Origin: a virus
Lineage: Duplodnaviria; Caudoviricetes
Virus record (IMG/VR): IMGVR_UViG_2700989045_000001
Span: 2,317 to 66,316 of that record
Direction: 5' to 3' (one strand)
DNA: 64,000 nucleotides
In this document: piece by piece, positions 1-64,000 of the stretch
Position numbering within the stretch: the first letter of the stretch is position 1
Layout: every line of letters begins with the position of its first letter
Notes under the pieces: generated by a model
Told to the model about the DNA's origin: nothing
The model's database searches: none
The model's input: only the letters and a program-made list of their open reading frames with translations
Translations under genes and position numbers: made by a program

Positions 1-72
1 GATGATTCTGGAAATCTTACTTTTAACTTCTTACGACCTGAGACAGGGCGTATATTTTAAAGGTAATAAAAC

Positions 73-933
73 ATGGCTTTAGAACAAGTATTAGGCTTTA
101 ACCTAAATGGCGAGAACGTAGCCTCACTATTAAACATCAAATCACTTACCCTTTCAGAAGCGGCAACGCAAGCTGAACAAGCAGTACGTTTCCAGGAATT
201 TAATGCAGAAGTTGATGCCTTGCAGGCCCAATTAGATGCTATTGATGCTTCACATCACAGTATCTCTGAGGTCCATGTGGATTCCGTAAGTGGCACCTTA
301 ACAGAAGCTTTAGCTCTTGCTACTTCTTATGATACAGGTACACATGCTTGGACGTTTCCAGACGGAACAGTGATTGGTGGTGGTGATGCAATTATCTTGC
401 AAGCTGCTACGGACCCAATGGACCGCTCTTGGATTCACACAGGCGGTACTGCTCAATCCGCTGCTGACTTCGAACGCCTAAGTTCAGATATTCAAGCTAT
501 TGTAAATGTGGGTGTAACTGCTGTTGCTGCTGCTTTACGTGATGGTGTTGTAGAAGCAGGTGATACACTTGCTAAACTATACACGTTAATCTTGTCTGTA
601 GAGGGTGTTGCTGACCAAGCGGCTGCTGATATTGCTGCTCTTGAAACAACTGTTAATGCACTTGCACTAGATGTAGCAGGTAAGGCTGATGTGTTTCACT
701 CCACTATCACCTTCGCACCAAGCGGCACATCAGGCATATATGAAGCGTCTGTTGCTAACCCAAGTGGCAATGCCGATGCAATTGTTGTATTGAAACAGGA
801 AGTTTCAACTGGCGTATACACTACTGTGGCCTCATCTGCTTACACTGATTTAGTGTCTACGGGTAACATTACAGTACGTACTATGTCACCTTCAATGAAC
901 GGCCAAACTTTTGACCTAGTAGTAGAAGGCTAA
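73..933 (+). CDS. virion structural protein (head/tail accessory, coiled-coil)
   Basis: 286-aa Ala-rich ORF with RBS in the late block, followed by a terminator; no family recognised. Confidence 0.6.
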   Translation: MALEQVLGFNLNGENVASLLNIKSLTLSEAATQAEQAVRFQEFNAEVDALQAQLDAIDASHHSISEVHVDSVSGTLTEALALATSYDTGTHAWTFPDGTVIGGGDAIILQAATDPMDRSWIHTGGTAQSAADFERLSSDIQAIVNVGVTAVAAALRDGVVEAGDTLAKLYTLILSVEGVADQAAADIAALETTVNALALDVAGKADVFHSTITFAPSGTSGIYEASVANPSGNADAIVVLKQEVSTGVYTTVASSAYTDLVSTGNITVRTMSPSMNGQTFDLVVEG

Positions 934-940
934 TCTATCA

Positions 941-973
941 GGGAGCTATGGGATTTCATGGTTCCCTTTATTT
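941..973 (+). terminator. intrinsic terminator
   Basis: GGGAGCTATG-loop-CATGGTTCCC hairpin followed by TTTATTT. Confidence 0.65.
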
Positions 974-976
974 CCC

Positions 977-997
977 AAATCAGACACTGTCGGATTT
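977..997. repeat. 21-bp dispersed palindrome copy 1
   Basis: AAATCAGACACTGTCGGATTT. Confidence 0.95.
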
Positions 998-1022
998 GAA
1001 CAAATCAATTAGGAATGAAGTA

Positions 1023-1253
1023 ATGGAAAATCAACATCGATTCATTAATGGCTACCGTGAGTTAAACGAACATGAGATAGCTGTGATGAACGACATCAAA
1101 CGACTAGGTAATTCCCTCGGGAACTTCCTAGAGAACCTAAAGCACAACCCTGACATCAAAATAGATGAACGGTGGTTATCAATCGGTATGACTCAGATTC
1201 AACAGGGCCTAATGGCTTCTGTACGAGCTGTGGCTCAACCTAGCACATTTTAA
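1023..1253 (+). CDS. acb2: anti-CBASS cyclic-oligonucleotide sponge, Acb2 family
   Basis: MENQHRFINGYRELNEHEI...RWLSIGMTQIQQGLMASVRAVAQPSTF matches the Acb2 pattern (NQH..I.GYR.L..EEI; RWL.I..T.IQ.G.MA..RA.AQP..F); start moved to ATG 1023 after AGGA. Confidence 0.88.
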   Translation: MENQHRFINGYRELNEHEIAVMNDIKRLGNSLGNFLENLKHNPDIKIDERWLSIGMTQIQQGLMASVRAVAQPSTF

Positions 1254-1267
1254 TTACGAGGTGTCCC

Positions 1268-1978
1268 GTGAGTATTACTTATCTAGATGTTGTAAATGCA
1301 GTCCTACGGGACACTAACGAAGTCCCTCTTAACACAACCAACTTTGCTAATGCACGGGGTTTCCATGCGTACCTTAAGGAAGCCGTGAATCGCTCCTTAA
1401 TGGATATGGCTAACTATACAGCCGAATGGCCTTGGTTGGCTAACCTAGTGTACAACCCTGAAGTCAGTGCACACTCTAATGAAATAGAGACAGATAGACG
1501 GGTGGCTATCTACGAGTTCCCTGAGGGAATCTCAGGGGTCGATTGGGATACCTTCGTATTAACCGATATGCGTGGTCGTGAGGCTAGTTCCCTAACTCCT
1601 ATTAGTTATGAAGAATGGGCACACTATGGTCATGCTGATGTATTAAGCAACCGTACAAATGAAGATATCGGTACACCTACTGTTATCTATCGTACCAAAG
1701 ATGGTAAAGGATTTGGCTTAAGTCCAGTACCTGATAAAGCCTATAGAATCCAATTTAACTCATGGGGTGCCCCGGCTCTCCTAGTGAACCCTACGGACCC
1801 TATCCCTTTCCCTGAACGTTACTACACAGTTCTAGTTCATAGAGCTCGTTATTATGCTTGGATGTTCCGTGAGAACGTAGACCAAGCCCGTATAGCTCGT
1901 GATGACTACTCTGATGGAATCAAGCGGATGCAAAGGGATTTAATTAAACCTATCTACACACGGATGAGGGCTGTATAA
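1268..1978 (+). CDS. head-tail adaptor / tail tubular protein A-like
   Basis: YLDVVNAVLR N-terminus, WPW motif, GLSPVPDKAY motif, position before the nozzle gene. Confidence 0.7.
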   Translation: MSITYLDVVNAVLRDTNEVPLNTTNFANARGFHAYLKEAVNRSLMDMANYTAEWPWLANLVYNPEVSAHSNEIETDRRVAIYEFPEGISGVDWDTFVLTDMRGREASSLTPISYEEWAHYGHADVLSNRTNEDIGTPTVIYRTKDGKGFGLSPVPDKAYRIQFNSWGAPALLVNPTDPIPFPERYYTVLVHRARYYAWMFRENVDQARIARDDYSDGIKRMQRDLIKPIYTRMRAV

Positions 1979-3537
1979 TGGCATTACAAACATTCTCTGT
2001 CCCTGCTGTTGGAGGGTTAGATTTAGTTAGTGCACCTCAGGTTCTCTCTCAGAAGCCCGGGGCTGCCTTAGTATTAAACAACTATGAAGCCTTAGCTGAA
2101 GGTGGATATCGAAGAATTAACGGAATGGTTCCCTATGGGGACATCCCGGATGTAATCTCTAAGGAAGTAATACGAGGCATAGCTTACTATAAAGGCATTG
2201 TGGCTGTGATAGGACAATATGTGCTTCACTCACCTGATGGGGCTACATGGAACGTAGTTAATAAAAAGAATGTGAGTAACACCTCATCTAAAGGTTTAAC
2301 AGCTTTAGACCTAATCCCTAGGATGGGCACAGGCCCTGTAGAGTTCACAGTGATTAACCAAGGGGATGTTGATGTAATAACAATCACTGATGATATGGAT
2401 GCTCCTGCTGAGCTTAAGGTAGTGGGTAATAGTTATACCTACACAATATCAGATAATGCTGATGTAGTAGGTTACAGATACAGTACTAAATATCAGGACC
2501 ACGTGGTTTATGCAGGTTCCCGTGGGAAGCCCGGTAGTATCGCTGTGAGTTCCAGATTTAAACCTTTGGACTTCACAAGTGCTGGTGCATGGGTAGCCCA
2601 AGTATCTGATGAGATAGTAGGACTCCACACATTCCGTGATTACCTATATATCTTCTGTAGAAACTCAATATATCGTGTGATTAACTTGGAGTCCCAGAAG
2701 GATGTAGCGATTCGCCCGGTAACCACCAAAGTGGGTTGTATTGATGGCCGCTCTATTCAAGAGATTGGTGGTGATATCTTATTCTTAGCTGATGATGGTC
2801 TGCGATATCTAGGTGCAACAGAACGTATTGATGACGTCTCCTTGAACCTTGTGAGTGCCTTAGTACGCCCATTGATAAACAGTGTAGCCCCTAATCAGGG
2901 CCCTGTTAGTTCAGTAGTTATACCAAGTAAAGCTCAATATCGTCTATTCTTCACTACTACTTTAGGTAAGAGGATAGGTCTCATTGGGACCTTAGGGGCC
3001 GATGGGCAATTCTCATGGTCAACAACTGATGACATGTGGGTAGATGCTTTAACCATGACAACTGAAGGTGAGGGAGAAACAGTCTATCATATAGGTTCAC
3101 CTACCACAGGTAATAAGAGAGTTTATTATCATGATAGAGGTAATCACTTTGACACCTCGGAAATCAAAGGTACATGGGCCGTCCCTCATTTCAACATGGG
3201 TGACTCAGCAGTTCGTAAGACCCTGCATTTCCTTGATGCTTACTTAGAGGCTGAAGATAAAGCGTCTATTGAACTAACTATCAAGTATGACCATGAGGAC
3301 CCTAAGGTGATGCAGCCTGAGGCTTTCTATCTAGAGCCTGTGGTACAAGCAGCTAGATACGGTGAAGCTATCTATGGACAAGCCACTTATGGAGCCATTA
3401 AGTTCCCATTGGATGACATATTCCTAGAGGGCTCAGGTAAATGGATGCAGCTAACATTTCAGGATAATGATGTAGATAATTCTCCTTATATTATTCGAGG
3501 GTATGACCTACAATTCACTCCTTCAGGAAGGATTTAA
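1978..3537 (+). CDS. tail nozzle / tail tubular protein B-like
   Basis: GGLDL N-terminus, beta-rich 519 aa, coupled to the adaptor gene. Confidence 0.7.
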   Translation: MALQTFSVPAVGGLDLVSAPQVLSQKPGAALVLNNYEALAEGGYRRINGMVPYGDIPDVISKEVIRGIAYYKGIVAVIGQYVLHSPDGATWNVVNKKNVSNTSSKGLTALDLIPRMGTGPVEFTVINQGDVDVITITDDMDAPAELKVVGNSYTYTISDNADVVGYRYSTKYQDHVVYAGSRGKPGSIAVSSRFKPLDFTSAGAWVAQVSDEIVGLHTFRDYLYIFCRNSIYRVINLESQKDVAIRPVTTKVGCIDGRSIQEIGGDILFLADDGLRYLGATERIDDVSLNLVSALVRPLINSVAPNQGPVSSVVIPSKAQYRLFFTTTLGKRIGLIGTLGADGQFSWSTTDDMWVDALTMTTEGEGETVYHIGSPTTGNKRVYYHDRGNHFDTSEIKGTWAVPHFNMGDSAVRKTLHFLDAYLEAEDKASIELTIKYDHEDPKVMQPEAFYLEPVVQAARYGEAIYGQATYGAIKFPLDDIFLEGSGKWMQLTFQDNDVDNSPYIIRGYDLQFTPSGRI

Positions 3538-3539
3538 TA

Positions 3540-3749
3540 ATGGCATATAACGTAACACCGGGTACTATCGTCAATGGTCGAATCATTGATGCAGTGGACC
3601 TATTAAATGAATTTACAGCAATCTCAATAGCCTCCAAGGATGCCGAGAGTAAAATTGAGGATGCCAAAGCGGCTGCTATACAGGACTCCAAGACCTACAC
3701 GGATACTACGTTAGCCGCTGAGACAATTATAGATGGAGGCACATTCTAA
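3540..3749 (+). CDS. small tail-fibre attachment protein
   Basis: G.IIDA..L..EF.AI motif typical of podoviral fibre N-termini; IDGGTF end. Confidence 0.5.
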   Translation: MAYNVTPGTIVNGRIIDAVDLLNEFTAISIASKDAESKIEDAKAAAIQDSKTYTDTTLAAETIIDGGTF

Positions 3750-4072
3750 TGGCCGCAGCTAATATGGCAATTGAACTTGACCAAAGTGCGTCATCTGTGA
3801 TGCAGTTTAAGTTCACAAAGGATGGTCAGAGCCTTGATATCTCTGACATTGAATTTCAAGGGTGGGTGAAGGCTTCACTCTACGACGAGGAAGGTTACCC
3901 TTTCCGCTTCGATAAGGTAGATGCTTTCACTGTTAATGTATACTTTGATGCTTCCGTAAGTTCCCAAGTGGACTTCAAGAAAGGTGTCTACGGTATCTAC
4001 ATGATTCAAGTGGATGGATTCACTACTCAATTAGTAAGTGGATTGGTCACAATTAATCTAGGAGTCCTATAA
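3749..4072 (+). CDS. tail fibre adaptor (BppU-like)
   Basis: 107 aa beta-rich, G.Y.I.M pattern, directly before the fibre gene. Confidence 0.5.
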   Translation: MAAANMAIELDQSASSVMQFKFTKDGQSLDISDIEFQGWVKASLYDEEGYPFRFDKVDAFTVNVYFDASVSSQVDFKKGVYGIYMIQVDGFTTQLVSGLVTINLGVL

Positions 4073-6708
4073 TGTTACAAGTTACATTTGATATTACTAC
4101 CGAGACTCCTGAATTGACCTTCTCTAATGTTGGTATTCCGGGTCCTCGGGGTCTTCAAGGTATCCAAGGGGAACCCGGTAAAGACTTTAAATACACAGAC
4201 TTTACACCTGAACAACTAGCGGCGCTTGTAGGGCCTCAGGGTAAAGAAGGGAAGGAAGGTAAGGAAGGTAAACAAGGAATTAAAGGGGATACAGGTAACA
4301 CTGGTCTTACTGGCCCTGTAGGTCCTAAATTCCTCTACACAGACTTCACTGATGATGATAAGAATGACTTACGTCAACCTTTACGTGATGAGTTCTCTCA
4401 GACTTTAGCGGATTCCCAAGCGGCTGCCAGCCAAGCGGCGGCATCTAGTGCTACAGCTCAAGGGGCCAGTTTAGTAACCACACAGGATAAACAGGCGGTC
4501 ACTCAGACCTTAGCTACCATCAATGCAGTTAAAGCTGATATTGATAATATCCAACAATCAATTGACCAGACCTCTATTCATATTGATAGTCAGGCGCAGG
4601 TTGTGGACACTCAACATTCTGATGTTGTAAGTGCGGCAGGTACAGTAAATACTAACTTAGGATTAGTGATTCAGTATAAAGATGAAGCTGCTGTATCTCG
4701 TCAGTCTGCCAGTCAGTCAGCACAGGACGCCCAAGCGGCTGCCCAAGTGGCCCAATCGGCTCTCGTGTATGAAGGTTTATGGGACCCTTCAACAGGTGTA
4801 TACCCTACAACTAACAACCGAAATGGTGTATGGAAAGTAGTGGGTGTAGGTACTGTAGGTGGTATAAACTACCAAACAGGTCAAGAGTTAATCTGGTATA
4901 AAGATACATCTTCATGGCAGCTTATCCCTTCATCTACCTTAATCACTGCTATTAACGGTTACCGTCAAGGTGACATTGTGCTAACAGCGGCTGATGTAGG
5001 TGCATTACCTTCAACTACCCAGTTGTTCTCAGGTGCCTATGGGGACCTATCGGGTAAACCTACGTCTTTCACCCCTTCAGCTCATACTCAAGGGTGGAGC
5101 ACAATTACAGGTAAGCCTACCACGGCTACCCGTTGGCCTACCTATGCGGAAGTTACAGGTAAACCTACGTTATTCTCAGGGAAATATGGGGACCTTACAG
5201 GAATCCCTACAACCTTCCCTTCAGATTGGGCTACTTTGACTAACAAGCCACCTTTCGCTACCCGTTGGCCTACCCCGGGAGAAGTTGGGGCCCTAACGGT
5301 AGCTCAGGCTGACGCTAAGTACTATAGTCCTGCTAATAAACCAGCATGGGCAGATGTAGCTGGTAATGCTTATGTCAGTGCTTCTAGTGGTGATTTAAAA
5401 GTAGGCAGTAACACTAACCTTAAAGCCTCTAGAACTGACAAAGGATTCTTACCTGCACAGGATGGGACTGGTAGTTCATCTACAAGTTACCTAGGGAGAC
5501 CTGATTGGTGGTTCAAAGAAGCTTGGGTTAATACCTATCGTGGTGGCGCTATTAATATTACAGATGGAGCTACTCTTGGGGGGACTCTGATTTCTAACCC
5601 GAGTTCAGCATCTACATACTCTTATCAACGTATGCCCACATATGCAACCGGAAGTAAAACACTCCTCCGTAAGTTCCGAGGTGGTTACGGCGATATGATT
5701 TGGCATGAAACTGTCCAAGGCGGCGCATATCGTTTAGCGATTGGTAATGAGGATTCAACTGAGTTTTTAAGACTGGAAGGGTCTGATGGTTATATTAGGG
5801 GACATCAGATTTATACAAAAGGTAACAAACCAACTGCTGCTGATGTAGGTGCATTATCTGTAGGAGGAGGGGTCATACATGGGACACTAGAACTTACTGA
5901 TAGTGGCACCTCTACTGCACGTACACGTCTAACTAATGCTAATGGTGTCTCATATTTACAGGTCGCAAAGGCTGATGGGAGCGCGGGTACTCTCCGTTTC
6001 TCAAAGTTAAATACATCTAATGACCCATTAAGTAGCATAGAAGCCTTCGTGGAAGCTAATAACTTCAAAATTAATGGTCACGAAGTGTACACTAGAGGGA
6101 ATAAGCCAAGCCCCGCTGATATTGGGGCATTACCTGCACAAGGTAAGGCAGTCGATTCAGATAAGTTAGCAGGTTTTGAGGTTAATTATTATGTAGTACC
6201 TAGCACTGTAGTTGTACGTAACGCTAATGGGGATGTAAACACACGGACTATTAATACAACCTTACAGACTCAATCGGAAATCGGTGAGGATACCGCAGGT
6301 ATTGCCTTCCGATTAAAAGATGGCCTCCTTCGGTTTGCCAATAAGACCGGGTTGATTAACTGGTTAGGTCGTGTTAATGACTCCACTAGATTCCTAGGGA
6401 AAACCTTGGATGAAGTCAAGACAGAAACACGTGCTGGACTTATCCCTGATACTCGTACTGTGAACGGTAAGCGTCTCAACGCGAACATCGTGGTAACCCA
6501 AGGGGATGTAGGGTTAGGCAACGTGGCTAACTTCGGCAACACCAACTCATATGCAGGTACATCAACGGCTCTATATGCAACCCAAAAGGCTGCCTATGAT
6601 GCTGCTGCTGCTCCTCGATTGGAAGCCGAACGTAAACGTAAAATAACTCACGGAACAGCAGCCCCTTCTGGTGGTGCTGATGGTGATATTTACCTTCAAT
6701 ATAAATAG
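4072..6708 (+). CDS. long tail fibre with collagen-like repeats
   Basis: GXY triplets, coiled coil, W..I.GKP and P.AADVGAL fibre repeats. Confidence 0.85.
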   Translation: MLQVTFDITTETPELTFSNVGIPGPRGLQGIQGEPGKDFKYTDFTPEQLAALVGPQGKEGKEGKEGKQGIKGDTGNTGLTGPVGPKFLYTDFTDDDKNDLRQPLRDEFSQTLADSQAAASQAAASSATAQGASLVTTQDKQAVTQTLATINAVKADIDNIQQSIDQTSIHIDSQAQVVDTQHSDVVSAAGTVNTNLGLVIQYKDEAAVSRQSASQSAQDAQAAAQVAQSALVYEGLWDPSTGVYPTTNNRNGVWKVVGVGTVGGINYQTGQELIWYKDTSSWQLIPSSTLITAINGYRQGDIVLTAADVGALPSTTQLFSGAYGDLSGKPTSFTPSAHTQGWSTITGKPTTATRWPTYAEVTGKPTLFSGKYGDLTGIPTTFPSDWATLTNKPPFATRWPTPGEVGALTVAQADAKYYSPANKPAWADVAGNAYVSASSGDLKVGSNTNLKASRTDKGFLPAQDGTGSSSTSYLGRPDWWFKEAWVNTYRGGAINITDGATLGGTLISNPSSASTYSYQRMPTYATGSKTLLRKFRGGYGDMIWHETVQGGAYRLAIGNEDSTEFLRLEGSDGYIRGHQIYTKGNKPTAADVGALSVGGGVIHGTLELTDSGTSTARTRLTNANGVSYLQVAKADGSAGTLRFSKLNTSNDPLSSIEAFVEANNFKINGHEVYTRGNKPSPADIGALPAQGKAVDSDKLAGFEVNYYVVPSTVVVRNANGDVNTRTINTTLQTQSEIGEDTAGIAFRLKDGLLRFANKTGLINWLGRVNDSTRFLGKTLDEVKTETRAGLIPDTRTVNGKRLNANIVVTQGDVGLGNVANFGNTNSYAGTSTALYATQKAAYDAAAAPRLEAERKRKITHGTAAPSGGADGDIYLQYK

Positions 6709-6715
6709 GTGATAA

Positions 6716-7759
6716 ATGGATATTAATGTTGGTGGGACTTGGAAAGCAACCAACCCACACGTTAATGTTGGTGGTACATGGAAGCCCGTCAGTATTGGAT
6801 GGGTAAACGTTGGGGGCACTTGGAGGAAGTATTTTACCTCTGAGTTCACCTATACGGTCCCTGCGAATATCGCTAACTTTAACTTATATAATACAATAGG
6901 GATTCCAGAGGCTGATGTTATTAACGTCATAGTCCCTGCTGGTGTCACTATCTATGCTACTTCAACCAGTACACCTGCCTTTAATATTGGTAATGCTTAT
7001 AATGGTAAGACAATAAACATTATCAACAAAGGTGGTATTTATGGTATGGGAGGAGGAGCCTCGGCTGGCGTAGGGGTCGCAGGTGGTACAGCTTTATACC
7101 TACGAACCCAGAACAAAGTAACCATCTTCAATGATGGTGTGATTGGTGGTGGCGGCGGTGGCGCCGGTAAAGGTGGTACAGGTGGTCCGGGCTATTACAC
7201 AACGCAATCGACTATAAGAGAACCATCAAGTGGTTCCTTTGACCCTAATGGTAGCATACAAGCTGGGTACTTTGGCGGCGGCGCAGACTTACTTATCAAT
7301 GGTAATAGGGTTGCACGTATCGAGGAACAATTTTCACGTGTACTTGCTAATGGTATGGTGTTTAATTATGGTGGATACATTTACTACACCTCTCAATATA
7401 CTGGTGCAGGTATAGGTGAATTAAAATGTAACTACATCTACCGAACCCGTGTTGTTACTAACACTATAAACACCAATGGTGGCGCAGGTGGTAACGGAGG
7501 TCGAGGCCAAGGTTACAACTCAGTTAACCAAGGAGGTGCCGGAGGTGCCGCAGGTGGTGCTAACGCTGGACGTGGGGGTACTGGTGGTACTGGTGGTACT
7601 TGGGGTCAACCGGGAGCTACTGGTAACACAGGCGCAGGTGGTAATCGAGGTGCTGGTTATGGTGGTTCCGCAGGTGGCCGTGCAGGTTACGCTATTGATG
7701 GTAACTCACTAACCATCGTGAAAACCGTAGGTTCCATCTTGGGTGGCCGTGTCAATTAA
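6716..7759 (+). CDS. receptor-binding adhesin, gp38-like glycine-rich
   Basis: Three NVGGTW[KR] repeats at the N-terminus and polyglycine motifs, directly after the fibre gene. Confidence 0.75.
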   Translation: MDINVGGTWKATNPHVNVGGTWKPVSIGWVNVGGTWRKYFTSEFTYTVPANIANFNLYNTIGIPEADVINVIVPAGVTIYATSTSTPAFNIGNAYNGKTINIINKGGIYGMGGGASAGVGVAGGTALYLRTQNKVTIFNDGVIGGGGGGAGKGGTGGPGYYTTQSTIREPSSGSFDPNGSIQAGYFGGGADLLINGNRVARIEEQFSRVLANGMVFNYGGYIYYTSQYTGAGIGELKCNYIYRTRVVTNTINTNGGAGGNGGRGQGYNSVNQGGAGGAAGGANAGRGGTGGTGGTWGQPGATGNTGAGGNRGAGYGGSAGGRAGYAIDGNSLTIVKTVGSILGGRVN

Positions 7760-7762
7760 TAC

Positions 7763-7783
7763 AAATCCGACAGTGTCTGATTT
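7763..7783. repeat. 21-bp dispersed palindrome copy 2
   Basis: AAATCCGACAGTGTCTGATTT. Confidence 0.95.
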
Positions 7784-7810
7784 CGCCGTCAGGCACTAAG
7801 GGAGATTCTA

Positions 7811-8563
7811 ATGGCAAATAAAGTCAAAACAATACAAGTTAAGAGAGGGACTAAAGCTAAGAGTGATGTGATTACTCATAAGCTTGCAGAACCTATCTTC
7901 ACCACCGATACAAAGGAATTGTATTTTGGTGACGGGGTGACTCCCGGTGGTATCCCAGTCGGTACTGTTAAGTCAACAGGTGTAGTCGTAGCAGACATGT
8001 TAGCTCTATTTAAGGACTCTACAGGGAAACTGCTATATGGACTCACTAAAGCCGATTTTCTACAAGGCTATGCTACTGAACAGCACGTTACTGACGCTAT
8101 TACTAATTCTGTTCCTACTATAAAAGTAAACAGAGCTACCTTAGCAGATACAGCAACTAATGCTGAGAAACTAAAGAACCGTGAGGATTGGTTGAATGTT
8201 GATAACTTAACCGCTTCGTATCAGGAAGATTCGACAAGTAAAGTAGTTACAGCGGCAGGTATTAAGTTGATGTGGGATACTATCAATGCAGGTAAAATAG
8301 CAGTGACCAGTATTACTTCTTCATTGACTGATACATCCGTTACTAAGGTACTCTCAGCAGCCGCAGGGAAAGCCCTGAAGGACGCACAGGATATCATTAA
8401 GACAACCGCTACCTCAGCTCTATCAACAGCTAATTCAGCTCTACAGAAAGCCACAGCTAATGGAGTACATCTAGGTAAATTACCTCCTAGTGTTACCAAA
8501 GGTACAGCAGCTCCTGTAAACGGGACAGGTGTTGATGGTGATGTTTATTTACAATACACCTAA
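7811..8563 (+). CDS. short tail fibre-like protein
   Basis: IQVKRG...EP.FTTDTKELYFGDGVT.GG N-terminal motif; LSAAAGKAL fibre repeat. Confidence 0.7.
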   Translation: MANKVKTIQVKRGTKAKSDVITHKLAEPIFTTDTKELYFGDGVTPGGIPVGTVKSTGVVVADMLALFKDSTGKLLYGLTKADFLQGYATEQHVTDAITNSVPTIKVNRATLADTATNAEKLKNREDWLNVDNLTASYQEDSTSKVVTAAGIKLMWDTINAGKIAVTSITSSLTDTSVTKVLSAAAGKALKDAQDIIKTTATSALSTANSALQKATANGVHLGKLPPSVTKGTAAPVNGTGVDGDVYLQYT

Positions 8564-8573
8564 GGAGTAAATC

Positions 8574-9875
8574 ATGGCTAAAGATTCAAAGAGTGAATCT
8601 AAAAGTTCCAAGGGGTCCTCAGGCTCCCGTGGTGGCTCTATGGGTGTAGGCTCAGGTAAAGGGGCCTCTACAGGTGGTATGGGCTCAGGTAGCTTCGGTG
8701 GTGCCTCATTAGGAGGTAACAAGAATGCAGGTTCTGGTGCATCCACTGGTGGTATGGGCTCAGGTAGCTTCGGTGGGGCTTCCCTAGGGGGTTCTAGTGG
8801 GAGAAGTAGTAAAGGCTCTGGTAACTCTAGTTATGGCTTATCCTCCCCTTCTAAACCTAGTTATAAAGACAACCCTAACTACCAAGCCCATATGGCTAAG
8901 GTTAATGCTGAACGTAAAGCAGAATCCCTAGCCCCTACAAGAGGCTCCACCGCTGACCTAGCATCTAGAGCTGCACGACAATCAGCTTATGAGGCAGGAC
9001 GAGCTACAACTCCCGGGAAGCCTAGAAGTGCTTGGGATAGTATCAGCTCAGCATTTACAGGTGCCTTTAGAGGTACTGAGGATACCGAGGGATTTGGTCC
9101 TGTAGGTGGCCCTAAGTCCTACGGGATGTCCAATAAAGCCTTTGATGCCACAGTGGGCTCCCGTAGACATGCCGCACGTAGCTTAGACCAACGATTGATG
9201 AGACAAGTAGATTACTTCAAGGAAGCCCCAATGGATTACATTAGTGACTTACTTAATAACCCTCTTATCTCAGGTGCAGCTATGTTAACAGGGGCTGGCC
9301 CTTTGGCCTTTGGTATTCAGGCATTAGATGCTGCAATGGATTATGCACAGAATGAAGCCACGGCAGGACAAGCTCTAGGTCAATTAGCTAGTGCAGGTAT
9401 CAGTTTCACACCCGCCGGGGCCGCCCTAGGGGAAGCCAAAGGTGTCGTTAAGGGGGCTATAGCTTCAGGTGTGAAAGGTGCAGTAACCTCAGGCTCTGCC
9501 TTAGCTGGTGCTAAAGTGGGAGGCGTGGTAGGTGCTGCTGTAGCTAGTGGGTTCATGGATAATCCTTATGCTTATGCTGCTACTGTTGCTGGTGTGAGTG
9601 CGCTAGGTGCCTATGGCGCCAAGAAGGCAGCTAAGTCAGTCATTAGTCAAGCGCCTTCAGGTACACCTACTAAGGCTGTAACAGGGATGTCACAGGAAAC
9701 TTCAAGTGATTCCCGGGAATCCCCATTGGTTGCCTCAGGTAAAGCCGCAGTGAAAACCTCGGAACGCCTAATGGAACAAACAGGCTCTACTAACTTATAC
9801 GCTAAAACAGTAGAACAATTACCTTACTATGGCGTAGATATTAATCAAAATAACATGCCTTATTATGGGGTCTAA
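8574..9875 (+). CDS. Gly/Ser-rich internal virion (ejection) protein
   Basis: Low-complexity N-terminus with duplicated GASTGGMGSGSFGGASLGG, hydrophobic Gly/Ala C-half. Confidence 0.55.
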   Translation: MAKDSKSESKSSKGSSGSRGGSMGVGSGKGASTGGMGSGSFGGASLGGNKNAGSGASTGGMGSGSFGGASLGGSSGRSSKGSGNSSYGLSSPSKPSYKDNPNYQAHMAKVNAERKAESLAPTRGSTADLASRAARQSAYEAGRATTPGKPRSAWDSISSAFTGAFRGTEDTEGFGPVGGPKSYGMSNKAFDATVGSRRHAARSLDQRLMRQVDYFKEAPMDYISDLLNNPLISGAAMLTGAGPLAFGIQALDAAMDYAQNEATAGQALGQLASAGISFTPAGAALGEAKGVVKGAIASGVKGAVTSGSALAGAKVGGVVGAAVASGFMDNPYAYAATVAGVSALGAYGAKKAAKSVISQAPSGTPTKAVTGMSQETSSDSRESPLVASGKAAVKTSERLMEQTGSTNLYAKTVEQLPYYGVDINQNNMPYYGV

Positions 9876-9904
9876 GGGTTCCTTAGGCTCCTAGGAGAAT
9901 CTAA

Positions 9905-11287
9905 ATGGCTACAACACGCGACCCTGAATTTAGCAGAGGGGTAGTATCACAAGCAGCAGTCAAGCCTACTAATCCATCACAAGCTGCTGCCCCTACTATA
10001 ACTCCTCCTTCTATTAATCCTGAAGGTGGTATGCAGGGCCCTGTAGGTGACCTAACAGCACCTACTGTGGCTCCTGTGAAGCCCGTAGAGGCATCTCAAG
10101 CTACCGCAGGTACAATCACACCAACTACAGCTACAGGCACCACAGCGGCTTCCCCAGAGGCTGTACAGGCTAGTAAGTATGACCCTACTCAGGTAGACCC
10201 TAAAGAAGCCCAGATGCAAGCTGCTCAGACTAAGTATGAAGCTAAGGTTGAGGCCGCACAAGGTCAAACACCTGAAGCGGCATTGGTGTCTAAGCAAATG
10301 GAAGAACTGACTAAGGGATTAGAGTCAGGTAATATTCCTCTATGGGCCCAAGGTGCTGTTAGTGCCGTGGATGCACAACTGGCTGCCCGTGGGATGTCCC
10401 GGAGTTCCGTAGGTAGTGCTGAGTTAACTAATGCAATCATGCAGTCTGCATTACCAATTGCTCAACAGAATGCCCAAACGGTTCAACAGACTTCCTTACA
10501 GAACCTACAGAACCAACAGACTGCTAATAGCTTACAAGCTCAGTTACAAACTAACGTAGAGTTAGCTAACCTAAGTAATGAGCAACAAGCACGATTAGCT
10601 AATCAAGCTTCTAAACAAGCTATTCTATTGTCTAATCAATCTGCTGATAATGCAGGTAAGCAATTCAATGCTCAATCACAGAATCAGATTGATACCTTCA
10701 TGGCTAACCTGAAGTCCCAGACGGAACAGTTTAATACAGCTCAGACTAACTCTCTGACTCAATTCAATACTGCACAGGTTAATGCTGCGGCTGCTGCTAA
10801 CGTACAACTACAAGCTCAAACTACACAGTTCAACTCTGCTCAAGCTAATGCTATGGCTCAGTTCAATGAACAACTAGGTACAGAGCTTAAGAAATTTAGT
10901 GCTCAACAATCTATGCAAGCTGATATGTTCAACAAGCAGAATCAGATGGTTATTAGTCAATCTAATATTCAATGGCGTAGACAGGTCACCACGGCTAACA
11001 CTCAAATGCAGCATGAGTCTAACATGCAGAATGCTCAGAACCGCCTTCAGTTAACCCGTGATGAACTGGCTAATTACTGGCAGGTAGGTCGTGATACCGC
11101 AAACTGGGCATGGCAATCTCAAGAGAATGCTTTGAGTCGTCAAACACAATTACTTCTAAATAGTCAGAACAACCAAGCAGCCAAAGATGCCGCAGGTGTA
11201 CAAGCTAATGCCGCTAAGGAAGCAGGATATGCACAAGCTATCGCTGCAATTACTGGCGCTGCTGTGTCTGGCTTATTAAATGATTAA
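9905..11287 (+). CDS. Gln/Asn-rich internal virion (DNA pilot-like) protein
   Basis: 11-residue QFN-type repeats, helical, within the ejection cluster. Confidence 0.65.
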   Translation: MATTRDPEFSRGVVSQAAVKPTNPSQAAAPTITPPSINPEGGMQGPVGDLTAPTVAPVKPVEASQATAGTITPTTATGTTAASPEAVQASKYDPTQVDPKEAQMQAAQTKYEAKVEAAQGQTPEAALVSKQMEELTKGLESGNIPLWAQGAVSAVDAQLAARGMSRSSVGSAELTNAIMQSALPIAQQNAQTVQQTSLQNLQNQQTANSLQAQLQTNVELANLSNEQQARLANQASKQAILLSNQSADNAGKQFNAQSQNQIDTFMANLKSQTEQFNTAQTNSLTQFNTAQVNAAAAANVQLQAQTTQFNSAQANAMAQFNEQLGTELKKFSAQQSMQADMFNKQNQMVISQSNIQWRRQVTTANTQMQHESNMQNAQNRLQLTRDELANYWQVGRDTANWAWQSQENALSRQTQLLLNSQNNQAAKDAAGVQANAAKEAGYAQAIAAITGAAVSGLLND

Positions 11288-11298
11288 TAAGGTAACCT

Positions 11299-11709
11299 AT
11301 GGAATTCCTTCGTAAACTCGCCCGTCAATCAGCAGAGGGCTTTAAAGATATCGCTGAAGAAGTATGGGATGAAATTGGGGATACCAAAGGTATTCCTCAG
11401 GGCCTCAAGGATGCAGGTCGAAGTGCTGGTAAATACGCTTTAGCAGCTCAACTATTAATGATGATTAATTTCCCTGATGAAGCCGAGACATTCCGACATA
11501 GTTTCAACATTAACGGTGATGGCCCTACGGGAGCCACAGAGTTCGAGGGGACACCTTATGGTCGATTGTTAGATGGTGTAGCTGAAGCTGTACAGGATAT
11601 GAATGCAAGTGCCATTGGAGTCCAAGGGTTTGCTGATGTGACTCAAACTAGTAGCTATGAGGACCTTGGTAAAATGTTACCTATGCTACGTGATATGGGA
11701 GAGAAATAA
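11299..11709 (+). CDS. hypothetical virion protein
   Basis: ORF with RBS in the late operon. Confidence 0.55.
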   Translation: MEFLRKLARQSAEGFKDIAEEVWDEIGDTKGIPQGLKDAGRSAGKYALAAQLLMMINFPDEAETFRHSFNINGDGPTGATEFEGTPYGRLLDGVAEAVQDMNASAIGVQGFADVTQTSSYEDLGKMLPMLRDMGEK

Positions 11710-12230
11710 TGAACCCTGAATCTATCTTTAATGGCCCTATCCCGGGTCAATCGTTAACCCAAGACCCTGCCACTCGGGGCCCTTGGGAAATGCCACCTAA
11801 GTTCACTACGGCTAATAAAGCTCTTGACCATTTGTTCAAGGTAGTGACCTCTAAGAAGTTCATCCAAGCCTACGATAAGTTGCTAGGTGAGGATAAGCGA
11901 TTCTACACTGATGAACTAGCCGCTAACATGCTTAGTGAAGGTTTCATCAATGGATTATGGACAGTGGATGTTATGGTGTTGTTAGTGGAACCTTTGATTG
12001 CTATGATGGTATGGGCTGCTGCTCAGCTAGGTCGTAGCCCTTCATTCTCTACTGATACTGGTTATGAAGACCGCACAGGTTTTGAAGAAATCATGGGAGC
12101 CCTAGAAGCCAATGAAATCCCAGAAGCTCCGCAGGAAGACCAAGAGATTCCTCAGGACGTCCCACAGGAAGCTCCGCAATCTCCATTAACTTCTAATATT
12201 CCTCAATCCCCATTGACAGGAGGTATGTAA
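11709..12230 (+). CDS. conserved podoviral virion protein
   Basis: F.GPIPGQSLT..P...PWE.PP motif. Confidence 0.55.
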   Translation: MNPESIFNGPIPGQSLTQDPATRGPWEMPPKFTTANKALDHLFKVVTSKKFIQAYDKLLGEDKRFYTDELAANMLSEGFINGLWTVDVMVLLVEPLIAMMVWAAAQLGRSPSFSTDTGYEDRTGFEEIMGALEANEIPEAPQEDQEIPQDVPQEAPQSPLTSNIPQSPLTGGM

Positions 12231-13744
12231 TGTCATTTGGTGAAGCATTAGCTACCGGACTTGCCCAAGGATTGGGTGAAGGAGTCCAAGATTACTACAA
12301 GGACCAACGTAGAGAAAAGATGGAAGTGCGTCAGCTCGACCGTTCATTTGATATGTTCAAGAAACAATCACAATACAGCTTTGCCTTGGAAGGTATTGGG
12401 AAACAAAATGAAGCCTTGGGAGCATGGGAAGATGCCGCTAAGCTAGACACGAAAACCCTAGCGTTCCAAGCAGCTACTAAAATGTCTGCTCAGTTCTCCA
12501 AGGAAGACCGCCCTAAGTTCCTCCGGGATTCCATGAAGAATCTCAACGGGATGTCCAAGGCTGAGCTATTGAGTCGTGCAGGTTATAATAAACCTGACTA
12601 CTCACAATGGATTGATAACCCTGAATACCAAGATGCTATTCCTATGTCACGTGTGGCAGGTATGGGTGAACTCCCTGATGCTTCCTCTGTGTTTAAATAT
12701 GACCCTCGTCAATTTGAAGAACAACATAAAGTAGAGGGTGAGAAAGTCACAGACTACATGCGTAAGAAAGATGATGAGTTTTCAGCAATTAGCTCTATGT
12801 CTGTTATTAACTTTGGTGCTAAGACTAGTACAGAGCTCAATAACTTGATTTGGAAAAACCGACCTAGCGGTGTTGGTGTGGTAATGAAAGGTGCTGATGC
12901 TATTAGCTATGATAAGAACCTATTAGATACCTTGATTAACACAGGTCAAGTAGTACAAGTAGGTCCTGAGTTGAAACTGGTAGGTGAGCTATCAGATGTT
13001 GAACGTGCCACCTTTGCACCACAGGCTCCTGCGGCTCCTCAAAGTACCTCAGGTTCCCCGGGTGCCCTTTATACTGAACCTAAAACTGAAGAGTATTTAA
13101 CTAATCAGGAAGAGAAGGAAGCTCTTAAAGTTCAACGTACAGAATCTAAGGCTGTTGAGAAGAATCAAGGTAAGACAATTAAATCTTATACTTCTCTTGA
13201 TGACTTACAGTCTCAACTTGAATCACTAAGCCCTGAAGCTCAGAAAATCCTATTTGGTGATACTTCCCTAAAAGGTATGTTGGCCATGACTGATGTAGGT
13301 AAACAACTTGCTGCTAAGGCTGATGTAGCGGGAGCCCAAGAGGCCCGTAAGTTCCTAGCATTAATGGAAAACATCAGTGCTACGTTGAAGCATGAGCAAT
13401 ATGGTTCAGCCCAAACAGCTACAGAGTTGAAGAACTTTGCAGACCAATTAGGTAACCCTAGCATCCTTCAGAACCCTAAGACCCTATTGGACCAAATTAG
13501 AACCCGTAAGCAACTCGTAGGTTCTTCCTTGAGTGCCGCAGTGGGAACCACAGGACGTGAGGCTTATCTGAAAGAACACCCTGACATGGCTGCTATGTTA
13601 AATGAAGTCTGGAGCTCAGGCGATTCAAATCAGACAGTGTCGGATTCTGCCGCTCCACTTCCAACCAAAGCTGATTTAATGGCATCAGGTAAATATACTG
13701 AAGCACAAGTTGATGCTTACTTAGCAGCAATGAGTAAACAATAA
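12230..13744 (+). CDS. internal virion protein
   Basis: MSFG..LATGLAQG N-terminus, helical, position. Confidence 0.6.
   Translation: MSFGEALATGLAQGLGEGVQDYYKDQRREKMEVRQLDRSFDMFKKQSQYSFALEGIGKQNEALGAWEDAAKLDTKTLAFQAATKMSAQFSKEDRPKFLRDSMKNLNGMSKAELLSRAGYNKPDYSQWIDNPEYQDAIPMSRVAGMGELPDASSVFKYDPRQFEEQHKVEGEKVTDYMRKKDDEFSAISSMSVINFGAKTSTELNNLIWKNRPSGVGVVMKGADAISYDKNLLDTLINTGQVVQVGPELKLVGELSDVERATFAPQAPAAPQSTSGSPGALYTEPKTEEYLTNQEEKEALKVQRTESKAVEKNQGKTIKSYTSLDDLQSQLESLSPEAQKILFGDTSLKGMLAMTDVGKQLAAKADVAGAQEARKFLALMENISATLKHEQYGSAQTATELKNFADQLGNPSILQNPKTLLDQIRTRKQLVGSSLSAAVGTTGREAYLKEHPDMAAMLNEVWSSGDSNQTVSDSAAPLPTKADLMASGKYTEAQVDAYLAAMSKQ
13627..13647. repeat. 21-bp dispersed palindrome copy 3 (inside CDS)
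   Basis: AAATCAGACAGTGTCGGATTC, translated as SNQTVSDS. Confidence 0.9.
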
Positions 13745-13756
13745 GGATTTATACAT

Positions 13757-16210
13757 ATGGCTATTCAGTCAATTGATGAATGGTTAGCTAACCAAGGAGG
13801 CCCTTCTGGGGCTTCCAAACAGCTCAGCACTAATCCCCTAGATACAGGGGCAGGGAAGCGACCATATATGGATATTGATAAATGGTTAGCTTCTAATGAT
13901 AAAGAACCTCAGATTTCCCAAGAGACCCTAGCGGCAACCTCCAAGGCACCCTCTGGGGAGCCGTCAGGGGAACCTAAAGGGACCGCAGGGAAGGAAGCTT
14001 CAGTGGCCCCTTCAGCATCTATTATGGCTGCTGGTGATGCTATTGAATCCTTAGTCCCTGATGTACAACGTAAACAGGAGATAGCACAACAGGCACGTGA
14101 AACTTTAGCTTCACAAGGAGTGAACTTAAGCCCTTACGTTACTGGGGGTTACCCAACACAGGAAATGGGAGCCGCCGCTGCCCGTCCAGACTACGCTGAG
14201 ACAACCAAGGAAGGTCAAGAGGCTGCCCAACAGTTCATCAAGGAAGAAGCTCTACCTGTTGTAGGAGCTACCGTCGGGGCTCTATTAGCTCCTGTTAGTG
14301 GGGGTTCATCTATTCTACTATCTTCTGCTCTTGTGGCGGGTAGTGCAGGTCTTGGAGGATTCACAGGGGAACTTATTGAACAGACAGGCCAATACACAGG
14401 AGTGTTAGACCCTCGTAAGAGTCAGGAAGCCCCTAAGGATGGTTGGGATATCTTGGAACGTGCTGCATGGCGTGGTGGGGAAGAGGCTGCTTGGTCATTA
14501 GTCCCTGACTTGTTTGTTAAAGGGGCCACACAGGGATTACGGAAACTCCTTACTCATAGTGCCAAACCTGCTGTTACAGTGGCAGGTGAAACAGTTGACA
14601 TGGGACGTCAGAGTATGGTCAACATTATGAAGGATTATGCTGAGAAGCATGGGGTTGACCAAGAGAAGATATTATTAACTTCAGATGTTGTTGAATCAGG
14701 ATTATTCAATGCGGCTGAGAATATTGCCTCTAACTCATACATTACAGGGAAAGTAGGGAAAGTACGGGCTGTTCAGGAAGAAGCCCTCAAGGAAGAAATT
14801 GTGGGAGTAGTGGAAGGCTACACTACACCTGCCTTGAACTACCTAAAGAACACGGATGATACCGCCATAGCAAACTTCGTGGGTTCCAATATGGATTCAA
14901 TGAATGACTTTGGTGTGGCTGGATTAGTTAATGTAGGTTTCAAGAAAGCACAGGATGCTCAGAAAGCTGTAGCAAGGAGCATTTATAAGTCTGTCGGGGA
15001 GCTCATGGAAGCCACGAAGATGCAGACTGTCTACAAGGAAGTAGAGCTACCTATCCTAGGCCCTGATGGACGCCCACTCACAACCATGCAGACTGTCACG
15101 GAAGAAACACCTGCATTTCCAGTGAGCCTAAGGGGAGTCCGAGAGTTAGCTGAGGAACGTATGGATATCTTGGCTCGCACTGGGGACCGCTTAGATAGTA
15201 ACACAGCGTCATTCCTTAACATGCCTATGTCTACTGATTACTCTGCTGCTGCTGAACGTTTAGTTGATATGAAAGCTGATAGCCGTTCTCTTGCTCGTTC
15301 TACTGCTGAAGGTTCTGCTAAACAGAAGATGTTGTTAGACCAAGCTATTGCTAAGTTAGAAGCGTCAATGGATGATGCTATGAACCAAGCGACTGCCTCT
15401 GGAATCACAGGGCCTGATGGTGTCCCTATTGCAGAACTGAAAGCCCAAGCTGATGCTATATGGAAAGAGCAAGTTGAAGACTTCCAGAACTCCTATGTGA
15501 TGAACATCATTAAGAAAACTCACCCTAAGAATGGTGCTCCTGAGAAATTAGGTCAACTATTCATTCAGAATGAGACAGCCGCTAAGAACATCATGAAGGT
15601 ACTCGATGATGCCAAAGGGAACCTGAAGGGTGCTGAACTGGAACAAGTAATACAAGCTGAGAATGCCATCAAGGGTTCAATTGTGGAGCAAGTCTTCATG
15701 CCTTTTGATAGTACCTCAGGTAAATACATTGCTCCTGATGTAACCGCTTTGACCACCAAGGAAGAACCTCTAAGACGTATCTTCGGGGATGAAGGTTATG
15801 ATGAGTTGCGGAAACTTGGGGCTGCCATTGAGAGACAATCGGGAGGTGCAACTAGCAACTACTTAGGCTTCGCTCAACGGGCACGTGAATCAGGGATGAT
15901 TATGACTACTATGAAAGGTATGGCTCGTGCAGACTTTGGTCCATTAATCCGTGATGGTGGTGCTACTGTGTTGTTTGCCCTAGGTGCAGGTAAGGTACTA
16001 ACAAGTCCTAAAATGCTCCGTCAGGTGAACATGATATTAGACCCTAAAGTAGACCCGGCTATCAAAACCAACATTGCCCAATGGCTCGTTCATCGAACAT
16101 ACGAGTACCAACAGGCAGTGGAAGCGTCTATGACACCAGACGAAAGAGAACGTGCTGAAGCTAAATTGGAAGACTCCAAGGAAGCCAGTATGATGCGTAA
16201 AGGGATGTAA
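13757..16210 (+). CDS. large internal virion (ejection) protein
   Basis: 817 aa, helical, Gly-rich hydrophobic hairpin. Confidence 0.6.
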   Translation: MAIQSIDEWLANQGGPSGASKQLSTNPLDTGAGKRPYMDIDKWLASNDKEPQISQETLAATSKAPSGEPSGEPKGTAGKEASVAPSASIMAAGDAIESLVPDVQRKQEIAQQARETLASQGVNLSPYVTGGYPTQEMGAAAARPDYAETTKEGQEAAQQFIKEEALPVVGATVGALLAPVSGGSSILLSSALVAGSAGLGGFTGELIEQTGQYTGVLDPRKSQEAPKDGWDILERAAWRGGEEAAWSLVPDLFVKGATQGLRKLLTHSAKPAVTVAGETVDMGRQSMVNIMKDYAEKHGVDQEKILLTSDVVESGLFNAAENIASNSYITGKVGKVRAVQEEALKEEIVGVVEGYTTPALNYLKNTDDTAIANFVGSNMDSMNDFGVAGLVNVGFKKAQDAQKAVARSIYKSVGELMEATKMQTVYKEVELPILGPDGRPLTTMQTVTEETPAFPVSLRGVRELAEERMDILARTGDRLDSNTASFLNMPMSTDYSAAAERLVDMKADSRSLARSTAEGSAKQKMLLDQAIAKLEASMDDAMNQATASGITGPDGVPIAELKAQADAIWKEQVEDFQNSYVMNIIKKTHPKNGAPEKLGQLFIQNETAAKNIMKVLDDAKGNLKGAELEQVIQAENAIKGSIVEQVFMPFDSTSGKYIAPDVTALTTKEEPLRRIFGDEGYDELRKLGAAIERQSGGATSNYLGFAQRARESGMIMTTMKGMARADFGPLIRDGGATVLFALGAGKVLTSPKMLRQVNMILDPKVDPAIKTNIAQWLVHRTYEYQQAVEASMTPDERERAEAKLEDSKEASMMRKGM

Positions 16211-16226
16211 TTGAATTCACAGGGAC

Positions 16227-16535
16227 GTGACTAATTTTAATAAAACTGAAGAGGTATTCAAAGTGGACCCATTGACTATAATTGAAATCATCGTGGGAGC
16301 TTTGAGCATAGCAGGAATTGTAGGTGGTATTCTAATGAAAGCTTTTGTCTCACCCATCAGGGAAGAGGTGAATGACTTGAAGGACGCTGACCAAGATAAA
16401 GAAACTCGGCTCCGTATAGTCGAAACCAAAACTACTGAACATGATATTCACATCAGCACTCTCGTTGCTACATCGGAACGCTTACTTGTTAAGATGGATG
16501 AGCTGATGGGACGTCTTGTTACATTAGTTAAATAA
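16227..16535 (+). CDS. holin-like membrane protein
   Basis: One TM segment plus coiled coil; last gene of the late operon; start uncertain (GTG 16227 or 16263). Confidence 0.5.
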   Translation: MTNFNKTEEVFKVDPLTIIEIIVGALSIAGIVGGILMKAFVSPIREEVNDLKDADQDKETRLRIVETKTTEHDIHISTLVATSERLLVKMDELMGRLVTLVK

Positions 16536-16536
16536 T

Positions 16537-16577
16537 AAAAGCCCTACTAGGATGATTCCTAATAGGGCTTCTTTTCT
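16537..16577. terminator. bidirectional terminator between convergent late and middle operons
   Basis: AAAAGCCCTACTAGGA...TCCTAATAGGGCTTCTTTT hairpin with A and T tails. Confidence 0.75.
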
Positions 16578-16578
16578 A

Positions 16579-16803
16579 TTACTCTGTACGGGCTACATAA
16601 TAGACACGATGATGCTCTACGTCCTTCGTGGCTACCAAGTGGTAACTACTCTGAAGCCTGATGACTGAGTCAGGTGCATTTAGTTCCTCATTGCTTGCCA
16701 ACGGGTAACCTATGGATACCAAGTGTTGACGGAGACGTTCTAAATGGCCTTTCTCACATCGTAATAGTTTTAATGGTACTGTGTATTTTACGGGTACACA
16801 CAT
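16579..16803 (-). CDS. hypothetical protein
   Basis: Tightly packed ORF in the minus-strand operon. Confidence 0.55.
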   Translation of the reverse strand: MCVPVKYTVPLKLLRCEKGHLERLRQHLVSIGYPLASNEELNAPDSVIRLQSSYHLVATKDVEHHRVYYVARTE

Positions 16804-16804
16804 G

Positions 16805-17203
16805 TTACTTTACCTTATATGATTTACGGATTCTAGACATTAAGTAGAGTATAGGTTGATTACGTTCTACTGAGTCGAAACTCATAGGTATGTTAGAAAT
16901 GAGGGCTTGATATTCACACCCTGCATGTCCATGAGCTTCGTCTAGGTCTTCGTAATTGACATAGTGCATGAAGTGGATAGTGCTGTTACCAAGACTCCCC
17001 ACATACATGAATCTACGCATGTTGTTATGCATTACATAGAACCCTTTCTTTGACAGGAAGATACCTAGGTCTGCAATAAACTCTGTGAGCCTCTTAAGAG
17101 TACCATTGTAAGCCACTAGGATATCAGGTACACCTCTATCTATTGCATCTTTAACTTGCCACCATACCATTTCATCTGGTAGTGTTTGCATATTACGCTC
17201 CAA
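16805..17203 (-). CDS. hypothetical protein
   Basis: Tightly packed ORF. Confidence 0.6.
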   Translation of the reverse strand: MERNMQTLPDEMVWWQVKDAIDRGVPDILVAYNGTLKRLTEFIADLGIFLSKKGFYVMHNNMRRFMYVGSLGNSTIHFMHYVNYEDLDEAHGHAGCEYQALISNIPMSFDSVERNQPILYLMSRIRKSYKVK

Positions 17204-17627
17204 ATCTTAATGCCTGTGCTGCTCGTTCTAGGGCTGCGGCCTTCTCTTCCGCACTAGAGTAATTGATTAAGTGCCCCATCAATTGACTAATATCATTAGT
17301 ATCAAAGGCATCTGTGCGGAACAATGAGCCACCATCTTGAGCCGGGTAAGCCTCGATGTGTACCATAAGTCCCGTAGGATGTGTACGGTTCCAATTGTCA
17401 ATCACTCGTAATGCTTGTTCTAAACTTCCCAAATCAGACACTGTCGGATTTGTAGGGTTCCCAATGGAATCCATGCGGAAGCTAGATTGAAGGTAGGTTC
17501 CCTCATGGCCCTCTAGGGTAAACTCTTTGTCATTGAGAACTTCATTTACAATGGCACGTGTTCCTTTACGGAACGTCCCTTCTATCGGTGCAGTTAGGCG
17601 CACCACTATATCACCTTTACGGTACAT
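17193..17627 (-). CDS. hypothetical protein (SH3-like N-terminus)
   Basis: RBS GGAG; contains a palindrome copy in frame. Confidence 0.6.
   Translation of the reverse strand: MYRKGDIVVRLTAPIEGTFRKGTRAIVNEVLNDKEFTLEGHEGTYLQSSFRMDSIGNPTNPTVSDLGSLEQALRVIDNWNRTHPTGLMVHIEAYPAQDGGSLFRTDAFDTNDISQLMGHLINYSSAEEKAAALERAAQALRFGA
17431..17451. repeat. 21-bp dispersed palindrome copy 4 (inside CDS)
   Basis: AAATCAGACACTGTCGGATTT, read as NPTVSDL on the minus strand. Confidence 0.95.
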
Positions 17628-17679
17628 CTTGTTTCTCCAAAGAATCCCTAGAGTCCACTCGGGAACCCTAGGGTGTTAA

Positions 17680-18960
17680 TTAAAAGTCATTGACTCTAGC
17701 AGCTTTACCAATCAACTCTTCCCAAGGTTGAGCGTATCGGTGTACTAGATTTAAGTCTGCCATGACATGTGTGCGGTACACCTCATCAACCATAGGTGCC
17801 AATGGGAAGTAACTGTGGATACGTTCCAAGTGGTCTCCATTACCATATGCACTACCGTTTTCTTGCACAAAGATAACACCTGATTTCATAGTGTCATTGA
17901 AGGCACTTGATTTAGAATCAATCAGGTCCCCTTCACTTGTTAGGTAGGTAACAATCATATTAATTGATGTGTCAAAGTATCTAACAGCATAACTTAATCC
18001 CATGATTGCATTTGGTCGAAGGAAGATGAACTGTACTTTCTGATTACGGTAATTACCTTCTAACACAAACTCAATACATTGGTCCGATTTACGAGTGACT
18101 TCATTGCTGTGTTTTTGTCTCTCTGCCTTGCTCCGTGGAGAAGGACGCTGAATACCCGGTGCCAGATGGGTGGACACATTGAATATCTTGGTAATCCCAA
18201 AGGCTTCCAGTACATTACTAAGATGTACCTCCGAGGCTCCATTAGGAACTCTGAGGAAGATATCAATATCATTAGCTGCTGAATTCAACGCCCAGTTACG
18301 AGGGGCACCTCCTGCAATGAATGCTTTATGGTCCATAATCATTGAGAGAGTAAGGAGTTCCTGTGCTACAGCCTTCTGTTTCTTAATAATACCATGCATA
18401 TCTCCTGAGAGAACACGTGGGATGAAGGGGGTTGGTAATGGCTTCTCAGGTAGCTCGATGCTACATGGTGGTTGTGCTGGTTTCATAGGTTCTCCGGGGT
18501 TACATGCTTGGACCTGTACAGGAGGTACAGGTGGTTTTGGTGGCATAGGTGGTAATAGGGGTTCGAGTCCTTGTGAGAATGTTGGGTAACTACAAGGAAT
18601 ACGTTTCACCCCTAATGAGGGTATAGCTCTGGCTCTATCAGGAGCCACTGGAACTAAGTTACCCGTATAACTTTTAACCATGTAAGAGCCGCTAATGTTG
18701 ATACTCTCCACTTCGCAGCGGGTACCTACATCAATATAACCAACATCTTCTTCCAGTACGATATATTTGTAAGCAAGAACCTCACGTCCTGCACCACATG
18801 AGAAGTCAATGTAATCCTCTCTTAGTATCTGCGTTATTCCCTTATCATTAAGTACTGACCAACGGTCTGGTGTTTCCTGAGTGAACACATAAGTCTTTCC
18901 CATAGTCACATGGTAACAAGGATGACCTTCTTTCAATATACCTTTTCTAGTAATTGTCAT
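17680..18960 (-). CDS. tRNA nucleotidyltransferase / poly(A) polymerase head-domain protein with N-terminal extra domains
   Basis: AFIAGGAPRNWALNSAANDIDIF is the class II NTase GG..R....D.D signature; FD.SIN motif; proline-rich linker. Confidence 0.7.
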   Translation of the reverse strand: MTITRKGILKEGHPCYHVTMGKTYVFTQETPDRWSVLNDKGITQILREDYIDFSCGAGREVLAYKYIVLEEDVGYIDVGTRCEVESINISGSYMVKSYTGNLVPVAPDRARAIPSLGVKRIPCSYPTFSQGLEPLLPPMPPKPPVPPVQVQACNPGEPMKPAQPPCSIELPEKPLPTPFIPRVLSGDMHGIIKKQKAVAQELLTLSMIMDHKAFIAGGAPRNWALNSAANDIDIFLRVPNGASEVHLSNVLEAFGITKIFNVSTHLAPGIQRPSPRSKAERQKHSNEVTRKSDQCIEFVLEGNYRNQKVQFIFLRPNAIMGLSYAVRYFDTSINMIVTYLTSEGDLIDSKSSAFNDTMKSGVIFVQENGSAYGNGDHLERIHSYFPLAPMVDEVYRTHVMADLNLVHRYAQPWEELIGKAARVNDF

Positions 18961-20030
18961 TCTTCAATCTCCAATTCATGAATAAAGTGACGGGCTTTAC
19001 CTTTCGAGAATACCTTAACGTCCCCCAAAACCTTTACAGGGAAGTCACTAGACTTATCATGTCGAGTCTCTTTGTACCGAGGCTCCCTTAGGTTCCCTGT
19101 TTCAGTGAATGACTTAGCATCCATCTTGACAGTTTGGCCTACGATGGAAGCCGGATTGTTCCACCATTCATCACGTTGTTTATCCGTCATGCCACTGATA
19201 GGAATCCATAGTAGTTCACCTTGGGAATCCCCAAAGGCTCTAAAGGCTACTACTAGCTTCCCGAGGGTGTTCTCGTACTTCGACCCTTCCTTACCACTAA
19301 CCATACCAACAACAGTAACATCATAAGACAACTTCTCTTTTAACTTGATTGCTGTTTCATTACGTGTACCCGCTGTCCATAAGGCGTGAATATCACGACC
19401 TACCAAACCTTCACCACCACGTGCCCAGACATCCTGTGCAACCTTTTTGGCTTCATCAAAGGTAATATAAATACCTGAGATTAGGTTTAGTCCTGAATCG
19501 TTCAGTGATTGCTGTAGGCTGGTCTTACGATAATGATAGGTCATATCCGACTCCCCTTTGATGAACTCACGGAACGTTAGGATGTCATGGAAGTTGTCCT
19601 GTAGGTTAGTTGGAGTAAACTCCCCTTCTTCAGTACGATTAGGATTAACATAGCCGCTTAACTTAGCCAATGCATCATCACTTGTGACTTCACTAATCAG
19701 GATGATAGGTTCTTTTGGTCTATGAAGGTTGAAATTAATGCGTCTATCAAGCTCCTCTAGGTTACTCTGGGCTTTCCCAGAACGTCCCCAGTGCTTCACT
19801 TCTAGATAAGGTTCACCATAAGGGTCTTTAAATGGAATCACAGTCACTAGACTATAAACCCCATCAAGCTTCTCTGACCAATCCATACGAGTAGCCATAC
19901 GCTTTGCTTGTGCGCTGTTAATCTTATCTGATTCAAGGACTAGGTGAACCACTTTCTTCTCTGGACGAGGTACTACTGAGTACCCTAGGGATTCCAGATA
20001 ATCCCAAATTGTTTCTACTTGCTTTGCCAT
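18957..20030 (-). CDS. ATP-dependent DNA ligase
   Basis: EKLDG motif I, GEGLV motif IV, KLK motif V, LREPRY OB-fold motif. Confidence 0.9.
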   Translation of the reverse strand: MAKQVETIWDYLESLGYSVVPRPEKKVVHLVLESDKINSAQAKRMATRMDWSEKLDGVYSLVTVIPFKDPYGEPYLEVKHWGRSGKAQSNLEELDRRINFNLHRPKEPIILISEVTSDDALAKLSGYVNPNRTEEGEFTPTNLQDNFHDILTFREFIKGESDMTYHYRKTSLQQSLNDSGLNLISGIYITFDEAKKVAQDVWARGGEGLVGRDIHALWTAGTRNETAIKLKEKLSYDVTVVGMVSGKEGSKYENTLGKLVVAFRAFGDSQGELLWIPISGMTDKQRDEWWNNPASIVGQTVKMDAKSFTETGNLREPRYKETRHDKSSDFPVKVLGDVKVFSKGKARHFIHELEIEE

Positions 20031-20038
20031 GTTCTTTC

Positions 20039-20242
20039 CTACCGATGTTGAGGGGCCAATGGAACATCAACCTCAATGAACTTCTCACCGAACTCATCTT
20101 GGCTACGAACGAAGTACTTGTTAGGTTCTTCTTGGGAATAATAGAGAACCGCAGGGACCCAGATACCATTCTCTTGTATCATGACTTCCTGATTACACTT
20201 ACAGTAAGCTTTGTGATTATGGTAATGTACATGTATTATCAT
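20039..20242 (-). CDS. DUF1653-like small protein
   Basis: AVLY...YFVRS..EF..KF pattern. Confidence 0.5.
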   Translation of the reverse strand: MIIHVHYHNHKAYCKCNQEVMIQENGIWVPAVLYYSQEEPNKYFVRSQDEFGEKFIEVDVPLAPQHR

Positions 20243-20253
20243 AAGGTACTACC

Positions 20254-20760
20254 TCACTTGATTATATTATGGTGTAACATCTTTAAATGATGAGCACCGT
20301 AGATTACAGCCATGTCATCATGGAGGCCCTGTTGGACCTCTTGGTACAACTGTTTAGCCGTAAGTAGTCTAATGTTATCACTAGGTTCTACTAAGCGGCT
20401 ATCAAAGGTCACATAGAATACCTGACAAGGCGTGTAAGTTACATCAGGGCCTTCCATGTAACTCTGAAGGAACTGAACGGATTTGATAGTAGTCCCTGTA
20501 GCTAACTCAATACCTGATTTTAAGGTCTCATTAACTGGGGTGAAGGTCATTGCATTTACTTGTGGGAATCTCTGGGTTTCCATTAGGGAACCACCGGGAG
20601 TTACTTTAAATAACATGACCATATCATTTACTGGGTCATGACAAATACCAATAGCCTTCGCTTGACATTTAATTCTTTCTACTTCACCTGTCATATTGGT
20701 GACTACCCTTTGAACTGTGATGATATTTTCATACACGTTCTGCACGTCTAAAATATCCAT
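20254..20760 (-). CDS. degenerate NUDIX-fold (ADP-ribose pyrophosphatase-like) protein
   Basis: A.....DPVND.V.L and y..pg....p..vfy patterns resemble ADPRase, but no intact Nudix box. Confidence 0.4.
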   Translation of the reverse strand: MDILDVQNVYENIITVQRVVTNMTGEVERIKCQAKAIGICHDPVNDMVMLFKVTPGGSLMETQRFPQVNAMTFTPVNETLKSGIELATGTTIKSVQFLQSYMEGPDVTYTPCQVFYVTFDSRLVEPSDNIRLLTAKQLYQEVQQGLHDDMAVIYGAHHLKMLHHNIIK

Positions 20761-21326
20761 TAATAATCACCTGTTAACTTCATATAGCATGGGCGACAAA
20801 CTGACTCATAAATATCAGTGTCACCACATAAGATTTGTTCTGTACTAGCAACTCTACGATAATGCATGGTTGCCTTCTTGCCACATTTACACATTGAAGG
20901 GGCTTCATCAATGCGGTCTGCTAGTTCAATGAATCGACGAGTAGCAGGGAATAAGTGACCACTGAAGTCACACTTGAGTCCATAGGCGATACATAGGCAT
21001 CCCCATGAGTCCACAATGCGAGCCAAAGCTTCCACTTGGTATTCCTGTAGGAACTGAGCTTCATCCACTAGGATTACATCGGTATCGCTGAGATACCCAT
21101 AGTGCCTTAGAGTGGCCTGTAGGTCATTCTCAGGGCTTATAGCTAAGCAAGGACTACTGATACCAACACGGGAACTTAAGGTGCCCTGAGGCTCCCTGAT
21201 GTCCTGTGTGGGCTTAATAACAACTACACGCTTGCCTTTCTCACGGAACAGATAGGCTTTCATTAGAAGCTCTGCTGATTTACCTGATTCCATGACACCA
21301 TGTTTAAAGATTAATTTACCAGCCAT
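20760..21326 (-). CDS. tdk: thymidine kinase
   Basis: G.M.SGKS.ELL, VDEAQFL, YGL..DF.G.LF, C.CG.KA and YESVCR.C motifs. Confidence 0.95.
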   Translation of the reverse strand: MAGKLIFKHGVMESGKSAELLMKAYLFREKGKRVVVIKPTQDIREPQGTLSSRVGISSPCLAISPENDLQATLRHYGYLSDTDVILVDEAQFLQEYQVEALARIVDSWGCLCIAYGLKCDFSGHLFPATRRFIELADRIDEAPSMCKCGKKATMHYRRVASTEQILCGDTDIYESVCRPCYMKLTGDY

Positions 21327-21330
21327 AGCA

Positions 21331-21609
21331 TCACCAATTACAATCTTTCTTAGCTTGTTTTAAACGTCTACGTATTTCCCTCTTTGTAGGTTTGACTGGA
21401 TAGCCATTAATACCTATCGTTCCGTAGCCACATTTAATCTGTAGAATCCATAGATACCCTAGGAAGTTGCCTACAGGTACAGGGGAGTTTACATCACAAG
21501 CGTCGTACTGAGGTACGTAATCCACAAAAATACTGAGCTTAGGATGTTTACGATGTTTATTCTTCATACCATCACCACTTAATAGACAATAATGGAACCT
21601 GTGCTCCAT
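21331..21609 (-). CDS. hypothetical protein
   Basis: ORF; KPTKREIRR motif shared with 21835..22047; true start possibly the internal MKNKH. Confidence 0.5.
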   Translation of the reverse strand: MEHRFHYCLLSGDGMKNKHRKHPKLSIFVDYVPQYDACDVNSPVPVGNFLGYLWILQIKCGYGTIGINGYPVKPTKREIRRRLKQAKKDCNW

Positions 21610-21817
21610 GTTTATTAATACGCTGTAGAACCATAGAGCGGTATCGCATATTGTGTTCTATGTTCCAGTTCCAATTATCAAGGGCTTCTTTATATCCCGG
21701 GAAGATTGCCACATGCTTAGGACAATGGTCCCATGTGGTTACCACTTGGTACTCTTGGGTTCCACGAAGTTTATCGATGAACAGCACAAGGCGCTCACCT
21801 AATTTCAAATCCGACAC
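21572..21817 (-). CDS. hypothetical protein
   Basis: ORF whose GTG start lies inside a palindrome copy, with GGAG 10 nt upstream. Confidence 0.5.
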   Translation of the reverse strand: MSDLKLGERLVLFIDKLRGTQEYQVVTTWDHCPKHVAIFPGYKEALDNWNWNIEHNMRYRSMVLQRINKHGAQVPLLSIKW

Positions 21818-21827
21818 TGTCTGATTT
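21807..21827. repeat. 21-bp dispersed palindrome copy 5
   Basis: AAATCCGACACTGTCTGATTT. Confidence 0.95.
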
Positions 21828-21834
21828 CTCCCAA

Positions 21835-22047
21835 TTATCTAAATTTACCTGTACGAATATCATAGTGTTTCACTATGTTTCCCCAAGGGTTCTTAGTAAC
21901 AGCCTTCTGCTGTCTACGGATTTGTCTGGCTGTAGGTCTCGTAGAGTAGTAACACATCATTCCTGTAGCATGATTTAAAGTATCAAGTACCCACACCATT
22001 TGACCATCAGGGCTTATTTGAGTATAGCTTAACTTAGTCTTAAGCAT
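21835..22047 (-). CDS. hypothetical protein
   Basis: RBS GAGG; RPTARQIRR motif. Confidence 0.55.
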   Translation of the reverse strand: MLKTKLSYTQISPDGQMVWVLDTLNHATGMMCYYSTRPTARQIRRQQKAVTKNPWGNIVKHYDIRTGKFR

Positions 22048-22100
22048 GATTATACCTCACCGACAATCCCCAAGGTCCACACGGGAACCAAGGGGTATAT

Positions 22101-22310
22101 TTAGTTTCTACAGGCAGCCCAAATGAGCCCACCAGTAATTAAAGTGATAACTGCCATGAAAGAGAAAATCCCTAGGCCAGCCAACACTGGGAAGAAGACA
22201 ACAATCCACCACGACCAATCAATAATGGCCATTAGTTTCAATGTTGCAACAACCACCCACAGCAATCCAATCGGACCAATGCTGTTATTTGTTACATTTA
22301 CAGTTTTCAT
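22101..22310 (-). CDS. small membrane protein
   Basis: LKL..IIDWSWW.V..P motif, hydrophobic. Confidence 0.65.
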   Translation of the reverse strand: MKTVNVTNNSIGPIGLLWVVVATLKLMAIIDWSWWIVVFFPVLAGLGIFSFMAVITLITGGLIWAACRN

Positions 22311-23020
22311 TCATGTTCACCTTGTAAGATATAAACATAGATAAAGTCACACACTTTAGCCTCAAGGTCCTCTAGGGTCCCATCGTTGACAATAGTGTGA
22401 CATATAAGGTTACCTTCAATCCCTGCTTCACTAGCATGACCACGGACAACATGCCCTTTACGTGGGTCCACTACTTGGATAACCAAGCCGCCTTTCTGGA
22501 TGATACTTAGGGCTTCCACATTGCGATGCTCTTGGGTATCACCGTGGCCTCTCACATCAGTCACTACTGCGTTTTCATCAGGGAGCCAAGGGTCAATCCA
22601 GAATCTCTCATTGATTTTCTGGCGGCCAAACTCAGTACCTGTTAGTTGGTATAACTTACGCCATGAGGAAGTGAATAAGATACGACCATCTTGGAGTTCA
22701 AAGCAGATGCCATGATAGGCTTTCAGAATATGTACATACTCATCCACCATATCAGCTACGTCAACATCGTACATCATCATGCCTTTATGCAATACATTAA
22801 GCATGGCTGTCTCGATGTCTGCACGAGTGGTCATGAACAATACTGAACCTTCTTTGTTTGACTCAGCGCTCTCACCGTATTCCAAGGCATCCTCTAGGAA
22901 TTCCTTAATTTTATCAGCGAAAGCAAATCGGGTAGCTGCTGGCATATGTGATAGCAACATACCGCCGACCGTGTCTTTACCACTACGGGCAAGCCCTGTG
23001 ATACCTATTAGACTAATCAT
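22307..23020 (-). CDS. deoxynucleoside monophosphate kinase
   Basis: IGITGLARSGKDT P-loop, FAD.IK, Q..GTE.GR, VTDVR, H.SE, I.NDGT motifs. Confidence 0.9.
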   Translation of the reverse strand: MISLIGITGLARSGKDTVGGMLLSHMPAATRFAFADKIKEFLEDALEYGESAESNKEGSVLFMTTRADIETAMLNVLHKGMMMYDVDVADMVDEYVHILKAYHGICFELQDGRILFTSSWRKLYQLTGTEFGRQKINERFWIDPWLPDENAVVTDVRGHGDTQEHRNVEALSIIQKGGLVIQVVDPRKGHVVRGHASEAGIEGNLICHTIVNDGTLEDLEAKVCDFIYVYILQGEHE

Positions 23021-23200
23021 CGTTCAACCTCTGCAAATAACAGATAATGAATAGCAGGATTAACACCAACGGTTACCTTGTAGTAACTCTGAGCAAACGT
23101 CTCATGTTCTACAGTTTCCACTACATCACAAACATCACCTGCTTTGATGTAGAAATAATCGAATTTACTTACTACTTGATTTACCATATTCCTTACCTCT

Positions 23201-23217
23201 CTATAAGGTGGCCCTTA
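23201..23217 (-). promoter_or_regulatory. phage RNAP promoter (variant)
   Basis: TAAGGGCCACCTTATAG on the minus strand. Confidence 0.6.
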
Positions 23218-23244
23218 ATAAGGGGGGGCCGAAGCCCCTTTAGA

Positions 23245-23718
23245 TTACATAAGACTCAATATTACCTTTAGGTATTCCTGACCTTTCTTAACGATTACCT
23301 TGTCCACCTCAATACGGTAGACTTGACAATCATCAAAGCTATCATCCACACATGCGGTGATAGAGTCTAGTAAGGGCTTCAAGCAGTTATCCGCATCTGC
23401 CCTTTTATTACTATACCCCACCTCTACAGTGAGTAAAAACTTATCAGTCTTGGAAATCCCATAGGTCCCCCCGGCTACTCTAGCAATCACATCACGATAA
23501 CACAGGTACTCTTTGGTTTCATAGGTCTTACGTGCCCCGCTCATCTTGTTCGTTGATAAAGGGAGCACTTGAGCTACGAACTCAATAGGTAACTTACGTT
23601 TACGTTCCTTGACTCTTTCTAGGGTTTCCTTAAGGGTTTCCTCAAGTTCTTTTCTGGGTACATTCTTTAATCTCTTGCTCTGCTCTGAAGCCGACTCGTT
23701 AGGAATTGGAAATTCCAT
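23245..23718 (-). CDS. rusA: RusA-like Holliday junction resolvase
   Basis: PLSTNK, DADNCLKPLLD and DD.QV motifs. Confidence 0.85.
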   Translation of the reverse strand: MEFPIPNESASEQSKRLKNVPRKELEETLKETLERVKERKRKLPIEFVAQVLPLSTNKMSGARKTYETKEYLCYRDVIARVAGGTYGISKTDKFLLTVEVGYSNKRADADNCLKPLLDSITACVDDSFDDCQVYRIEVDKVIVKKGQEYLKVILSLM

Positions 23719-23818
23719 TTTAGCCTCCTACAGAGATTACAATATGACACCATGAGCTAACATGAAATGCCAAGCTAAGACACTAGGTTCTTGAGTAAGG
23801 AAGTATCCTTGCCAGAAA

Positions 23819-24901
23819 TCAGAACTCATCATCAAAATCAGAGAGTACATCATCATCCTCCTCATCAAATTCGTTGAAGACTTGATAGGCGGCTTCTTGT
23901 GGGGTGAAGTCGATTACTGCATCATTAGGAATCTCATCTATAGTGCGTAGCATATAGACAAGCCTGAATACTTCATTGAAGCGGTCAGTCCCCTTTTGGT
24001 ACGGGTTATCTTCATCTAACAATTCCCCGTCTACCCAGTAGGCATCAACGTACTCATTTAGTACGACAGTTGGGTAATCTTCAACTGCAACACCCTCTAA
24101 TAACTCTGCTGCTCTCGCTGGTCCATATTGCATATCGCTAGGAGCCTTGAGTTGCTTAGGGTCATCTAGGGTTTCATAACCTACTAGTTTAGCGTGGGCC
24201 ATCTTCCGAGTACTTAGGTTGCCTGTAGAGAGCAACTTAGGTTCACTGGGGACTTTCATGTAAGACTCAAACACAGGCACTTTAGAGCCTAGCTGAGGTT
24301 TCCAAGCGGCCTCTGATAATCCCGGAATGTTATCTGTTCCGAGGTCACCTGTGATTACCTGTTTCCAAAGATAAAGCTCAGCCTTATCCTCATCAACATA
24401 ATCTAATATACCTCGGGTCCAGTTTAGGTGCCAACCGGGACTCTGGCGTAAGTCTTTATCAAGACTACAGAGTACTGATTTGATACCGTGGTCACGGAAG
24501 TATTTATGAGCAATAGCTAATGCATCATCAGCTTCGATACCTTGCATAACTTGACAGTGCCAAGCTGTTTGCAAGTACTCACGAATCTTTGTGTACCACT
24601 TAGGTCTATCGGCACCTGCACGATTCCCTTTGTACACATAGGTAACCGCATCATCCAAACGATAGTTCTTACCACCATTAGTTAAGAAACCAATGAGGTG
24701 AGTACCACCTGATTCTTGAATACGTTTACGCATGAAGTTATCCACCTGTTTCTCCACGAGGGACCAAGAGGTTTCATTCTCACACATGAATGCTACACTA
24801 TATGCAGGGATATCTGCATCAATTAGACTTATTACTGCGTTCTTCTTTTTCAGTTCTGTGAGCTGTTCTGCGGTCAATAGAGTGTGACCTGAACTACTCA
24901 T
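23819..24901 (-). CDS. 5'-3' exonuclease (T7 gp6 / FEN-like)
   Basis: LIDAD, YKGNR, EADD, DKDL.Q, GD..DNIPG motifs. Confidence 0.92.
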   Translation of the reverse strand: MSSSGHTLLTAEQLTELKKKNAVISLIDADIPAYSVAFMCENETSWSLVEKQVDNFMRKRIQESGGTHLIGFLTNGGKNYRLDDAVTYVYKGNRAGADRPKWYTKIREYLQTAWHCQVMQGIEADDALAIAHKYFRDHGIKSVLCSLDKDLRQSPGWHLNWTRGILDYVDEDKAELYLWKQVITGDLGTDNIPGLSEAAWKPQLGSKVPVFESYMKVPSEPKLLSTGNLSTRKMAHAKLVGYETLDDPKQLKAPSDMQYGPARAAELLEGVAVEDYPTVVLNEYVDAYWVDGELLDEDNPYQKGTDRFNEVFRLVYMLRTIDEIPNDAVIDFTPQEAAYQVFNEFDEEDDDVLSDFDDEF

Positions 24902-25007
24902 TACATTCTCCTTACAAGAATAGAACTAAACCAATAGTGAAGCCTACTAGGAATCCCACGAGGAGCCGTACTTCACTGGGTAGATTGTTGTATTTCTCTA
25001 ACATAAA

Positions 25008-25325
25008 TTACTCCACAGGTTTAACATGCCATTCGTCTTTATCCCGAGTTCCAACCCAGTGAGGGTTGTCATCTACCCATACATCCACAGGGAAGTCATG
25101 ATACTTAATGCAGTAATCATGCTTCTCATAGCCTGCTGTGTGAATCACAGGGAGCTCTGGGGTGAACTTAGAGGCATATTCATAGACTTCATCAAGGCCA
25201 TACTCTTCACTACGACAAGTCACAATACGGATATCATGACCACGCAATCGAGAATTCACAATGAACATATGGAACAACTCAGGGTCAGCGGTTATGGTGT
25301 TGTCAAAGTCTAAGCCAATGTTCAT
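25008..25325 (-). CDS. HAD-family phosphatase
   Basis: GLDFDNT motif I, IVTCR motif II, VWVDD motif IV. Confidence 0.8.
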   Translation of the reverse strand: MNIGLDFDNTITADPELFHMFIVNSRLRGHDIRIVTCRSEEYGLDEVYEYASKFTPELPVIHTAGYEKHDYCIKYHDFPVDVWVDDNPHWVGTRDKDEWHVKPVE

Positions 25326-25558
25326 TAGATTACCGCCACTTTAGTACGGCGTACCCATTGTTTCTGACTGTATGAACTTCTGTCAGGGTCACCCACAAGG
25401 TACACACGGTCATCAGTTACACGGTCAACAACACCTTTCGTCATAACCTGCTTACCGCTCCATTTAGCGTTGATGTAGAAGACCTCAGCGCCTGCTGTGA
25501 TTTCTTTACCGAAGTTATCAGTTATCATTAGCAGCCTCCACAGCTTCAATGGCATCAT
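25325..25558 (-). CDS. hypothetical protein
   Basis: D..G.EI..G..V.Y pattern, also in 34278..34469; start likely internal. Confidence 0.5.
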   Translation of the reverse strand: MMPLKLWRLLMITDNFGKEITAGAEVFYINAKWSGKQVMTKGVVDRVTDDRVYLVGDPDRSSYSQKQWVRRTKVAVI

Positions 25559-25787
25559 TTAGGAAATCACGAAGCTGCTTGGCTTCCTCTAGATTCCAAG
25601 TGTAACCATAAGGGTGCATAGGGATGTAATCACCAGACATATTAAATGCAGAGATTTCAACCACTGCATCTTCATCATTCATGTCCATATCCATATCATC
25701 ACCTGATGAAATCTGAACGAAGCTTTCAGGGTTTTCGTTATATAAATTAAGACTACTCATTAGGGGCCTCCAAGGCTCTCTTGGCAT
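25518..25787 (-). CDS. hypothetical acidic protein
   Basis: Tightly packed ORF; start likely MSSLN. Confidence 0.5.
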   Translation of the reverse strand: MPREPWRPLMSSLNLYNENPESFVQISSGDDMDMDMNDEDAVVEISAFNMSGDYIPMHPYGYTWNLEEAKQLRDFLNDAIEAVEAANDN

Positions 25788-26031
25788 CCATGAAAGGTTT
25801 CAATTGAGCCTGAATACCTTCACGTGCTACGTTAGATAGGTTAGCTTGTGCTGCATGTGCTTTATTAGCTTGCTCAAGCTGCTGCATGTAAACAATATTT
25901 AAAGCAATAGCTTCATTGTTCTGTGTTTCAGCTTTCTCAAGCTGCTGTACGGTTTTAACCATAGGAGCCATAATGGACTCCACGGATTTAATTTTACCGT
26001 AACCGAAAAGACTTAATAACCATTTAATCAT
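25753..26031 (-). CDS. hypothetical coiled-coil protein
   Basis: Overlapping start/stop packing. Confidence 0.55.
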   Translation of the reverse strand: MIKWLLSLFGYGKIKSVESIMAPMVKTVQQLEKAETQNNEAIALNIVYMQQLEQANKAHAAQANLSNVAREGIQAQLKPFMDAKRALEAPNE

Positions 26032-26231
26032 TCTTCAATAACCTCGAATTCATGAGGGGAGTAGTAATAAGCTTTAAAAGGCCCCTCTTCATTAAAAGTA
26101 GGCTCATCAACACCTAGTAACTTAGAGTTAATTTTAATACCTGATAGCCCCGCTGCATTGTTGGCTTCATAGATTTTACCTACAGTAGCAGGAGCACCGT
26201 AGCCCCCGTCAGTGAGTAACTTAACTTTCAT
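26028..26231 (-). CDS. hypothetical protein
   Basis: MKVKLL.DGGY phage small-protein pattern. Confidence 0.55.
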   Translation of the reverse strand: MKVKLLTDGGYGAPATVGKIYEANNAAGLSGIKINSKLLGVDEPTFNEEGPFKAYYYSPHEFEVIEE

Positions 26232-26880
26232 GAATCACCTCTACATCTTCAGGCCAGAACACATAATAGTAATCATCATCAAAGCAGTCTTCTTGGCATC
26301 CCAGACGATTCAATTCATCACCCTTTATGGAATATAAGTTTCCTTCTTGGGTAAGGGAAGCTTCTACTTTGTTCCCAAGGGCTTCTTTAGGAATCCCGAT
26401 ATACTTAGGGGAGTTACCTATCAGTTTAACTTGCATGTTGTTCTCCAAATCAGACACTGTCGGATTTCTCCAATTTCTTATCCATTTACACCCAGTACTA
26501 AAGGAGACACCGAAGCGTCTCCCCAGTTCTGCCCCTGAGCACCCTGTAGACTCCCAGAACTCCTTAGCAGGAATTCGTTTGTCATCAGCCCTCTCTATAT
26601 TAGTCTTAGCTTTATGTTTAGCTATAGACAATAGTTGTAAATGCTCAGGATTTATACAGTGGCGATTGCGACACTTATGGTCTACCTCAAAACCCTCAGG
26701 GATGGGGCCATAAGTATCTTCATACACCTTACGATGCCACATTACAGCCTTGCCTTCCTTTGTCATTTTACGGAAGTACCCATCCTGATTAAGTTTATGT
26801 GATACAACTAAATAACAACCTAGGCTATTAGTATTTATAATAATAGGTTTACTATTAGACATCAATGCGTCTCTGCCCAT
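26221..26880 (-). CDS. HNH endonuclease read through a palindrome into a small downstream ORF
   Basis: HR.VYE...GPIP.G..VDHKCRNR.C.NPEHL HNH motif plus HTH; internal RBS GGAG and MQVKL start right after the palindrome. Confidence 0.8.
   Translation of the reverse strand: MGRDALMSNSKPIIINTNSLGCYLVVSHKLNQDGYFRKMTKEGKAVMWHRKVYEDTYGPIPEGFEVDHKCRNRHCINPEHLQLLSIAKHKAKTNIERADDKRIPAKEFWESTGCSGAELGRRFGVSFSTGCKWIRNWRNPTVSDLENNMQVKLIGNSPKYIGIPKEALGNKVEASLTQEGNLYSIKGDELNRLGCQEDCFDDDYYYVFWPEDVEVIHES
26447..26467. repeat. 21-bp dispersed palindrome copy 6
   Basis: AAATCAGACACTGTCGGATTT. Confidence 0.95.
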
Positions 26881-29105
26881 GACCGTCCTGCTTTAGCTTC
26901 TGAGGCTAAAGGACAGCGGAATTTCATAGCTTCACCTACTAGAGGCATAGTGGCTTCACAAATTTCCATTAGTGCTTCCACATGGTCATCACGTACAATA
27001 AATTGATACTCATCGTGAACTGAGGCTACTAAACGAGCATCAATACCATGAGCATGAATGTTACGCACGATAGCGAGTAACCATACCTTACATACGACTG
27101 CACCACAGGATTGCAATAGGGAGTTCAGGGCTGCATAGGCCGCACGAATACGGATACGTCTACCATCAATACCTTTGACTGTAGCTGTTCCACGCATACC
27201 TCTTGACTCTACCGTTTCAGTTACTTTCGTAATCAAACGTTCTAACTTCGGTAGACCTTTAAGGAAGCGTTTCTTAAGCTTAGCACCTTCGGCTTTCTTG
27301 GTAGGAATATCAGCATAAGGGACAACGATGGAACCTATCTTCTCATTACCTGCGCCATACAGGAACGCATAGATAAACGTTTTAGCTTGACCACGTTTCT
27401 CTAGCCCCGCAAGCATTTGGTTATGAGAGTGGATATCACCATGAAGGATTAGGTCAGTGTATTCCGGGTCGTTCATGTAGTGTGCTAGGCATCGTAATTC
27501 CAATCCACTAGCATCTGCACCAACTACTGTGTATCCCTCGGGAGCACAGAATAGGTCTCTACAATCAGCCCCGTAACCGCCTTTAATACCCCAGATTAGA
27601 ATCTCACCATGAGCTGCTGCTACTGCAAACTGAGCCTCATCCCAGTCGCCTGAACGTAAGTCCTCAGGTTCCAGTTTGGATTTCACAGGTTTCATGGTGG
27701 CTACATCAACTGCCACTAAGGCTCCCTTAGGATATGCTTTACCATCATAGGTCATTAAGCATAGAGCCGGGTCCCCTTTCTTAGGTTCATGTACTATTTC
27801 AATCTTACCACCCTTGTGGATTAGACCATGTACATCTGTTGTAGCAGAGGCGGGTACTTGGGCCACGTTAGGGTTCGAGTGGGTCATACGGTTTGTTACT
27901 GCACCTACTGAGTTTACATAGCCATGAATAGCTCCTGTATCCCAGTCATAGTGTTCCATCCAACTGCCAACCATAGACAGTATCTTAGATACCTTAAAGT
28001 ATTCCTGTAGCAATACGCCTTCAGGAATCCCAGAGTCACCTAATGATTCCAGTACTTCATCATCAATAATGACGTTACCTTTATCAGTGAATTTCGTGGG
28101 CACCCAACCTGCTCGTTGCAGTCTCTCAGAGATTTGCTGTCTTGAGCCAAGGTTGAATTCCTCAGTAACCACCGGAGTAAATGCACCGCTGTAGTATTCT
28201 ACATGGTCCACAAAGAATCGGTGTTCTGGGATAGGGATGTAACTATCGTAGGTTACACCAAAGATATTCTTGAGTCCCACGGAAGACAGTACGCCTTTCT
28301 GGGTGACTCTAGGTTGAACCTCTTTGGGAACCGAGTTACCTTCCTCGTCTTTGAGTGTGGTTTTAGGTTTATAGATAGGTTGAAATACTGCACGTACTTG
28401 GTCTTCAAGTTCATGCATTCTCACTTGGAGAGTGTTATGAAAAGTATCGGCGGCTTCAATATTGAACCACCAACCTTCACGCATTTGCCAACAGATATAC
28501 TCGGCAACTTCCATTTCCAGTTGGATTGATAAATCATCCCAACCTTTCATTTGGCGTCTTAGCCAATGGAAAATCTTAACGTTCACTCGGACGTCCTGAG
28601 CACAATAAGTGAGCATTTCTGGACAGTACTCGTGGAACGCCTTGTCTTCCCCAAAGGAATCCTTATGTTCCCCAACGATGTAACCAAGGTTCATCAAGGT
28701 ATGAGGACCAACATTCTTCCAAGACTCATTATGAGCATTCCAGACCTTTTGGGGACAGTCAGGGTGACGCTCTAAGTTCGGGTTAAACATACGTGAGGCA
28801 ATGAGGGTATCATAAATAACAACACCTTCTCGTGGCTCCCACCCATGAAGTTTCTTCATAGCTGGTAAGTCATAGCCGATAATATTGTGACCGATTATCC
28901 AGTGAGCTTCGTCTAGCTTAGCACAAAACTCACTCATTTGGTCGGGGTCGTAGTACCAGATGTCCCCGGTATCCACGTCTTCTACGACAGCACAGAAGAA
29001 TAGGCTTACTTCTTTAAGTAACCCATTGGCTTCTATATCGAAACAGAAACGTTTCTTCATTGCTGCCCATAAAGGATTCAATTCAAATTTAAAGTCGATT
29101 TCCAT
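26862..29105 (-). CDS. DNA polymerase, family A (T7 gp5-like) with 3'-5' exonuclease
   Basis: FDIEANG, GHNI.GYD, DASGLELR (motif A), R.QAKTFIYAFLYG (motif B), VHDE (motif C). Confidence 0.97.
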   Translation of the reverse strand: MEIDFKFELNPLWAAMKKRFCFDIEANGLLKEVSLFFCAVVEDVDTGDIWYYDPDQMSEFCAKLDEAHWIIGHNIIGYDLPAMKKLHGWEPREGVVIYDTLIASRMFNPNLERHPDCPQKVWNAHNESWKNVGPHTLMNLGYIVGEHKDSFGEDKAFHEYCPEMLTYCAQDVRVNVKIFHWLRRQMKGWDDLSIQLEMEVAEYICWQMREGWWFNIEAADTFHNTLQVRMHELEDQVRAVFQPIYKPKTTLKDEEGNSVPKEVQPRVTQKGVLSSVGLKNIFGVTYDSYIPIPEHRFFVDHVEYYSGAFTPVVTEEFNLGSRQQISERLQRAGWVPTKFTDKGNVIIDDEVLESLGDSGIPEGVLLQEYFKVSKILSMVGSWMEHYDWDTGAIHGYVNSVGAVTNRMTHSNPNVAQVPASATTDVHGLIHKGGKIEIVHEPKKGDPALCLMTYDGKAYPKGALVAVDVATMKPVKSKLEPEDLRSGDWDEAQFAVAAAHGEILIWGIKGGYGADCRDLFCAPEGYTVVGADASGLELRCLAHYMNDPEYTDLILHGDIHSHNQMLAGLEKRGQAKTFIYAFLYGAGNEKIGSIVVPYADIPTKKAEGAKLKKRFLKGLPKLERLITKVTETVESRGMRGTATVKGIDGRRIRIRAAYAALNSLLQSCGAVVCKVWLLAIVRNIHAHGIDARLVASVHDEYQFIVRDDHVEALMEICEATMPLVGEAMKFRCPLASEAKAGRSWAETH

Positions 29106-29148
29106 CGGGACTCCCAGAGGACACCCGGACAGACCTTACAGGCCATTC

Positions 29149-29169
29149 AAATCCGACAGTGTCCGATTT
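29149..29169. repeat. 21-bp dispersed palindrome copy 7
   Basis: AAATCCGACAGTGTCCGATTT. Confidence 0.95.
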
Positions 29170-29174
29170 GTAAA

Positions 29175-30902
29175 TCAGAATTCATCCTCGTCATCATCAC
29201 CAAACTCTAGGTCTGATTCTGTGACTTCGGACATTCTACCTGTGTCTCTATCATAAAGTAAGAAACCTGCTTCACCAACTTCACCTGTGTATCGGTTCTT
29301 CAGTACACGTAACTTGGTTGTGTTGGCTACAAGAGGGTTTGAGTGCTGTTGGTTACGTTCCAAACCAATAACAATATCAGATAGCTGAGCGATACTTTGA
29401 GAACCCCGAAGGTGACTTAGGGAAATCTGAGCACCATCTTCATGGCCTTTATCGCCACCCACACGTTTCAAGTGGGACACAAGGAACATTCCTGCGCCTG
29501 TCTCTTCTACTAACGTGCGTAGCTTAGTCATAGCGATGTCGATGTTCTTGCGTTCATCCTCACCATCTAATCCTGATACAATGATTGATAAGTGGTCTAA
29601 GATAATCCACTCACACTCTAAACCTTTAATGAGATAACGTACACGGTTTAGGATTTCCTCTACACCACATGAACCAAAGTGGTCAAATGCATAGAATCGT
29701 CCAGTACCTACAGTAGCATCAAAGGCTTCTTTAATCTCATCACGGCTACAGCCTTCAAACACATCATCAAGATGAAGTAGTTTCTTAGCATGCATACCCA
29801 TGATGCCTAGCTTAGTTCTCTCTTGGTCTTCCTCAAGGTACAATACGCCTATATTGTCCTCGGTGGTTTTCAAGAGGTGATAGCTAAGTTCTCTTGTTAT
29901 AGCTGATTTACCCATACCCGAGCCACTACATAAAGTGACGAGTTCTTTCTTACGGAACCCACGGGTTTTCTTATTGAGACCTTCCCAAGGATATGGGTGA
30001 CTCATACGGGCCTTACGGTCAAATAGGGCTTCAAAGTTATCCCCAAGGTTCACAATGCCTGATGGCGTGTAAATCTTAGAGTCCCAGAACATATTGTAAT
30101 AGACTGCACCCATGTTAGCCTTAGAGTACTCACAGGCATCCTTACGGTCTTCAGGGTGGGTAATTACTTGACATGTTCCCGGGGTGAACAGTGGGGCTAC
30201 TGCGTCAGCAGCTTCACGTCCCGGCTTATCTCCATCAAGACTTAGAACTTTACGTTCATAGGTCTCTAGGTAATCTAGGTTAAACTGACAGGCTTTCTTG
30301 GCACCTTTGGAACCTGTAGGGATACTCATATGAGGGAACTTACTTCCCATCATCTGATATCCTGCTAAGGCATCAAATTCACCTTCATGAATAGTTGCAT
30401 ACTTGCCGCCGCCTTTAAACAACTGCTGGCCAAATAGCATCACATCATCACCCACCACTTTACCGACTACACGGAAATCTTTAGCTGGTGTTCTAATCTT
30501 GAAACCGCACAAGTGATTGTCACGGTTATAATATGGGAAATAAACGTTCCCATTCGTATCTGTTTTCACTCCAAACTTCTGGGCTGTTTGGATACTTATG
30601 TTCCTATCGGGAAATCCCTTGAACAAAGCCTTCTCGTACATTCTGAGTTCAATGTCGAAGCTAGAGGCTGAGTTGTTCATGGTGGATTCCCTTGACTGAT
30701 ATTGAGGCATTTCCTTCCCATCCATTAGGTCAAAGTAATTAAACTTTGATGGGTGGGGAAAGAGTTGTGCGCCACAAGAGTAACAGCAAGCAGAACCATC
30801 GGCATATACGGACACAGCATCACTACTGCAACAACTTTCAGGGTTATGTACCCTTGGGTCGTCCCAGTGTGGCTGTTTGCGTAAGATGATGGGTTCGCTC
30901 AT
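29175..30902 (-). CDS. primase-helicase (T7 gp4-like)
   Basis: Zn finger, EGEFDAL TOPRIM, GSGMGKS, ILDHLSI, LRGS.SIAQLSD, LKNRYTG. Confidence 0.97.
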   Translation of the reverse strand: MSEPIILRKQPHWDDPRVHNPESCCSSDAVSVYADGSACCYSCGAQLFPHPSKFNYFDLMDGKEMPQYQSRESTMNNSASSFDIELRMYEKALFKGFPDRNISIQTAQKFGVKTDTNGNVYFPYYNRDNHLCGFKIRTPAKDFRVVGKVVGDDVMLFGQQLFKGGGKYATIHEGEFDALAGYQMMGSKFPHMSIPTGSKGAKKACQFNLDYLETYERKVLSLDGDKPGREAADAVAPLFTPGTCQVITHPEDRKDACEYSKANMGAVYYNMFWDSKIYTPSGIVNLGDNFEALFDRKARMSHPYPWEGLNKKTRGFRKKELVTLCSGSGMGKSAITRELSYHLLKTTEDNIGVLYLEEDQERTKLGIMGMHAKKLLHLDDVFEGCSRDEIKEAFDATVGTGRFYAFDHFGSCGVEEILNRVRYLIKGLECEWIILDHLSIIVSGLDGEDERKNIDIAMTKLRTLVEETGAGMFLVSHLKRVGGDKGHEDGAQISLSHLRGSQSIAQLSDIVIGLERNQQHSNPLVANTTKLRVLKNRYTGEVGEAGFLLYDRDTGRMSEVTESDLEFGDDDEDEF

Positions 30903-30910
30903 TGTAACTC

Positions 30911-31150
30911 CTAATAGAACTTACGAGGTGTCTGGTAGGACACTTCTACGTTCCCAATCAAGGAATCACGGTTCCGCACTACAGTAGAGTTAGTGTGGAC
31001 ATAAACATCTAGACCTGCTTCTAGTAGCTCAGCAACTTTAGAATTAAACTGCTGACTAATGAAACGAACTTCGCTTGCTAGGCGGTTACGCTTCAATTGG
31101 GGAGTCTCTTTAAAATCCTCCCCGTGGACTACGAGGTGTGTACCTGACAT
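30911..31150 (-). CDS. hypothetical protein
   Basis: RBS GGAG, downstream of a phage promoter. Confidence 0.6.
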   Translation of the reverse strand: MSGTHLVVHGEDFKETPQLKRNRLASEVRFISQQFNSKVAELLEAGLDVYVHTNSTVVRNRDSLIGNVEVSYQTPRKFY

Positions 31151-31186
31151 GTTTCGCTCCTAGAATATAGAGAGCATGATTACTCT

Positions 31187-31203
31187 CTATAAGGTGTACC
31201 TTT
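31187..31203 (-). promoter_or_regulatory. phage RNAP promoter
   Basis: AAAGGTACACCTTATAG. Confidence 0.8.
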
Positions 31204-31387
31204 AACAGCTCAGCACTTGTCTTGCTGTCATCACTACTTGAGCTAGTTCCATGTATTGGTCCTCTAGCTCATCTTTTTCTTTCTTCAGGAATTCCACTTG
31301 CTCCTGAAGGATTCTGAGTTGTACTGATTGGTGAATAACTACATCTTCTAGTTGCTCACGGGACATATCTTCTACATTAGCTTTCAT
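31202..31387 (-). CDS. small coiled-coil protein
   Basis: RBS GAGG, heptad pattern. Confidence 0.55.
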   Translation of the reverse strand: MKANVEDMSREQLEDVVIHQSVQLRILQEQVEFLKKEKDELEDQYMELAQVVMTARQVLSC

Positions 31388-31413
31388 CTTAGTTCCTCTT
31401 AGAAAAAATGGAC

Positions 31414-31434
31414 AAATCGGACACTGTCGGATTT
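31414..31434. repeat. 21-bp dispersed palindrome copy 8
   Basis: AAATCGGACACTGTCGGATTT with extended GGAC/GTCC arms. Confidence 0.95.
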
Positions 31435-31445
31435 GTCCTTAAATG

Positions 31446-32594
31446 TTAACTGAAGTAAGCTGTACGCAAACGTTCGGCTGCTTCACGACCTAGCTGTTTC
31501 ATAACTACTTTACGTTCTTTAGTGCTTATATGTGCCCATGCAGCAAAGAAAGCGTTAGGAGCGTCACCATGTGCCTCATCCGTGGCGTCCTCAAGAACCT
31601 TACCGCAAAGCTTCGTGAAATCCTTAGGTTCCCATGTGCCCTCTTTGGACATCACGGCTTCCATACGGGCCACGGTAATCATAGGAAGAATAGTATCAAA
31701 GACAACCTGCTGTTCAGGAGTGAGGATAACCTCAACCTTAGCCTTAGGTTTCTTCTCCCCTTTATTCTCCATGAACTTCACGCCCTTATGTTTGAACACC
31801 ATACGTTTACCGTTAGGTAGGTACACAGGGTTCACTGAGGAAATCACATGGCCTTCCCGGGTGTTATTGTGGATAGGATGTAATGCACAGTAACTCGAAT
31901 CCTCGTTGAGAATAGGGTGGCCATTCTCATTAAGTAGAGGGGTCATGTTAGGTACTGTGGTGATATCTTCCAAGTGCTCCCGGCTGAATTCCAAGCATTC
32001 CTCAAAGGTCCCGAAGGTAAGCACAGGGGCCACTGGGATACCATATGAGCCACACATAGTACCTAAGGTATAGAAGTCTTGAGGTACACCATCTACACAG
32101 ATTTCAAATGCAAAGAATGATTTCTGTTGAGAGTACCAGATTTTACCTTTACCAACCTGACCGTTACCTTCCTTCACCTTAGGAGCATTAGGATACTGAC
32201 CACCTGCCAATTCACCACGAATAGTGATTTCTTGGAAATCCCGAGGGATGTCTGGGCGGTTCGCTTGGTCACCTTTGGCTTCAATGTAGTCACAGGCTTT
32301 GTGCTGTTCCATGATAAGTTCTTTCATGTCTTTGAACATAGCTAGAATCTTAGGTGTTAGGAACTGAGCAACAAATCGGTAGCCATAGAAGTCTGCACCT
32401 TCACCAAGGACTTGATTACGGCTCGCATAGCGTACCGTCTGGCCATCAGTGGCTACTTCAAAGTTAGCACCGTGGATTTTCTCCGTCACTACAAAACGCT
32501 GTCCTTGAGTGAGGTCGATGTACTTCTGAAGTTCATCTTCATGGTTCTCACGGATTAATGTGAGAGAATTGTATTTTTCAAATGGTCTTAGCAT
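31446..32594 (-). CDS. RNA ligase 2 (Rnl2 family)
   Basis: F.KY.SL, EKIHGANF, GELAG, FFAFEI, EG.VI, K.K..KF.E motifs. Confidence 0.92.
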   Translation of the reverse strand: MLRPFEKYNSLTLIRENHEDELQKYIDLTQGQRFVVTEKIHGANFEVATDGQTVRYASRNQVLGEGADFYGYRFVAQFLTPKILAMFKDMKELIMEQHKACDYIEAKGDQANRPDIPRDFQEITIRGELAGGQYPNAPKVKEGNGQVGKGKIWYSQQKSFFAFEICVDGVPQDFYTLGTMCGSYGIPVAPVLTFGTFEECLEFSREHLEDITTVPNMTPLLNENGHPILNEDSSYCALHPIHNNTREGHVISSVNPVYLPNGKRMVFKHKGVKFMENKGEKKPKAKVEVILTPEQQVVFDTILPMITVARMEAVMSKEGTWEPKDFTKLCGKVLEDATDEAHGDAPNAFFAAWAHISTKERKVVMKQLGREAAERLRTAYFS

Positions 32595-32842
32595 TTATTA
32601 GACTCCTTGAGCTTAGCCTTAAGTGCTTTGATTTCCTGAGTGTGCTCAAGATAATCCTGACGTTGCATCCGCATAAGATGCTTAATTAACCAAGGGGTTT
32701 CTGGTTGATATATGTTTCGATAACAGATTTCCTTGGCCTCGCTCCGGGAAACCCCAATGGCCTCAGCGAATTCACTATGGGCATCACGGTCACTATGAGG
32801 GGCTAAATAAATGCGTAACCATTGAAATTGATGTTGTAACAT
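32588..32842 (-). CDS. hypothetical protein
   Basis: Packed ORF; D.H...A..IGVSR..AK pattern. Confidence 0.55.
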   Translation of the reverse strand: MLQHQFQWLRIYLAPHSDRDAHSEFAEAIGVSRSEAKEICYRNIYQPETPWLIKHLMRMQRQDYLEHTQEIKALKAKLKESNKC

Positions 32843-33133
32843 TTAGATTACCTCAGGTTTGCCTAGGTTCTCAATGACTTCTTCAACAGTTTTACCTGCG
32901 TACTTATGGTTACTATCGAGTTTGAAGGGGGTACCACCAAGCTGACCTATGATTAAATTAGGGGCTTCACCACTAAGATAGTCAGCAATAGCAGTCTCTA
33001 CAGTGGTTTTATACCACGCATCACCTGCCATACTACGACCCATAGCAACTAAATTGCGGCTAACAGGAAAAGCATAGCCTTCATCATTAATTGCGATAGT
33101 TTCATTGTTCTCTGTATCTTGATATAGTTTCAT
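32843..33133 (-). CDS. hypothetical protein
   Basis: RBS AGGA, packed ORF. Confidence 0.55.
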   Translation of the reverse strand: MKLYQDTENNETIAINDEGYAFPVSRNLVAMGRSMAGDAWYKTTVETAIADYLSGEAPNLIIGQLGGTPFKLDSNHKYAGKTVEEVIENLGKPEVI

Positions 33134-33144
33134 TACTATGTTCC

Positions 33145-33378
33145 TTAGTCAGGGTCAAAGCCTGACATTGTTGATGCTTTTGCTTGTTGGATATATGGAC
33201 TACATTCAATAGATTGTTGGTTGGATGAACGTAGGACTTCTTCTGAACTGAAGTACTCAATGGATTCCCCATCGGTAAAACAGTCATCATCTGGGCCACC
33301 TATGAATTCCACTCGGGTCCCTATAGGAAACCCATCGGAACTCTTGGTGACGTAAATTGTACCGAGATTTAACGACAT
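33145..33378 (-). CDS. hypothetical SH3-like small protein
   Basis: GFPIGTRV..F.DG pattern. Confidence 0.5.
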   Translation of the reverse strand: MSLNLGTIYVTKSSDGFPIGTRVEFIGGPDDDCFTDGESIEYFSSEEVLRSSNQQSIECSPYIQQAKASTMSGFDPD

Positions 33379-33620
33379 CGTCTGACATCCCCTGTGGCAA
33401 GCACTTGGTCCACACCATTTGAATCAATGAATAGACCTGTTAATGTAGGATGAGTGAAGTCTCTACAGCCTAATACTGTACGTCCTTCGTGAGCCGGGGT
33501 GACATCTACACACTTCACTATGGTTCCCGTGGGATACCAATGGTCAAAGTGGGCGGTGTCTAAACGATGAGTAATAACCTGATAGAATGCCCCGGGTACA
33601 AGGAAGCGATAGCCTAACAT
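33369..33620 (-). CDS. hypothetical SH3-like small protein
   Basis: HWYPTGTIV...F.D.NG..Q pattern. Confidence 0.5.
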   Translation of the reverse strand: MLGYRFLVPGAFYQVITHRLDTAHFDHWYPTGTIVKCVDVTPAHEGRTVLGCRDFTHPTLTGLFIDSNGVDQVLATGDVRRCR

Positions 33621-33850
33621 GTAGTCTCCTTAGGGACCTCTGAGGTATCCAATGGTGTCACTGTGATTTTATAAGAGCAACCTTGAGGCCCTGTTACATA
33701 CTCTACAGGCTCATCAGCGCGGAGAGCTTGCACAGCCATATCGTTTAAGATAAGACCTTTATTAAGGAAGCCAAGATAGCTACCATGCTTTCTCATATCG
33801 GCCTTAATACGTTCTATACGGTCTTTTGATGGTCTCTGAAACTGTAGCAT
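33614..33850 (-). CDS. hypothetical protein
   Basis: RBS GGAGG. Confidence 0.55.
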   Translation of the reverse strand: MLQFQRPSKDRIERIKADMRKHGSYLGFLNKGLILNDMAVQALRADEPVEYVTGPQGCSYKITVTPLDTSEVPKETTC

Positions 33851-34044
33851 TATAAATCCTCCACCTCTTCAATCATTAGAATAGAAGTATGACCTGTTGT
33901 GACGGAGCGGCATAAAGCTACATATGATAAATCATGCTCGGGTCGTGCTTGAATGACTTTGACCAATTCATCTGGTTCAAAGCCGTGAATCTCTTTGGAA
34001 CCCCCACAGACTCGCATGGTGTCCCCTTGACGGAAGTATTGCAT
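33850..34044 (-). CDS. hypothetical SH3-like small protein
   Basis: F..GD..RV.....HGF....VKV pattern. Confidence 0.55.
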   Translation of the reverse strand: MQYFRQGDTMRVCGGSKEIHGFEPDELVKVIQARPEHDLSYVALCRSVTTGHTSILMIEEVEDL

Positions 34045-34060
34045 ATTAAAATTTCCTTAC

Positions 34061-34081
34061 AAATCCGACAGTGTCTGATTT
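34061..34081. repeat. 21-bp dispersed palindrome copy 9
   Basis: AAATCCGACAGTGTCTGATTT. Confidence 0.95.
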
Positions 34082-34277
34082 GAATTAATGAACTCATTAA
34101 AGGGCACCCGAGGATACCCTTTGTTAGTTCACTACTTTATATTCTCTTTTCTAGGAATATACTTATTGACTACTCTAGCTATTTGTTCCCGTAGCTGTTG
34201 TTTATCGTGGCTTATTCTAGCCACCATAGTTAATTCATTGATTAACTCACGTCTTTCATGGTCTTTCATTGTAACCT

Positions 34278-34469
34278 CTACTTGAGCGGTAGAATGCACA
34301 CTTGGTCACTACCTCTCCACAAGCCGCTCTCAGCGCCTTTACGTGAGGATACATTGCAACCTTTAGGTGTTAGCTTAACCACATAACCGATACGCATAGA
34401 GCTGTAGTGTGTGGTGATATATGCAATTCGGTCACCTACCTTGAGCTCTCTGTTATCTATATCAGTCAT
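34278..34469 (-). CDS. hypothetical protein
   Basis: D...RELKVGD.IAY pattern. Confidence 0.55.
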   Translation of the reverse strand: MTDIDNRELKVGDRIAYITTHYSSMRIGYVVKLTPKGCNVSSRKGAESGLWRGSDQVCILPLK

Positions 34470-34725
34470 TATAGGACCTCAGCTTAGCCAGTAGCTCACC
34501 CCATAATACAAAGATTGCCTTGTGGGCTGCGCCATAGGCCATCATAGGGTATACAAGGGTACAGTAAATAACCCAAGTGATTAAAGGGCCACCGAAGAAC
34601 AGAAAGCATAGAGTATGGATAACTGCCAAGCCTCCCCAGATAGCCAGAGGGCTCTCCATGAACTTATCAAGTCGTGACATGTTATTTACCCCTATGCTGG
34701 TTGTACTTACGGATAGCCACTGCAA
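34462..34725 (-). CDS. small membrane protein
   Basis: Hydrophobic; start likely MSRLD. Confidence 0.5.
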   Translation of the reverse strand: MQWLSVSTTSIGVNNMSRLDKFMESPLAIWGGLAVIHTLCFLFFGGPLITWVIYCTLVYPMMAYGAAHKAIFVLWGELLAKLRSYND

Positions 34726-35020
34726 TACCTAATACAGTGACCGCGCCTACTACCCAGTAACCTAGGAATGCCAAGGCCATTAGGAGTACGAAGCCTAATC
34801 CTAAATCCAACATCCACAGTTCGAAGTCGGTCCAATTGTCTTCATCACCGGATAGCTCTAGGGCCCATAGGTACTTAGCGGCTTGATATTTGGAAGCCCA
34901 GAAGGTTTCATCGTAACCAAGGGGCTGGTTCATTGCTAAACGGTATAGACCTTCACCTATAACAAGTAAAGGGAATACTACCATGTTCAATAGTAGCGCT
35001 ATTGCTAAAATCTTAATCAT
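34682..35020 (-). CDS. membrane protein
   Basis: Three hydrophobic segments. Confidence 0.6.
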   Translation of the reverse strand: MIKILAIALLLNMVVFPLLVIGEGLYRLAMNQPLGYDETFWASKYQAAKYLWALELSGDEDNWTDFELWMLDLGLGFVLLMALAFLGYWVVGAVTVLGIAVAIRKYNQHRGK

Positions 35021-35021
35021 C

Positions 35022-35393
35022 TTAGTTCTCCAAGATTTCCTGAATACCCTTCACGGTATCCTGAGTTAATTCACGTGTAGCTTTACATTCCTGAGCGGAC
35101 TGCTTAACGGCCTTTACTTCTTCCTGTGAGGAAGCCAAGGCTGCCTCTAGGGTACGTGCTTTTACCACTAGTTTATCAACTTGCCCACTTAGATTGGTGA
35201 CTTGCTGCTTATAGATAGCTACCTGTTCGGCGGTTTTCTGGGCATCCTGAAGTCTCTCTTGGAGCCCTGTAGTTCCCATGAAGATACCCCATGCAATAAC
35301 TAGGAGTATAATACCACCTAAAGGTTCTTCGAAGAGACTTATAAAACCTAGGACTACAAATACAGTACATACTAAAAATAAGAATCCAATCAT
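35022..35393 (-). CDS. two-TM coiled-coil membrane protein
   Basis: TM hairpin plus coiled coil; same architecture as the neighbour. Confidence 0.6.
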   Translation of the reverse strand: MIGFLFLVCTVFVVLGFISLFEEPLGGIILLVIAWGIFMGTTGLQERLQDAQKTAEQVAIYKQQVTNLSGQVDKLVVKARTLEAALASSQEEVKAVKQSAQECKATRELTQDTVKGIQEILEN

Positions 35394-35394
35394 C

Positions 35395-35805
35395 TTATTT
35401 CTCCTTATTCACTAACACTTTAATCTTAGCCAGCTTAGCCTGAGCTTCCTCTAGGGCTACCCTATCGGTCCTTGATTGATTCTCTAGGGTAGCATAGTTG
35501 TGGCGGAGACGAGTTAAGTTATCAGTGAGTACTGAGGTCTCTACCTGCATCTTACTATTATCCAGAATCAAATCATAAACACGCTTATTGCTACTTTCAA
35601 TTTTAACTAGAGCTGCCTGATAATCAGTAGATAGCTCCTCATTCTGAGCCTCTACATCGTATGTTAGACTGATGTTAATGCCCAACACTAAAGCTATTAA
35701 GAGGCATAAGCCTCCCTCTTTAAAATCCTCGGATATCATCATAATACACCCTACGATACCTAGGATGACGGCTATTACCCCGAACGCACATATCATAAAT
35801 CCCAT
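35395..35805 (-). CDS. two-TM coiled-coil membrane protein
   Basis: TM hairpin plus coiled coil. Confidence 0.6.
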   Translation of the reverse strand: MGFMICAFGVIAVILGIVGCIMMISEDFKEGGLCLLIALVLGINISLTYDVEAQNEELSTDYQAALVKIESSNKRVYDLILDNSKMQVETSVLTDNLTRLRHNYATLENQSRTDRVALEEAQAKLAKIKVLVNKEK

Positions 35806-35870
35806 CTTGGAATCCTCTTGGTTTCTCTATGAAAAAATGGGTATCCCTTGGGACACCCGTTCGTTGTAAC

Positions 35871-36371
35871 TTATTCTGCTTGGTCTTCCAACACAGAGAA
35901 GTCTTGACCTAGGAGTTCTAGGAGTTCTTCGAAGTCTTCAGGGGCAAAGCGCAATACGCACATACCAGCACCTTCTAGGTCTTCTGTTGATAGTGTTGTG
36001 TTAGATGAATCAGCATCATTGTAAGCTACTACCATGTTACCATCTTCATCTTCACCTACCCATAGATGAAATTCAGTTTCTGCACCTGCTAAATCTTCAG
36101 CCGCTGCTGTAGTGCCTAGTTTATACACACGGAAGGTAACATCGTATGTAGAGATTACACCTAACATCATAGCCATAGGATTAGGGCGACCGTCTGTAGC
36201 TGAAAGCTCAATACCTTGAGCCATAGGGTCCTTAGCTACCACTTCTTTCCACTTGGCTGCCATTAGGTTCGCAATAGTTGCTGGAAAACCTAATGCAGCT
36301 TCTTTCTCAACTGATACAGAAGAAGAAATTGCAATACCTTGACGGCATACTTCTAATACATTTAAAGACAT
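35871..36371 (-). CDS. acidic protein, paralogue family A
   Basis: LGFP...G.PNPMAMMLG...VYKLG shared with 38196..38645 and 38658..39110. Confidence 0.65.
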   Translation of the reverse strand: MSLNVLEVCRQGIAISSSVSVEKEAALGFPATIANLMAAKWKEVVAKDPMAQGIELSATDGRPNPMAMMLGVISTYDVTFRVYKLGTTAAAEDLAGAETEFHLWVGEDEDGNMVVAYNDADSSNTTLSTEDLEGAGMCVLRFAPEDFEELLELLGQDFSVLEDQAE

Positions 36372-36453
36372 AATTTGTTGCTCCGATTGTTTGCTATTAA
36401 GAAAAATTCATAAAGTGCCCTTGGAAATCCTAAAGGCACTTGAGTATTTATCT

Positions 36454-36470
36454 CTATAAGGTGGTGGTTA
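36454..36470 (-). promoter_or_regulatory. phage RNAP promoter (variant)
   Basis: TAACCACCACCTTATAG. Confidence 0.5.
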
Positions 36471-37736
36471 CTTCTTATTAACCATGTCATTCATCGCTTT
36501 CAACGATAGGGTTTGCATGGCTTGTTGGGAAGCATCGAGTGATGAACCAGCTTGGTTAGAGTCACCAATGTTGTAAGTAGGTACAGCTTTCTTAGAGTAA
36601 GCTTCGGCCCACTTAGAATTGATTTCAATCTGGGTCTTTTGAGCTGCTGATAGTTGGCCACCTGATTTAATCAAGCGGTCGTTAGCTTCTGCATTAGCTT
36701 TAGATAGAGCTTCAATTGTCTTAGCTTCTTTTAAAGCTGCTTGATACTCTTCTTCACGCTGAGCCTTCATTTCTTTAGCTGTAGCTACACCTTGTTGAGC
36801 ACGAATAACCGCAAGTTCTTTGGTTTTATTAGCCGCAATAACTGCTCTTTCTTTCTCAACGTTAGCGATACCCGCAGCTACCGATTTGTTCTTATCAGCA
36901 ATCGCAATGGCTTCAAGTTTCTCTTGCTCTGCACGAGCTGTACGAGCTTTGGAAGTAATAACTTCATTCTCTGCGTCACGTTTAAGAGCAATCTGAGCTT
37001 TTGTCTTACCTTCAAAGTCCCAGTCTTGGATGTTAAACTGAGTCAAACGGATGTCATAGGTATCGATAGGTGATACATCAGCACGAATATACTGACCTTT
37101 ATCATCTGTCATAACTTTAGGAAGCATTTCAGTTGAGATTTCACCATCAGCACCTGTTTTAGATACCGCGATTAGCTTAGTAGCATACAAGCCGTTATCA
37201 ATCTGGTCCTTAGCATAAGTACGGAATTGAGTACGGTGAGTCATGTAGGCTTCTTGGGAACTCATAAGACCCGCAGTGAACTGTAAGGCTTCTTCGGTGG
37301 TACGCAACATAAGCGTAGTTTGAAGATTAGATGCTGTTTTGTACTTCTTGTGAAGTGATAGCATCATATCGGCATCCCCCGGTAGAGCGAACTGTACGTT
37401 ACCTTTAACCCAACCGATACCGCCTTCGTTGTATTTAACAGCAGGTGCATAGGTGTAATCCACAACATCGCTATCTTCAGCTAACTGAGCTGCTTTAACG
37501 CCATCATGTTCCGGCATTGCTGTGAAGTCTAAACCCATGTAATCCGGGTAGACCTCAACGTCCCCTAGGAAGTTATAGAAAGGTCCCGGGGTGAAGATAA
37601 CACGAGTGTTACCAAAGAAATCCCGGGCTACCGCACGTTCACCGTTGTCTAGTGAGTGGAAGCCTAGTAGACCTGCACCAATGCCGATAGTTGCAGCGAC
37701 GATAGTTAATAATGTAAGACCTTTTGCCATACTCAT
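36468..37736 (-). CDS. SPFH / band 7 family membrane protein
   Basis: N-terminal TM, GERAV...FG.......PGP motif, long Ala/Glu coiled coil. Confidence 0.8.
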   Translation of the reverse strand: MSMAKGLTLLTIVAATIGIGAGLLGFHSLDNGERAVARDFFGNTRVIFTPGPFYNFLGDVEVYPDYMGLDFTAMPEHDGVKAAQLAEDSDVVDYTYAPAVKYNEGGIGWVKGNVQFALPGDADMMLSLHKKYKTASNLQTTLMLRTTEEALQFTAGLMSSQEAYMTHRTQFRTYAKDQIDNGLYATKLIAVSKTGADGEISTEMLPKVMTDDKGQYIRADVSPIDTYDIRLTQFNIQDWDFEGKTKAQIALKRDAENEVITSKARTARAEQEKLEAIAIADKNKSVAAGIANVEKERAVIAANKTKELAVIRAQQGVATAKEMKAQREEEYQAALKEAKTIEALSKANAEANDRLIKSGGQLSAAQKTQIEINSKWAEAYSKKAVPTYNIGDSNQAGSSLDASQQAMQTLSLKAMNDMVNKK

Positions 37737-37795
37737 GGAAGGTTTCCTTCTGGTTTCTTAAATGGTTTCAAGAGGAGCCCTTAGGCCCCAATAAA

Positions 37796-38140
37796 TTAGT
37801 TGATTAGCTCGATTTCGGTATTGTCTGCGGTGGTCACCACGTAACCTTTAGGGGCCGCTGCAATAATCTCAGCCATGCGGTCATAGAAAGAACCTGAATC
37901 ATCATCAAATAACCATACAGCAGTATCAATTTCTTTTGCTGTTAGGGTTTCTGTTGGAATCGCTAGGGCGTACAGGGCTTTTACACCGCTTAATCGTGCC
38001 ATCGCACCAATTTCTTCACGTTCTTCTGCTAGGACAAAACCTTCAGTACCTACTGTACCAAAAACACCACGTGAGCCTGCTGAGATAGGTTTAATAATAC
38101 GTGCTTTTTGCATGATAAATCTCTTTATGTTTGGTTTCAA
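37796..38140 (-). CDS. hypothetical protein
   Basis: ORF; start likely MQKAR. Confidence 0.55.
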   Translation of the reverse strand: MKPNIKRFIMQKARIIKPISAGSRGVFGTVGTEGFVLAEEREEIGAMARLSGVKALYALAIPTETLTAKEIDTAVWLFDDDSGSFYDRMAEIIAAAPKGYVVTTADNTEIELIN

Positions 38141-38172
38141 GAGAGCTCATTTCATCTGAGCTCCCTTAGGAC

Positions 38173-38193
38173 AAATCAGACACTGTCGGATTT
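38173..38193. repeat. 21-bp dispersed palindrome copy 10
   Basis: AAATCAGACACTGTCGGATTT. Confidence 0.95.
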
Positions 38194-38195
38194 GG

Positions 38196-38645
38196 TTAGT
38201 AAATCTCTGCCCAATCAGCAAAGAACTGGCCAAGTTGACCATTAGGAATCATGGTAACGTCAGTGAAACCTGTGTCAGGGTCGTAAGATTTAAGGAAATC
38301 TTCACCTACGAAGCTAACGCCTGTGTTGTCACCCATATCTGATAGGACGAGGAATAAATCATCTTCATCAGGGTAACCTTCAGGTTTACCTAAACGATAC
38401 ACTTTGGCTGTGCAAGGAATAGTCTGGATGTTACCAAACATCATTTCAAACATATCACACTGACCGATGTGGACTTCATAGCCTTCCAAAGTGAACTCTG
38501 GGGAGTCTAGGTCGATTTCATCGAAGTGTGCGCCCATGTGCTCTACGAGACCTTTAGGGTAGCCAAGACCTGCTTCAAGTTTAGGACTTGAGTAGACTAC
38601 CATACCTTCGCTGTCGATATCGCTAAATTTATATGCTTTGTTCAT
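38196..38645 (-). CDS. acidic protein, paralogue family A
   Basis: LGYP...GQCDMFEMMFG...VYRLG. Confidence 0.65.
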   Translation of the reverse strand: MNKAYKFSDIDSEGMVVYSSPKLEAGLGYPKGLVEHMGAHFDEIDLDSPEFTLEGYEVHIGQCDMFEMMFGNIQTIPCTAKVYRLGKPEGYPDEDDLFLVLSDMGDNTGVSFVGEDFLKSYDPDTGFTDVTMIPNGQLGQFFADWAEIY

Positions 38646-38657
38646 TTTGTTGCTCGC

Positions 38658-39110
38658 TTATTTCAAAGAAGCCATAGCACTTTTAAGTGCGGCGAATAGT
38701 TCAGATACTTCATCAGTGTCGATTTGCATCACACCGATGTTGCTGCGGTCGTCAAACTCAGCCGCACATTCACGTTCCCAACCCGCTAGAGGGGCATGAC
38801 CTAGGTACACTGTATCGCCATCAAGGGCTACGATGTGTACAAATGGGGCACCGTCAATAGTGCCTTTGGTTTTATAACCTGTGAACACTAGTTTACCTTC
38901 GGGTTTTACCATGCCTAACATTAGTTGTAGAGGATGAGGTTTACCCACCATGTATTCAAGTTCTACTTCACCTACCACTGGGCACTCTAGGATTTCTTCT
39001 AGGGAATCTGGTAGTAACTGAGTAATGATACGTTCCGCGATAGGATATGTTGCTTCGCCAATTTTAAGGAATACGCCTTCTTCTTGTACTTTGCTTAATT
39101 CGATTTTCAT
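38658..39110 (-). CDS. acidic protein, paralogue family A
   Basis: GKPHPLQLMLG...GYK; same 5' leader (GAGCAACAAAATG) as the neighbour. Confidence 0.65.
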   Translation of the reverse strand: MKIELSKVQEEGVFLKIGEATYPIAERIITQLLPDSLEEILECPVVGEVELEYMVGKPHPLQLMLGMVKPEGKLVFTGYKTKGTIDGAPFVHIVALDGDTVYLGHAPLAGWERECAAEFDDRSNIGVMQIDTDEVSELFAALKSAMASLK

Positions 39111-39150
39111 TTTGTTGCTCTCTTTATGTTGTTTAATAACAGTTTATACT

Positions 39151-39166
39151 CTATAAGGTGTACCTT
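39151..39166 (-). promoter_or_regulatory. phage RNAP promoter
   Basis: AAGGTACACCTTATAG. Confidence 0.8.
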
Positions 39167-39377
39167 ATTGTTTCCTTAAGGCTTCCACACGAGCATGAAG
39201 TTCTTGTTGGCTTCTACGGGTTGCCTCGATAGAATCCAATAGGCTACCTTGAAGCTGAGATTCTTCTAGGTCACCATATACGTCCTGCAAACGACCTTTC
39301 GATGTTAGCTTGTAGTAACATACGATGCCTAGTGCAGCCAGTGCAAATAAGATTATAAATATAATGAAAATATTCAT
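39165..39377 (-). CDS. small membrane-anchored protein
   Basis: N-terminal TM plus short coiled coil. Confidence 0.6.
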   Translation of the reverse strand: MNIFIIFIILFALAALGIVCYYKLTSKGRLQDVYGDLEESQLQGSLLDSIEATRRSQQELHARVEALRKQ

Positions 39378-39442
39378 AAGTTCTCCAAGGGTAAAAGGGG
39401 GGAACCCCTAGGACATCCTAGAGGTTCCGCATGAATCAGAGA

Positions 39443-39946
39443 TTAGAAATCTTCGTCATCATCATCATCTTCAAATTCATCCATAGGGTCTCCATTGGAG
39501 CCTTCTTCGATGATTTGAACAGCACGTAGATCGAACGCTGTGCCAGTTTTACCCATCATTTCCCAAGTACGAGCTTTGTAGCTGACTTTCACTCGGGAAC
39601 CACGAGGGATTTCTTTCTGACGCTCAACGATTTCACCGTTTTCGTCACGACCTTTTTCAATGTAAGGCGCTTTGTTGTTCGCTTCGGTTTTAACCACAAC
39701 TTTAATCGCATCGTTGATGTAATCTGAGCCGTCTTTGCGTTTACCGCCACCTTTAAGTTTTAGGTTGACTGTAAGCTGTTCTTCTCCGCGATAAACATTA
39801 CGTTTACACTTAAGACCTAGCTGCTCCGCATCTGCATACGTTGCTTCGTCCACACTCAGGGTTACATAATAGTTGCCCGGTGCTCCGAATTTTAAGTCTG
39901 GTTTTGCTGTAGAACTAAATAGAACTGTACCTTTTAATACTGCCAT
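39443..39946 (-). CDS. single-stranded DNA-binding protein (T7 gp2.5-like)
   Basis: I..GS.V.V, L.AVQI.E motifs and an acidic tail ending in Phe. Confidence 0.85.
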   Translation of the reverse strand: MAVLKGTVLFSSTAKPDLKFGAPGNYYVTLSVDEATYADAEQLGLKCKRNVYRGEEQLTVNLKLKGGGKRKDGSDYINDAIKVVVKTEANNKAPYIEKGRDENGEIVERQKEIPRGSRVKVSYKARTWEMMGKTGTAFDLRAVQIIEEGSNGDPMDEFEDDDDDEDF

Positions 39947-40043
39947 TGTGGATTAACCTTATTCGATAATTGATAGTGATTTTATCTGAGTTCATCTAGG
40001 AAATTCCACTGTGTTCTATTCTATTTTCACATGGAGACTCGGC

Positions 40044-40064
40044 AAATCAGACAGTGTCGGATTT
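40044..40064. repeat. 21-bp dispersed palindrome copy 11
   Basis: AAATCAGACAGTGTCGGATTT. Confidence 0.95.
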
Positions 40065-40156
40065 CTCCAAACCATACTGACCGCTGTCGCCCTCTTTGGT
40101 GGGGCATGACCAGACCATGTTTCCTCGTACAAAGCCCTGAGGGTCGGCGGTTTATC

Positions 40157-40441
40157 CTATTCAACCATATGCTTCGCAGCTTGGATGAATGAGAATTCTG
40201 GGAAGCGAGCACAAGTCTCACCTAGCAGTTCTAGGTTGTCCTTAGTAGGTTTCAAATAAACTTCCTCAAGGGCCCCAAGGGCTGCCATGCCCATACCTGC
40301 TACTTTTGCTTTATTGTTACTTAACGTAGCTCTGACAATAGTAGAATAGCATGGAGCATTAACACCATAATAATGTGGTGTAGGTTGTGTTGCACAGCCT
40401 GTTAAGACTGCTGTCAATAAGATAGCTAATGCCGTCTTCAT
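40157..40441 (-). CDS. lipoprotein
   Basis: Signal peptide with lipobox LTGC. Confidence 0.7.
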   Translation of the reverse strand: MKTALAILLTAVLTGCATQPTPHYYGVNAPCYSTIVRATLSNNKAKVAGMGMAALGALEEVYLKPTKDNLELLGETCARFPEFSFIQAAKHMVE

Positions 40442-40600
40442 GATAGTTCCTTACTTGTGAATAGCTTCTAGCGGTACTCTAAAGAACCCTGTCTAGCAGC
40501 TCTCTGGGGTAAGAGAAATGCCATTAAGTTCCCCGTTCCTTAAAGTACCTTTAGAAGCCCTCTAGGATTCCTAGAGAACTTCAGATAGGTTAATTGGTGA

Positions 40601-41185
40601 TTATGCAATCACGCCAATTTTCCAAGTTAGTTCATGCAGTTTACGAGGTGCAAGTTTCACTTCGTTACCTGTACGTTGACGGATATCAAGGTCAATCTCT
40701 TTGCCACGCATTTCGTTGTGAGCACGTAGGAGAGATTCCATGTTATTAGACATCACGATTTGCATTTTAAGGTCTTCTTGAGAACCTTCAAGTACATGTT
40801 CGCCAAAGTCTTTTACAAGGGCTTTGCTTGGTTCAAGACCTGCGTCTTGGTCGATTAGAACTACTTTTACGATAGAGCGAGTTGTGTTGGCCATGATGGC
40901 TGTTCCTTCTTGGTTTGAATTTGTTGGTTGTGATGAAGCGTAAGCTGCACCGATTGATGCGTGTTGGGCTGATGGGACTAATTGACAGTCACTTTCTTTC
41001 ACGTAATGCCAATCGGTTTCATCACGGTTGTAAACTTTAATTTCCCCGTCACCATCACGACGAGCTGTACGAACTTTAAGAGGAGTTGCAACTCCTTTTA
41101 CAATCACCATATCTCCGTCATTAAACTTAGACATACTGTTACCTGCTGTTGCTATGGGATTCCTAGTTGTACCGACAGGAATCAT
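40601..41185 (-). CDS. hypothetical protein
   Basis: 194-aa ORF downstream of a promoter; start uncertain. Confidence 0.6.
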   Translation of the reverse strand: MIPVGTTRNPIATAGNSMSKFNDGDMVIVKGVATPLKVRTARRDGDGEIKVYNRDETDWHYVKESDCQLVPSAQHASIGAAYASSQPTNSNQEGTAIMANTTRSIVKVVLIDQDAGLEPSKALVKDFGEHVLEGSQEDLKMQIVMSNNMESLLRAHNEMRGKEIDLDIRQRTGNEVKLAPRKLHELTWKIGVIA

Positions 41186-41203
41186 ATCGGGAGCTTTTAT
41201 ACT

Positions 41204-41220
41204 CTATAAGGTGTACCTTT
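41204..41220 (-). promoter_or_regulatory. phage RNAP promoter
   Basis: AAAGGTACACCTTATAG. Confidence 0.8.
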
Positions 41221-41414
41221 TAGTTGTTCGGATTACAATCACGAACCACATCGGCTGTACTGTGTAGGGCTTCACCTGCTACATCACCGACACTTTCGGT
41301 AACTTCTAGGATAGGTTCTGCCACAGTAGCAACTACACCTACTGCTGTGCCTACTAGGGCACCTGTGAGGTCTGCTACCCCACTTAATAATCCACCAAAC
41401 ATTAGTATGCCCAT
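41220..41414 (-). CDS. small Gly/Val-rich protein
   Basis: RBS GGAG. Confidence 0.5.
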   Translation of the reverse strand: MGILMFGGLLSGVADLTGALVGTAVGVVATVAEPILEVTESVGDVAGEALHSTADVVRDCNPNN

Positions 41415-41683
41415 ACTCCAATACGAGAGAAGAACATAGCGATTTTGGTGCGGCCATTCTCAATGTCTAGCATTTTAGAAGGGCGATGCATACGCTTAAC
41501 TGATGCTTTGACTGGTGCATTACCACGTTTGTTAGCTGACATACTAAGCTCCAATACTTGTAACAAGTTGAAATAAGAGACCACCTACATAAGCACATGC
41601 AGGTAGGCCGAATACGATTACTGCTGTTTTAAGCCACATTGAGGCTTCAGAGAAATCACTTTTAAGTTGCTTTAGGTATCCCA

Positions 41684-41917
41684 TTATAGAATACCACGGC
41701 TAAAGCGATGACCACCCGAGATTCCTCGGTGATTCGGCTTAGCTGACTTTAGGTTGTCAGGGCCACGACTAACATGAAACTCTAGGTGACCTAGGGCTTC
41801 ATTAAGTTCATCACGGTAAGCCTTAGCACCTTGCTTAGCTTCAAACCATATTACTTCAGGGCGTTTGCCTTGAGAGTTTACTACTTGAAATAAACGTTTC
41901 ATAGATTGTATCTCCAC
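41684..41917 (-). CDS. hypothetical basic protein
   Basis: Start likely MKRLF after GGAG. Confidence 0.55.
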   Translation of the reverse strand: MEIQSMKRLFQVVNSQGKRPEVIWFEAKQGAKAYRDELNEALGHLEFHVSRGPDNLKSAKPNHRGISGGHRFSRGIL

Positions 41918-41929
41918 GTTGTTAAGGAT

Positions 41930-41950
41930 AAATCAGACAGTGTCGGATTT
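41930..41950. repeat. 21-bp dispersed palindrome copy 12
   Basis: AAATCAGACAGTGTCGGATTT. Confidence 0.95.
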
Positions 41951-41953
41951 GTA

Positions 41954-43311
41954 AATTAGGTGGGCTTTTATTCTTGGCATACGCCTTGACAGAGCCCTTA
42001 CTGTACGCTCAGTATCGCATAGTGGATGTTGTGAAGTGCATTACTTCTCCCTATGCCGTAATAGGCGGCCTTTTGGTAACCCAGTAGGCCGATTTATCTT
42101 CCTCACCCTTCCTGACGATGCATAGTGTCAGAAGCTAAGCCCGAATTGCACGGTACATGGAAAGGAAGGTGAATTTGGGGCCTTTTGGTAACCCAGTAGG
42201 CCAATTGGGGGGTCCTTTGATTCCTGATGTGCCCTAAGTATGTCTAGGTATGCTCAGTCAGGGTTCCTCTCCCCTGATTTGCTAGGCTCCCTCGTAATGT
42301 CAGGGAATTTGCAGACCTAATTTGCAGGTGACTGTAGGAGTTACACCTACGTTCCCGAATGCCTTCGGTTTCCTTTGTACTTAGAAGAAGTCACCATAAT
42401 TTGAAGCCCTTGTGTGGAATCGAACCACCATCAATCAATATGACGAGCCTACTTTGGCGCCCCACTTCAACTCATCATGGAAGATTAATGTTCATCTATG
42501 CAGTCCATTACTGCCACCTTTCCCTAGGAGCTACCTAGGTACTATTGATGTGAAACTCGGGCATAATAAGAAACCATCCACGCCATGAGCCTTATCTCAA
42601 GCTTCTTCTCGGTTACCAATCGTTACTAAGGGATACTCAGTGTGGTAAGTACGTTTCTGAATGGATGGTGTAAATTAGTGACCGTTAACTTCCCCATATG
42701 CTACACACGGTTCAACATGCAGGAGGATATAAGAACCTGTTGGAATACCTTACCAACCTTAAAGCTTTGAATGAAATGTCATGACACCATTCAGGTATGC
42801 TTGGTTCTAATAATACGCCCCGAGGTACTATTGATGTGAAACTCGGGAATAATTTGGCCACCCTCGGTCTCGGATAGCCGGAGACATCGACCTACGCTTT
42901 TAACGTCAAGGGTGATAATTTGGTCAGCGTTTTGATTCCCCGAAGGGCGTTGATGGCAAGCAGGTCGCTGAGTCTGTACTGCTTACTGTACCTCCCGTAA
43001 CTCCCTGAGGAGCCCAGAGGCCATGCGCCTGCATAGTAGGGTTCTAACAGCGCATTGCTGACCTCTATGCCGTGATAAATTAGGTGCCCCTTTTATTTAT
43101 ACCAGAGGAGCTGTCTGGTTATCCTCTACACTACTTCAGCGGTTTGTTATCTACCTTGTAGGAAGTGTGCTTGTTATCGAATCTAAACGTTACGGTTTAT
43201 CGCATAGCAAGTACCTTTATTGAGGTTAATGGAATAGAGAAGCGCCCTGAAGATTCACAGACAACCAATAGGAGAAACAACCAAACCTATCTCCAAGACG
43301 CTTTTCTATTC
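41954..43311 (-). ncRNA. array of structured small RNAs with tRNA-like units
   Basis: ORF-free 1.35 kb downstream of two phage promoters; successive units closed by terminal helices and separated by AATT spacers; two T-arm-like elements; two duplicated hairpins. Confidence 0.65.
42323..42395 (-). ncRNA. tRNA-like RNA lacking an anticodon loop
   Basis: GGTGACT/AGTCACC acceptor stem, GTAGG-TGTAACT-CCTAC T arm, CCGAA-GGCA-TTCGG arm, 3' TGCA. Confidence 0.6.
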
Positions 43312-43327
43312 TATAAGGTGTACCTTT
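43311..43327 (-). promoter_or_regulatory. phage RNAP promoter
   Basis: AAAGGTACACCTTATAG. Confidence 0.8.
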
Positions 43328-43342
43328 ATATACCTTATGGAG

Positions 43343-43363
43343 AAATCAGACACTGTCGGATTT
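43343..43363. repeat. 21-bp dispersed palindrome copy 13
   Basis: AAATCAGACACTGTCGGATTT, between two promoters. Confidence 0.95.
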
Positions 43364-43379
43364 GACTTCGCTTCTTTCT

Positions 43380-43396
43380 CTATAAGGTGTACCTTT
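43380..43396 (-). promoter_or_regulatory. phage RNAP promoter
   Basis: AAAGGTACACCTTATAG. Confidence 0.8.
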
Positions 43397-43839
43397 TAAT
43401 TGTCACTGTAAAAGCAGTGTTCACCTATTTGACCTATGAACTCCATTTCCTTCCACCAATCTACCTTATCTCTCCAATCACATCTTAAATAGTTTGTGAC
43501 ATTAAAAGAGTATTGCTGGTCTTTATTAACCAGTAATGTATAAGCTAAATCATTAATAAGGAGGTATGTCTTTCGGTCCTTAATAGGAGCCTTACGTTCC
43601 AATGTCCAGCTATATTGCTTTCTTTGGTAAACCACTTTACATACAGTGTTAGGCCAGCGTGTATCATTTACTCTATTGAGTACTGATAACCCAACCATCA
43701 CTTGACCGAGGATAGGTTCACCTCGGGCTTCAAAGTATATATTGTCAGTTAAACATTGAAGGTCTTCATATGGTACTGAAGATACAGCAAAAGCCCCAAC
43801 GGGGAACATAAGGGATATCATAAGTAAAAATAAACGCAT
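43396..43839 (-). CDS. cell wall hydrolase, SleB / Hydrolase_2 family
   Basis: CL..NIYFEARGEP..GQ..V...VLNRV....WPNTVC.VVYQ..QYSW, IG.H.FY; signal peptide; start placed downstream of the promoter at 43851. Confidence 0.9.
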   Translation of the reverse strand: MRLFLLMISLMFPVGAFAVSSVPYEDLQCLTDNIYFEARGEPILGQVMVGLSVLNRVNDTRWPNTVCKVVYQRKQYSWTLERKAPIKDRKTYLLINDLAYTLLVNKDQQYSFNVTNYLRCDWRDKVDWWKEMEFIGQIGEHCFYSDN

Positions 43840-43850
43840 CGCTTTATACT

Positions 43851-43866
43851 CTATAAGGTGTACCTT
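43851..43866 (-). promoter_or_regulatory. phage RNAP promoter
   Basis: AAGGTACACCTTATAG. Confidence 0.8.
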
Positions 43867-44391
43867 ATTCACTTTGAAATATTTTAACTACCAATGGTTC
43901 CAGTAGTTCACCAACTGATACTACCATGCCAAAACATCCAATGGAGCATATTAGAGCGCCACACATTGTCGTCATGTACATATAAGTTCCCACTATTACA
44001 GCTATACTAATTATAAGTAAAGTTAACCATTTTAAAGTTCGCATAATCCAAACCTCTTTTTAATCTCTTCTTTATAACAGAAGAAAGCCAATACTCCACA
44101 TACGATTCCCCAAGGAACCCCGAAAGGTACAGTGTCGAGGAATATAAGGTAAATAGACGCTATACTTAAGGAAGTCCCGAGGGCTATTAGTTTATTCATC
44201 TTCAAGGGAGTCCCCTACTGTTATAACGCATGAAATAATAGCGACTATGATTGAAAGTACAGCTATAAAAGCAGCTATTCCACCTTCTAATGAGTATGCA
44301 ATACGTGCAAATACAAATGACATGATGGGGGGCCATGATTGTAATTATAATCCCCACAGTAACATTTTTCATATCTGTTTCCTTGGTGTCC

Positions 44392-44412
44392 AAATCGGAC
44401 ACTGTCTGATTT
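44392..44412. repeat. 21-bp dispersed palindrome copy 14
   Basis: AAATCGGACACTGTCTGATTT. Confidence 0.95.
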
Positions 44413-44422
44413 CGGTTATTAT

Positions 44423-44439
44423 CTATAAGGTGTACCTTT
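44423..44439 (-). promoter_or_regulatory. phage RNAP promoter
   Basis: AAAGGTACACCTTATAG. Confidence 0.8.
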
Positions 44440-44924
44440 TAGAACCACTCGGGAACAGGTCTACGTGTCCAAGTGAAAGGGCTGCCATCATTCTGGACTC
44501 TCTTGTGGATTGAGTAGTACATCCTATACGCCTCAGGGCCGCTGTAGAGAGCCTTAAGGTAATCTGGCATAGCTAGACGGATAGGTGTCAAAGTCGTCCC
44601 TGTGAGCCTCCTAGGGGCCTTCCTGAGGACTTCTAGATGTAACCTTGTTTTCTCTGCTGTGGAGTCTGGGTATCTATACCAAAACTCATTGACTAAGGCC
44701 AATAAATGCTGATAGAGCCAGTCATAATTAGCCCTAGATTCACGAACCCAAATAGCACTTGGATGGTTGACATGAGTACGTTTGTAAGCCTTGCAGAATC
44801 CATCAAGTTCCCAATGGGCAGCCGATAGCAATTGCTTAGTCTCAACAATCATTTTAACCACGTGTTGGTCATTCATGAGCATAGCGCACATTGTCGGATT
44901 ATCGTGAAGGTAGAAGATGTTCAT
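44439..44924 (-). CDS. pyrimidine dimer DNA glycosylase / endonuclease V-like protein
   Basis: MNIFYL, D.HVVKM..E..QLLS, YK.TH.NHPS.IW.R.S..NY.WL family motifs. Confidence 0.75.
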   Translation of the reverse strand: MNIFYLHDNPTMCAMLMNDQHVVKMIVETKQLLSAAHWELDGFCKAYKRTHVNHPSAIWVRESRANYDWLYQHLLALVNEFWYRYPDSTAEKTRLHLEVLRKAPRRLTGTTLTPIRLAMPDYLKALYSGPEAYRMYYSIHKRVQNDGSPFTWTRRPVPEWF

Positions 44925-44950
44925 AAAGGCTCCATATACAAGAAAACCCC

Positions 44951-44959
44951 ATTATACCA
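44951..44959 (-). promoter_or_regulatory. host sigma70 extended -10 promoter
   Basis: TGGTATAAT about 25 nt upstream of the 44924 start, within an inverted repeat. Confidence 0.5.
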
Positions 44960-44988
44960 TAGAGATATAATAGGGTTATTGATTTAAA

Positions 44989-45306
44989 TCAAACTTTTAG
45001 CTGTTTTATAACTTCTTCGGCTTCAACTTCCTGATTCCACACACGCTCTAGGAGCTCTTTAGGGATTGCCTTTTCAATAATCCAATAGGCATCCTCTAGG
45101 GTATCCTGAGGGGCCAAGTAGCCTCGCTCACGTAGCGTTTGGACTGCATCTAGGGTTCTCACGGGGTTCTCTTCATGTTGCTCCCCGTAGCGGTGAGCTA
45201 ATGCTCTCATTGCATTGTTTAGACCATTCCATCCCATTACAGGATAACGCTCGCCTTTCTTTGAATCCATAAAAATGATATGTGTTGTTCTTGCTAGTTT
45301 TAACAT
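44989..45306 (-). CDS. hypothetical protein
   Basis: ORF directly after the RNAP C-half. Confidence 0.55.
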   Translation of the reverse strand: MLKLARTTHIIFMDSKKGERYPVMGWNGLNNAMRALAHRYGEQHEENPVRTLDAVQTLRERGYLAPQDTLEDAYWIIEKAIPKELLERVWNQEVEAEEVIKQLKV

Positions 45307-45323
45307 TGTCTGTGTTCTCTGTG

Positions 45324-46358
45324 TTAAGAAAAGAAATATAGTGAATTAAGTACTTCACGGACGTCTAATGTACCTAATGGCGGTGGTGGTGTTAGGTTCA
45401 TCGCCTCCCCTCCATTGAGTTCCCAGATTTCCCGTAGGATGTCACGGTCTGCATACATGCCCACAAAGGATTCACGGATGCTATCAGCTAGGTCTGGTGT
45501 ATCGGCACATTGAGTAGCCATTGAGTCGTGGATATGGTGAAAATAAGTAGAGTCACAACGCAACGTGGAATCACATAGGTGAGTCGCATCATGAGTATGG
45601 ATGAAGTTCGGAGCGGCACCTGATTTCATCTTCTTCTCATTCAATCGTTTACCTGTTGTATTAGGTACACGGTAGAATAGTCGCATGACTAACTTACCAT
45701 TCTCCTTGATTACCACGGGTTTACTCTCTGTATTAGGGTTATCCTGATAGAAAGTAAAACCTAGGTGGTTAGTAACCTTGAAAGGAATGTCACGGGCTCC
45801 TAAGCTCTCAGCCCATGATTGAATCAGGTCCATGATGGCCACTGTTGATGGACATACAACACCCATCGCACCACGAGTTAAGCGCACCATTACTGTGACA
45901 GCCTTAGCTCTATGGTCTTTCCACACATCAGCACCGCTACGGTCAAAGTAAGGCTCTAGGGTTTTCTCTAGGATTTCCTCGGCTCTCTCGTCGATTCTCT
46001 CCTGAATACTATCTCGATTACCGTACTCTGTTGAACCGTAAAGATATGTCATTACGATTGACTTGGTATCCTTACGGTTAATACCTAGGGATTTCCACCA
46101 CTCTGCTACCTCAGTTAAGAGCTCATCATTAGCAATGCGCTCTAAGGTCTCTAGCAGATAGCCCACTGGGGAGCCCTTAGGAGCCTGTTTAAGCACCTCA
46201 AGAAGTACAGGGTCCCCGAATAAAGCTTGGGTCACAACTTCAGCCACAGCACCATATAAGTCACTTGGTTTAGCATTACCGTGAGCAAAAGCCATGATTG
46301 CTTCGTCTGTCATGCCTTGAGCTATAAAGATTTTTAGTTGGTCGTCTGTGAGAGTCAT
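45324..46358 (-). CDS. T7-type RNA polymerase, C-terminal part
   Basis: DLYGAVA, RKDTKSIVMTYLYGS (motif B), APNFIHTHDA, IHDS (motif C), S.YFFS C-terminus; own RBS AGGA. Confidence 0.93.
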   Translation of the reverse strand: MTLTDDQLKIFIAQGMTDEAIMAFAHGNAKPSDLYGAVAEVVTQALFGDPVLLEVLKQAPKGSPVGYLLETLERIANDELLTEVAEWWKSLGINRKDTKSIVMTYLYGSTEYGNRDSIQERIDERAEEILEKTLEPYFDRSGADVWKDHRAKAVTVMVRLTRGAMGVVCPSTVAIMDLIQSWAESLGARDIPFKVTNHLGFTFYQDNPNTESKPVVIKENGKLVMRLFYRVPNTTGKRLNEKKMKSGAAPNFIHTHDATHLCDSTLRCDSTYFHHIHDSMATQCADTPDLADSIRESFVGMYADRDILREIWELNGGEAMNLTPPPPLGTLDVREVLNSLYFFS

Positions 46359-46367
46359 GAGGAATCC

Positions 46368-46598
46368 TTAGTAGAAATTAACGGTTAGTTCTTGTTCTGC
46401 TGTATCAAGTGAGATAAGTAGGATATCTTCTCCTTTATGATGGACTTCATACACGTTGATTTGATTGCCTTCAACCTTACGCTCCAATTGAGCCTTAGGC
46501 ATTAGTGTATGTGCTATACGCACTGCACTGTTTAAGTCTTCCACAGTAGCATTACCGTAAATGATGTTGTGGTTTGTTTCTTCGATGATAATTGACAT
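46368..46598 (-). CDS. hypothetical protein between the RNAP halves
   Basis: 76-aa ORF with RBS-like GAGAG. Confidence 0.6.
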   Translation of the reverse strand: MSIIIEETNHNIIYGNATVEDLNSAVRIAHTLMPKAQLERKVEGNQINVYEVHHKGEDILLISLDTAEQELTVNFY

Positions 46599-46610
46599 AG
46601 TGGTTTCTCT

Positions 46611-46757
46611 CTATTTCTGAGCAAAGGCTGTTTCAGCCCATGCAATAACTAAGGTTAAGAATTGACGGATAACTTCTAATCCTAAAAGGATGAAGAAAGA
46701 AAGTAGTAGGCTCCCCGTTAGATACCAAAGGATAGCCCAAAGTAACGTATAAATCAT
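46611..46757 (-). CDS. small membrane protein between the RNAP halves
   Basis: MIYTLLWAILW... hydrophobic; RBS GGGAGG right after a palindrome. Confidence 0.55.
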   Translation of the reverse strand: MIYTLLWAILWYLTGSLLLSFFILLGLEVIRQFLTLVIAWAETAFAQK

Positions 46758-46767
46758 GATGCCTCCC

Positions 46768-46788
46768 AAATCAGACACTGTCGGATTT
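46768..46788. repeat. 21-bp dispersed palindrome copy 15
   Basis: AAATCAGACACTGTCGGATTT, 3 nt past the RNAP N-half stop. Confidence 0.95.
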
Positions 46789-46791
46789 GAA

Positions 46792-48516
46792 TTAAAGTGT
46801 AGAGCGTAACTTAGCAATACGTGCTAGGAGCCCTTGAGTCCCATTAGGGGCCACATTTACACCATAGGCACCATGTAGGTCTCTTGACATTGCTGAATAG
46901 TGCTGAGCACCATTACAAGTCCCATCCATAGGGATTGGGATGTCGATAACTGCATCCATACCATTATCGTAGTATTTCTGCATCTGTTCACAGGCCGCAA
47001 TGAATAACCACGGGTCGTCTGTGTTCTTCCAGTCTTCCACGGTGTCCACAGGGTCCTTCGCAATGCTCTTAATGAACTCTGTGTTCTCTTCAGTCCACTT
47101 AATGCGGTCATTCCAAGACTCTTTATCTTTACCAAAGCAGTTGGCTGTGTGGACCTTAAGCCACTCTAGGGCTCTTTCAGGGTCTTTACTGGTACTCAAG
47201 GCTTTCCCTTCAGCAAACTTTAGTAAAGCTTTTTGTAGACAAACACCTTGCGTAGTCAATCCGGCACTTAATGGATAAACACGCATACGCCAATCTAGAT
47301 TATCAGGTATATAAATACGAGAATAATCACAGTAATCATTTGCTACCTCTAAAGCTGTTTTGATAACTCGGTTCTTAGATTTAACACTGGTGAGCTGTTT
47401 GCGCCAGTTAACATATTGAACCATTTTAAAGCGAGCCTCATCTAGCTCTACTTTAAGTTTATATTCCTTACTTGATATGCCAATCTTAGCCAGCATAGCA
47501 CGCACCCATGCACCAAACTTCTTACCGTGAATATCTCGGTTTTCCGGTGTTATCCCTAAGGCTTCACTGTTCTTATCAATGATAACTCTTAGGTCACTTG
47601 TACGTTCCTTGTGGGGACGTTGGGGAATATCGAGGAACCACTTATCAAAGAAGAGTTCATCATCAAACACTAGTTCATTAGCTGTGTCTAATACAAACTT
47701 ATTAACTTTGAATGGTGTGGCTTGAATCTTGTTCACCGCTTCATACACTCTAGGGATGGCGGCGGGGCCATGAGTTTTGTTAGTAGCCTTAGGCATGTTT
47801 CGGATAAAAGGTTGCTGCATATCTGCATCCCAGTATCCACCAGTATTAAGTCCAGTCCACGGACGAGGAGGAACAACCATAGGACGGAACACAGTAGCCA
47901 GCTCGGCCATGAGGTCTTCCTGCTCCTCTTCCCACTCATAGAACTTCTCAGTGGCTTCTATGACGTGTATTGTTTTATTGCCTTGTTGCCTCTTAGTGAT
48001 TCTAAAAGATGCATCACTTACCTCACACATCAAAGAGATTAGTTTGTAACCCACTCGGTACGCTTGGGGAACCGATAGCCCCTTTTCAATGTTCTCACAT
48101 AGCCTTACACACAGCGCTGCTAATTCCTTGCGGTCCGTTGTTTCCGCAATGATACATGTACGCATGGTCTGTAAAGCTAATTGAAATGGGTCATGACGTT
48201 TGAATACCTCTACAGCTATATGAGGTTTTTTTGCTGTGTAGCCATCAGCAAATTCCTGTATAGTACGGGAAAAAGGCTTCAATAAGGTCTTAATACGTTT
48301 CAAGGTAGTAGATGCTTCCATCCATTTCCCTGCCTCTTTTAGACCATCTTGACGCTCTTTGAATCGCTCAGTACCTAAGGCTTGCATATTACTTTCTATT
48401 TCAACGTTGGCCTTGATTAATTCAATATCACTAACATTAACATCCGTTAGTATATTAATCTGCTCCACGTTTAAGCCTTGTTTTATATATTTAGCTACTT
48501 CTAAGTATTGTAACAT
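46792..48516 (-). CDS. T7-type RNA polymerase, N-terminal part
   Basis: PMVVPPRPW...GGY, N.DWRMRVY, PMDGTCNGAQHYSAM.RD (motif A); ATG 48516 follows AGGAG. Confidence 0.93.
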   Translation of the reverse strand: MLQYLEVAKYIKQGLNVEQINILTDVNVSDIELIKANVEIESNMQALGTERFKERQDGLKEAGKWMEASTTLKRIKTLLKPFSRTIQEFADGYTAKKPHIAVEVFKRHDPFQLALQTMRTCIIAETTDRKELAALCVRLCENIEKGLSVPQAYRVGYKLISLMCEVSDASFRITKRQQGNKTIHVIEATEKFYEWEEEQEDLMAELATVFRPMVVPPRPWTGLNTGGYWDADMQQPFIRNMPKATNKTHGPAAIPRVYEAVNKIQATPFKVNKFVLDTANELVFDDELFFDKWFLDIPQRPHKERTSDLRVIIDKNSEALGITPENRDIHGKKFGAWVRAMLAKIGISSKEYKLKVELDEARFKMVQYVNWRKQLTSVKSKNRVIKTALEVANDYCDYSRIYIPDNLDWRMRVYPLSAGLTTQGVCLQKALLKFAEGKALSTSKDPERALEWLKVHTANCFGKDKESWNDRIKWTEENTEFIKSIAKDPVDTVEDWKNTDDPWLFIAACEQMQKYYDNGMDAVIDIPIPMDGTCNGAQHYSAMSRDLHGAYGVNVAPNGTQGLLARIAKLRSTL

Positions 48517-48529
48517 TCTTATTACTCCT

Positions 48530-48550
48530 AAATCCGACACTGTCTGATTT
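48530..48550. repeat. 21-bp dispersed palindrome copy 16
   Basis: AAATCCGACACTGTCTGATTT abutting the RNAP RBS. Confidence 0.95.
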
Positions 48551-48796
48551 GAACTTTGTTAGGTTGTTTAATCAAAGGCACTAATATAACTAATGCCTTT
48601 TGTTAAATAACTTACTTCACTAGATATGGTCTAAGTGCGTCGATTATGGTGTGAACTGCTGCGATATTATCATAACCGTACTTAACCATAAGCATAAAAC
48701 CAAGGATTATTAATAGGATTATAGACATGAAACTACATGCCTTTAATAGGTTCTTAATCATATTATATACTCTATATATTAACTAAAGATAAGTAA

Positions 48797-48834
48797 TAAT
48801 AGATACTAATAGATACTAATAGATACTAATAGAT
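48797..48834. repeat. 10-bp tandem repeat in AT-rich tract
   Basis: (TAATAGATAC)x3 plus a partial copy. Confidence 0.85.
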
Positions 48835-48848
48835 TCTTTTAGCTCTTT

Positions 48849-48865
48849 CTATTAGGTGTACCTTT
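48849..48865 (-). promoter_or_regulatory. phage RNAP promoter (variant)
   Basis: AAAGGTACACCTAATAG. Confidence 0.65.
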
Positions 48866-48952
48866 ATATTTTAATTGGCTTCCTTACTGTGCTTTTCTAG
48901 TCGCCAGCGGTAGAAACAAATGATAAACATGATAATCAATAGTGTAATTCCC

Positions 48953-48973
48953 ATATCCGACAGTGTCCGATTT
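48953..48973. repeat. 21-bp dispersed palindrome copy 17 (variant)
   Basis: ATATCCGACAGTGTCCGATTT. Confidence 0.88.
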
Positions 48974-49075
48974 GTAATGTTTAAAGTCTCTGTATGGCTC
49001 TCTAAGCCACTTTAAGTTGAACTGGTACGAATGCCCGTCTAAACCTAAACGGGCACCTTAGGGGCTCACAGGGAG

Positions 49076-49345
49076 CTAATCAAAGCTATATTTGAGTATG
49101 ATAGCTAGGTCTTCAGCTTCTTGTGATGAATCACAGTCTTTATGCTCTGTTCCGTTGGGTTCCCTCACGCCCCACTTGAGAGCCGTTGGAGTACCATAGG
49201 CAAATACAACATAAGGGAATGTGGCACCTGCTGAATGTCCACGGATACCACCGTTAGATGCTAGGTGCCCACGGGTAGCTAAAACGCCTAGGCTTTGGCT
49301 GTGAGCGTCTAGTGCGTGAATGATGTTAGGTGATTGGGTTCTCAT
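49076..49345 (-). CDS. hypothetical early protein
   Basis: RBS GAGG, ATGA overlap with the upstream ORF. Confidence 0.6.
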   Translation of the reverse strand: MRTQSPNIIHALDAHSQSLGVLATRGHLASNGGIRGHSAGATFPYVVFAYGTPTALKWGVREPNGTEHKDCDSSQEAEDLAIILKYSFD

Positions 49346-49527
49346 GGTCTTGCCTCTCTTTGAAAGATTGCGGATAGTGCCGCATTGAAATCAGTGTAAC
49401 CAAGGGGCTCAAGGTGTAAACCGTTGGCCTCTCTGAATTCTTTGAGCTTAACGAATAGCTCAGGATTGTTATGTGTGCGAGCATAATCACACATAGCTTT
49501 ATATTGATGCCTTGCTGTGCATATCAT
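49342..49527 (-). CDS. hypothetical early protein
   Basis: RBS GAGG. Confidence 0.6.
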   Translation of the reverse strand: MICTARHQYKAMCDYARTHNNPELFVKLKEFREANGLHLEPLGYTDFNAALSAIFQREARP

Positions 49528-49584
49528 AGTGACCTCACAATATGTTAGATTTATTATAGGGCTCTCAATGAAAGCCCTAGGGAT

Positions 49585-49605
49585 AAATCGGACAGTGTCG
49601 GATTT
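49585..49605. repeat. 21-bp dispersed palindrome copy 18
   Basis: AAATCGGACAGTGTCGGATTT, 3 nt past the stop of the ParB-like gene. Confidence 0.95.
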
Positions 49606-49608
49606 GTA

Positions 49609-50757
49609 TTATTTAAACATTGTATTTGCTGCTGCTAGGGCATCTTTAAGAATCTCTAAGGCTTCATTCTCGCCAAACTTATCAGAATGAACACGTTTCA
49701 ACTGTTTGTTGTATGCGCGTTTAATGGCTGCTTTAGGATTCTTAAGCCCTTGCAATGCGGCTAGGTCCAGCTCTAACACATCCCACCAATCACGCCCACG
49801 CCATGAGCTTGCTATGGCTCCCATAGGGTTCTCGTTCGATTCCTCATCAGTATCAAACGGGGCGCTGTCATCTTCTTGAGGTTCCTCATTAGGTTGCGCA
49901 TCTTCCTGTTGTGGTTCCCCTTGGTAGCCACAAGAATCCATGAGTAAGCGTAACAGCTTATTCTTAAGGTCCGTATTAGTAAGAGCTAACACTTGAGCAA
50001 ATGTAAGGTCTAACGGGTTGTTTTCACCTGCATTAGTTGATTGCTCTTGATTAGTGCCTTGCTCGCCTTGGCCTTCGTTAGCTCCCTGCTTAGCCTTGAT
50101 ATCTTGCCATTCAGCGAACCATTCTTTGATAGTCTTTTCAGACTTGAATGCGAACTCTGCTACTTCCTGAAGCGTTGCACCTTGCTCAAACATAGCAAAG
50201 GCTTCAGCTTTAGTTTTCTTATCAATGGCCGCTGTAGCCCGTTCCACTGTTTTAGCTGAACATCCAAGAAGTGCTGCTATTTCTTGTTTGCGGCCATGAG
50301 CTCGCCAGTAACCACCATCCAGTAAATAGAGTTGTTTAATTGCGTTCTGGTAATCGTTGCCCTTGAAGTTAACACCATTGCGGCGGTTGGCTGTCATTGA
50401 GTAGTAGATAGCATCTTTCAATGTACCTTTGACAATGTCAGCGTGAAACGTGCCTAATTTCGCAATGAGAGCGGCGCTAGTGCGTTGGAAGCCATCAACC
50501 AATACTCGGGCACCCGCTTCAATCACGGAGCCGTCAGGCATTGATACAGGCTCTGTGAGCTCTACTAGCTCAATGGCTGGAAAGTTATTTGCCTGCCCTG
50601 CTAGCATGGCCTCCGCATAGTTCTCAATGGCTTGCTTATCGACACTTGCACGTTGCTGTGTACCTGCATCAATAACGATTGTTGATAGATTGACTTGCTC
50701 ACGGATTGCACCGACGAACATTGATTGGATATCTTCTACGTTAATTAGTTGTGACAT
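49609..50757 (-). CDS. ParB/Srx-like N-domain + two HTH + acidic linker + DnaJ-like C-domain protein
   Basis: Q.R...D...I.NYAE.M, LVDGFQR..A, AN..NG (ParB/StrR-like); QEIAALLGCSAKTV and LQEVAEFAFKSEKTI HTHs; WWDVL.L...IKRAY......HSDK J-like domain. Confidence 0.8.
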   Translation of the reverse strand: MSQLINVEDIQSMFVGAIREQVNLSTIVIDAGTQQRASVDKQAIENYAEAMLAGQANNFPAIELVELTEPVSMPDGSVIEAGARVLVDGFQRTSAALIAKLGTFHADIVKGTLKDAIYYSMTANRRNGVNFKGNDYQNAIKQLYLLDGGYWRAHGRKQEIAALLGCSAKTVERATAAIDKKTKAEAFAMFEQGATLQEVAEFAFKSEKTIKEWFAEWQDIKAKQGANEGQGEQGTNQEQSTNAGENNPLDLTFAQVLALTNTDLKNKLLRLLMDSCGYQGEPQQEDAQPNEEPQEDDSAPFDTDEESNENPMGAIASSWRGRDWWDVLELDLAALQGLKNPKAAIKRAYNKQLKRVHSDKFGENEALEILKDALAAANTMFK

Positions 50758-50834
50758 GATTGTTACCTCGTTGTTACTGGTTGGTTGTTAGTGGGTTTAT
50801 TATTGGGCTCCACTGAGGAACCCAAGGGATAAAA

Positions 50835-51242
50835 CTACTCACAGATATAATAGTCACCTAAGAAATATGTATAGACCTCATTCTTACGTGCTAATGCTTG
50901 GTTGACTTGGGTTAATGTACCTAAGTCTATTGATTCCGTAGGGCTCTCAAGGCTTGCGCTGTTATCACTTGATTTAACCACTAGAACACAGTCTTGAGCG
51001 AACACAGTGCAAGCGTAGGTGATTAATGCTAGTACGTCGTCCTCATCTGCACAGTGTACAACGTGACTCACTTCTTGAGTGTGGTGAGTATGGTTGGCTT
51101 CCTTAAAGGCTCCCACGGCATCCCAGTGTGGTAGCTTACATTCATCTAGGAAGATGCGAACTCGTTTGCTTGCTTCGATGTTAGTGATTAGGTCGTTACC
51201 TGCTCGCCATGCGCTAAACACTACGGTGTATTGATTTTGCAT
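50835..51242 (-). CDS. S-adenosylmethionine lyase (T3 SAMase-like)
   Basis: FSAWR, GAFKEA, QEVS..V.C, AC..FAQDCVLV align with T3 SAMase motifs (SAFR, GCYREA, AC..WEQDCVLV); first early gene. Confidence 0.85.
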   Translation of the reverse strand: MQNQYTVVFSAWRAGNDLITNIEASKRVRIFLDECKLPHWDAVGAFKEANHTHHTQEVSHVVHCADEDDVLALITYACTVFAQDCVLVVKSSDNSASLESPTESIDLGTLTQVNQALARKNEVYTYFLGDYYICE

Positions 51243-52216
51243 AGTTGTTACTCTTAGTTGGTTGTCTTATTAAATACCCTAGTTATAAGGCACTTAATGA
51301 GATGCAGTATTCCAGTTTATTACACTGTCGTCGCCCTGCATTGGCTAACTCATTTTACCCGTGGCTCTTAACCTATACACTATGGGATGGCATTCTTACC
51401 ATTTAGTGATACCGACAAGGCCCGTTGGTCTGTTCCGTGTCGATGGATGTATAATAGGGTATCCCAAGATATAAAACTTTGATGTAGGTCAAACTTTTAA
51501 TCATTGTGTATAAATAGTTTGTTGATATTAATTCTCATCTAAATCAGACACCTGTCGTATATGTAGTGATGTTCCTTAGTAATGAACGCACACACGCGAT
51601 AGCACACCTAACAACATACATCAAGATATTTCGTGTTAATAGAATGTAAAACATGTTGCAATATATAGTGAAATCGACGAGGTTGAACGATAGCGATAGT
51701 GCCAATGCATTGGTATGGATAAGGCTTAAAACTCGTTAGGGAGCGTTTGAGGAGCATTTGGAGCACCTGTGTTTATGTACACTATCAACCGAACCTTAGT
51801 TACTCATTATTGTTAATCCTTATTAATATCCTGTTAACAAGTCTAATAGAATCCTAACAAATCCTATAGTATCCCTGTGTGCTTCTTAAATGTTACAAGT
51901 GTGTTACTAGTGTGTTACCCATAGTGGATTAATGTGTGTGTAAATAATGGGTTACGGTGTGTAAAGGTGAGTTTACAGGGAGGGAGCTTTAGGGAGCTTT
52001 AGGATACATAGGGGAACCCGAGGGAGCTATTGCCCTCTCATCACATGAGCTGTTAGACCTATATTAATAATAGGTAAAGCCCTCTATCGAGGACCTATAA
52101 CACCATGCCCAAGGATTCCCCAAGGTTTCCAATAGGTTACCGCAGGATTCCCCAAGGTTTCCAATGAGTTACCCATGATTACCCCAAGATTACCGTGTGA
52201 TTTACAGTGTAAATTC

Positions 52217-52237
52217 AAATCAGACACTGTCGGATTT
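52217..52237. repeat. 21-bp dispersed palindrome copy 19
   Basis: AAATCAGACACTGTCGGATTT. Confidence 0.95.
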
Positions 52238-52411
52238 CTCCACGGGTATTAATTTAGGTTTATTTAGGTTTATTTATAAGTATTTATGGGAACTCGAAGG
52301 GACACCCCACCCCTGTATTTGCAGGAGCTACTGGCTCACAGAGAAAATATGAAAAATAGGTGTTTACTAAACATATCAACCACTTATAACACCCCTCCCA
52401 TCGGTCCCTAG

Positions 52412-52490
52412 GGTTCCTAAATGGTTCCTAAATGGTTCCTAAATGGTTCCCACGGGCTTCCCACAGGCTTCCCACAGGTTCCCACAGGCC
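52412..52490. repeat. 11-bp tandem repeats
   Basis: (GGTTCCTAAAT)x3 grading into (CTTCCCACAGG)-like units. Confidence 0.85.
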
Positions 52491-52546
52491 CTCCCACACG
52501 TGTACCGAATTCTTTACACCTCTCTATCTCACTGAATTATGGGTAG

Positions 52547-52590
52547 TTTAACATATTTGTAACATAAAAATATAAAGGTACACCTTATAG
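52547..52590 (+). promoter_or_regulatory. late phage promoter, 44-bp repeat copy 1
   Basis: TTTAACATATTTGTAACATAAAAATATAAAGGTACACCTTATAG. Confidence 0.8.
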
Positions 52591-52800
52591 GGGAAAGAAA
52601 AAGGAACCTATAGGTATACTATTAGGGATACTATTAGGAAGAATATAAGGATAATAAAGAATAAGTAATAATAGATTCTTTATAGTAGTACTTACTTATC
52701 GGTTCTCAGGGTCTCCCAACCGCTCCTTAGGCTCCTGATGTTCCTTGGTGAACCCATCGGTGCCCTCGGCTCCGAACCGCTCCTTAGGCTCCAACAGGAA

Positions 52801-52844
52801 TTTAACATATTTGTAACATAAAAATATAAAGGTACACCTTATAG
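52801..52844 (+). promoter_or_regulatory. late phage promoter, 44-bp repeat copy 2
   Basis: Identical 44-mer. Confidence 0.8.
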
Positions 52845-52878
52845 AGAAGGACAGTGCCTGTGTGCTTTATGTTATAGA

Positions 52879-52922
52879 TTTAACATATTTGTAACATAAA
52901 AATATAAAGGTACACCTTATAG
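52879..52922 (+). promoter_or_regulatory. late phage promoter, 44-bp repeat copy 3
   Basis: Identical 44-mer, upstream of terS. Confidence 0.8.
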
Positions 52923-52960
52923 AGAAGGAAGGCGTTTGACCTTCAAATGGAGGAAAAACT

Positions 52961-53344
52961 ATGGAAATCTCAGTACAACATGAATTATTTATCGAAGCCT
53001 ACTTGGAAACTGCGAGTGTTAATGATGCCGCAAAAGCCGCAGGTTTCGACCGCTCTTATGGTCCTAAATTGTTCCATAAGTTAAAAGACCGCATTGTTCC
53101 CATGATGGAAGACCGCATGGCGATGATGCAGATGAAAGCCATTAATGTGATGGAAGATTCAATGGGTGATGGTGCGTTGAAACCTAAACAGGACATACGC
53201 ATACGAGCTGCCCAAGACATCATGGACCGTGGCGGTCTTACTAAGAAACAATCAATTGATGTATCTGGTAGTGTGCTACCTGCTGTAATGATTCTTCCAG
53301 CGAAGAATCCTACGGCTCCCACAAGGGAACCTACGGAAGATTAA
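52961..53344 (+). CDS. terS: terminase small subunit
   Basis: FIEAYL......AAKAAGF HTH, RAAQDIMDRGG, MILPAK tail. Confidence 0.75.
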   Translation: MEISVQHELFIEAYLETASVNDAAKAAGFDRSYGPKLFHKLKDRIVPMMEDRMAMMQMKAINVMEDSMGDGALKPKQDIRIRAAQDIMDRGGLTKKQSIDVSGSVLPAVMILPAKNPTAPTREPTED

Positions 53345-53540
53345 GTAGGTGCTGGTGGATGCACCTGAGGCTGTAGCAGTGCCTACAAATGCCTCACCCT
53401 TTCTAGAGGGAATCCACGTTAATAAATGATTTGCTTGCTATGTTCGGAAGTCTTGTGTCGACTTCTAAATAAATTCACACTCTGCTCTGCTATGTTGCTC
53501 CTAGGAAGACGGCTCTCCTTATAAACCGTACACTCATTCT

Positions 53541-53617
53541 GGATAAGAAGCATAAGTGGTATATGCGCTCGCCTGTTAAGCGAAAGATAGAGAGTTCGAA
53601 CCTCTCCTTGTCCGCCA
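53541..53617 (+). tRNA. tRNA-Asn(GTT)
   Basis: Cloverleaf, anticodon loop CTGTTAA, TTCGAA T loop, encoded CCA. Confidence 0.9.
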
Positions 53618-53622
53618 GTTTT

Positions 53623-53712
53623 AGAGAAGTGCCCGAGTGGTTTAAAGGGCCTCCCTGCTAAGGAGGTGGGCGTTAATCCGCTCCGTGGGTTCAAATCCCA
53701 CTTTCTCTGCCA
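53623..53712 (+). tRNA. tRNA-Ser(GCT)
   Basis: CCTCC-CTGCTAA-GGAGG arm, long variable arm, GCCA end. Confidence 0.93.
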
Positions 53713-54232
53713 GTTTCATGAAGTATCAAGTAGGCATTCCACTAGCGTTATGGTGGATACAAGAACGCCTGTCGTAAAAGCCGAAACTAACGCTCTAATT
53801 TATTGAATAAGTCCTCCTTTGGTTTTCTTGGTTTCACCATTGGAGGCACCTATTAACTCACACACCATAGGTAAAGAGGTGTGTGTAGTTCAATCCGGGT
53901 GCGAATAGATGATAGGTACACTCCTACTCTTATAAGCCTAGAGTTCCTTCGGGGCAAATGGCGAATGCAATAGGGTACTCCCCGGGACCGCCTGAACAAG
54001 CGGAATATAAATTTGGGTCAACTCCTGAGCAACGAGGATAAAAGGCTCACTTAATTCAATGATATGATAATTAATAGGCGATAGTGACCCACAAGCCCTT
54101 CTCATGCCGAGGAACTACGGGAAATCGACAGTGCGATAGAGTCACACATATCATTAATCCTTGGAAGTAGCTGGTTAAACTTCTCAAACTGTTAGCGTTT
54201 TGTGGTATCGCTTGGATAAACCACGTTAATTT
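53713..54232 (+). ncRNA. putative structured RNAs between tRNAs
   Basis: ORF-free 520 nt with closing helices and H-type pseudoknot patterns. Confidence 0.4.
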
Positions 54233-54318
54233 GGGTCGGTAGTCCCTTAAAGAGAGGAGGCGGTCTGTAAAACCGTTGGCTCATGTCCTGCTAGGAGCGT
54301 TACCTAGACGGCCCACCA
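54233..54318 (+). tRNA. tRNA-Tyr(GTA), non-canonical T loop
   Basis: GCGGT-CTGTAAA-ACCGT arm, CTAGG-AGCGTTA-CCTAG T arm, ACCA end. Confidence 0.75.
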
Positions 54319-54324
54319 AATTAC

Positions 54325-54401
54325 CGGGATGTAATGTCAATTGGTAGACGGCTCGCTTTGGAAGCGAGAGGTTGAAGGTTCGAGTCCTTCCATCCCGACC
54401 A
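54325..54401 (+). tRNA. tRNA-Pro(TGG)
   Basis: CGGGATG/CATCCCG stem, CTCGC-TTTGGAA-GCGAG arm, ACCA end. Confidence 0.93.
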
Positions 54402-54424
54402 AATCCACCTCATTGGAGGTTACT

Positions 54425-54799
54425 GTGAAGATAATTTCTACTATCTTATTATCATTAGCTCTATTAACAGGTTGCAGTGCCATGCAGATGGCTACAGGTA
54501 TAGCAAGCACCTTGAGCGGAGAACAACCTAGTTTATCAGTGGACGCCCAGATGGGTGATAGAGTGGCTAATGTTGGCGAGAACGATAACTCAACAATAAA
54601 TGCCGAAGATAACGAAGGTATCCTCACAGTAACTTCTAATAAATCCGAGAAGCAATTCAACGGTGCCCAACAGATAACCATACAGGAATCTAATAGTTTC
54701 GTGGAAATGTTACTATATTCCATTGGTTTGATTGGTTGGTTGCTACCTAATCCTTCTCAGATGTATTCAGAAGTTAAATCGTGGTTCTCCAAATCTTAG
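54425..54799 (+). CDS. unimolecular spanin-like lipoprotein
   Basis: GTG start after GGAGG, lipobox LTGC-S, C-terminal TM MLLYSIGLIGWLLP. Confidence 0.7.
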   Translation: MKIISTILLSLALLTGCSAMQMATGIASTLSGEQPSLSVDAQMGDRVANVGENDNSTINAEDNEGILTVTSNKSEKQFNGAQQITIQESNSFVEMLLYSIGLIGWLLPNPSQMYSEVKSWFSKS

Positions 54800-54805
54800 T
54801 TGCCC

Positions 54806-54826
54806 AAATCCGACACTGTCTGATTT
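54806..54826. repeat. 21-bp dispersed palindrome copy 20
   Basis: AAATCCGACACTGTCTGATTT just upstream of the terL RBS. Confidence 0.95.
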
Positions 54827-54844
54827 GAACGAAAGGAGTGTCTT

Positions 54845-56851
54845 ATGGCAAACTTTGAGAAAGACTTGGCTCAATATGAGACCATTCTAGGGACTATCTC
54901 AGGGGAAACCTTGAGACACTGGATGAAAATCGTCCCGAACTTTGATGAGAAGTACACAAAACTGACAGAAGAACCTATTAGATACCGAGGACGCTATGTG
55001 CCTCTTGGTTATACAGGTAAAAAAGGCGCTGCAAGCCCTGTTAAAGCCCATATATTGGCTATTATCATTGCTTTTGCTAAGTGCAAATTCGAGAAACGCT
55101 ACTCACTTGGTGAGTGTGCTCAACTCTTATCCCAAGTGGGCCTTAACGTGACCAAAGCTGGTCTCTCAAAGGTATTCCCACGCTATTCAGAGGCCCTAGG
55201 GCTCACTGAACACATCCCCGATTCGGATGCCAAAGTCGTTGAGATTAAATCATTAGCTGATGCTGAGAAGTTAGTCCAACGTGAACGCAAAAACTACGCT
55301 AAACAAGCCTTGAAAGAAGGTAAGTCTGGTGAAGAAGTTCGAGAAGAAATGATTGAACTGCGTAAGAAAGGCACATCCCGAAAACCCACCCCAGAACGTG
55401 TAATAGAACAGAAAACAGAAGAGGAATTGGAAGAATTCCGAGACAGAGAAATAGTTTATGAACCTACCACGAAGCAAATGGATTTCCATGCGGCTTCAGA
55501 AAAGGTTGTCCTCTACGGAGGTGCAGCAGGTGGTGGTAAATCGTATGCTTTAGTATTTGATGCTGTTCGTTACGCTCACGTCCCCGGCTATCGTGCCGTG
55601 ATTATCCGTAAGACCACAAAGGCCCTACGTGAAATCATTCTGACGACTAAACAATTCTATCCTAAACTATTCCCCGGTGCAAAATTCAACAAACAAGAAG
55701 GTACTTGGACGTTCCCTAGTGGAGCCATTGTAGAACTCTCTTATTGTGAACGTATTGATGACGTTGAGCAATATCAGGGACAACAATACCAATATATTGC
55801 CTTCGACGAGTTAGGTCAATGGCCTGATGAAGAATGTTGGATGTACCTATTCTCACGTCTCCGCAACCCTCCGACCGACCCTAGAACGGGGGAGAAAATC
55901 CCCACGTATATGAGAGCCACATCAAACCCGGGTGCATCTTGGGTAAAAGAAATGTTCATTGATGCTGCTCCTGCAAATACTACGTTCTACAACGAGGCAG
56001 GGCTTTCTATGAAGTTCATCCCTGCGACCCTACTAGACAACCCACACTTAGATAAAGAATACCGCCAGATGCTTATGGCATTGCCTGAGGTTAAGAAACG
56101 TCAGTTACTTTATGGTGACTGGAACGCTACTGATACCGCAGCATTCCCTGAGTTTCGTCCTGAGGGCACTATGAGTTTCAATTTAGACACCGGGGAAGAA
56201 CAGGTAATCTGTGACCCTCATGTTATTGAACCTTTTGAAATCCCTTTATGGTGGAACCGAGTTGGTGGGTTAGACTATGGTTATACTGACCCTGCAACTG
56301 CTGTATGGTATGCTATCAATCCTGACACTGGTCAGAAGATAGTATATGAAGAATACAACAAAGCAGGAAGAACAGGTAAAGAATTTGCTCAGGATGTCCT
56401 AGAGTGCGAAAAGGGCCAAGTGCTTCCTATTGACCACCCTCTGGACTGGTCCGTGTTCAACAAATCTGGCCATACAGGTCCTACTGTAGGTGAAGAAATG
56501 CGTAGAACAGGATTAATAGTCCGTAAGGCTGATAAGAACCGTGTTGGCGGTAAAGTTCAGATTCATGAACACTTACGCCCAATGAAAGGCACTACAAAGC
56601 CCGGCTTAGTAATATTCAATACTTGTCCTCGTCTTATTGCTCAGTTACGTGCAGCTCAAATCAAGGAAAATGAACCAGATGACATCGACCAAACCCGGGT
56701 GGGTTCTGGCTCCGCACGTCACCACTGGGACTTATATGATTCCTTACGATATGGCTTAATGGCACGTCCAACTCTAATCAATAGGGCTGACCAGATGCAC
56801 CAAGTCAAACGACAATCACAATGGAATAGAGTGCAACGCTATTTCAGCTAA
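54845..56851 (+). CDS. terL: terminase large subunit with N-terminal extension
   Basis: YGGAAGGGKS Walker A, FDEL Walker B, TSNPG motif III, GLDYGY.DP nuclease, D.YDSLRY. Confidence 0.95.
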   Translation: MANFEKDLAQYETILGTISGETLRHWMKIVPNFDEKYTKLTEEPIRYRGRYVPLGYTGKKGAASPVKAHILAIIIAFAKCKFEKRYSLGECAQLLSQVGLNVTKAGLSKVFPRYSEALGLTEHIPDSDAKVVEIKSLADAEKLVQRERKNYAKQALKEGKSGEEVREEMIELRKKGTSRKPTPERVIEQKTEEELEEFRDREIVYEPTTKQMDFHAASEKVVLYGGAAGGGKSYALVFDAVRYAHVPGYRAVIIRKTTKALREIILTTKQFYPKLFPGAKFNKQEGTWTFPSGAIVELSYCERIDDVEQYQGQQYQYIAFDELGQWPDEECWMYLFSRLRNPPTDPRTGEKIPTYMRATSNPGASWVKEMFIDAAPANTTFYNEAGLSMKFIPATLLDNPHLDKEYRQMLMALPEVKKRQLLYGDWNATDTAAFPEFRPEGTMSFNLDTGEEQVICDPHVIEPFEIPLWWNRVGGLDYGYTDPATAVWYAINPDTGQKIVYEEYNKAGRTGKEFAQDVLECEKGQVLPIDHPLDWSVFNKSGHTGPTVGEEMRRTGLIVRKADKNRVGGKVQIHEHLRPMKGTTKPGLVIFNTCPRLIAQLRAAQIKENEPDDIDQTRVGSGSARHHWDLYDSLRYGLMARPTLINRADQMHQVKRQSQWNRVQRYFS

Positions 56852-56893
56852 CGGGGAGCCTTAGGGTTCCTCTGAAATCTCTTTGGAGGAACA

Positions 56894-59005
56894 ATGGCTC
56901 TAACAGATATGGAAAGGGGACCTGCATTAGTAGATGACCAAAATGGCGCTACTCTTGCTGATGGGACTCCTAAGCCAAAGCTATCTACGCTCATCATGGA
57001 CATCCGTGGTAAGCAGTGTGCAGCCTCTAACTCACGCAGTGCTAAAGAAGCACAATGGCGTAAGAACCTTATGCAGTTCCGTGGTCAAGATATCGGTACG
57101 TTCCGTAAATCAGAACACACTGATGTTTCAATTCGAACCACAACTGTTAAAGTTAAAGCTGCTCTAGCTCAGATTATAGAAGCTATCTTATCTAATGGTA
57201 AGTTCCCTCTCACTATTAAGGAAACCGTACTCCCTGAAGGAGCCTATGAGTTTGCCCATATTAGTGAAGGCGGGACCCAACCAGCACAACCACAGGCTCA
57301 ACAAGCCGCACCTAAGCCTTATGTAAGCTCTATTGGCTTCGAAGGTGATGGTATGGATATTCAGCCCGGTGCTCGATTCGATATGCTTAAAGGCATGTTT
57401 AAAGACGTCCCTGAAGAAGTTATGTCCCAAGCAAACATAGCTGAAGGTGCAAACCTTCAAGGTGGTGTCACCGTGGCTCCTGCGAAGGAAGCTGCTAAGA
57501 ACATGGAAAAGGCTATCATGGACCAACTGGAAGCAAGTCGTGCTAACGCTCACTTGAATGCCTCAGTATTTGAAGCATGTATTCTAGGTACAGGTGCATT
57601 GAAAGGGCCTTTTAACGAATACAAAACCATCCCTTATTGGAAGAAAAATGAGGATGGAACACGAACATATCAACCAAAGCAAATTCTCACTCCGAAAGTA
57701 TCATTCACGAGTATTTGGGACCTTTACATTGACCCTAGCTGCTCCACGGACATCCGTGATGCAGAATGGGTAGTAGAGCGTCACAAAATGAATATGGTTG
57801 AAGTTCGACAATTAAAAGACCGTCCACTATTTAAGAAAGATGCAGTTAATGCATTGGTTAATGCAGGACCAAATTACCAACAGTTTACTAACACGGATTC
57901 GGAACGTGAGGACAAGGACCTTAATACTTCGGTGTCACGTGCTTCTACTCTGTGGGAAGTTTGGGAGTATTGGGGATACATGTCTACTGATAAGTTGACT
58001 GAGTATGGCCTAACGATTCCTGAGGATGCAGGGGATTACGTGCAAGTCAACGTCTGGTATAGTGGCGATTATGTACTTCGTGTTTCTCTCAATCCTTTTC
58101 AGCCTAACCGTATTCCTTACTATGTTTTTCCTTATGAGCGCGACCCATATTCTATCTATGGCACTGGCGTTCCTGAGTCAATGGCTGACCAACAGAAACT
58201 AATGAATGGTTTCTTACGAATGGCAGTCGATAACTTGGCTCTAGCTGGTAACTTAGTATTCGACGTGGATGAAACTTCACTAGCTCCGGGACAGTCGATG
58301 GAAATCGAACCGGGTGCTATATTTAGACGTGTGGCAGGTGCCCCGGGGCAAGCCGTATATGGCATTAAGTTCCCTAGCACAGCCAATGAGAACCTACAGA
58401 TGTTCAACGCTGTACGCCAACATGCCGATGAGGCCACTGGGATTCCTAGTGTAGCTCATGGACAGACAGGTGTAAGTGGCACTGGACGTACCGCTGCTGG
58501 TATGTCAATGATTCTCAACAACGCTTCGCTTAACATCAAAACTGCTGTACGCAATATTGATGAAAACCTCATCGTGCCTTTAGGTCAAGCTTTATTTGCT
58601 TGGAATATGCAATTCAACGGTGAGAAACACCCAGAAATCGAAGGTGATTTAGAGATTGTAGCAACAGGTGCAAGTAACTTAGAAATGAAGGATGTAGAAG
58701 CTCAACGCTTGCAAACATTCTTACAGCTATCTGCTAACCCTGCTCTTGCTCCATTAATCAGACTCCCTAACATCGTTAAGCGTTTAGCTCAAGTGATGGA
58801 TATGGACCCTGAGGAAATCCTAAACTCCCCAGAAGAAGCTCAGTTCTATGCTCAGTTGATGGGTGCTCAAGGAATGCAGCAAACTGCATCACCCGGCAAT
58901 GTACCTAGCCCTATGATGGGCCAACAAGGCAATACAGAAGGTGCAGGAAACCCTAACGGTGCCAATGGTAGCGTAGAAGGCGTGAATGCCCCTATGGGAA
59001 TTTAA
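56894..59005 (+). CDS. portal protein
   Basis: 703 aa after terL; GTG.LKGP, S.WDLY.DP, YG.GVP, RTA.GMS motifs. Confidence 0.88.
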   Translation: MALTDMERGPALVDDQNGATLADGTPKPKLSTLIMDIRGKQCAASNSRSAKEAQWRKNLMQFRGQDIGTFRKSEHTDVSIRTTTVKVKAALAQIIEAILSNGKFPLTIKETVLPEGAYEFAHISEGGTQPAQPQAQQAAPKPYVSSIGFEGDGMDIQPGARFDMLKGMFKDVPEEVMSQANIAEGANLQGGVTVAPAKEAAKNMEKAIMDQLEASRANAHLNASVFEACILGTGALKGPFNEYKTIPYWKKNEDGTRTYQPKQILTPKVSFTSIWDLYIDPSCSTDIRDAEWVVERHKMNMVEVRQLKDRPLFKKDAVNALVNAGPNYQQFTNTDSEREDKDLNTSVSRASTLWEVWEYWGYMSTDKLTEYGLTIPEDAGDYVQVNVWYSGDYVLRVSLNPFQPNRIPYYVFPYERDPYSIYGTGVPESMADQQKLMNGFLRMAVDNLALAGNLVFDVDETSLAPGQSMEIEPGAIFRRVAGAPGQAVYGIKFPSTANENLQMFNAVRQHADEATGIPSVAHGQTGVSGTGRTAAGMSMILNNASLNIKTAVRNIDENLIVPLGQALFAWNMQFNGEKHPEIEGDLEIVATGASNLEMKDVEAQRLQTFLQLSANPALAPLIRLPNIVKRLAQVMDMDPEEILNSPEEAQFYAQLMGAQGMQQTASPGNVPSPMMGQQGNTEGAGNPNGANGSVEGVNAPMGI

Positions 59006-59006
59006 T

Positions 59007-59237
59007 ATGGGTGAACCAACTAATTTAACGGATAAGGAACTGCTTGGGAACCTTTATGGCCTCATGGCACATCCTGCTTTTCCGTTGTTTAAAGAACTCA
59101 TGCGTAGACGACAAGCACAACAAATCAAAACTGTTTGCTCCTTGAGTGACCCTATTGATATCTATCGGGCACAAGGTCAAGTCAAAGGTTTAGATATGGT
59201 GCTTAACATCGAAGCTGAAATCAAGGCGCTGAAGTAG
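59007..59237 (+). CDS. conserved small head-assembly protein
   Basis: IYRAQG motif between portal and scaffold. Confidence 0.6.
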   Translation: MGEPTNLTDKELLGNLYGLMAHPAFPLFKELMRRRQAQQIKTVCSLSDPIDIYRAQGQVKGLDMVLNIEAEIKALK

Positions 59238-59242
59238 CTTTC

Positions 59243-59263
59243 AAATCCGACACTGTCTGATTT
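59243..59263. repeat. 21-bp dispersed palindrome copy 21
   Basis: AAATCCGACACTGTCTGATTT. Confidence 0.95.
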
Positions 59264-59328
59264 GGGATACCTACCAAGCTTAACTAATCATTAGATACCG
59301 TACTCCTTGTACGACCTAAGGAAACACA

Positions 59329-60069
59329 ATGTCACAAACATACATGACAGGCGAAACTCGTGCAGCTATGGAAGCACAAGAGTTAGAAGCCGCTGAACTC
59401 GCATACTCTGGTACACCTCAGGACCCTGAAGTAACTCAGGACACCCCGAATGTAGAACCTGAAGCGACTCAGAAAAGTTTTGAAGAGGTTCAACATGAAT
59501 TGGAAGTAGCACAGAAACGCTACCGTGATTTACAATCTCATCATGACAAAACTAAAAATGAACTCGAAGGTAAGCTCCGTGAAGCTGGAATTGAACCTGA
59601 AGAAGCAGATAAAGTGGCTGAACTTCAAGCTCAACTCGCAGAACTTCAAGCTAAAGAAGCTGAACGTGAAGTACAGAGTGTAGTAGCGCAAGCACAAGAA
59701 ATTGTAGCTGGCTCTCATCCTGACTTTGTATCAGTCATTAATTCCCAAGGGTTCGCTGAGTGGATTAAAGGTCAACCTCAGGTATATCAAGACGCAATCT
59801 ATGCAGACCGTCCTGATGCTGCCTTAGCTGTTGATGTCTTAACCCTATTCAAAGTGCAAAGTGGTTATGGCGAACGTCAACACCAAGAAGCACAACGTCA
59901 AGTGATGGACCAAGCAGCTATGGCTGTTAATGGTGGTCATCGTGAAGCCCCACAATCAGACAATGCCAAAGTCTGGACGTGGAGCGAAATTCAAAAATTA
60001 TCCCCTCATGAATACGCCAAATTAGAAGGTGAGATTGATAAAGCTCTCGCTGAAGGCCGTGTTCGTTAA
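59329..60069 (+). CDS. capsid scaffolding protein
   Basis: KRY.DL, HPDF, F.EW..QP, I.KA..EGRV; precedes the MCP. Confidence 0.8.
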   Translation: MSQTYMTGETRAAMEAQELEAAELAYSGTPQDPEVTQDTPNVEPEATQKSFEEVQHELEVAQKRYRDLQSHHDKTKNELEGKLREAGIEPEEADKVAELQAQLAELQAKEAEREVQSVVAQAQEIVAGSHPDFVSVINSQGFAEWIKGQPQVYQDAIYADRPDAALAVDVLTLFKVQSGYGERQHQEAQRQVMDQAAMAVNGGHREAPQSDNAKVWTWSEIQKLSPHEYAKLEGEIDKALAEGRVR

Positions 60070-60095
60070 TAATATTTTACAAGGAGTAAAATCTA

Positions 60096-61268
60096 ATGGC
60101 ATTAACATCTGACAACAGTCAATTTGCACGTGGCAAAGGTACTGGCCTTAACTTCGCAGGTACTAACTTCGCTGCTGACAGCTCAATTGACGGTCCGGAC
60201 ATTAAAGGTAATGGTGTAGACGGTAAGAACTCGTCTTGGATTGCAACCATCTATAGTAAGAAAGTACTTAAGTACTTCCGTACTGCCTCTGTAGTTGAAG
60301 CAATCACAAACAACGACTACTACGGTGAAATTAGCAACTACGGTGATAGCGTTATTATCATCAAAGAACCTAAAATGAACATCGTGGATTACGGTCGTGG
60401 TCAGAAACTAACTTCACAAGCTATCGACTCAGATAGCATGACTTTGGTGCTTGACCAAGCTAAAGCTTTCCAATTCCAAGTTGATGACATTGAAGAAAAA
60501 TTGTCTCACGTGAACTGGCAATCTCTAGCAACTGATGCTGCATCGTATGATTTGAAAAATAACTACGATAAATCTATCCTTAACTGGATGGCTGAACAAG
60601 TTGTCCCTGCAAACATCATCACCACTGAAGCTGGTGAAGCTGTAGCTGTGGCTGCGTCTGGTTCTGTAGATGCACTTAAGAAAATCGCTGCTGCTAAAGC
60701 TAACGTTCTTCAACTTGTATCTAAAGAAGCTGATGCTGACTTCGTTACCAAAATGACCCCTCTTGACTTGCTAAACCGTTTCAACTTGAAACTGGATATC
60801 GCCGAGGTCCCTGAGGAAGGCCGTTGGGTAGTCGTTGACCCTGCGTTCTTGGAACTTGCAATGCGTATGGATAGTAACCTAATGAACCGTGATTACAATG
60901 ACGGTGCTGCTACTATTCGTAACGGTCTCGTATCTGTAAGCCCTATCCGTGGCTTGAAAATGTACAAAACCAACAACGCACCTAAATTGGTAGCGGTAGC
61001 TTACAACCCTGTTAACCAAACAGGTACACCGGGTGTGTCAGTAAGCCGTCCTAACACTGACGCTAAATTGAACGATGAAGGTCGTATCATTCTTGCAGGT
61101 CATATGTCTGCTGTAGCTACTGCTAACGCTATCGTGAAAACTGAAAGCTTCCGCTCTCATGAATCATTTGGTGACGTTGTTCGTGGTATGCACGTATATG
61201 GTCGTGGTGTTGTTCGTCCAGAGTCCCTAGTGGCTGCTACTGTGACTTACCGCGCTCCTAAAGCGTAA
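60096..61268 (+). CDS. major capsid protein
   Basis: IYSKKVL.YFR, ITN.DY.GEI...GD.V.IIKEP, F.D.VRG.HVYG..V.RPE motifs. Confidence 0.92.
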   Translation: MALTSDNSQFARGKGTGLNFAGTNFAADSSIDGPDIKGNGVDGKNSSWIATIYSKKVLKYFRTASVVEAITNNDYYGEISNYGDSVIIIKEPKMNIVDYGRGQKLTSQAIDSDSMTLVLDQAKAFQFQVDDIEEKLSHVNWQSLATDAASYDLKNNYDKSILNWMAEQVVPANIITTEAGEAVAVAASGSVDALKKIAAAKANVLQLVSKEADADFVTKMTPLDLLNRFNLKLDIAEVPEEGRWVVVDPAFLELAMRMDSNLMNRDYNDGAATIRNGLVSVSPIRGLKMYKTNNAPKLVAVAYNPVNQTGTPGVSVSRPNTDAKLNDEGRIILAGHMSAVATANAIVKTESFRSHESFGDVVRGMHVYGRGVVRPESLVAATVTYRAPKA

Positions 61269-61275
61269 TAACTAT

Positions 61276-61307
61276 GGAGGGTTAGGGTTTCCCTTTCCCT
61301 CCTATTT
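61276..61307 (+). terminator. terminator after the major capsid gene
   Basis: GGAGGG..AGGG/CCCT..CCCTCC hairpin plus TATTT. Confidence 0.6.
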
Positions 61308-61310
61308 CCC

Positions 61311-61331
61311 AAATCGGACACTGTCGGATTT
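61311..61331. repeat. 21-bp dispersed palindrome copy 22
   Basis: AAATCGGACACTGTCGGATTT. Confidence 0.95.
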
Positions 61332-61344
61332 GTAAGGAGACCTT

Positions 61345-62865
61345 ATGGCAGACCCAAAATACAGCTTAGTGCGTATAGATGATGACATAGCTGATGGTGC
61401 AGTTTTAACGTATGATGCCAAGAATGATAAGATTACCGACTCAGGTATGTACTCTTCCCAAGGGGAGCTTAGGGCAGCCGCAGGGTCAGTAAATGTAGGT
61501 TTACAGACACTAGCAAGTGCAGGTGAACAGGTAATTTTCCGTAATGAGAATTCACATGTAAATTATGCTCCTCCTTGGCATGTTATTGATGAGGTTAATG
61601 GTGGAGGTTCATTTGACCGCTATTATAGTCCCATTCAAACAGTAACAAGATTTGCTGATAGAACAGATGTATTAGAGAACCCCGTTTTTGATGTGTACAT
61701 TCCTATTGAAGAGGTAGTGTTTAGATTAAAGATGACGTTCCCTGTAGCTCACGATGATGTAGAGTTTGAGGTGACACAATCAGGTAATAAGATGTGGCGC
61801 GAGATTATGGATGTAAGTGCAGGTGATAACGAGTTAGTCCTTGATATGCCTATAGCGTTCCATCCGGGTACCTATGAGTTCTCAATTAGACCTTACACGA
61901 CTCCGGGCGTAGGTACTGATATGGTCCCTCCTGTAAAAGTCATGGGTAATTCCCAGACAGGTCAGGTAGGCTATGATGTGGTTTACCGAGAGTTTAAAGA
62001 TAAACCATTGGCTACTCAGGAGTATGTAATAGCTACTGTAACTGGCGGTCCCGCTGATGATGTGATGTTGAAGTCTGTGTATGATACAGATAACGATGGT
62101 AAGGTAGATAGTGCTTCTCATGCTGACAAGGCTGCTACGCTTGATGGTAGCTCCGGTGCGTCCCCTAGTGAGTATTATGGTAAGGATTCGACAGGTACTC
62201 TAGGTTTCCATCCACTTCCACAAGGTGCTGATGAATCTGCCTTAAAAGCCTCTATTAAAGCTAACACTGATGAGGTTGCTAAACACCAGACATCTATAAA
62301 TGCACATGGAGTCCAGTTAGCTGCCAACGCTAGTGCGATTAGGTCTCAAGACTTACGTATCAATCATAATAAAGGCCGATTAGATATAGATGAGAGAGAG
62401 ATTTCTGGTCTTAGGGGTAATGCAGTTAATAAACTTACTGCTGAATCTGATGTTAGTGCTAAGACAATTACGTTTAAATTAATGGCCGAACATGGTTTAG
62501 TGGATTCTGTGTTAGTAGACCTTAAACCTTTCCTAGGTCTTGGACCTGTCACAACTAGTAAGATTTACTATGGTTTCTCTTCAGATACTCTTATCAACGA
62601 ACAGGAAGTAACAACATCTGGTTCCTCTAGAAATGTTACATCCATAGGTGGTGTAGATGTGCATATGACACGTACTCAATCTGATGACGCCTATATGTAC
62701 CTTTGGGTCCCTGATGTTCTAGGGGCTATTAAATCTTTGAACTTCAGTGGTTTCTTATCTGTGTGGAAAAGTTCAGCTTTATCTATAAGCGGTATAGATG
62801 GTAAGGTTTTTGTTAGTCCTAATAAAACACAGGCTACTGATGTAACATTTGAGGTAACAGTATGA
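61345..62865 (+). CDS. virion structural protein (head fibre/decoration-like)
   Basis: M.KSVYDTDNDG.VD motif, coiled coil, after the MCP. Confidence 0.6.
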   Translation: MADPKYSLVRIDDDIADGAVLTYDAKNDKITDSGMYSSQGELRAAAGSVNVGLQTLASAGEQVIFRNENSHVNYAPPWHVIDEVNGGGSFDRYYSPIQTVTRFADRTDVLENPVFDVYIPIEEVVFRLKMTFPVAHDDVEFEVTQSGNKMWREIMDVSAGDNELVLDMPIAFHPGTYEFSIRPYTTPGVGTDMVPPVKVMGNSQTGQVGYDVVYREFKDKPLATQEYVIATVTGGPADDVMLKSVYDTDNDGKVDSASHADKAATLDGSSGASPSEYYGKDSTGTLGFHPLPQGADESALKASIKANTDEVAKHQTSINAHGVQLAANASAIRSQDLRINHNKGRLDIDEREISGLRGNAVNKLTAESDVSAKTITFKLMAEHGLVDSVLVDLKPFLGLGPVTTSKIYYGFSSDTLINEQEVTTSGSSRNVTSIGGVDVHMTRTQSDDAYMYLWVPDVLGAIKSLNFSGFLSVWKSSALSISGIDGKVFVSPNKTQATDVTFEVTV

Positions 62866-63041
62866 GTTCAATTAAAGTCCCTGATACCATCACTAAGTTA
62901 AGCCCTAATGACTCCTACCCGGTTGTCGAAGGTACTGATGTAGGTGGTTTTACAGACTTAAAAACAGAAGTGAATACCAACACTTCTAAAATAGAGAAAG
63001 CTGTAGATGCAGTACAAGCACTAGAAAAACAGGTAAAGTGA
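62862..63041 (+). CDS. short structural ORF, possibly the N-terminus of the next gene
   Basis: RBS GAGG, 59 codons MSSIKVPD..., stop overlaps GTG of the next frame. Confidence 0.5.
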   Translation: MSSIKVPDTITKLSPNDSYPVVEGTDVGGFTDLKTEVNTNTSKIEKAVDAVQALEKQVK

Positions 63042-64000
63042 AACTAATCCAGATTTCTGGTGATACCCCTCCTGATTACGGTAGTGAACCTCACGGTAAC
63101 TACGTTACTACAGTGAGAGCTATGACCAAAAGTATGGAACTCAAAACGCCTGCCCCTCTGGGTGGTATGATTGATGGTGCCTTGTTCACCTTATTCAATG
63201 ATGACCCAGTGGATGCCATTATGGTACGTCCGGGAGACCCTAAAGACTCTATTAATGGAGCCTTAGGTCAAAACGTCCCCGCTGAAAACTTCGCTACGTT
63301 TGTTTACGACTTAGCTACACGGAGTTTCACCGAGATTGAGGCAGGCTACATCCCGGCTGCCCGTATCAACATGGCAAACTATGTTGAACAAACTTTGAAA
63401 GTTAAAGACCTACTCCACACTACTGCTGAAATTAAAGCAATTGGTGGTGGCTCAGGCCCTGCGGACCCTTATGTATTATCTTTATATGATAAAGAAAAGA
63501 CTGAATGGTCACCTGTGAATACTATTAGTTTCCCTCAGGCTGAGTTTAATCAAGAAGGTTCAAAGACTGTTATTACATTCCCTTCAGGTGGTGATTCCTT
63601 TACATTAAGTGTTAAAGATAATGAAGGGACAGATACAGTAGGTGTTGATACTCTAGTGTTTGAGTCTAGTATCACTGAACCTGACGCTTTAGATTCTAAA
63701 GAAATACGTATTAAGCCTTATATTGACTTCACTAACGTAACTGTCTCTGAGGAACCTCAAACAACCTCGGTGAAGGCTAATACATTAAGTGTTGTACATC
63801 CGTTACAAGTCTTTGATGCGCCTAACGCTGAACTAGCTGCTGAACTATCTTTAGCTCATGGTTCTATAGAACTAGGCCATGCACCTGCTTACTTAGCTTA
63901 TGCTCACTCTGAGATAGGTATTCTAGGTAAAGAAGGTTTATCAGGACATCACCATGATGGTGCTATATGGTTTGATGATTACGTATACCCGAGCAACGCT
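63038..64000 (+). CDS. structural protein, truncated by window end
   Basis: Frame open from GTG 63038 to the window end, beta-rich. Confidence 0.7.
   Translation, partial: MKLIQISGDTPPDYGSEPHGNYVTTVRAMTKSMELKTPAPLGGMIDGALFTLFNDDPVDAIMVRPGDPKDSINGALGQNVPAENFATFVYDLATRSFTEIEAGYIPAARINMANYVEQTLKVKDLLHTTAEIKAIGGGSGPADPYVLSLYDKEKTEWSPVNTISFPQAEFNQEGSKTVITFPSGGDSFTLSVKDNEGTDTVGVDTLVFESSITEPDALDSKEIRIKPYIDFTNVTVSEEPQTTSVKANTLSVVHPLQVFDAPNAELAAELSLAHGSIELGHAPAYLAYAHSEIGILGKEGLSGHHHDGAIWFDDYVYPSNA

Follow-up and report, generated by a model that had tools for sequence, protein, structure and literature searches.

A dispersed array of 21-bp palindromes in a lytic phage: candidate DNA docking sites for an early ParB-like protein

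What reads a 21-bp palindrome that recurs along the entire genome of a lytic phage, and does it act at the level of DNA or of RNA? The window analysed here is a 64,000-nucleotide stretch of DNA, positions 2317-66316 of the 66,316-bp record IMGVR_UViG_2700989045_000001. The palindrome AAATCVGACASTGTCBGATTT was found in 20 exact copies in the window and was absent from 100 dinucleotide shuffles. When up to three mismatches were allowed, 22 matches were obtained, the two additional ones carrying one mismatch each (C as the last base at 13627 and T as the second base at 48953). A scan of the whole record yielded 22 forward and 22 reverse matches, with none for the reversed control, and the other 2,316 bases of the record contained no further copies. 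The array is confirmed in the window: all 22 starts listed in the initial annotation were recovered, and the consensus that had been given for all of them is exact in 20 and off by the single bases named above in the remaining two. The degenerate copy claimed at 51541 is also present, reading AAATCAGACA-CC-TGTCGTATA, its centre being 2 nt long and its right arm decayed. Gaps between copies range from 423 to 6,786 bp, in line with the earlier upper limit of about 7 kb. The features are as follows, the palindromes being entered without strand.

977..997: exact palindrome, 25 nt upstream of an ATG, with ORF 73-933 on its other side
7763..7783: exact palindrome, 3 nt on from the stop of ORF 6716-7759
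13627..13647: intragenic palindrome with 1 mismatch, in ORF 12230-13744, encoding ..NQTVSD..
17431..17451: exact intragenic palindrome, in ORF 17193-17627, whose residues 68-125 match MQM1_024
21807..21827: exact palindrome, 7 nt past the stop of ORF 21835-22047
26447..26467: exact palindrome, through which the HNH endonuclease ORF 26221-26880 (HNH_3 match) reads, giving the peptide RNPTVSDL
29149..29169: exact palindrome, syntenic, between primase-helicase and DNA polymerase
31414..31434: exact palindrome, 11 nt past the RNA ligase stop codon
34061..34081: exact palindrome, from the exact-match scan
38173..38193: exact palindrome, 2 nt past the stop of ORF 38196-38645
40044..40064: exact palindrome, from the exact-match scan
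41930..41950: exact palindrome, from the exact-match scan
43343..43363: exact palindrome, flanked by minus-strand promoter-like sites 43311-43324 and 43380-43393
44392..44412: exact palindrome, with a promoter-like site about 21 nt upstream
46768..46788: exact palindrome, syntenic, at the split RNA polymerase junction, 3 nt past the stop of the N-half
48530..48550: exact palindrome, 13 nt upstream of an RNA polymerase N-half ATG
48953..48973: palindrome with 1 mismatch, from the mismatch-tolerant scan
49585..49605: exact palindrome, 3 nt past the stop of the ParB-like gene
49609..50757, minus strand: early gene for the candidate binder (382 aa), with predicted ParB/Srx-like N-domain, two HTHs, acidic linker and J-like C-terminal domain
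51541..51561: degenerate copy heading the early region, with a centre of 2 nt (GACACCTGTC)
52217..52237: exact palindrome, in a repeat-rich divergent non-coding region
54806..54826: exact palindrome, syntenic, preceding the large terminase gene
59243..59263: exact palindrome, syntenic with relatives
61311..61331: exact palindrome, syntenic, after the major capsid gene homologue

The placement of the copies is far from random. Only 6 of the 22 lie fully inside ORFs of at least 60 aa, although such ORFs cover 86.1% of the window (P = 6e-10); an alternative start lies just downstream of three of these six, and checked translations place three copies inside genes. As the initial annotation held, the site is distinct from the phage promoter, for which the promoter-like word is GGTACACCTTATAG (10 exact 14-mers; 13 matches with up to two mismatches). 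Spacing is more even than random in all three complete genomes compared, with coefficients of variation of 0.57, 0.49 and 0.56 (P = 0.0034, 0.00075 and 0.0022) and one site per 3,014, 3,334 and 2,925 bp, and two metagenomic contigs hold 12 sites in 34,926 bp and 5 sites in 13,313 bp. A density of about one site per 3 kb is maintained in all five family members examined.

The four relatives compared, the Aeromonas phages MQM1 and 1233 and the metagenomic contigs L011 and L012, were all found through the ParB-like protein, so that some of the co-occurrence of gene and site follows from the way they were chosen. Every family member examined (5/5) has its own version of the site, AAATC-N-GACA-S in the window, AAA-W-CGGACA-CC/GG in MQM1 and 1233, and GTCAA-W-A-W-C-M-GACA-S in L011 and L012, and one version is common to all copies inside each genome, which suggests co-evolution with a trans-acting factor. 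In MQM1, both flanking orthologues were found for 13 of the 22 window sites, and 9 of these 13 gaps hold a site, five of the nine being 212 bp or shorter. For example, the gaps orthologous to 29149 measure 130 bp in MQM1 and 132 bp in 1233, and those orthologous to 54806 measure 76 bp in both phages, with a site in each case. At least five positions are syntenic among the relatives. L011 (at 6377) and L012 (at 6345) also contain copies with a 2-nt centre similar to that of the degenerate copy, in the region matching window position 51541.

We consider it probable that the palindromes are an array of double-stranded DNA sites for a protein. This is favoured over a role in RNA because the two arms do not compensate for each other, no compensatory changes having been seen in any genome compared, and because the predicted RNA hairpin is weak, with a minimum free energy of -3.5 kcal/mol in 18 of the 22 window copies and a structure of 5 + 3 base pairs, a 1x1 mismatch and a 3-nt loop. 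On these grounds the earlier proposal of a dyad for a dimeric protein appears sound. Across phages with about 50% protein identity, it is the stem sequence that is conserved and not the pairing, and in L011 and L012 two to three of the 10 arm positions differ in every copy. The two half-sites are unlike in 22/22 window copies, 16/19 MQM1 copies and 23/23 1233 copies; in the window, identity would have been expected in 39.6% (P = 1.5e-5). The double-stranded DNA reading does not by itself account for this avoidance of like half-sites, which might, as a guess, reflect selection against hairpin or cruciform formation, since the phage encodes a RusA-like resolvase. Position 6 of the half-site is A in 17, C in 21, G in 6 and T in none of the 44 window half-sites. 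Within the site at 49585, the variable position 49590 is C rather than G in relatives from runs X1 and X2.

In an RNA-level alternative, which seems unlikely to us, this weak hairpin with its obligatory 1x1 mismatch would mark cistron boundaries in the transcripts of the T7-type RNA polymerase that the phage possesses, and a host or phage RNA-binding protein would read it, whether for transcript processing, for stabilising the 3' end, for pausing or termination, or for translational control as an operator. T7 itself has intergenic RNase III sites. Consistent with such a role, 10 of the 22 window sites begin 2-11 nt past a stop codon, the placement expected of cistron-end RNA elements, a start codon with a Shine-Dalgarno sequence follows most window sites within 10-65 nt, and every copy has its mismatch at the same position of the stem, which could serve recognition. 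Furthermore, the centre reads CC on the coding strand at 15 of 18 sites in MQM1 and 19 of 22 in 1233. This strand bias is not predicted by a symmetric dimer and points to a transcription- or strand-linked aspect, and because of it an RNA-level role keeps some weight. However, orientation relative to transcription is random in the window (11/22), the three intragenic copies lie where cleavage or termination would do harm, and the copy at 52217 sits between divergent promoters, upstream of the late promoter-like sites 52577, 52831 and 52909, in a region that is probably untranscribed. The copies do not show the U-tract and G+C-rich stem of an intrinsic terminator, and the predicted fold lacks the double-stranded stem of about two helical turns that is typical of RNase III sites. 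Of six terminator-like sites in the scanned stretch 48500-53000, none is a palindrome copy or coincides with those at 48530, 48953, 49585 and 52217, in line with the missing U-tail noted initially.

A single-stranded or cruciform element, in which an imperfect hairpin would serve replication priming or recombination, or a selfish REP-like repeat, is still less probable. The copies do resemble REP elements in being imperfect palindromes with a conserved mismatch, at gene ends and in both orientations, and one of them marks the place where the RNA polymerase gene is split. GTGTC is the recognition word of the T7 primase, and it occurs on exactly one strand of every site. By our reasoning, however, the strand carrying GTGTC fits no single consistent lagging-strand model in MQM1; the hairpins are weak, syntenic positions and concerted changes of version are unlike repeated insertion, and no HUH/Y1 transposase-like match was found among the 40 ORFs scanned.

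If the palindromes are double-stranded DNA sites, the product of the gene at 49609-50757 is the leading, though still tentative, candidate for their binder. The gene is placed among the early genes, of which it is the second, as the initial annotation had it early, because the first minus-strand phage promoter-like site (48849) lies downstream of it. The label "ParB-like" is also upheld by predicted fold: an AF2 model of the protein (pLDDT 79) matches 7bm8 (Caulobacter ParB, E = 1.5e-5), 6t1f, 7nfu (Noc), 8qa9 (KorB) and 6sdk with E values of 1.5e-5 to 4.5e-5, the ParB, Noc and KorB alignments extending over 204-275 columns that span the N-domain and the HTH domain, and it matches sulfiredoxins with TM scores of 0.65-0.79 over about 104 residues. 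The protein also matches phrog_1033 (5e-7), and HTH_23 was detected in 22 of 22 members of the protein family, the window protein having two HTHs. The first HTH helix, GCSxKTVxRA, is invariant, and so is the GACA core of the site. The second reads FKSEKTIKEW in the window and HKALNTIKTW in L011, where sites have 1-nt centres, and VISxQTAANW in MQM1 and 1233, where centres are of 2 nt. The second HTH thus appears to vary in step with the site version, in a comparison of three lineages only. In one contig of run X2, 49587 seems to be followed directly by 51413, which would leave out the gene, a weak case in which the shorter side has 39 letters and the likeness is 80%.

The sites could instead be double-stranded DNA sites for another phage or host protein, with the ParB-like protein acting elsewhere. 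All of the DNA-level evidence fits this equally well, the motifs of the ParB-like protein depart from canonical ParB, and its link to the sites consists of the built-in co-occurrence and the three-lineage co-variation. Among the 40 early and middle ORFs scanned, at least 25 gave no Pfam match at E <= 0.01, and many small early proteins without a detectable domain could be alternative binders. Nevertheless, we regard a different binder as improbable. The ParB-like protein is the sole clear sequence-specific HTH protein among these 40 ORFs, the only other HTH match being a weak one in an HNH endonuclease, and it is early, is conserved across the five site-bearing genomes and has a variable HTH that tracks the site version. 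A host factor is unlikely in particular, since phages of Vibrio-type hosts and those of Aeromonas differ in version in a concerted way while positions stay constant, and even L011 and the window differ.

The kind of system to which the ParB-like protein belongs is a separate matter. Pfam ParB_N (PF02195) was not detected in it at E <= 0.001, is absent from the 25 Pfam families listed for the 22 family members, and gave no match at E <= 1 in a six-frame genome search whose control matched in 11 of 14 genomes. The motif GERRxR is replaced by D-G-F-[H/Q]-R, which is invariant in the family and retains one of the two arginines. No ParB dimerisation domain was recognisable, and the C-terminus instead gave weak DnaJ matches in 16 of 22 members (best E = 1.6e-4) and weak matches to J-domains in the PDB (E = 0.3-0.6). 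Searches of the 66,316-bp record for a ParA-type ATPase (PF13614, PF01656) gave no match at E <= 1, with controls matching in 14 of 14 genomes; neither an integrase nor a partition ATPase was seen in the phage, and MQM1 lacks an integrase according to its published description. A parS/ParB partition system, as originally proposed, is not supported, given the lack of ParB_N, GERRxR and ParA together with the J-like C-terminus.

Taken together, the palindromes are best read as double-stranded DNA docking sites for a dimeric phage protein, most likely the product of 49609-50757, and we assign this joint reading a probability of roughly 0.45. Each half-site would consist of (C)AAATC-N-GACA, the halves joining at a single central C/G. 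The ParB-like protein would be made by host RNA polymerase in the first minutes of infection, and its dimers would occupy sites about 3 kb apart over the whole chromosome, acting genome-wide as KorB does from OB or Noc from NBS. By analogy with these proteins, it may stay where it binds, or move or spread along the DNA as a clamp gated by nucleotide; any clamping or use of CTP by the phage protein would be an extrapolation from them. Speculatively, the protein could in this way control transcription, or access to the phage DNA, globally, and host DnaK might conceivably be recruited through the J-like domain. The coating, shielding, compaction or pulling in of DNA proposed in the initial annotation is likewise speculative.

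Among known systems, T7 RNase III sites and REP elements resemble the phage sites in being repeated structured elements at gene boundaries of compact genomes with long RNAs, but they are defined by structure and are much more stable, whereas the phage sites conserve stem sequence and fold at about -3.5 kcal/mol. ParB-parS systems share with the phage a ParB/Srx-like N-domain, an HTH and a palindromic site; in contrast, the phage is lytic, has neither ParA nor a ParB_N match, and its sites are not clustered near an origin. Noc of Bacillus is an orphan ParB-family protein without ParA that binds tens of dispersed chromosomal palindromes (NBS); its N-terminal amphipathic helix tethers the DNA to the membrane, and it belongs to the canonical CTPases, with a Pfam ParB_N domain. 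Noc (7nfu, 7ol9) is a top fold match of the modelled phage protein, and ParA is absent in both, although the membrane-tether helix and the ParB_N-type CTPase domain were not found in the phage protein.

The IncP-1 plasmid RK2 carries 12 OB sites. Like the phage genome, it is a replicon of about 60 kb in which a single odd-length palindrome with a central G/C recurs at many dispersed places. The phage sites differ from OB in being 21 bp long, never symmetric and about twice as dense, and they are carried by a lytic phage whose polymerase is of T7 type. KorB, whose structure (8qa9) ranks with the best fold matches of the phage model, is partnered by a ParA (IncC), dimerises through a C-terminal domain and is proven to act as a CTP-dependent clamp, whereas the phage protein lacks a ParA partner, is J-like at its C-terminus and bears the DGF[HQ]R motif. 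According to one KorB study (PMC11790492), the OB core is TTTAGCGGCTAAA, the P-motif of KorB is GARRYR, which itself departs from GERRxR, and KorB combines a ParB fold with an HTH, as is predicted for the phage protein, and acts on gene expression at a distance. Because ParB_N, GERRxR and ParA are all absent from the phage, its likeness is to KorB and Noc and not to partition, and KorB-OB and Noc-NBS are closer analogues than parS/ParB. As far as we could find, dispersed arrays of docking sites have been described for plasmids and not for phages of this kind.

The palindrome array noted in the initial annotation was confirmed and could be extended to relatives of this phage. The window contains 20 exact matches to AAATCVGACASTGTCBGATTT, compared with 0 in 100 dinucleotide shuffles, and two more copies (13627 and 48953, with one mismatch each) were found when mismatches were allowed, giving a total of 22. 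In a degenerate copy at 51541, the centre is two bases long (GACACCTGTC) and the right arm has decayed. The other 2,316 bases of the 66,316-bp record, which is rated complete, contained no further copy, and a reversed-pattern control gave 0 matches. Each copy is composed of two half-sites, (C)AAATC-N-GACA, joined at a single C or G; N is A in 17, C in 21 and G in 6 of the 44 half-sites, and T does not occur there. Within a copy, the half-sites always differ (identical in 0/22, against 39.6% expected, P = 1.5e-5). The palindrome is different from the word that resembles a phage promoter (GGTACACCTTATAG).

ORFs of at least 60 aa on the block strand cover 86.1% of the window, and 13 copies are located outside such ORFs, 3 lie across an ORF end and 6 are inside (P = 6e-10). 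Three of the latter (977, 40044 and 46768) fall within doubtful N-terminal extensions, and the other three (13627, 17431 and 26447) are truly read through, each encoding ..TVSD.. in the same frame. Ten copies start 2-11 nt past a stop codon. Furthermore, the copies are spaced more evenly than expected at random (CV 0.57, P = 0.0034). An HNH_3 endonuclease ORF (26221-26880) with a weak HTH_23 match runs straight through a palindrome copy, and it may represent two genes, because an ATG with GGAG is found 10 nt past that copy. In addition, an ORF-poor stretch of 1.35 kb (41954-43311) has palindromes at its borders (41930 and 43343), and promoter-like sites feed into it.

The genome encodes a T7-type RNA polymerase in two ORFs, a family A DNA polymerase, a primase-helicase, an Rnl2 RNA ligase and a DNA ligase, together with a SAM lyase, a RusA-like resolvase, a thymidine kinase, a dNMP kinase and an HNH endonuclease. 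Minus-strand genes occupy the segment from ~51.5 kb to 16.2 kb, and all other genes run on the plus strand. Sites resembling promoters for the phage polymerase begin at 48849 (minus strand) and 52577 (plus strand), and therefore the SAM lyase, ParB-like and polymerase genes would need the host polymerase. The ParB-like gene, being within this segment, is therefore placed among the early genes.

49609-50757, minus strand: ParB-like gene, early, product of 382 aa
50835-51242: SAM lyase gene, in the segment needing host polymerase

Between the early and late blocks, the ORF-poor stretch 51860-52520 is rich in repeats (GTGTGTTAC, GAGGGAGCTTTAG, CCCCAAGGTTTCCAAT, three copies of GGTTCCTAAAT and three of CCCACAGGCTTC) and resembles the genome end or concatemer junction of a T7-type phage. 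The three tandem late promoter-like sites (52577, 52831 and 52909, in the region 52553-52922) are each preceded by the same word, ATATTTGTAACATAAAAATAT.

By tblastn, the named relatives are the Aeromonas phages vB_AsaP_MQM1 and 1233, with ~50% protein identity, and both retain the ParB-like gene. They carry a 22-bp version of the site, AAA-W-CGGACA-CC/GG-TGTCCG-W-TTT, in 19 copies (MQM1) and 23 copies (1233). A search with the 22-member protein family led to contigs L011 and L012, both from metagenomes (identical to records L015 and L014), which encode a ParB-like homologue with 37-38% identity and likewise have a split polymerase. Their sites read GTCAA-W-A-W-C-M-GACA-S-TGTC..., with 12 in 34,926 bp (L011) and 5 in 13,313 bp (L012), and 0 in controls. 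The density of sites was ~1 per 2.7-3.3 kb in all five members, and over-even spacing was also observed in MQM1 (CV 0.49, P = 0.00075) and 1233 (CV 0.56, P = 0.0022). Both flanking orthologues were found in MQM1 for 13 of the 22 window sites, and a site is present in 9 of these 13 orthologous gaps. Five site-bearing gaps are only 76-212 bp long, namely the one between primase and polymerase, the one at the junction of the RNA polymerase, the one preceding the large terminase gene and a pair around the capsid gene; the orthologous MQM1 gaps for 7763, 13627 and 17431 contain no site. Within each genome, one version of the site is common to all copies. Sites that are old and fixed in place, yet of one version per genome, indicate concerted change, such as is produced by the selection exerted by a trans-acting reader.

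At the junction of the split RNA polymerase, the window copy (46768-46788) begins 3 nt past the stop codon of the N-half, and the orthologous copies (MQM1 record 56392-56413, 1233 25310-25331) lie within the 3' end of the N-half ORF. The genomes with a 1-nt centre each contain one odd copy with a 2-nt centre (window 51541-51561, L011 6371-6392, L012 6339-6360), which lies at the head of the early genes, in the divergent region, and may be a special operator.

Other searches for relatives gave little. No match in the phage collection was obtained by megablast with 8 kb of window sequence, and IMG/VR scans with the single ParB-like protein, the RNA polymerase N-half or a 3-sequence alignment found nothing. 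An exact-pattern scan of IMG/VR found 0 contigs with the site version of the window and one with the Aeromonas-phage version, a single copy in 18 kb that was taken as chance. In the contigs of two DNA sequencing runs compared with 38000-57999, relatives of ~85-95% identity were present, with 12 sites covered; a G to C change at 49590, at the variable position of a palindrome, is among the 40 differences listed of 1,950. In a contig from one run (X2, depth ~401), 49587 seems to be connected to 51413 by 40 other letters, bypassing the ParB-like and SAM lyase genes, which another contig of similar depth covers. The join is weakly supported, since its shorter side is 39 letters of 80% likeness; if true, it would be a natural variant without the ParB-like gene.

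It is likely, with a probability of roughly 0.65, that the array consists of double-stranded sites read by a protein dimer, because the sequence of the stem is conserved and its pairing is not. The arms are mismatched at variable positions in 22/22 window copies, 16/19 in MQM1 and 23/23 in 1233, while in every copy of L011 and L012 2-3 of the 10 arm positions are mismatched, and no compensatory pairs between arms were seen. A role at the level of RNA, or one linked to a particular strand, is less likely but has two observations in its favour. Sites are found at stop codons, and the coding strand carries CC at the asymmetric centre in 15/18 MQM1 copies (P = 0.0075) and 19/22 1233 copies (P = 0.0009), two tests that are not independent, since MQM1 and 1233 share sites, and that use a strand inferred by homology for the unannotated part of 1233. 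However, a hairpin is difficult to reconcile with arms that are almost never complementary, with an RNA minimum free energy of only -3.5 kcal/mol in 18/22 window copies (mean -3.7), with three copies within genes, and with the copy at 52217, which lies in the repeat-rich stretch separating the divergent early and late promoters. In the window, the coding-strand centre is C in 11/22 copies, so that orientation relative to transcription is random. The consistent difference between half-sites and the bias for one strand seen in MQM1 and 1233 leave some probability for a role that is specific to a strand or exerted through RNA. As a separate matter, in three MQM1 copies (25691, 45184 and 54037) the arms pair completely (AAAACGGACA..TGTCCGTTTT, -10.6 kcal/mol) and a T-run comes next, and these copies could double as bidirectional terminators.

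Several other identities of the palindrome were considered and rejected. Intrinsic terminators were rejected because none of the terminator-like sites scanned in 48500-53000 coincides with a palindrome copy and the folding energy is weak, and N4-type hairpin promoters because the centre base follows no strand rule in the window (11/22). No resemblance to the T7 class II pause signal was seen. Agreement with host MatP/matS is limited to the inner 9 bp, and the 2-nt centre of the relatives breaks the match; for LexA or CRP boxes, the spacing is wrong. For primase sites, GTGTC is present on one strand of every site, but the choice of strand matches no single fork model. An operator beside phage promoters was also rejected, as a palindrome centre is found within 50 bp of just 3 of the 13 promoter-like matches.

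For the protein that would read the double-stranded sites, the ParB-like protein is the leading but unproven candidate, on the basis of its sequence and predicted structure. In Pfam it matches HTH_23 alone, and in PHROGs it has a weak ParB-like match (phrog_1033, 5e-7). An AF2 model from the 22-member alignment (pLDDT 79) gave as best PDB matches Caulobacter ParB (7bm8, 6t1f), Noc (7nfu, 7ol9), KorB (8qa9), other ParBs and sulfiredoxin, with E-values of 1.5e-5 to 1e-3, TM by target of ~0.5 over 200-275 columns and a large rmsd, which a match over several domains would be expected to give. Its Atlas look-alikes agree with a ParB fold, with scores below 0.9 that make them leads only. The family has DGF[HQ]R in place of GERRxR, and Pfam searches of the genome for ParB_N and ParA gave no match. 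The C-terminus (~70 residues) is J-like, with weak DnaJ matches in 16/22 members (best E = 1.6e-4); the subgroup of the window has the motif HSD there, and the canonical J-domain motif HPD occurs in MQM1, 1233 and certain other subgroups. Both the first HTH helix and the GACA core of the site are invariant, and the second HTH helix sorts with the site version, in three lineages only. Among 40 early and middle ORFs scanned, the one other HTH was a weak match in the HNH endonuclease. Because all four relatives were found via the ParB-like protein, the joint presence of gene and site is in part a product of the search. At 36 more distant ParB_N-type loci (L016-L051), the palindrome of the window is absent. 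Three unrelated viral records with distant ParB_N-type homologues (G002, G003 and G004; loci L043, L045 and L031) each have 6-8 dispersed copies of another palindrome, GGCAACGTTGCC, often reading GTGGCAACGTTGCCAC (controls 0), and in L043 two of the copies are directly downstream of the ParB-like match.

If the pairing of protein and site is true, genome-wide control in the style of KorB and OB by a ParB-fold protein would also occur in a virulent phage that needs no partition. The fusion to a J-like domain hints that a site-specific DNA binder is connected with host Hsp70. In the widest reading, which we regard as improbable, a nucleotide-gated KorB/Noc-like protein of a family of strictly lytic phages with T7-type polymerases would load along the whole chromosome (~1 site/3 kb) minutes after entry, and its J domain would draw host Hsp70 (DnaK) onto the DNA. 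The resulting chaperone-coupled coat would strip off or block silencers, nucleases or polymerase of the host, and the unlike half-sites would avert hairpin extrusion and cutting by the phage's own resolvase. The pairing is easily testable, since two of the relatives (MQM1 and 1233) exist as cultured phages, a defined 21-22-mer serves as the site and natural specificity swaps are available from the three lineages.

In the texts searched, we found no description of such arrays in phages, although supplements may hold annotations; 'palindrom', 'promoter', 'terminator' and 'hairpin' occur 0 times in the text of the MQM1 paper, and no mention of the array is made in the CHOED genome note. A survey of the ParB-CTPase fold reports many phage fusions, and in its available text 'DnaJ' and 'J-domain' have 0 occurrences each and site arrays are not mentioned (PMC12704722). 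As described there, the survey began from PF02195, which the ParB-like protein does not match, and would therefore have missed it. The pairing, if true, would provide a function for one of the many orphan ParB-fold proteins in phages covered by that text (PMC12704722).

By analogy, the nearest known system is KorB with the dispersed OB palindromes of plasmid RK2. According to the available text of PMC11790492, KorB has a ParB fold and is a CTP-gated clamp that slides from OB sites and silences distant promoters; the OB core is TTTAGCGGCTAAA and the P-motif of KorB is GARRYR. The phage system is distinct in several respects: it is without ParA, has a non-canonical nucleotide motif and a J-like tail, and uses a longer, obligatorily asymmetric site, and the replicon that carries it belongs to a virulent phage whose polymerase is of the T7 type. 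Among orphan ParBs, Noc and its NBS sites form the second analogue. The parS/ParB-type interpretation of the initial annotation is partly supported, and what stands of it is a likely set of genome-wide double-stranded docking sites with an early ParB/KorB-like candidate, and not a partition system, as neither ParA nor ParB_N is matched. Judged by analogy, the logic of the array is of the KorB or Noc type rather than that of parS/ParB partition.

What the first reader, a model, noticed from the sequence alone, without database searches (positions are those of the whole stretch)
41954..43311. 1.35-kb array of small structured RNAs with tRNA-cluster-style punctuation
Seen: no credible ORF in an otherwise packed genome, directly downstream of two phage promoters and bracketed by palindromes at 41930 and 43343. 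On the minus strand, units are closed by terminal helices: GAATAGAAAAGCGTC/GGCGCTTCTCTATTC from the predicted +1 (43232-43311), GGTCAGC/GCTGACC (42922-43063), CACCCT/AGGGTG followed by GCCA (42855-42914), AGAACC/GGTTCT, ACCATCCA/TGGATGGT (42573-42669), TTGAAGT/GCTTCAA with a GTGG-TTCGATT-CCAC T arm (42401-42470), and GGTGACT/AGTCACC. About nine units end in N(C/G)(C/T)AAATT-like spacers, the same signature that flanks the true tRNA-Tyr. Inference: a polycistronic precursor cut into about ten stable ncRNAs, possibly decoys or antitoxin mimics against host defences.
Basis: partly seen in the sequence, partly recalled or inferred. Interest (0 to 1): 0.8.

Follow-up and report, generated by a model that had tools for sequence, protein, structure and literature searches.

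The report
Phage array of tRNA-like structured RNAs
A 1.36-kb gene-free stretch of a T7-like vibriophage, set behind two phage promoters, looks like a string of about a dozen small folded RNAs, some shaped like tRNAs without an anticodon, that related phages swap as cassettes; what they do is unknown.

Summary
Window 41953-43311 (- strand) has no credible ORF. It starts at the +1 of the second of two perfect phage-RNAP promoters. It is cut by nine C(A/T)AATT(T) spacers: 6 of the window's 13 minus-strand CAAATT lie in this 2% of it. Eight refined units all fold better than shuffles (z -1.3 to -4.4; 80 coding controls average -0.19). U7 folds into a cloverleaf with a 4-nt loop where the anticodon loop should be. 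U4 is an acceptor-type helix ending G-CCA. A 40-nt hairpin occurs twice with 4 compensatory pairs. Contigs of two public DNA runs hold related phages in which single units are kept (U6a 105/106), moved (U4 lies before U3, with one compensatory U-A to C-G change) or missing. The break points fall in the spacers. The same CCA + A/T spacer follows 15 of 26 tRNAs of this phage group. No unit passes as a tRNA or any Rfam family. Best reading: an accessory, cassette-built operon of stable tRNA-like RNAs, processed like a tRNA cluster. Expression, processing and function (decoy?) are not shown. It is a new variant of a known kind (T4 RNA C/D-type cluster RNAs).

The parts
43380..43396 (-). Phage-RNAP promoter P1 (AAAGGTACACCTTATAG), directly after the stop of the cell-wall hydrolase gene
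   Evidence: perfect copy of the 14-mer found 10 times in the window; upstream ORF 43396-43872 matches Hydrolase_2.
43343..43363 (.). Palindrome AAATCNGACASTGTCNGATTT between P1 and P2
   Evidence: one of 22 intergenic copies.
43311..43327 (-). Phage-RNAP promoter P2; predicted +1 G at 43311
43232..43311 (-). M0: 80-nt hairpin starting at +1 (15-bp closing helix)
   Evidence: MFE -28.3, z -4.41, 1 of 200 shuffles as good.
43077..43231 (-). U2: 155 nt, weakly structured; holds a degenerate promoter-like ATAAAGGTAC (43211-43220); ends CACC-UAAUUU
   Evidence: (z -0.48). In run X2 a 147-nt stretch that does not lay at 80% stands here.
42917..43076 (-). U3: 160 nt. 5' paralog hairpin at 43031-43070; alternative long-range closure GGUCAGC/GCUGACC; ends ACCA-AAUU
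   Evidence: X2 contigs lay on 42993-43078 (4 other letters of 86) and 42944-43022 (8 other letters and 1 gap of 79).
42851..42916 (-). U4: 66-nt minihelix RNA. 8-9-bp acceptor-type helix, a small hairpin, a 5-bp hairpin abutting the 3' strand, then G-CCA-AAUU
   Evidence: z -1.84; the X2 copy lies upstream of U3 and has one compensatory pair.
42672..42850 (-). U5: 179 nt; begins with repeat D1 (42820-42853); ends CAC-UAAUUU
   Evidence: z -0.31. Absent between U3 and U6a in X2 record 9 (116 letters instead of 274).
42564..42671 (-). U6a: 108 nt, 9-bp closing helix and three inner hairpins
   Evidence: z -1.78; 1 other letter in 106 in X2 record 9, while the neighbouring units differ.
42398..42563 (-). 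U6b: 166 nt; begins with repeat D1 (42534-42567); canonical T arm at 42414-42428; ends UUCA-AAUU
   Evidence: z -3.29; the only Rfam trace is a T-arm fragment. ARAGORN -ps80 gives a poor 'tRNA-Arg'.
42319..42397 (-). U7: cloverleaf RNA (7-bp acceptor, 4-bp D-like arm, 5-bp arm with 4-nt loop GGCA, 5-bp arm with 7-nt loop UGUAACU abutting the acceptor), then U-GCA-AAUU
   Evidence: z -2.63; the MFE itself is the cloverleaf; the only other loci with this geometry are tRNA-Asn and tRNA-Pro.
42277..42318 (-). Two short pieces: a 13-nt duplicate of the junction (42306-42318) and a 29-nt hairpin unit ending CAAAU (42277-42305)
   Evidence: An X1 contig breaks exactly at 42281.
42207..42276 (-). U9b: 70-nt unit
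   Evidence: z -1.31. X1 record 6 lays on 42210-42281 (11 other letters of 72) and is joined to 41925 through 9 letters.
42172..42206 (-). D2 copy 1: hairpin GGCCU...AGGCC followed by CCA-AAUU
   Evidence: 24-nt perfect repeat; z -1.44.
42064..42171 (-). U10a (42095-42171, long closing helix) plus D2 copy 2 (42060-42094), ending GCC-UAUU
   Evidence: (z -1.76).
41953..42063 (-). U10b: 111 nt. Paralog hairpin at 42017-42056 and two further hairpins; ends CACC-UAAUUU
   Evidence: (z -3.34). X1 record 4 lays on 41816-42161 (11 other letters and 3 gaps of 343).
41930..41950 (.). Palindrome of the 22-copy family. It is followed by the RBS and ATG (41901) of the next gene; there is no minus-strand terminator

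Best explanation
The stretch is an accessory RNA operon of a T7-like podophage with a split single-subunit RNA polymerase (CHOED/MQM1 group). Inferred: the phage polymerase starts at the G at 43311 and transcribes about 1.36 kb that encodes no protein. The transcript is a chain of 12-13 self-contained folded modules of 13-180 nt. Modules are separated by short A/U spacers (CA-AAUU, C-UAAUUU, UUAUU). These are the same spacers that follow the encoded CCA of real tRNAs in this phage group. Inferred from established tRNA-operon processing in E. coli and T4: host RNase E cuts in the A/U spacers, 3' exonucleases trim back to the closing helix or the (N)CCA, and RNase P trims the 5' side of the units that present an acceptor/T-arm-like stack (U4, U7). 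Discrete stable small RNAs then accumulate. Several modules are tRNA-body mimics that cannot decode. U7 is a cloverleaf with a 4-nt loop in place of the anticodon loop. U4 is an acceptor helix stacked on a hairpin with G-CCA. U6b has a canonical T arm. The modules behave as cassettes: related phages keep, move or lack single units, with the break points in the spacers. Most likely role (inference, about 1 in 5): they bind or titrate host proteins that recognise the tRNA body or 3' end, for example tRNA-directed defence nucleases. That role is not shown.
For: No coding signal. Phage promoters at the 5' end, no sigma-70-like promoter and no minus-strand terminator inside. Strand-specific punctuation, 6 of 13 CAAATT and 3 of 10 C[AT]AATTT of the minus strand of 64 kb, and 0 CAAATT on the region's plus strand. 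Structure: 8 of 8 refined units have z <= -1.3 (mean -2.3), against 11% of 80 length-matched coding segments (mean -0.19, sd 1.01). Closing helices at the cuts: 3 of 9 units against 0.30 expected. U7 cloverleaf: of 31,962 79-nt windows on both strands, 62 gave any 3-arm cloverleaf. Read off the printed structures, only U7, tRNA-Asn and tRNA-Pro have a 7-8-bp closing helix abutted by a 5-bp arm with a 7-nt loop. Paralog hairpin (43031-43070 and 42017-42056): 27 of 28 cells paired, 4 of 14 pairs changed on both sides, slid controls 25-46% paired. Related phages in DNA runs X1 and X2: U6a has 1 other letter in 106, while coding flanks of the same contigs run at about 81-93%. The U4 copy lies before U3. 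In its 38 printed letters the 9 differences fall as follows: linker 4 of 6, 5-bp stem 2 of 10 (one U-A to C-G compensatory pair), loop 2 of 9, 3' acceptor strand 0 of 8, discriminator 1 of 1, CCAA 0 of 4. Contig joints fall at CCA|AATT (42920/42921), inside AATT (43078), at 42669, at 42564 and at CAAAT (42281). In the U3 hairpin 42956-42986, 2 listed stem changes keep the pairs (U.G to C-G, A-U to G.U) and 2 listed changes lie in its loop. Family signature: CCA followed by A0-2TT after 15 of 26 ARAGORN tRNAs (own 0 of 3, MQM1 6 of 8, phage 1233 9 of 15). One tRNA-like gene of phage 1233 ends CACC|TAATT, like U2 and U10b. The sister phages' tRNA clusters also hold non-tRNA modules.
Against: No unit reaches any tRNA or Rfam threshold, so 'tRNA-like' rests on shape. 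U2 and U5 (334 nt together) fold no better than shuffles (z -0.48 and -0.31). The two named relatives have no similar DNA and carry small ORFs at the syntenic place, so the array is not conserved in the group. The comparative evidence comes from contigs of two runs laid once. One search lists only part of the differences (108 not shown). Stretches under 80% identity do not lay, so some 'replaced' units may be diverged homologues. In the X2 U4 copy one inner pair of the hairpin extension (G-C in the window) is lost. One listed U3 change (43027) breaks a pair of the MFE model. The U3 MFE (-56.1) conflicts with the covariation-supported hairpin (-51.5 when enforced). The closing-helix thresholds were set after seeing the data. 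Only U4 has a clean N-CCA; the other ends read UGCA, UUCA, CACC-U and similar. There is no excess antisense complementarity to phage mRNAs (four 12-mers against 6.5 in shuffles). That removes one possible function without supporting the decoy idea.
Confidence: 0.58

Rival explanations
1. Decaying tRNA cluster. The array would be the wreck of a second tRNA gene cluster whose genes lost their anticodon loops and conserved nucleotides. It would still be transcribed but without function.
For: The sister phages carry 8 and 15 tRNAs, the window only 3. The array holds tRNA fragments: a canonical T arm at 42414-42428, the D-arm-like word TGCCCGAGT shared with the phage's tRNA-Ser, and CCA spacers. 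U2 and U5 are unstructured by z-score.
Against: U6a is kept at 105 of 106 in a relative whose coding flanks differ by 7-19%. There are compensatory changes in U4 and in the paralog hairpin. All 8 refined units fold better than shuffles. The array lies at a different place and on the other strand from the syntenic tRNA cluster. A compact lytic genome would not be expected to keep 2% of junk behind two perfect promoters (inference).
Confidence: 0.15
2. Cis-acting leader. The 1.36 kb would be a long structured 5' leader of the next operon (ATG at 41901). It would tune timing, stability or RNase access of that mRNA, or carry protein-binding sites, rather than yield free RNAs.
For: There is no terminator between the array and the next gene. 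The hairpin starting at +1 resembles stabilising 5' stem-loops. The next phage promoter lies only at 41217.
Against: A contig of X1 joins the unit at 42210-42281 almost directly to the gene start, without U10 or the palindrome, and X2 has a different unit set upstream of the same gene. So no fixed leader is needed. The CCA + A/U punctuation is that of tRNA clusters.
Confidence: 0.12
3. DNA-level element. It would be a primary replication origin of the T7 type (tandem phage promoters followed by a non-coding stretch) or a recombination hot spot.
For: Two tandem phage promoters sit just downstream of the RNA polymerase region, as in T7 (T7 layout recalled, not tested); they are followed by non-coding DNA. 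Module order differs between relatives.
Against: The region is not A+T-rich (GC 0.41-0.51 against about 0.43 for the window) and shows no GC-skew extremum. The skew follows gene orientation, turning near 16 kb and 50 kb. The strand-specific punctuation, fold z-scores and compensatory pairs point to RNA.
Confidence: 0.05
4. Small-protein genes. The region would encode several unannotated peptides, or use a changed stop codon.
For: With TGA read as sense, one plus-strand frame stays open for 199 codons.
Against: That frame is antisense to all neighbouring genes, needs 7 TGA read-throughs and matches no PHROG. Minus-strand ORFs are 49 aa or shorter, and the only SD-like words precede TTG starts. 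There are no tblastx hits in the relatives. Of the 6 longest ORFs, 5 match no PHROG at E<=1, and the plus-strand 66-aa ORF gives only one weak match (E 0.031). The neighbouring genes read normally under table 11.
Confidence: 0.03

Closest known systems
T4 tRNA operon with the stable RNAs C and D (species 1 and 2)
   Same: A lytic phage makes a polycistronic cluster transcript of small structured RNAs. Host enzymes, RNase P among them, cut it up. [quoted passage not shown] That RNA C and RNA D lie inside the tRNA cluster is recalled.
   Different: In T4, two such RNAs accompany eight canonical tRNAs, and transcription is by the host polymerase. Here 12-13 modules stand without a single canonical tRNA, behind T7-type phage promoters, 10 kb from the phage's own tRNA genes and on the other strand.
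tRNA clusters of the sister phages Aeromonas phage MQM1 and Aeromonas phage 1233
   Same: They use the same spacer grammar, CCA then ATT/AATT: 6 of 8 and 9 of 15 tRNAs. Non-tRNA modules are embedded and conserved between the two phages, including a gene with a T arm and GCCA that ARAGORN does not call.
   Different: Those clusters are mostly canonical tRNAs and are syntenic with the window's other RNA region (53541-54401). They have no sequence similarity to the array (best E 1.06). A model of the paralog hairpin finds nothing in them.
Phage tRNA genes used against tRNA-directed host defences (T5 tRNA-Tyr against Retron-Eco7/PtuAB; anticodon-loop variants; SegB-driven amplification against Septu)
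   Same: These are accessory, modular tRNA-type genes of lytic phages whose content varies between relatives (abstract starts only: PMC11555353, PMC10264068, PMC13096335).
   Different: Those are working tRNAs that replace cleaved host tRNAs. The units here lack a usable anticodon loop, so they could act only as binders or decoys. That would be a different mechanism, and it is untested.
Type III antitoxin arrays (ToxI) and solitary CRISPR-repeat RNAs of phages
   Same: They are phage-borne non-coding RNA arrays proposed or shown to neutralise host defence (recalled).
   Different: Those consist of near-identical tandem repeats. Here TRF finds none, only two 2-copy repeats exist, and there is no Rfam match.

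Membership tests
tRNA gene (Rfam RF00005 / ARAGORN) | Reaches the covariance-model gathering score or the ARAGORN default threshold | tested here: not met
   No RF00005 match in 41500-43800 even at E<=10. ARAGORN default finds only Asn, Ser and Pro at 53541-54401. The -ps80 calls in the array have many mismatches.
tRNA gene (Rfam RF00005 / ARAGORN) | Cloverleaf with a 7-bp acceptor and a 5-bp T stem with 7-nt loop abutting it | tested here: met
   Met by U7 only. In one search this geometry is shared only with tRNA-Asn and tRNA-Pro. G53, U54, R57, A58 and C61 equivalents are present; positions 55-56 and the D-loop GG are absent (read from the sequence; tRNA numbering recalled).
tRNA gene (Rfam RF00005 / ARAGORN) | 5-bp anticodon stem with a 7-nt loop | tested here: not met
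   In U7 the middle arm has a 4-nt loop, GGCA. U4 has only a 3-nt loop on a 5-bp stem.
tRNA gene (Rfam RF00005 / ARAGORN) | Discriminator plus CCA (encoded or addable) right after the acceptor helix | tested here: inconclusive
   U4 has G-CCA, kept as T-CCA in X2. U3 has ACCA, and D2 copy 1 has CCA without a discriminator. U7 has UGCA, U6b UUCA, and U2 and U10b CACC-U.
Phage tRNA-cluster operon with embedded stable RNAs (T4 RNA C/D type) | Several small structured RNAs in one ORF-free transcription unit | tested here: met
   (the transcription unit is inferred from the promoters).
Phage tRNA-cluster operon with embedded stable RNAs (T4 RNA C/D type) | Stands among canonical tRNA genes | tested here: not met
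   There is no canonical tRNA in 41953-43311. The phage's tRNAs lie at 53541-54401 on the other strand.
Phage tRNA-cluster operon with embedded stable RNAs (T4 RNA C/D type) | Units separated by short A/U-rich spacers after the 3' end, as in the group's real tRNA clusters | tested here: met
Phage tRNA-cluster operon with embedded stable RNAs (T4 RNA C/D type) | Cut by RNase P / RNase E into stable species | not testable with these tools
   No RNA data could be laid on the region.
Any described RNA family (Rfam 15: 6S, tmRNA, Y RNA, ROOL, GOLLD, introns, ribozymes, ToxI and others) | Match at the gathering score | tested here: not met
   the best hits in the region are chance-level microRNA and snoRNA models (19-24 bits against 50-90 needed).
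Type III antitoxin / CRISPR-like repeat array | Tandem near-identical repeats | tested here: not met
   TRF gives 0 rows at score 30. The repeat finder gives only 2-copy families.
T7-type primary origin | Tandem phage promoters followed by an A+T-rich stretch, with a skew or initiation signal | tested here: not met
   The promoters are present. GC is 0.41-0.51 and there is no skew extremum.

The most novel reading that the evidence does not exclude
The array is a new kind of RNA-based counter-defence: a phage-polymerase-driven, cassette-shuffled battery of anticodon-less tRNA mimics (cloverleaf, CCA minihelix, T-arm units). Once released by the host's own tRNA-processing enzymes, they would soak up tRNA-directed immune nucleases or other tRNA-body binders. 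Different phage lineages would carry different cassette sets, matched to the defences of their hosts.
Probability: 0.15. Interest if true: 0.85.

Novelty: new variant of a known kind. Interest (0 to 1): 0.58.

Why it matters
Phage clusters of tRNAs and odd 'stable RNAs' have been known since the 1970s, yet the non-tRNA members (T4 RNA C and D) still have no function. Phage tRNAs have only recently been tied to escape from tRNA-cutting defences. This locus is an extreme case. It is a whole operon of such RNAs without one working tRNA, in a small T7-like phage with simple promoters. The units have clean boundaries and are exchanged between relatives as cassettes. That makes it a compact system for asking what non-decoding tRNA-like RNAs do for a phage: delete single cassettes, map ends, pull down partners. 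[quoted passage not shown]

Tried and rejected
Expression: the look-up of sequencing runs gave 'no RNA holder listed', so nothing can be said about transcripts.

Searches for relatives, all without a usable hit:
- megablast and blastn of the region against INPHARED
- RNAP C-half, alone and as a 3-sequence alignment, against IMG/VR and JGI metagenomes
- exact patterns from the region in IMG/VR. One search gave 12 single chance hits to the promoter word.
- one exact pattern in JGI metagenomes. It gave 34 loci; BLAST of 10 kb of the window against all pattern-scan loci (L027-L072) aligned only 2 of them, over 23 nt each.
- two exact patterns in GTDB genomes

The two named relatives (MQM1, phage 1233) have no similar DNA, no tblastx hit and no copy of the paralog hairpin (model R1).

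Coding readings were rejected. An origin reading was rejected. Repeat-array readings were rejected.

Antisense regulation of the phage's own mRNAs: four 12-mer complements against 6.5 in shuffles. The 9-15-nt complementarity between the D2 loop and U6a (I2/I3) is what chance gives for 1.4 kb (my estimate: about 3 perfect 9-mers expected).

ARAGORN in mitochondrial mode and at -ps70 with introns calls many overlapping 'tRNAs' on both strands of both RNA regions. I treat these as noise.

The X2 joint 41954 to 43344 (side 21 nt) could be a variant without the whole array. It could equally be a cross-match of the two palindromes, so I did not use it.

Stretches of the array on which no contig of X1 or X2 lay carry no weight unless a contig joins across them.

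Two paper searches were badly framed or empty for the purpose. One search did not force the phage name. In one search ('CHOED' + 'non-coding'; 25 papers, 10 listed), none of the listed papers is about the phage. The genome announcement of CHOED (PMC4110762, whole text read) reports 94 CDS and two tRNAs and says nothing about non-coding RNA. Supplements of the MQM1 paper (tRNA and CDS tables) could not be seen.
Full report
**Context**

The window is 64 kb of a 66,316-nt virus record (G000:C1:2317-66316). The record encodes a T7-type single-subunit RNA polymerase split into a 582-aa and a 344-aa protein. It also encodes a T7-type primase-helicase, DNA polymerase I, terminase and portal. By tblastn of the RNAP N-half, only two records in the phage collection exceed 50% identity: Aeromonas phages 1233 and MQM1. 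All the others are below 32%. Their annotations and the MQM1 paper (passages, PMC10410586) name Vibrio phage CHOED as the nearest kin, so I call this the CHOED/MQM1 group. Genes run on the + strand to about 16.2 kb, on the - strand from 17.7 to 50.8 kb, and on the + strand again from about 52.5 kb. The finding lies in the minus-strand block.

**Observation**

- The stretch has no credible ORF. It is one of five ORF-free gaps of 500 nt or more in the record.
- The 14-mer GGTACACCTTATAG occurs 10 times perfectly in the window, plus once with one mismatch. Every copy is oriented with the local genes and most sit right after a stop codon. Two copies lie at 43393 and 43324 (-), which puts the +1 G at 43311. 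Chance expects 0.0005 copies, so these are real signals. Calling them phage-RNAP promoters is an inference from the TATAG start and the encoded T7-type polymerase.
- The palindromes at 41930 and 43343 belong to a 22-copy intergenic family, so they do not mark this region in particular.
- The spacer words are strongly and strand-specifically enriched. The region holds 6 of the 13 minus-strand CAAATT and 3 of the 10 minus-strand C[AT]AATTT of the window, and no CAAATT on its plus strand.

**Are the units structured?**

I cut the transcript at the spacers. Three of 9 units (U4, U6a, U7) have a helix of 7-9 bp that starts within 4 nt of the 5' cut and ends within 10 nt of the 3' cut. Randomly placed segments give 0.30 on average (P=0.0038), and 0 of 1349 rotations reach 3. 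The thresholds were chosen post hoc.

I then refined the boundaries using the repeats and the contig break points. Eight units of 150 nt or less gave z-scores of -4.41, -1.84, -1.78, -2.63, -1.31, -1.44, -1.76 and -3.34. Eighty length-matched coding segments from the same strand average -0.19 (sd 1.01), and only 11% reach -1.3. U2 and U5 are not better than shuffles.

- **U7**: its MFE is a cloverleaf. It has a 7-bp acceptor, 2 nt, a 4-bp arm with an 8-nt loop, a 5-bp arm with a 4-nt loop, 4 nt, and a 5-bp arm with a 7-nt loop abutting the acceptor. The tail is U-GCA-AAUU. In a scan of 31,962 79-nt windows on both strands, 62 windows gave some 3-arm cloverleaf. Only U7, tRNA-Asn and tRNA-Pro show the 7-8-bp closing helix abutted by a 5-bp arm with a 7-nt loop (read off the structures printed).
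- **U4**: an 8-9-bp acceptor-type helix, a small hairpin, and a 5-bp hairpin stacked on the 3' strand, followed by G-CCA-AAUU.
- **U6b**: ends with a canonical T arm (42414-42428), but that arm is separated from its 3' strand by 6 nt.
- **None is a tRNA by any caller**, and none matches any Rfam family.

**Covariation inside the genome**

The first 52 nt of U3 (43076-43025) and of U10b (42062-42011) align without gaps. They form the same three-tier hairpin with an AAUGC loop. In it, 27 of 28 cells pair, 4 of 14 pairs differ on both sides, and one cell is unpaired. With the 3' partners slid by 1-3 columns, only 25-46% pair and 0-1 pairs change on both sides. Two sequences give little statistical power (25 of 500 shuffles reach the observed values).

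The energy model prefers that closure (-56.1 against -51.5 kcal/mol). I leave the conflict open. A covariance model of the hairpin finds only these two copies in the window plus both relatives, 194,619 nt in all.

**Related phages**

No relative with similar DNA turned up in INPHARED, IMG/VR, JGI metagenomes or GTDB genomes. The two named relatives have no similar DNA. Synteny anchors (44439-44924 and 39443-39946) show that they carry small ORFs where the array stands. The array is therefore an accessory locus in a variable region.

Two public DNA runs (coded X1 and X2) hold contigs of closer relatives.

*X2, record 10.* It runs from the upstream gene through both promoters and the +1 hairpin to 43224. 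Then come about 147 nt that do not lay at 80% identity. Next is a 29-nt piece that lays on the start of U4 (42920-42892), followed by 38 printed letters that align one to one with the rest of U4. The record then continues at 43078, the start of U3. So U4 lies upstream of U3 there. The 9 differences in the 38 letters fall as follows:

| Part of U4 | Differences |
|---|---|
| Linker | 4 of 6 |
| 5-bp stem | 2 of 10 (one U-A to C-G compensatory pair) |
| Loop | 2 of 9 (one loses an inner G-C pair of the window's fold) |
| 8-nt 3' acceptor strand | 0 of 8 |
| Discriminator | 1 of 1 (G to T) |
| CCAA | 0 of 4 |

*X2, record 9.* It goes from U3 (42944-43022) through 116 letters, instead of the window's 274, into U6a (42669-42564, 1 other letter in 106). 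Then follow about 440 unlike letters instead of 642, and then the downstream genes (41126-41542, 27 other letters and 1 gap in 417).

*X1.* One contig lays on U10 plus the gene start at about 96%. Another joins 42281-42210 through 9 letters to 41925, and so lacks U10, both D2 copies and the palindrome. Beyond 42281, right before the CAAAU spacer, that contig runs into a unit whose T arm is like that of U6b.

All these joints lie in or within 2 nt of the spacers. The listed changes in the U3 hairpin 42956-42986 keep its pairs (U.G to C-G, A-U to G.U) or lie in its loop. One listed change, at 43027, breaks a pair of the MFE model.

Limits of this evidence:
- The differences table is truncated (108 not shown).
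- The contigs come from two runs only.
- Unlaid stretches may be diverged homologues rather than replacements.

**The spacer is the group's tRNA-cluster signature**

In MQM1 and phage 1233, CCA is followed by A0-2TT after 6 of 8 and 9 of 15 ARAGORN tRNAs. In the window itself the count is 0 of 3. The sub-threshold tRNA-Tyr-like gene at 54233-54318 has CCA-AAUU. One tRNA-like gene of phage 1233 ends CACC|TAATT, like U2 and U10b. The relatives' clusters also carry non-tRNA modules conserved between them.

**Mechanism**

Shown:
- an ORF-free stretch
- promoter words at its head, with no terminator or sigma-70-like promoter inside
- discrete folded modules
- tRNA-cluster spacers
- cassette-wise variation with structure-preserving changes

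Inferred from the established processing of tRNA operons (RNase E cutting A/U-rich spacers after CCA; 3' exonucleases; RNase P recognising an acceptor/T stack with NCCA; recalled, with support in passages of PMC11143913): the phage polymerase makes one precursor, and host enzymes release stable small RNAs.

The function is open. Antisense control of phage mRNAs is not supported. A role as non-decoding tRNA-body mimics that titrate host factors, such as tRNA-directed defence nucleases, fits three things: the anticodon-less cloverleaf, the cassette turnover, and the current literature on phage tRNAs against defences (abstract starts of PMC10264068, PMC11555353, PMC13096335). It remains a guess. 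The phage also encodes an Rnl2-type RNA ligase, which shows only that RNA repair matters to this group.

**Rivals**

- A decaying tRNA cluster explains the tRNA fragments and the unstructured U2 and U5. It does not explain the 105/106 conservation of U6a or the compensatory pairs.
- A cis-acting leader is hard to square with relatives that place different unit sets in front of the same gene.
- An origin is not supported by composition or skew.
- Coding readings fail.

**Novelty**

Clusters of tRNAs with extra stable RNAs are a known kind (T4 RNA C and D, still of unknown function: passage of PMC9697503). What is new here:
- a whole operon of such RNAs without one canonical tRNA
- its position behind T7-type promoters in a 66-kb podophage
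- an anticodon-less cloverleaf and a CCA minihelix among its units
- direct evidence that the units are exchanged as cassettes at the spacers

In what I saw of the literature nothing describes it: the CHOED genome announcement (whole text, PMC4110762) and the MQM1 paper (passages, PMC10410586), found by the search, do not mention it. The search listed nothing relevant among its 10 rows.

Noticed in passing
window-wide, e.g. 977, 7763, 17431, 29149, 41930, 43343, 46768, 54806, 61311: A 21-nt palindrome, AAATCNGACASTGTCNGATTT, occurs 22 times (20 exact to the pattern). It nearly always lies between genes and often next to a promoter copy. It could be an operator for a dimeric protein, an RNase III-type processing hairpin or a polymerase pause site.
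   Followed up: partly
52577, 52831, 52909 (+); 31200, 39164, 41217, 43324, 43393, 43864, 44436 (-): There are ten perfect copies of the promoter word (A)AAGGTACACCTTATAG, all co-oriented with the local genes. Three stand in tandem ahead of the small-terminase gene and the tRNA region. In run X2 both promoter copies upstream of the array differ from the window's in their upstream part (listed changes at 43321-43328 and 43391-43393). That would fit a relative whose polymerase has a shifted specificity.
   Followed up: partly
45324-46358 (-) and 46792-48540 (-): The T7-type RNA polymerase is split into 582-aa and 344-aa proteins, as in MQM1 and phage 1233. In the window the halves are 433 nt apart. 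The gap holds a 76-aa ORF with no PHROG match (46368-46598) and a palindrome copy (46768). In the relatives the gap is about 20 nt.
   Followed up: partly
53541-54401 (+): This is a second RNA region, syntenic with the relatives' tRNA clusters. It holds tRNA-Asn, tRNA-Ser, about 520 nt with no assignment (53713-54232, cut by AAUUU spacers; two pieces start AAUUUGGGUC), a sub-threshold tRNA-Tyr-like cloverleaf (54233-54318, anticodon GUA, odd T loop AGCGUUA, no RF00005 hit at E<=10), and tRNA-Pro.
   Followed up: partly
L019 (MQM1) 820-1043, 1116-1205, 1281-1533; phage 1233 record 16114-16278 and 16437-16629: The relatives' tRNA clusters contain unannotated non-tRNA stretches that are conserved between the two phages. 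One is a unit with a canonical T arm ending GCCA-(G/A)TTT that ARAGORN does not call.
   Followed up: partly
31446-32594 (-): An Rnl2-type RNA ligase (Pfam RNA_ligase plus T4_Rnl2_C), conserved in both relatives at 42-45% identity.
   Followed up: no
43211-43220 (-): A degenerate copy of the first 10 nt of the promoter word (ATAAAGGTAC) lies inside U2. It may be the remnant of a third tandem promoter.
   Followed up: no
42073-42087, 42185-42199 and 42605-42619: The loop of the twice-repeated D2 hairpin is complementary to an inner stretch of U6a (13 of 15 positions, 9 in a row). This is about what chance gives in 1.4 kb.
   Followed up: no

Follow-up and report, generated by a model that had tools for sequence, protein, structure and literature searches.

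The window analysed here, a 64,000-nucleotide stretch of a viral genome of the Caudoviricetes (IMG/VR record IMGVR_UViG_2700989045_000001, positions 2,317 to 66,316), encodes a T7-type RNA polymerase (RNAP) in two pieces, with the break between motifs A and B. The question raised by this locus is whether the pieces are joined into a single polypeptide, are the remains of a broken gene, or are made as two chains of one enzyme.

Two polymerase genes and the DNA between them

The gene for the N-terminal part of the polymerase (N-half) likely starts at ATG 48516, which with its AGGAG Shine-Dalgarno (SD) sequence stands directly after a palindrome copy; the full open reading frame in the ORF list begins at an in-frame GTG at 48540 (46792..48540). 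The N-half matches Pfam families PF14700 (E 4.4e-09) and PF00940 (E 3.7e-35), aligns to T7 RNAP residues 239-341 and 390-572, and comprises the promoter-binding N-terminal domain, the thumb, a DxxGR-type motif and motif A. It ends just past motif A with ...DGTCNGAQHYSAMSRDLHGAYGVNVAPNG, followed by a 15-residue tail. The motif A aspartate is invariant in 36 N-halves, as are the aspartate and both arginines of the DxxGR-type motif, in which the four commonest residues at the glycine position are G (20), M (12), S (2) and Q (1). The gene for the C-terminal part (C-half) has its own SD, AAGGA, 6 nt 5' of its ATG, and its product begins just ahead of the helix leading to motifs B and C, with 29 extra residues followed by KPSDLYGAVA. 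It matches PF00940 (E 9.6e-36), aligns to T7 RNAP residues 615-882 and carries the fingers with motif B, the specificity-loop hairpin, palm motif C and the C-terminal foot (ending YFFS). All 49 C-halves have the motif B lysine and tyrosine, and the motif C His-Asp pair is at least 90% conserved in the 49-sequence alignment, in which the truncated P0048 ends inside motif C.

Table 1. Positions of the polymerase genes, their motifs and neighbouring features in the window
Feature	Position	Strand	Remarks
Nearest upstream phage-type promoter, AAAGGTACACCTAATAG	48849..48865	-	1 mismatch
Palindrome copy	48530..48550	.	Directly upstream of N-half SD and ATG
N-half gene, T7-type RNAP	46792..48516	-	574 aa from ATG 48516; ORF list and Pfam
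DxxGR-type motif, DWRMR	47281-47295	-	In N-half
Motif A catalytic Asp codon, GAT	46924..46926	-	Residue 531 of the 574-aa N-half; T7 D537 by alignment; codon checked
N-half seam tail, TQGLLARIAKLRSTL	46795..46839	-	15 aa; not in unsplit RNAPs; predicted helix 563-573
Palindrome, AAATCCGACAGTGTCTGATTT	46768..46788	.	21 bp; directly 3' of N-half stop, 5' of the GGGAGG SD of cistron 1
Inserted cistron 1	46611..46757	-	48 aa, hydrophobic, membrane-like; SD GGGAGG 5' of ATG 46757
Inserted cistron 2	46368..46598	-	76-aa orphan protein
C-half gene, T7-type RNAP	45324..46358	-	344 aa; ORF list and Pfam
C-half seam extension, MTLTDDQLKIFIAQGMTDEAIMAFAHGNA	46272..46358	-	29 aa; not in unsplit RNAPs; two short helices predicted
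Motif B	46038..46064	-	Lys99 (46062-46064) = T7 K631; Tyr107 (46038-46040) = T7 Y639; codons checked
Motif C, His277-Asp278	45525..45530	-	T7 H811-D812 by alignment; codons checked

The halves are thus separate cistrons with an SD, start and stop apiece, in different frames and with 433 nt between them. The PF00940 profile is divided cleanly between them (positions 5-118 in the N-half, 119-364 in the C-half), and these two genes hold the only PF00940 matches in the whole genome. The break corresponds to residues ~564-566 of T7 RNAP, where the matching segments are contiguous and the alignments of the two halves abut (N-half up to 572, C-half from ~567). An earlier sequence-only reading had described the tail, the 29-residue extension, the contiguity in T7 RNAP, and a gap holding a palindrome and two ORFs with a separate ribosome-binding site for the C-half, and the ORFs and alignments bear it out on each of these points.

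The gap (46359-46791) contains two small cistrons. Cistron 1, which takes a 68-aa form from TTG 46817 in the ORF list, matches no Pfam or PHROG family; cistron 2 likewise has no Pfam or PHROG match and no homologue was found for it, its best score in an Atlas search being only 0.80, which is not evidence of relationship. An assembly artefact, which the sequence-only reading had named as a finding that would overturn it, is ruled out by independent contigs that span the junctions: metagenome contig X1 record 3 (319 nt) covers 46626-46924 with five differences, and an X2 contig runs from the C-half start into the gap. The cistron 1 region is retained in X1 record 3 and X2 record 9, and cistron 2 is swapped for 193 unrelated letters in one relative's contig. 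The gap palindrome, 11+11 nt and delimited at 46767-46789 in its inverted-repeat form, is one of 22 copies dispersed through the window at cistron boundaries, and homologous copies lie between the halves in relatives' loci L001, L002, L003/L006 and L004.

The promoter motif AAAGGTACACCTTATAG has 12 matches in the window at up to three mismatches, with 0.28 expected and none of 100 shuffles reaching 12; the sequence-only reading had put the number at about 13. The motif ends in ...TATAG at +1, as in the SP6 and T7 promoters, which it resembles. Between the nearest upstream promoter and the end of the C-half gene there is no further promoter motif and no terminator-like site, so the four cistrons (N-half, two inserts, C-half) are most likely co-transcribed.

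Conservation of the split and of its seam

Both halves have relatives of the same form, with a further 35 N-halves and 48 C-halves found, all free-standing. The N-half matches are 569-615 aa long at 42-78% identity, plus one 319-aa fragment, and 47 of the 48 C-half matches are 339-365 aa long with 99-100% coverage and 50-79% identity, the remaining one, of 294 aa, stopping within motif C. Among long proteins, the one close match to the N-half is the 903-aa gene model of the window's own genome, after which come unsplit proteins of 800-980 aa, none above 33% identity; in a 50%-clustered library, just two representatives reach E<1e-30, followed by unsplit proteins at about 35% identity. The short proteins P0106, P0113 and P0196 were considered as independent splits and set aside, as they start inside or upstream of motif A and look like truncated gene calls. 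In a FastTree phylogeny the 36 N-halves form one clade against six unsplit outgroups with support 100. The split is clade-wide and old, ancestral to a group of related marine and fish-pathogen phages.

Megablast of the locus against phage records gave no match, and locus scans of viral contigs with a single C-half or a 3-sequence alignment recovered no relatives; the 49-sequence alignment recovered one locus among viral contigs and three among metagenomes. Every examined C-half has its own SD and ATG, and all examined relatives are two-cistron. Aeromonas phages 1233 and MQM1 have the halves annotated as separate CDSs with only 21 and 20 nt between them, which leaves no room for an intron; in both, GGAGGG precedes the ATG of the C-half. 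Elsewhere the gap extends to 574 nt (L003) and 837 nt (L004), and the number of cistrons between the halves is 0, 2, 3 or 4, indicating that the halves need not be contiguous. The three or four cistrons at the seam in other relatives are unrelated to those of the window, and a comparison of the window's gap ORFs with the L003 ones showed no similarity. The window thereby departs from the gene order of the two Aeromonas phages, and its two gap genes are a later, lineage-specific insertion beside the dispersed palindrome.

The seam itself carries extensions on both sides. The N-half tail is 37-45 aa long in 26 of 36 clade members; the window's 15 residues correspond to its proximal, conserved part, and the distal part has apparently been lost in the window's lineage, a secondary shortening. 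The tail follows an amphipathic-helix pattern, G-T-Q-G-L-x-E-R-L-x-x-L-R, with G559 and R571 present in all 36 N-halves, L563 in 35, L567 and L570 in 33 each and R566 in 32. The C-half extension follows the pattern L-T-D-x-Q-L-x-x-L-I-x-x-G-x-S/T-D-x-x-I...H-x-N-x-x-P, with G15, D18 and P31 invariant in 49 C-halves, L8, I21 and H26 in 48 and I12 in 45; its helices are predicted at 564-572 and 577-586 of a joined model (pLDDT 83-88). In these alignments both extensions are conserved about as strongly as the catalytic motifs, which makes the tails plausible dimerisation elements, as the sequence-only reading had proposed. The C-extension was also likened to LuxR-type helix-turn-helix domains, whose first two helices we took it to resemble, and the idea was dropped when Pfam gave just EAD11 (E 0.24).

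One chain, a broken gene or two chains

A genuine two-subunit, non-covalent T7-family RNA polymerase, encoded by separate cistrons of one operon, is the reading we favour, with a probability of about 0.85. No recoding signal, intron or intein was found at the window junction.

A self-splicing intron, or other RNA-level removal of the gap, would make the two ORFs exons of one 903-aa polymerase, and just such a product is on record as the genome's own gene model, in which N-half residues 1-559 are joined to C-half residues 1-344. This joined sequence is predicted with high confidence to fold as a complete T7 RNAP (pLDDT 94.1, pTM 0.89; TM 0.69-0.75 to T7 elongation complexes), with an intercalating hairpin at 171-188 and a specificity-loop hairpin at 769-791, a result computed on one joined chain and thus speaking for completeness of the fold and not for heterodimerisation. 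The N-half predicted alone reaches a pLDDT of 76.6, below 50 over motif A, and this lower confidence may come partly from a shallower alignment (36 rows vs 108). ORF-bearing introns are common in phage polymerase genes, and such introns are suggested for the MQM1 DNA polymerase in the available part of its genome paper (PMC10410586). Nevertheless, an Rfam scan of 45000-49000 at E<=1 yielded no group I or II intron or other relevant match, just two sub-threshold miRNA-like matches outside genes, and the folding of the 480-nt putative intron does not stand out from that of its shuffles (z -0.95; 16 of 100 as good). The boundaries of the gene model, with exon 1 ending in G and the intron starting with ACUCA and ending with CUC, do not fit the rules for group I or group II introns, and exon 2 would start exactly at the SD-preceded ATG. 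The supposed intron is moreover filled by two cistrons with their own SDs, and the polymerase is still split in the two Aeromonas phages despite the 20-21 nt between their halves. Finally, the join removes tail residues conserved in 32-36 of 36 homologues. The 903-aa product is a gene model, not a measured protein; the comparative data speak against it, and it is judged mistaken. Splicing is accordingly very unlikely.

It is also very improbable that the gene is a pseudogene in two pieces, with the phage relying on host RNA polymerase. Placing the catalytic aspartates on two chains could inactivate the enzyme, and the tail in the window is shorter than in most relatives; against this, both pieces are open and conserved, with all catalytic residues intact, across dozens of sequences whose identity goes down to 42-50%, the 12 SP6/T7-like promoter copies are ones that only such an enzyme would be expected to read, and a T7 RNAP engineered with a split between the same motifs (residue 601) is described as active in the available part of its report (PMC4299498).

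Production of one polypeptide by recoding, through stop read-through, frameshifting or ribosome bypass, draws on phage 1233, where the halves are in frame with a single stop codon and 18 nt between them. The near-identical junction of MQM1, however, has its halves in different frames, the window's halves are out of frame with two translated-looking cistrons intervening, the L003 and L004 gaps are longer still, and the C-halves have initiation signals of their own, so that recoding is to be regarded as extremely improbable. A split intein ligating the halves after translation has a negligible chance of being correct: the C-extension ends in a conserved H-x-N, often followed by S or T, which distantly recalls the HN plus nucleophile of intein C-termini, but its His and Asn are not adjacent, the next residue is Ala in the window (T/S/A = 26/15/5 of 49, with no conserved nucleophile), the extensions total 44 aa (15 + 29; up to ~75 aa in relatives), far below the size of the HINT fold, and Pfam gives no intein family at E<=0.01.

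Comparison with known polymerases and a possible mechanism

To our knowledge, natural heterodimeric T7-family RNA polymerases are known only from N4-like phages, with all catalytic motifs on one chain. In the available part of its description (PMC4496689), N4 RNAPII consists of gp15 (269 aa) and gp16 (404 aa), which align to non-overlapping parts of T7 RNAP, the cut separating the thumb/DX2GR part from the palm; gp16 holds motifs A, B and C, in agreement with the sequence-only reading. The same text reports conserved blocks at the new chain ends as a proposed dimerisation element, and mentions two N4-like genomes in which gp16 is itself divided between two genes, at a location that this part of the source does not state. 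Both N4 RNAPII and the present polymerase are T7-family enzymes from two separately encoded chains, but here the cut falls after motif A and places the catalytic aspartates on different chains (motif A in the N-half, motif C in the C-half), as had been proposed and as holds for the 35 and 48 other halves. The present polymerase is also full-size (574 + 344 = 918 aa vs 673), keeps the T7-like N-terminal domain (PF14700) and would read SP6/T7-like promoters. The N4-type heterodimer, by comparison, is minimal in size with a truncated N-terminal domain, depends on the cofactors gp1 and gp2 and occurs together with a virion RNAP. Residues 6-99 of the N4 gp16 chain (6dt7_B) align within N-half residues 457-563, with the N-half continuing upstream, which places the N4 break upstream of motif A and supports the earlier suggestion that the two splits arose independently.

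The engineered split of Segall-Shapiro et al. 2014 provides another parallel. As given in the available part of that report (PMC4299498), T7 RNAP cut at residue 601 into a 'core' and a 'sigma fragment' needs both fragments for activity, SynZIP zippers raise its activity more than tenfold, and 36 viable cut sites are listed. Both cuts fall between motifs A and B and leave D537 on the N fragment and K631, Y639, D812 and the specificity loop on the C fragment; the present cut is natural and lies ~35 residues earlier (~565 vs 601), and its extensions are native and conserved where the zippers are foreign. With the T7 and SP6 RNAPs the polymerase shares the predicted fold at the TM scores given above, the motifs and a promoter ending in ...TATAG, so that Pfam matches, motifs and the fold of the joined model all place it in the T7-like family; those enzymes are, however, one polypeptide without seam extensions, which this one is not, and identity to them is only ~22-30%. 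Phage genes interrupted by introns or homing endonucleases, such as the MQM1 DNA polymerase gene as described in the available part of PMC10410586, likewise present an essential polymerase in pieces with small ORFs between, but here there is no endonuclease and no intron signature, the split is kept with nothing between the halves, and the intervening ORFs differ among lineages.

In the favoured two-subunit reading, the N- and C-subunits would be translated separately from one operon and come together non-covalently to form a single active site, the cut falling in a surface loop where the palm passes into the fingers. The N-tail helix and the two-helix hairpin of the C-extension may pack as a helical clamp that holds the halves together, a natural counterpart of the zippers on engineered split T7 RNAP. 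The two-subunit enzyme would read the 12 SP6/T7-like promoters and would need both halves to do so, since the N-half supplies the intercalating hairpin and the C-half the specificity loop. In the window's lineage, the distal N-tail would have been lost and the two small cistrons inserted beside a dispersed copy of the 21-bp palindrome. With a tail of only 15 aa, the window's enzyme could be weakened if the distal tail matters for assembly.

A more elaborate scheme, which we consider unlikely, sees in the cut more than an accident that is tolerated: the seam extensions would form a dedicated heterodimerisation mini-domain, the active site would be put together from two chains that contribute a catalytic aspartate each, and the C-subunit, bearer of the specificity loop, would be a dissociable, sigma-like subunit. 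The supply of C-subunit relative to N-subunit would then be tuned by the palindrome and the variable small cistrons, including the one for a membrane protein; the split may stem from a palindrome-plus-SD boundary module inserted in loop-coding DNA, and gene cassettes may since have used the seam as a landing pad.

If the two-subunit reading is correct, a whole phage clade, including isolates used or proposed against fish pathogens, builds a T7-family active site from two chains, cut naturally between the same pair of motifs as engineered T7 RNAP. It would offer a natural test case of polymerase domain partitioning and a possible source, for use in gene circuits, of orthogonal split RNAPs that nature has already optimised and of small heterodimerisation tags. 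In literature on phage split RNA polymerases, CHOED and vB_AsaP_MQM1, the main texts do not describe the split, which supplementary tables might mention; the CHOED genome note, in its whole text, names just a 'DNA-directed RNA polymerase', and 'RNA polymerase' occurs 0 times in the available text of the MQM1 paper (PMC10410586). For annotation, the RNAP halves should stay separate and not be merged into one CDS. The seam between the genes has also gained a second use, as the place where small cistrons are inserted beside the dispersed palindrome. By eye, a weak likeness to the promoter motif (10 of 17) can be made out immediately upstream of the gap palindrome, which we do not claim as a promoter.

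A T7-type RNA polymerase in two pieces

The phage genome, a single contig of 66,316 bases of which the window covers 64,000, carries one copy each of two ORFs (N-half and C-half) encoding the parts of a T7-type RNA polymerase (RNAP). The split between motifs A and B proposed by the sequence-only reading is confirmed by the Pfam RNA_pol profile, which is cleanly cut with positions 5-118 falling in the N-half and 119-364 in the C-half, and by alignment to solved T7 RNAP, where residues 239-341 and 390-572 align with the N-half and residues 615-882 with the C-half. Motif A (T7 D537) is thereby assigned to the N-half, and motif B (K631, Y639) and motif C (H811, D812) to the C-half. In a multiple alignment that includes 46 unsplit homologues, the break falls in a short loop between ...VNxxP and xxP(A/S)D(I/L)Y, at T7 residues ~564-566. 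First in the gap comes a stop, then the palindrome AAATCCGACAGTGTCTGATTT; a 48-aa hydrophobic ORF opening with GGGAGG-ATG and a 76-aa ORF follow, and AAGGA-ATG leads into the C-half. The description given by the sequence-only reading is accurate in all details checked.

Coordinates of features in the window
Feature	Position	Strand	Remark
N-half ORF	46792-48540	minus	N-terminal two thirds of T7-type RNAP; probable start ATG 48516 behind AGGAG
C-half ORF	45324-46358	minus	C-terminal third of T7-type RNAP
Gap	46359-46791		433 bp
76-aa ORF region	46382-46595		replaced in a related contig
Palindrome, 21 bp each	977, 7763, 13627, 17431, 21807, 26447, 29149, 31414, 34061, 38173, 40044, 41930, 43343, 44392, 46768, 48530, 48953, 49585, 52217, 54806, 59243, 61311
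DxxGR-type motif	47281-47295		DWRMR
Promoter before polymerase operon	48849-48865
Tandem repeats	~48804-48833	minus	three copies
Clustered perfect promoters	52574-52590, 52828-52844, 52906-52922	plus	within 350 bp
382-aa protein	49609-50757	minus

The same two pieces occur in Aeromonas phages 1233 and MQM1 as separate annotated 'RNA polymerase' CDSs. The spacing is 21 nt in 1233 and 20 nt in MQM1, GGAGGG precedes the ATG of the C-half in both, and the proteins are 52-61% identical to those of the window. A large protein collection yielded 48 relatives of the C-half, 47 of them 339-365 aa long (99-100% coverage, 50-79% identity) and one truncated at 294 aa, together with 35 relatives of the N-half (569-615 aa, 42-78% identity) and a 319-aa fragment. 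No fused close relative was found there except a 903-aa entry, the genome's own gene model, and the closest unsplit polymerases are only 33-37% identical or less. A quick FastTree run on N-half bodies groups 36 split N-halves as one clade against six unsplit outgroups (support 100). The split is clade-wide rather than a local accident. The Asp and both Arg of the DxxGR-type motif are invariant in the 36 clade members, and the Gly position is occupied by Gly (20), Met (12), Ser (2) or Gln (1), these being the four commonest residues. A more distant protein, P0241 (305 aa, 33% identity to the C-half), begins MCQLSEPANLYG... exactly at the same seam; it represents a split that arose independently in a different RNAP lineage or else a truncated gene call. 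According to the available text of PMC10410586, the DNA polymerase of MQM1 is divided among three ORFs, with two others interrupting them, one an HNH endonuclease, suggesting that fragmented genes are a common feature of these phages.

The joined gene model folds with a pLDDT of 94.1 and a pTM of 0.89 (108 aligned sequences) and matches T7 RNAP elongation complexes with TM scores of 0.69-0.75 (E ~1e-40); the two pieces between them thus supply an entire polymerase, with no part lacking. The N-half folded alone reaches a pLDDT of 76.6 and a pTM of 0.52, with confidence below 50 at residues 207-235, 406-412 and 530-545, the last including motif A. This low confidence is only suggestive of a need for the partner, the alignment being shallower at 36 rows vs 108.

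Taken as a whole, this is a real, conserved and naturally split T7-family RNAP of the heterodimeric T7-like kind, here with a different cut and a lineage-specific cistron pair inserted at the seam. A genuine split with separately translated halves is given a probability of about 0.95, and the two halves together very probably form an active enzyme. The independence from N4 RNAPII that had been proposed is borne out, as the N-terminus of N4 gp16 aligns within the N-half and the cut therefore lies at another place and arose separately. Experimental precedent comes from engineered T7 RNAP, for which the available text of PMC4299498 gives 36 viable split sites, activity only with both fragments when cut at residue 601, and a more than tenfold gain in activity when zippers are added. 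The residue-601 cut also lies between motifs A and B; it is a precedent for a working split of this type and for a benefit from helical additions at the cut. The available portions of the literature on split phage RNA polymerases and on MQM1 yielded no published description of this split RNAP.

One polypeptide or two

One alternative is that the gap is removable in an intron-like manner and the halves form a single 903-aa polypeptide, as in the product on record for the 66,316-base contig, which fuses N-half residues 1-559 directly to the C-half Met. This gene model is probably wrong because no intron signature is present (no intron or other relevant match in Rfam at E<=1, and folding of the putative 480-nt intron no better than shuffles, z -0.95), 'exon 2' begins exactly at an ATG with a Shine-Dalgarno (SD) sequence before it, relatives remain split with only 20-21 nt separating the halves, and the fusion drops the conserved N-tail described below; the supposed intron is moreover filled with cistrons. 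Recoding across the junction to yield one polypeptide is unlikely since the halves are out of frame in the window and their frame relation differs between the near-identical relatives 1233 and MQM1. A dead polymerase gene is contradicted by two observations: both halves are conserved, together with every catalytic residue, and the SP6/T7-like promoter AAAGGTACACCTTATAG is present in 12 copies in the window vs 0.28 expected, close to the approximately 13 conserved promoters previously claimed.

Every split form has residues added at both new ends, whereas the loop is uninterrupted in the unsplit enzymes of the multiple alignment. The N-half continues into an N-tail with the motif G-T-Q-G-L-x-E-R-L-x-x-L-R (G559 and R571 in 36/36, L563 in 35/36, L567 and L570 in 33/36, R566 in 32/36), predicted to be helical in the fold of the N-half alone. 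The C-half starts with an extension of 29-30 residues (G15, D18 and P31 in 49/49, L8, I21 and H26 in 48/49, I12 in 45/49), for which the joined model predicts two short helices (pLDDT 83-88). Because both additions match the catalytic motifs in conservation, they are likely to be translated and to have a function, and the chances are about even that they act as an assembly clamp, a putative small helical bundle keeping the halves together. A split intein is excluded, because the additions are too small and have no conserved nucleophile.

Probable gap cassette and dispersed palindrome

The N-tail is longer in 26 of the 36 N-halves, with ~25 further residues ending in an amphipathic ...LT...N.....IG segment, and in the other 10, that of the window among them, it ends with the proximal helix. 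Short tails occur at three separate places on the N-half tree; because the window's five-member short-tailed group is nested within long-tailed forms, the window's tail is a secondary truncation. Tail length matches gap content in loci with visible context: the loci of 1233 and MQM1 combine a long N-tail with abutting halves, and a short N-tail accompanies two cistrons in the gap of the window, three in L003/L006 and four in L004 (relatives' loci from contig and metagenome scans), with the partial locus L005 resembling L003. The gap cargo varies from lineage to lineage and showed no similarity, Pfam and PHROGs searches of the small gap proteins gave no match, and a homologue search for the 76-aa ORF found none. 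In record 9 of metagenome run X2, a related contig, the 76-aa ORF region is swapped for 193 unrelated letters and the flanking C-half and 48-aa ORF are retained, which looks like cassette exchange within the gap. The two gap genes are accordingly best described as a putative lineage-specific cassette, presumably acquired at a palindrome-marked recombination joint.

The gap palindrome is one of 22 dispersed copies of a 21-bp element, AAATCnGACAnTGTCnGATTT, in the window vs 0 expected. Nearly every one is intergenic, with an SD and a start codon following a few to ~25 nt downstream, and the copy at 48530-48550 lies immediately before the N-half. Related or variant palindromes are dispersed in the loci of 1233, MQM1, L003 and L004 (5, 4, 5 and 2 copies), and each of the five distinct complete junctions has one, placed after the proximal N-tail and ahead of the C-half start; in the Aeromonas phages it falls within the coding sequence of the N-tail. 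The points at which three X2 contigs part from the window coincide exactly with copies of the palindrome (46767, 46778 and 48530). Because copies occur at cistron starts, at all junctions and at these divergence points, the palindrome is read as a likely cistron-boundary element that would also mark recombination joints. It could be the site of a dimeric protein, an RNA hairpin or a processing site; since positions 6 and 16 are usually non-complementary, the reading leans towards a dimeric DNA-binding protein over a hairpin.

Promoters and neighboring sequence

Each of the three clustered promoter copies is preceded by the same 15 nt, GTAACATAAAAATAT, and together they look like a repeated promoter cassette opening a plus-strand gene block. 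The tandem repeats of TCTATTAGTA lie just downstream of a promoter and fall in the leader of the predicted transcript carrying the polymerase operon. The 382-aa protein has homologues in 1233 and MQM1 annotated as similar to streptomycin-operon regulatory protein (a ParB/StrR-like name), and by eye the sequence ...KRAYNKQLKRVHSDKFG... towards its C-terminus looks like a J-domain in which HPD is replaced by HSD.
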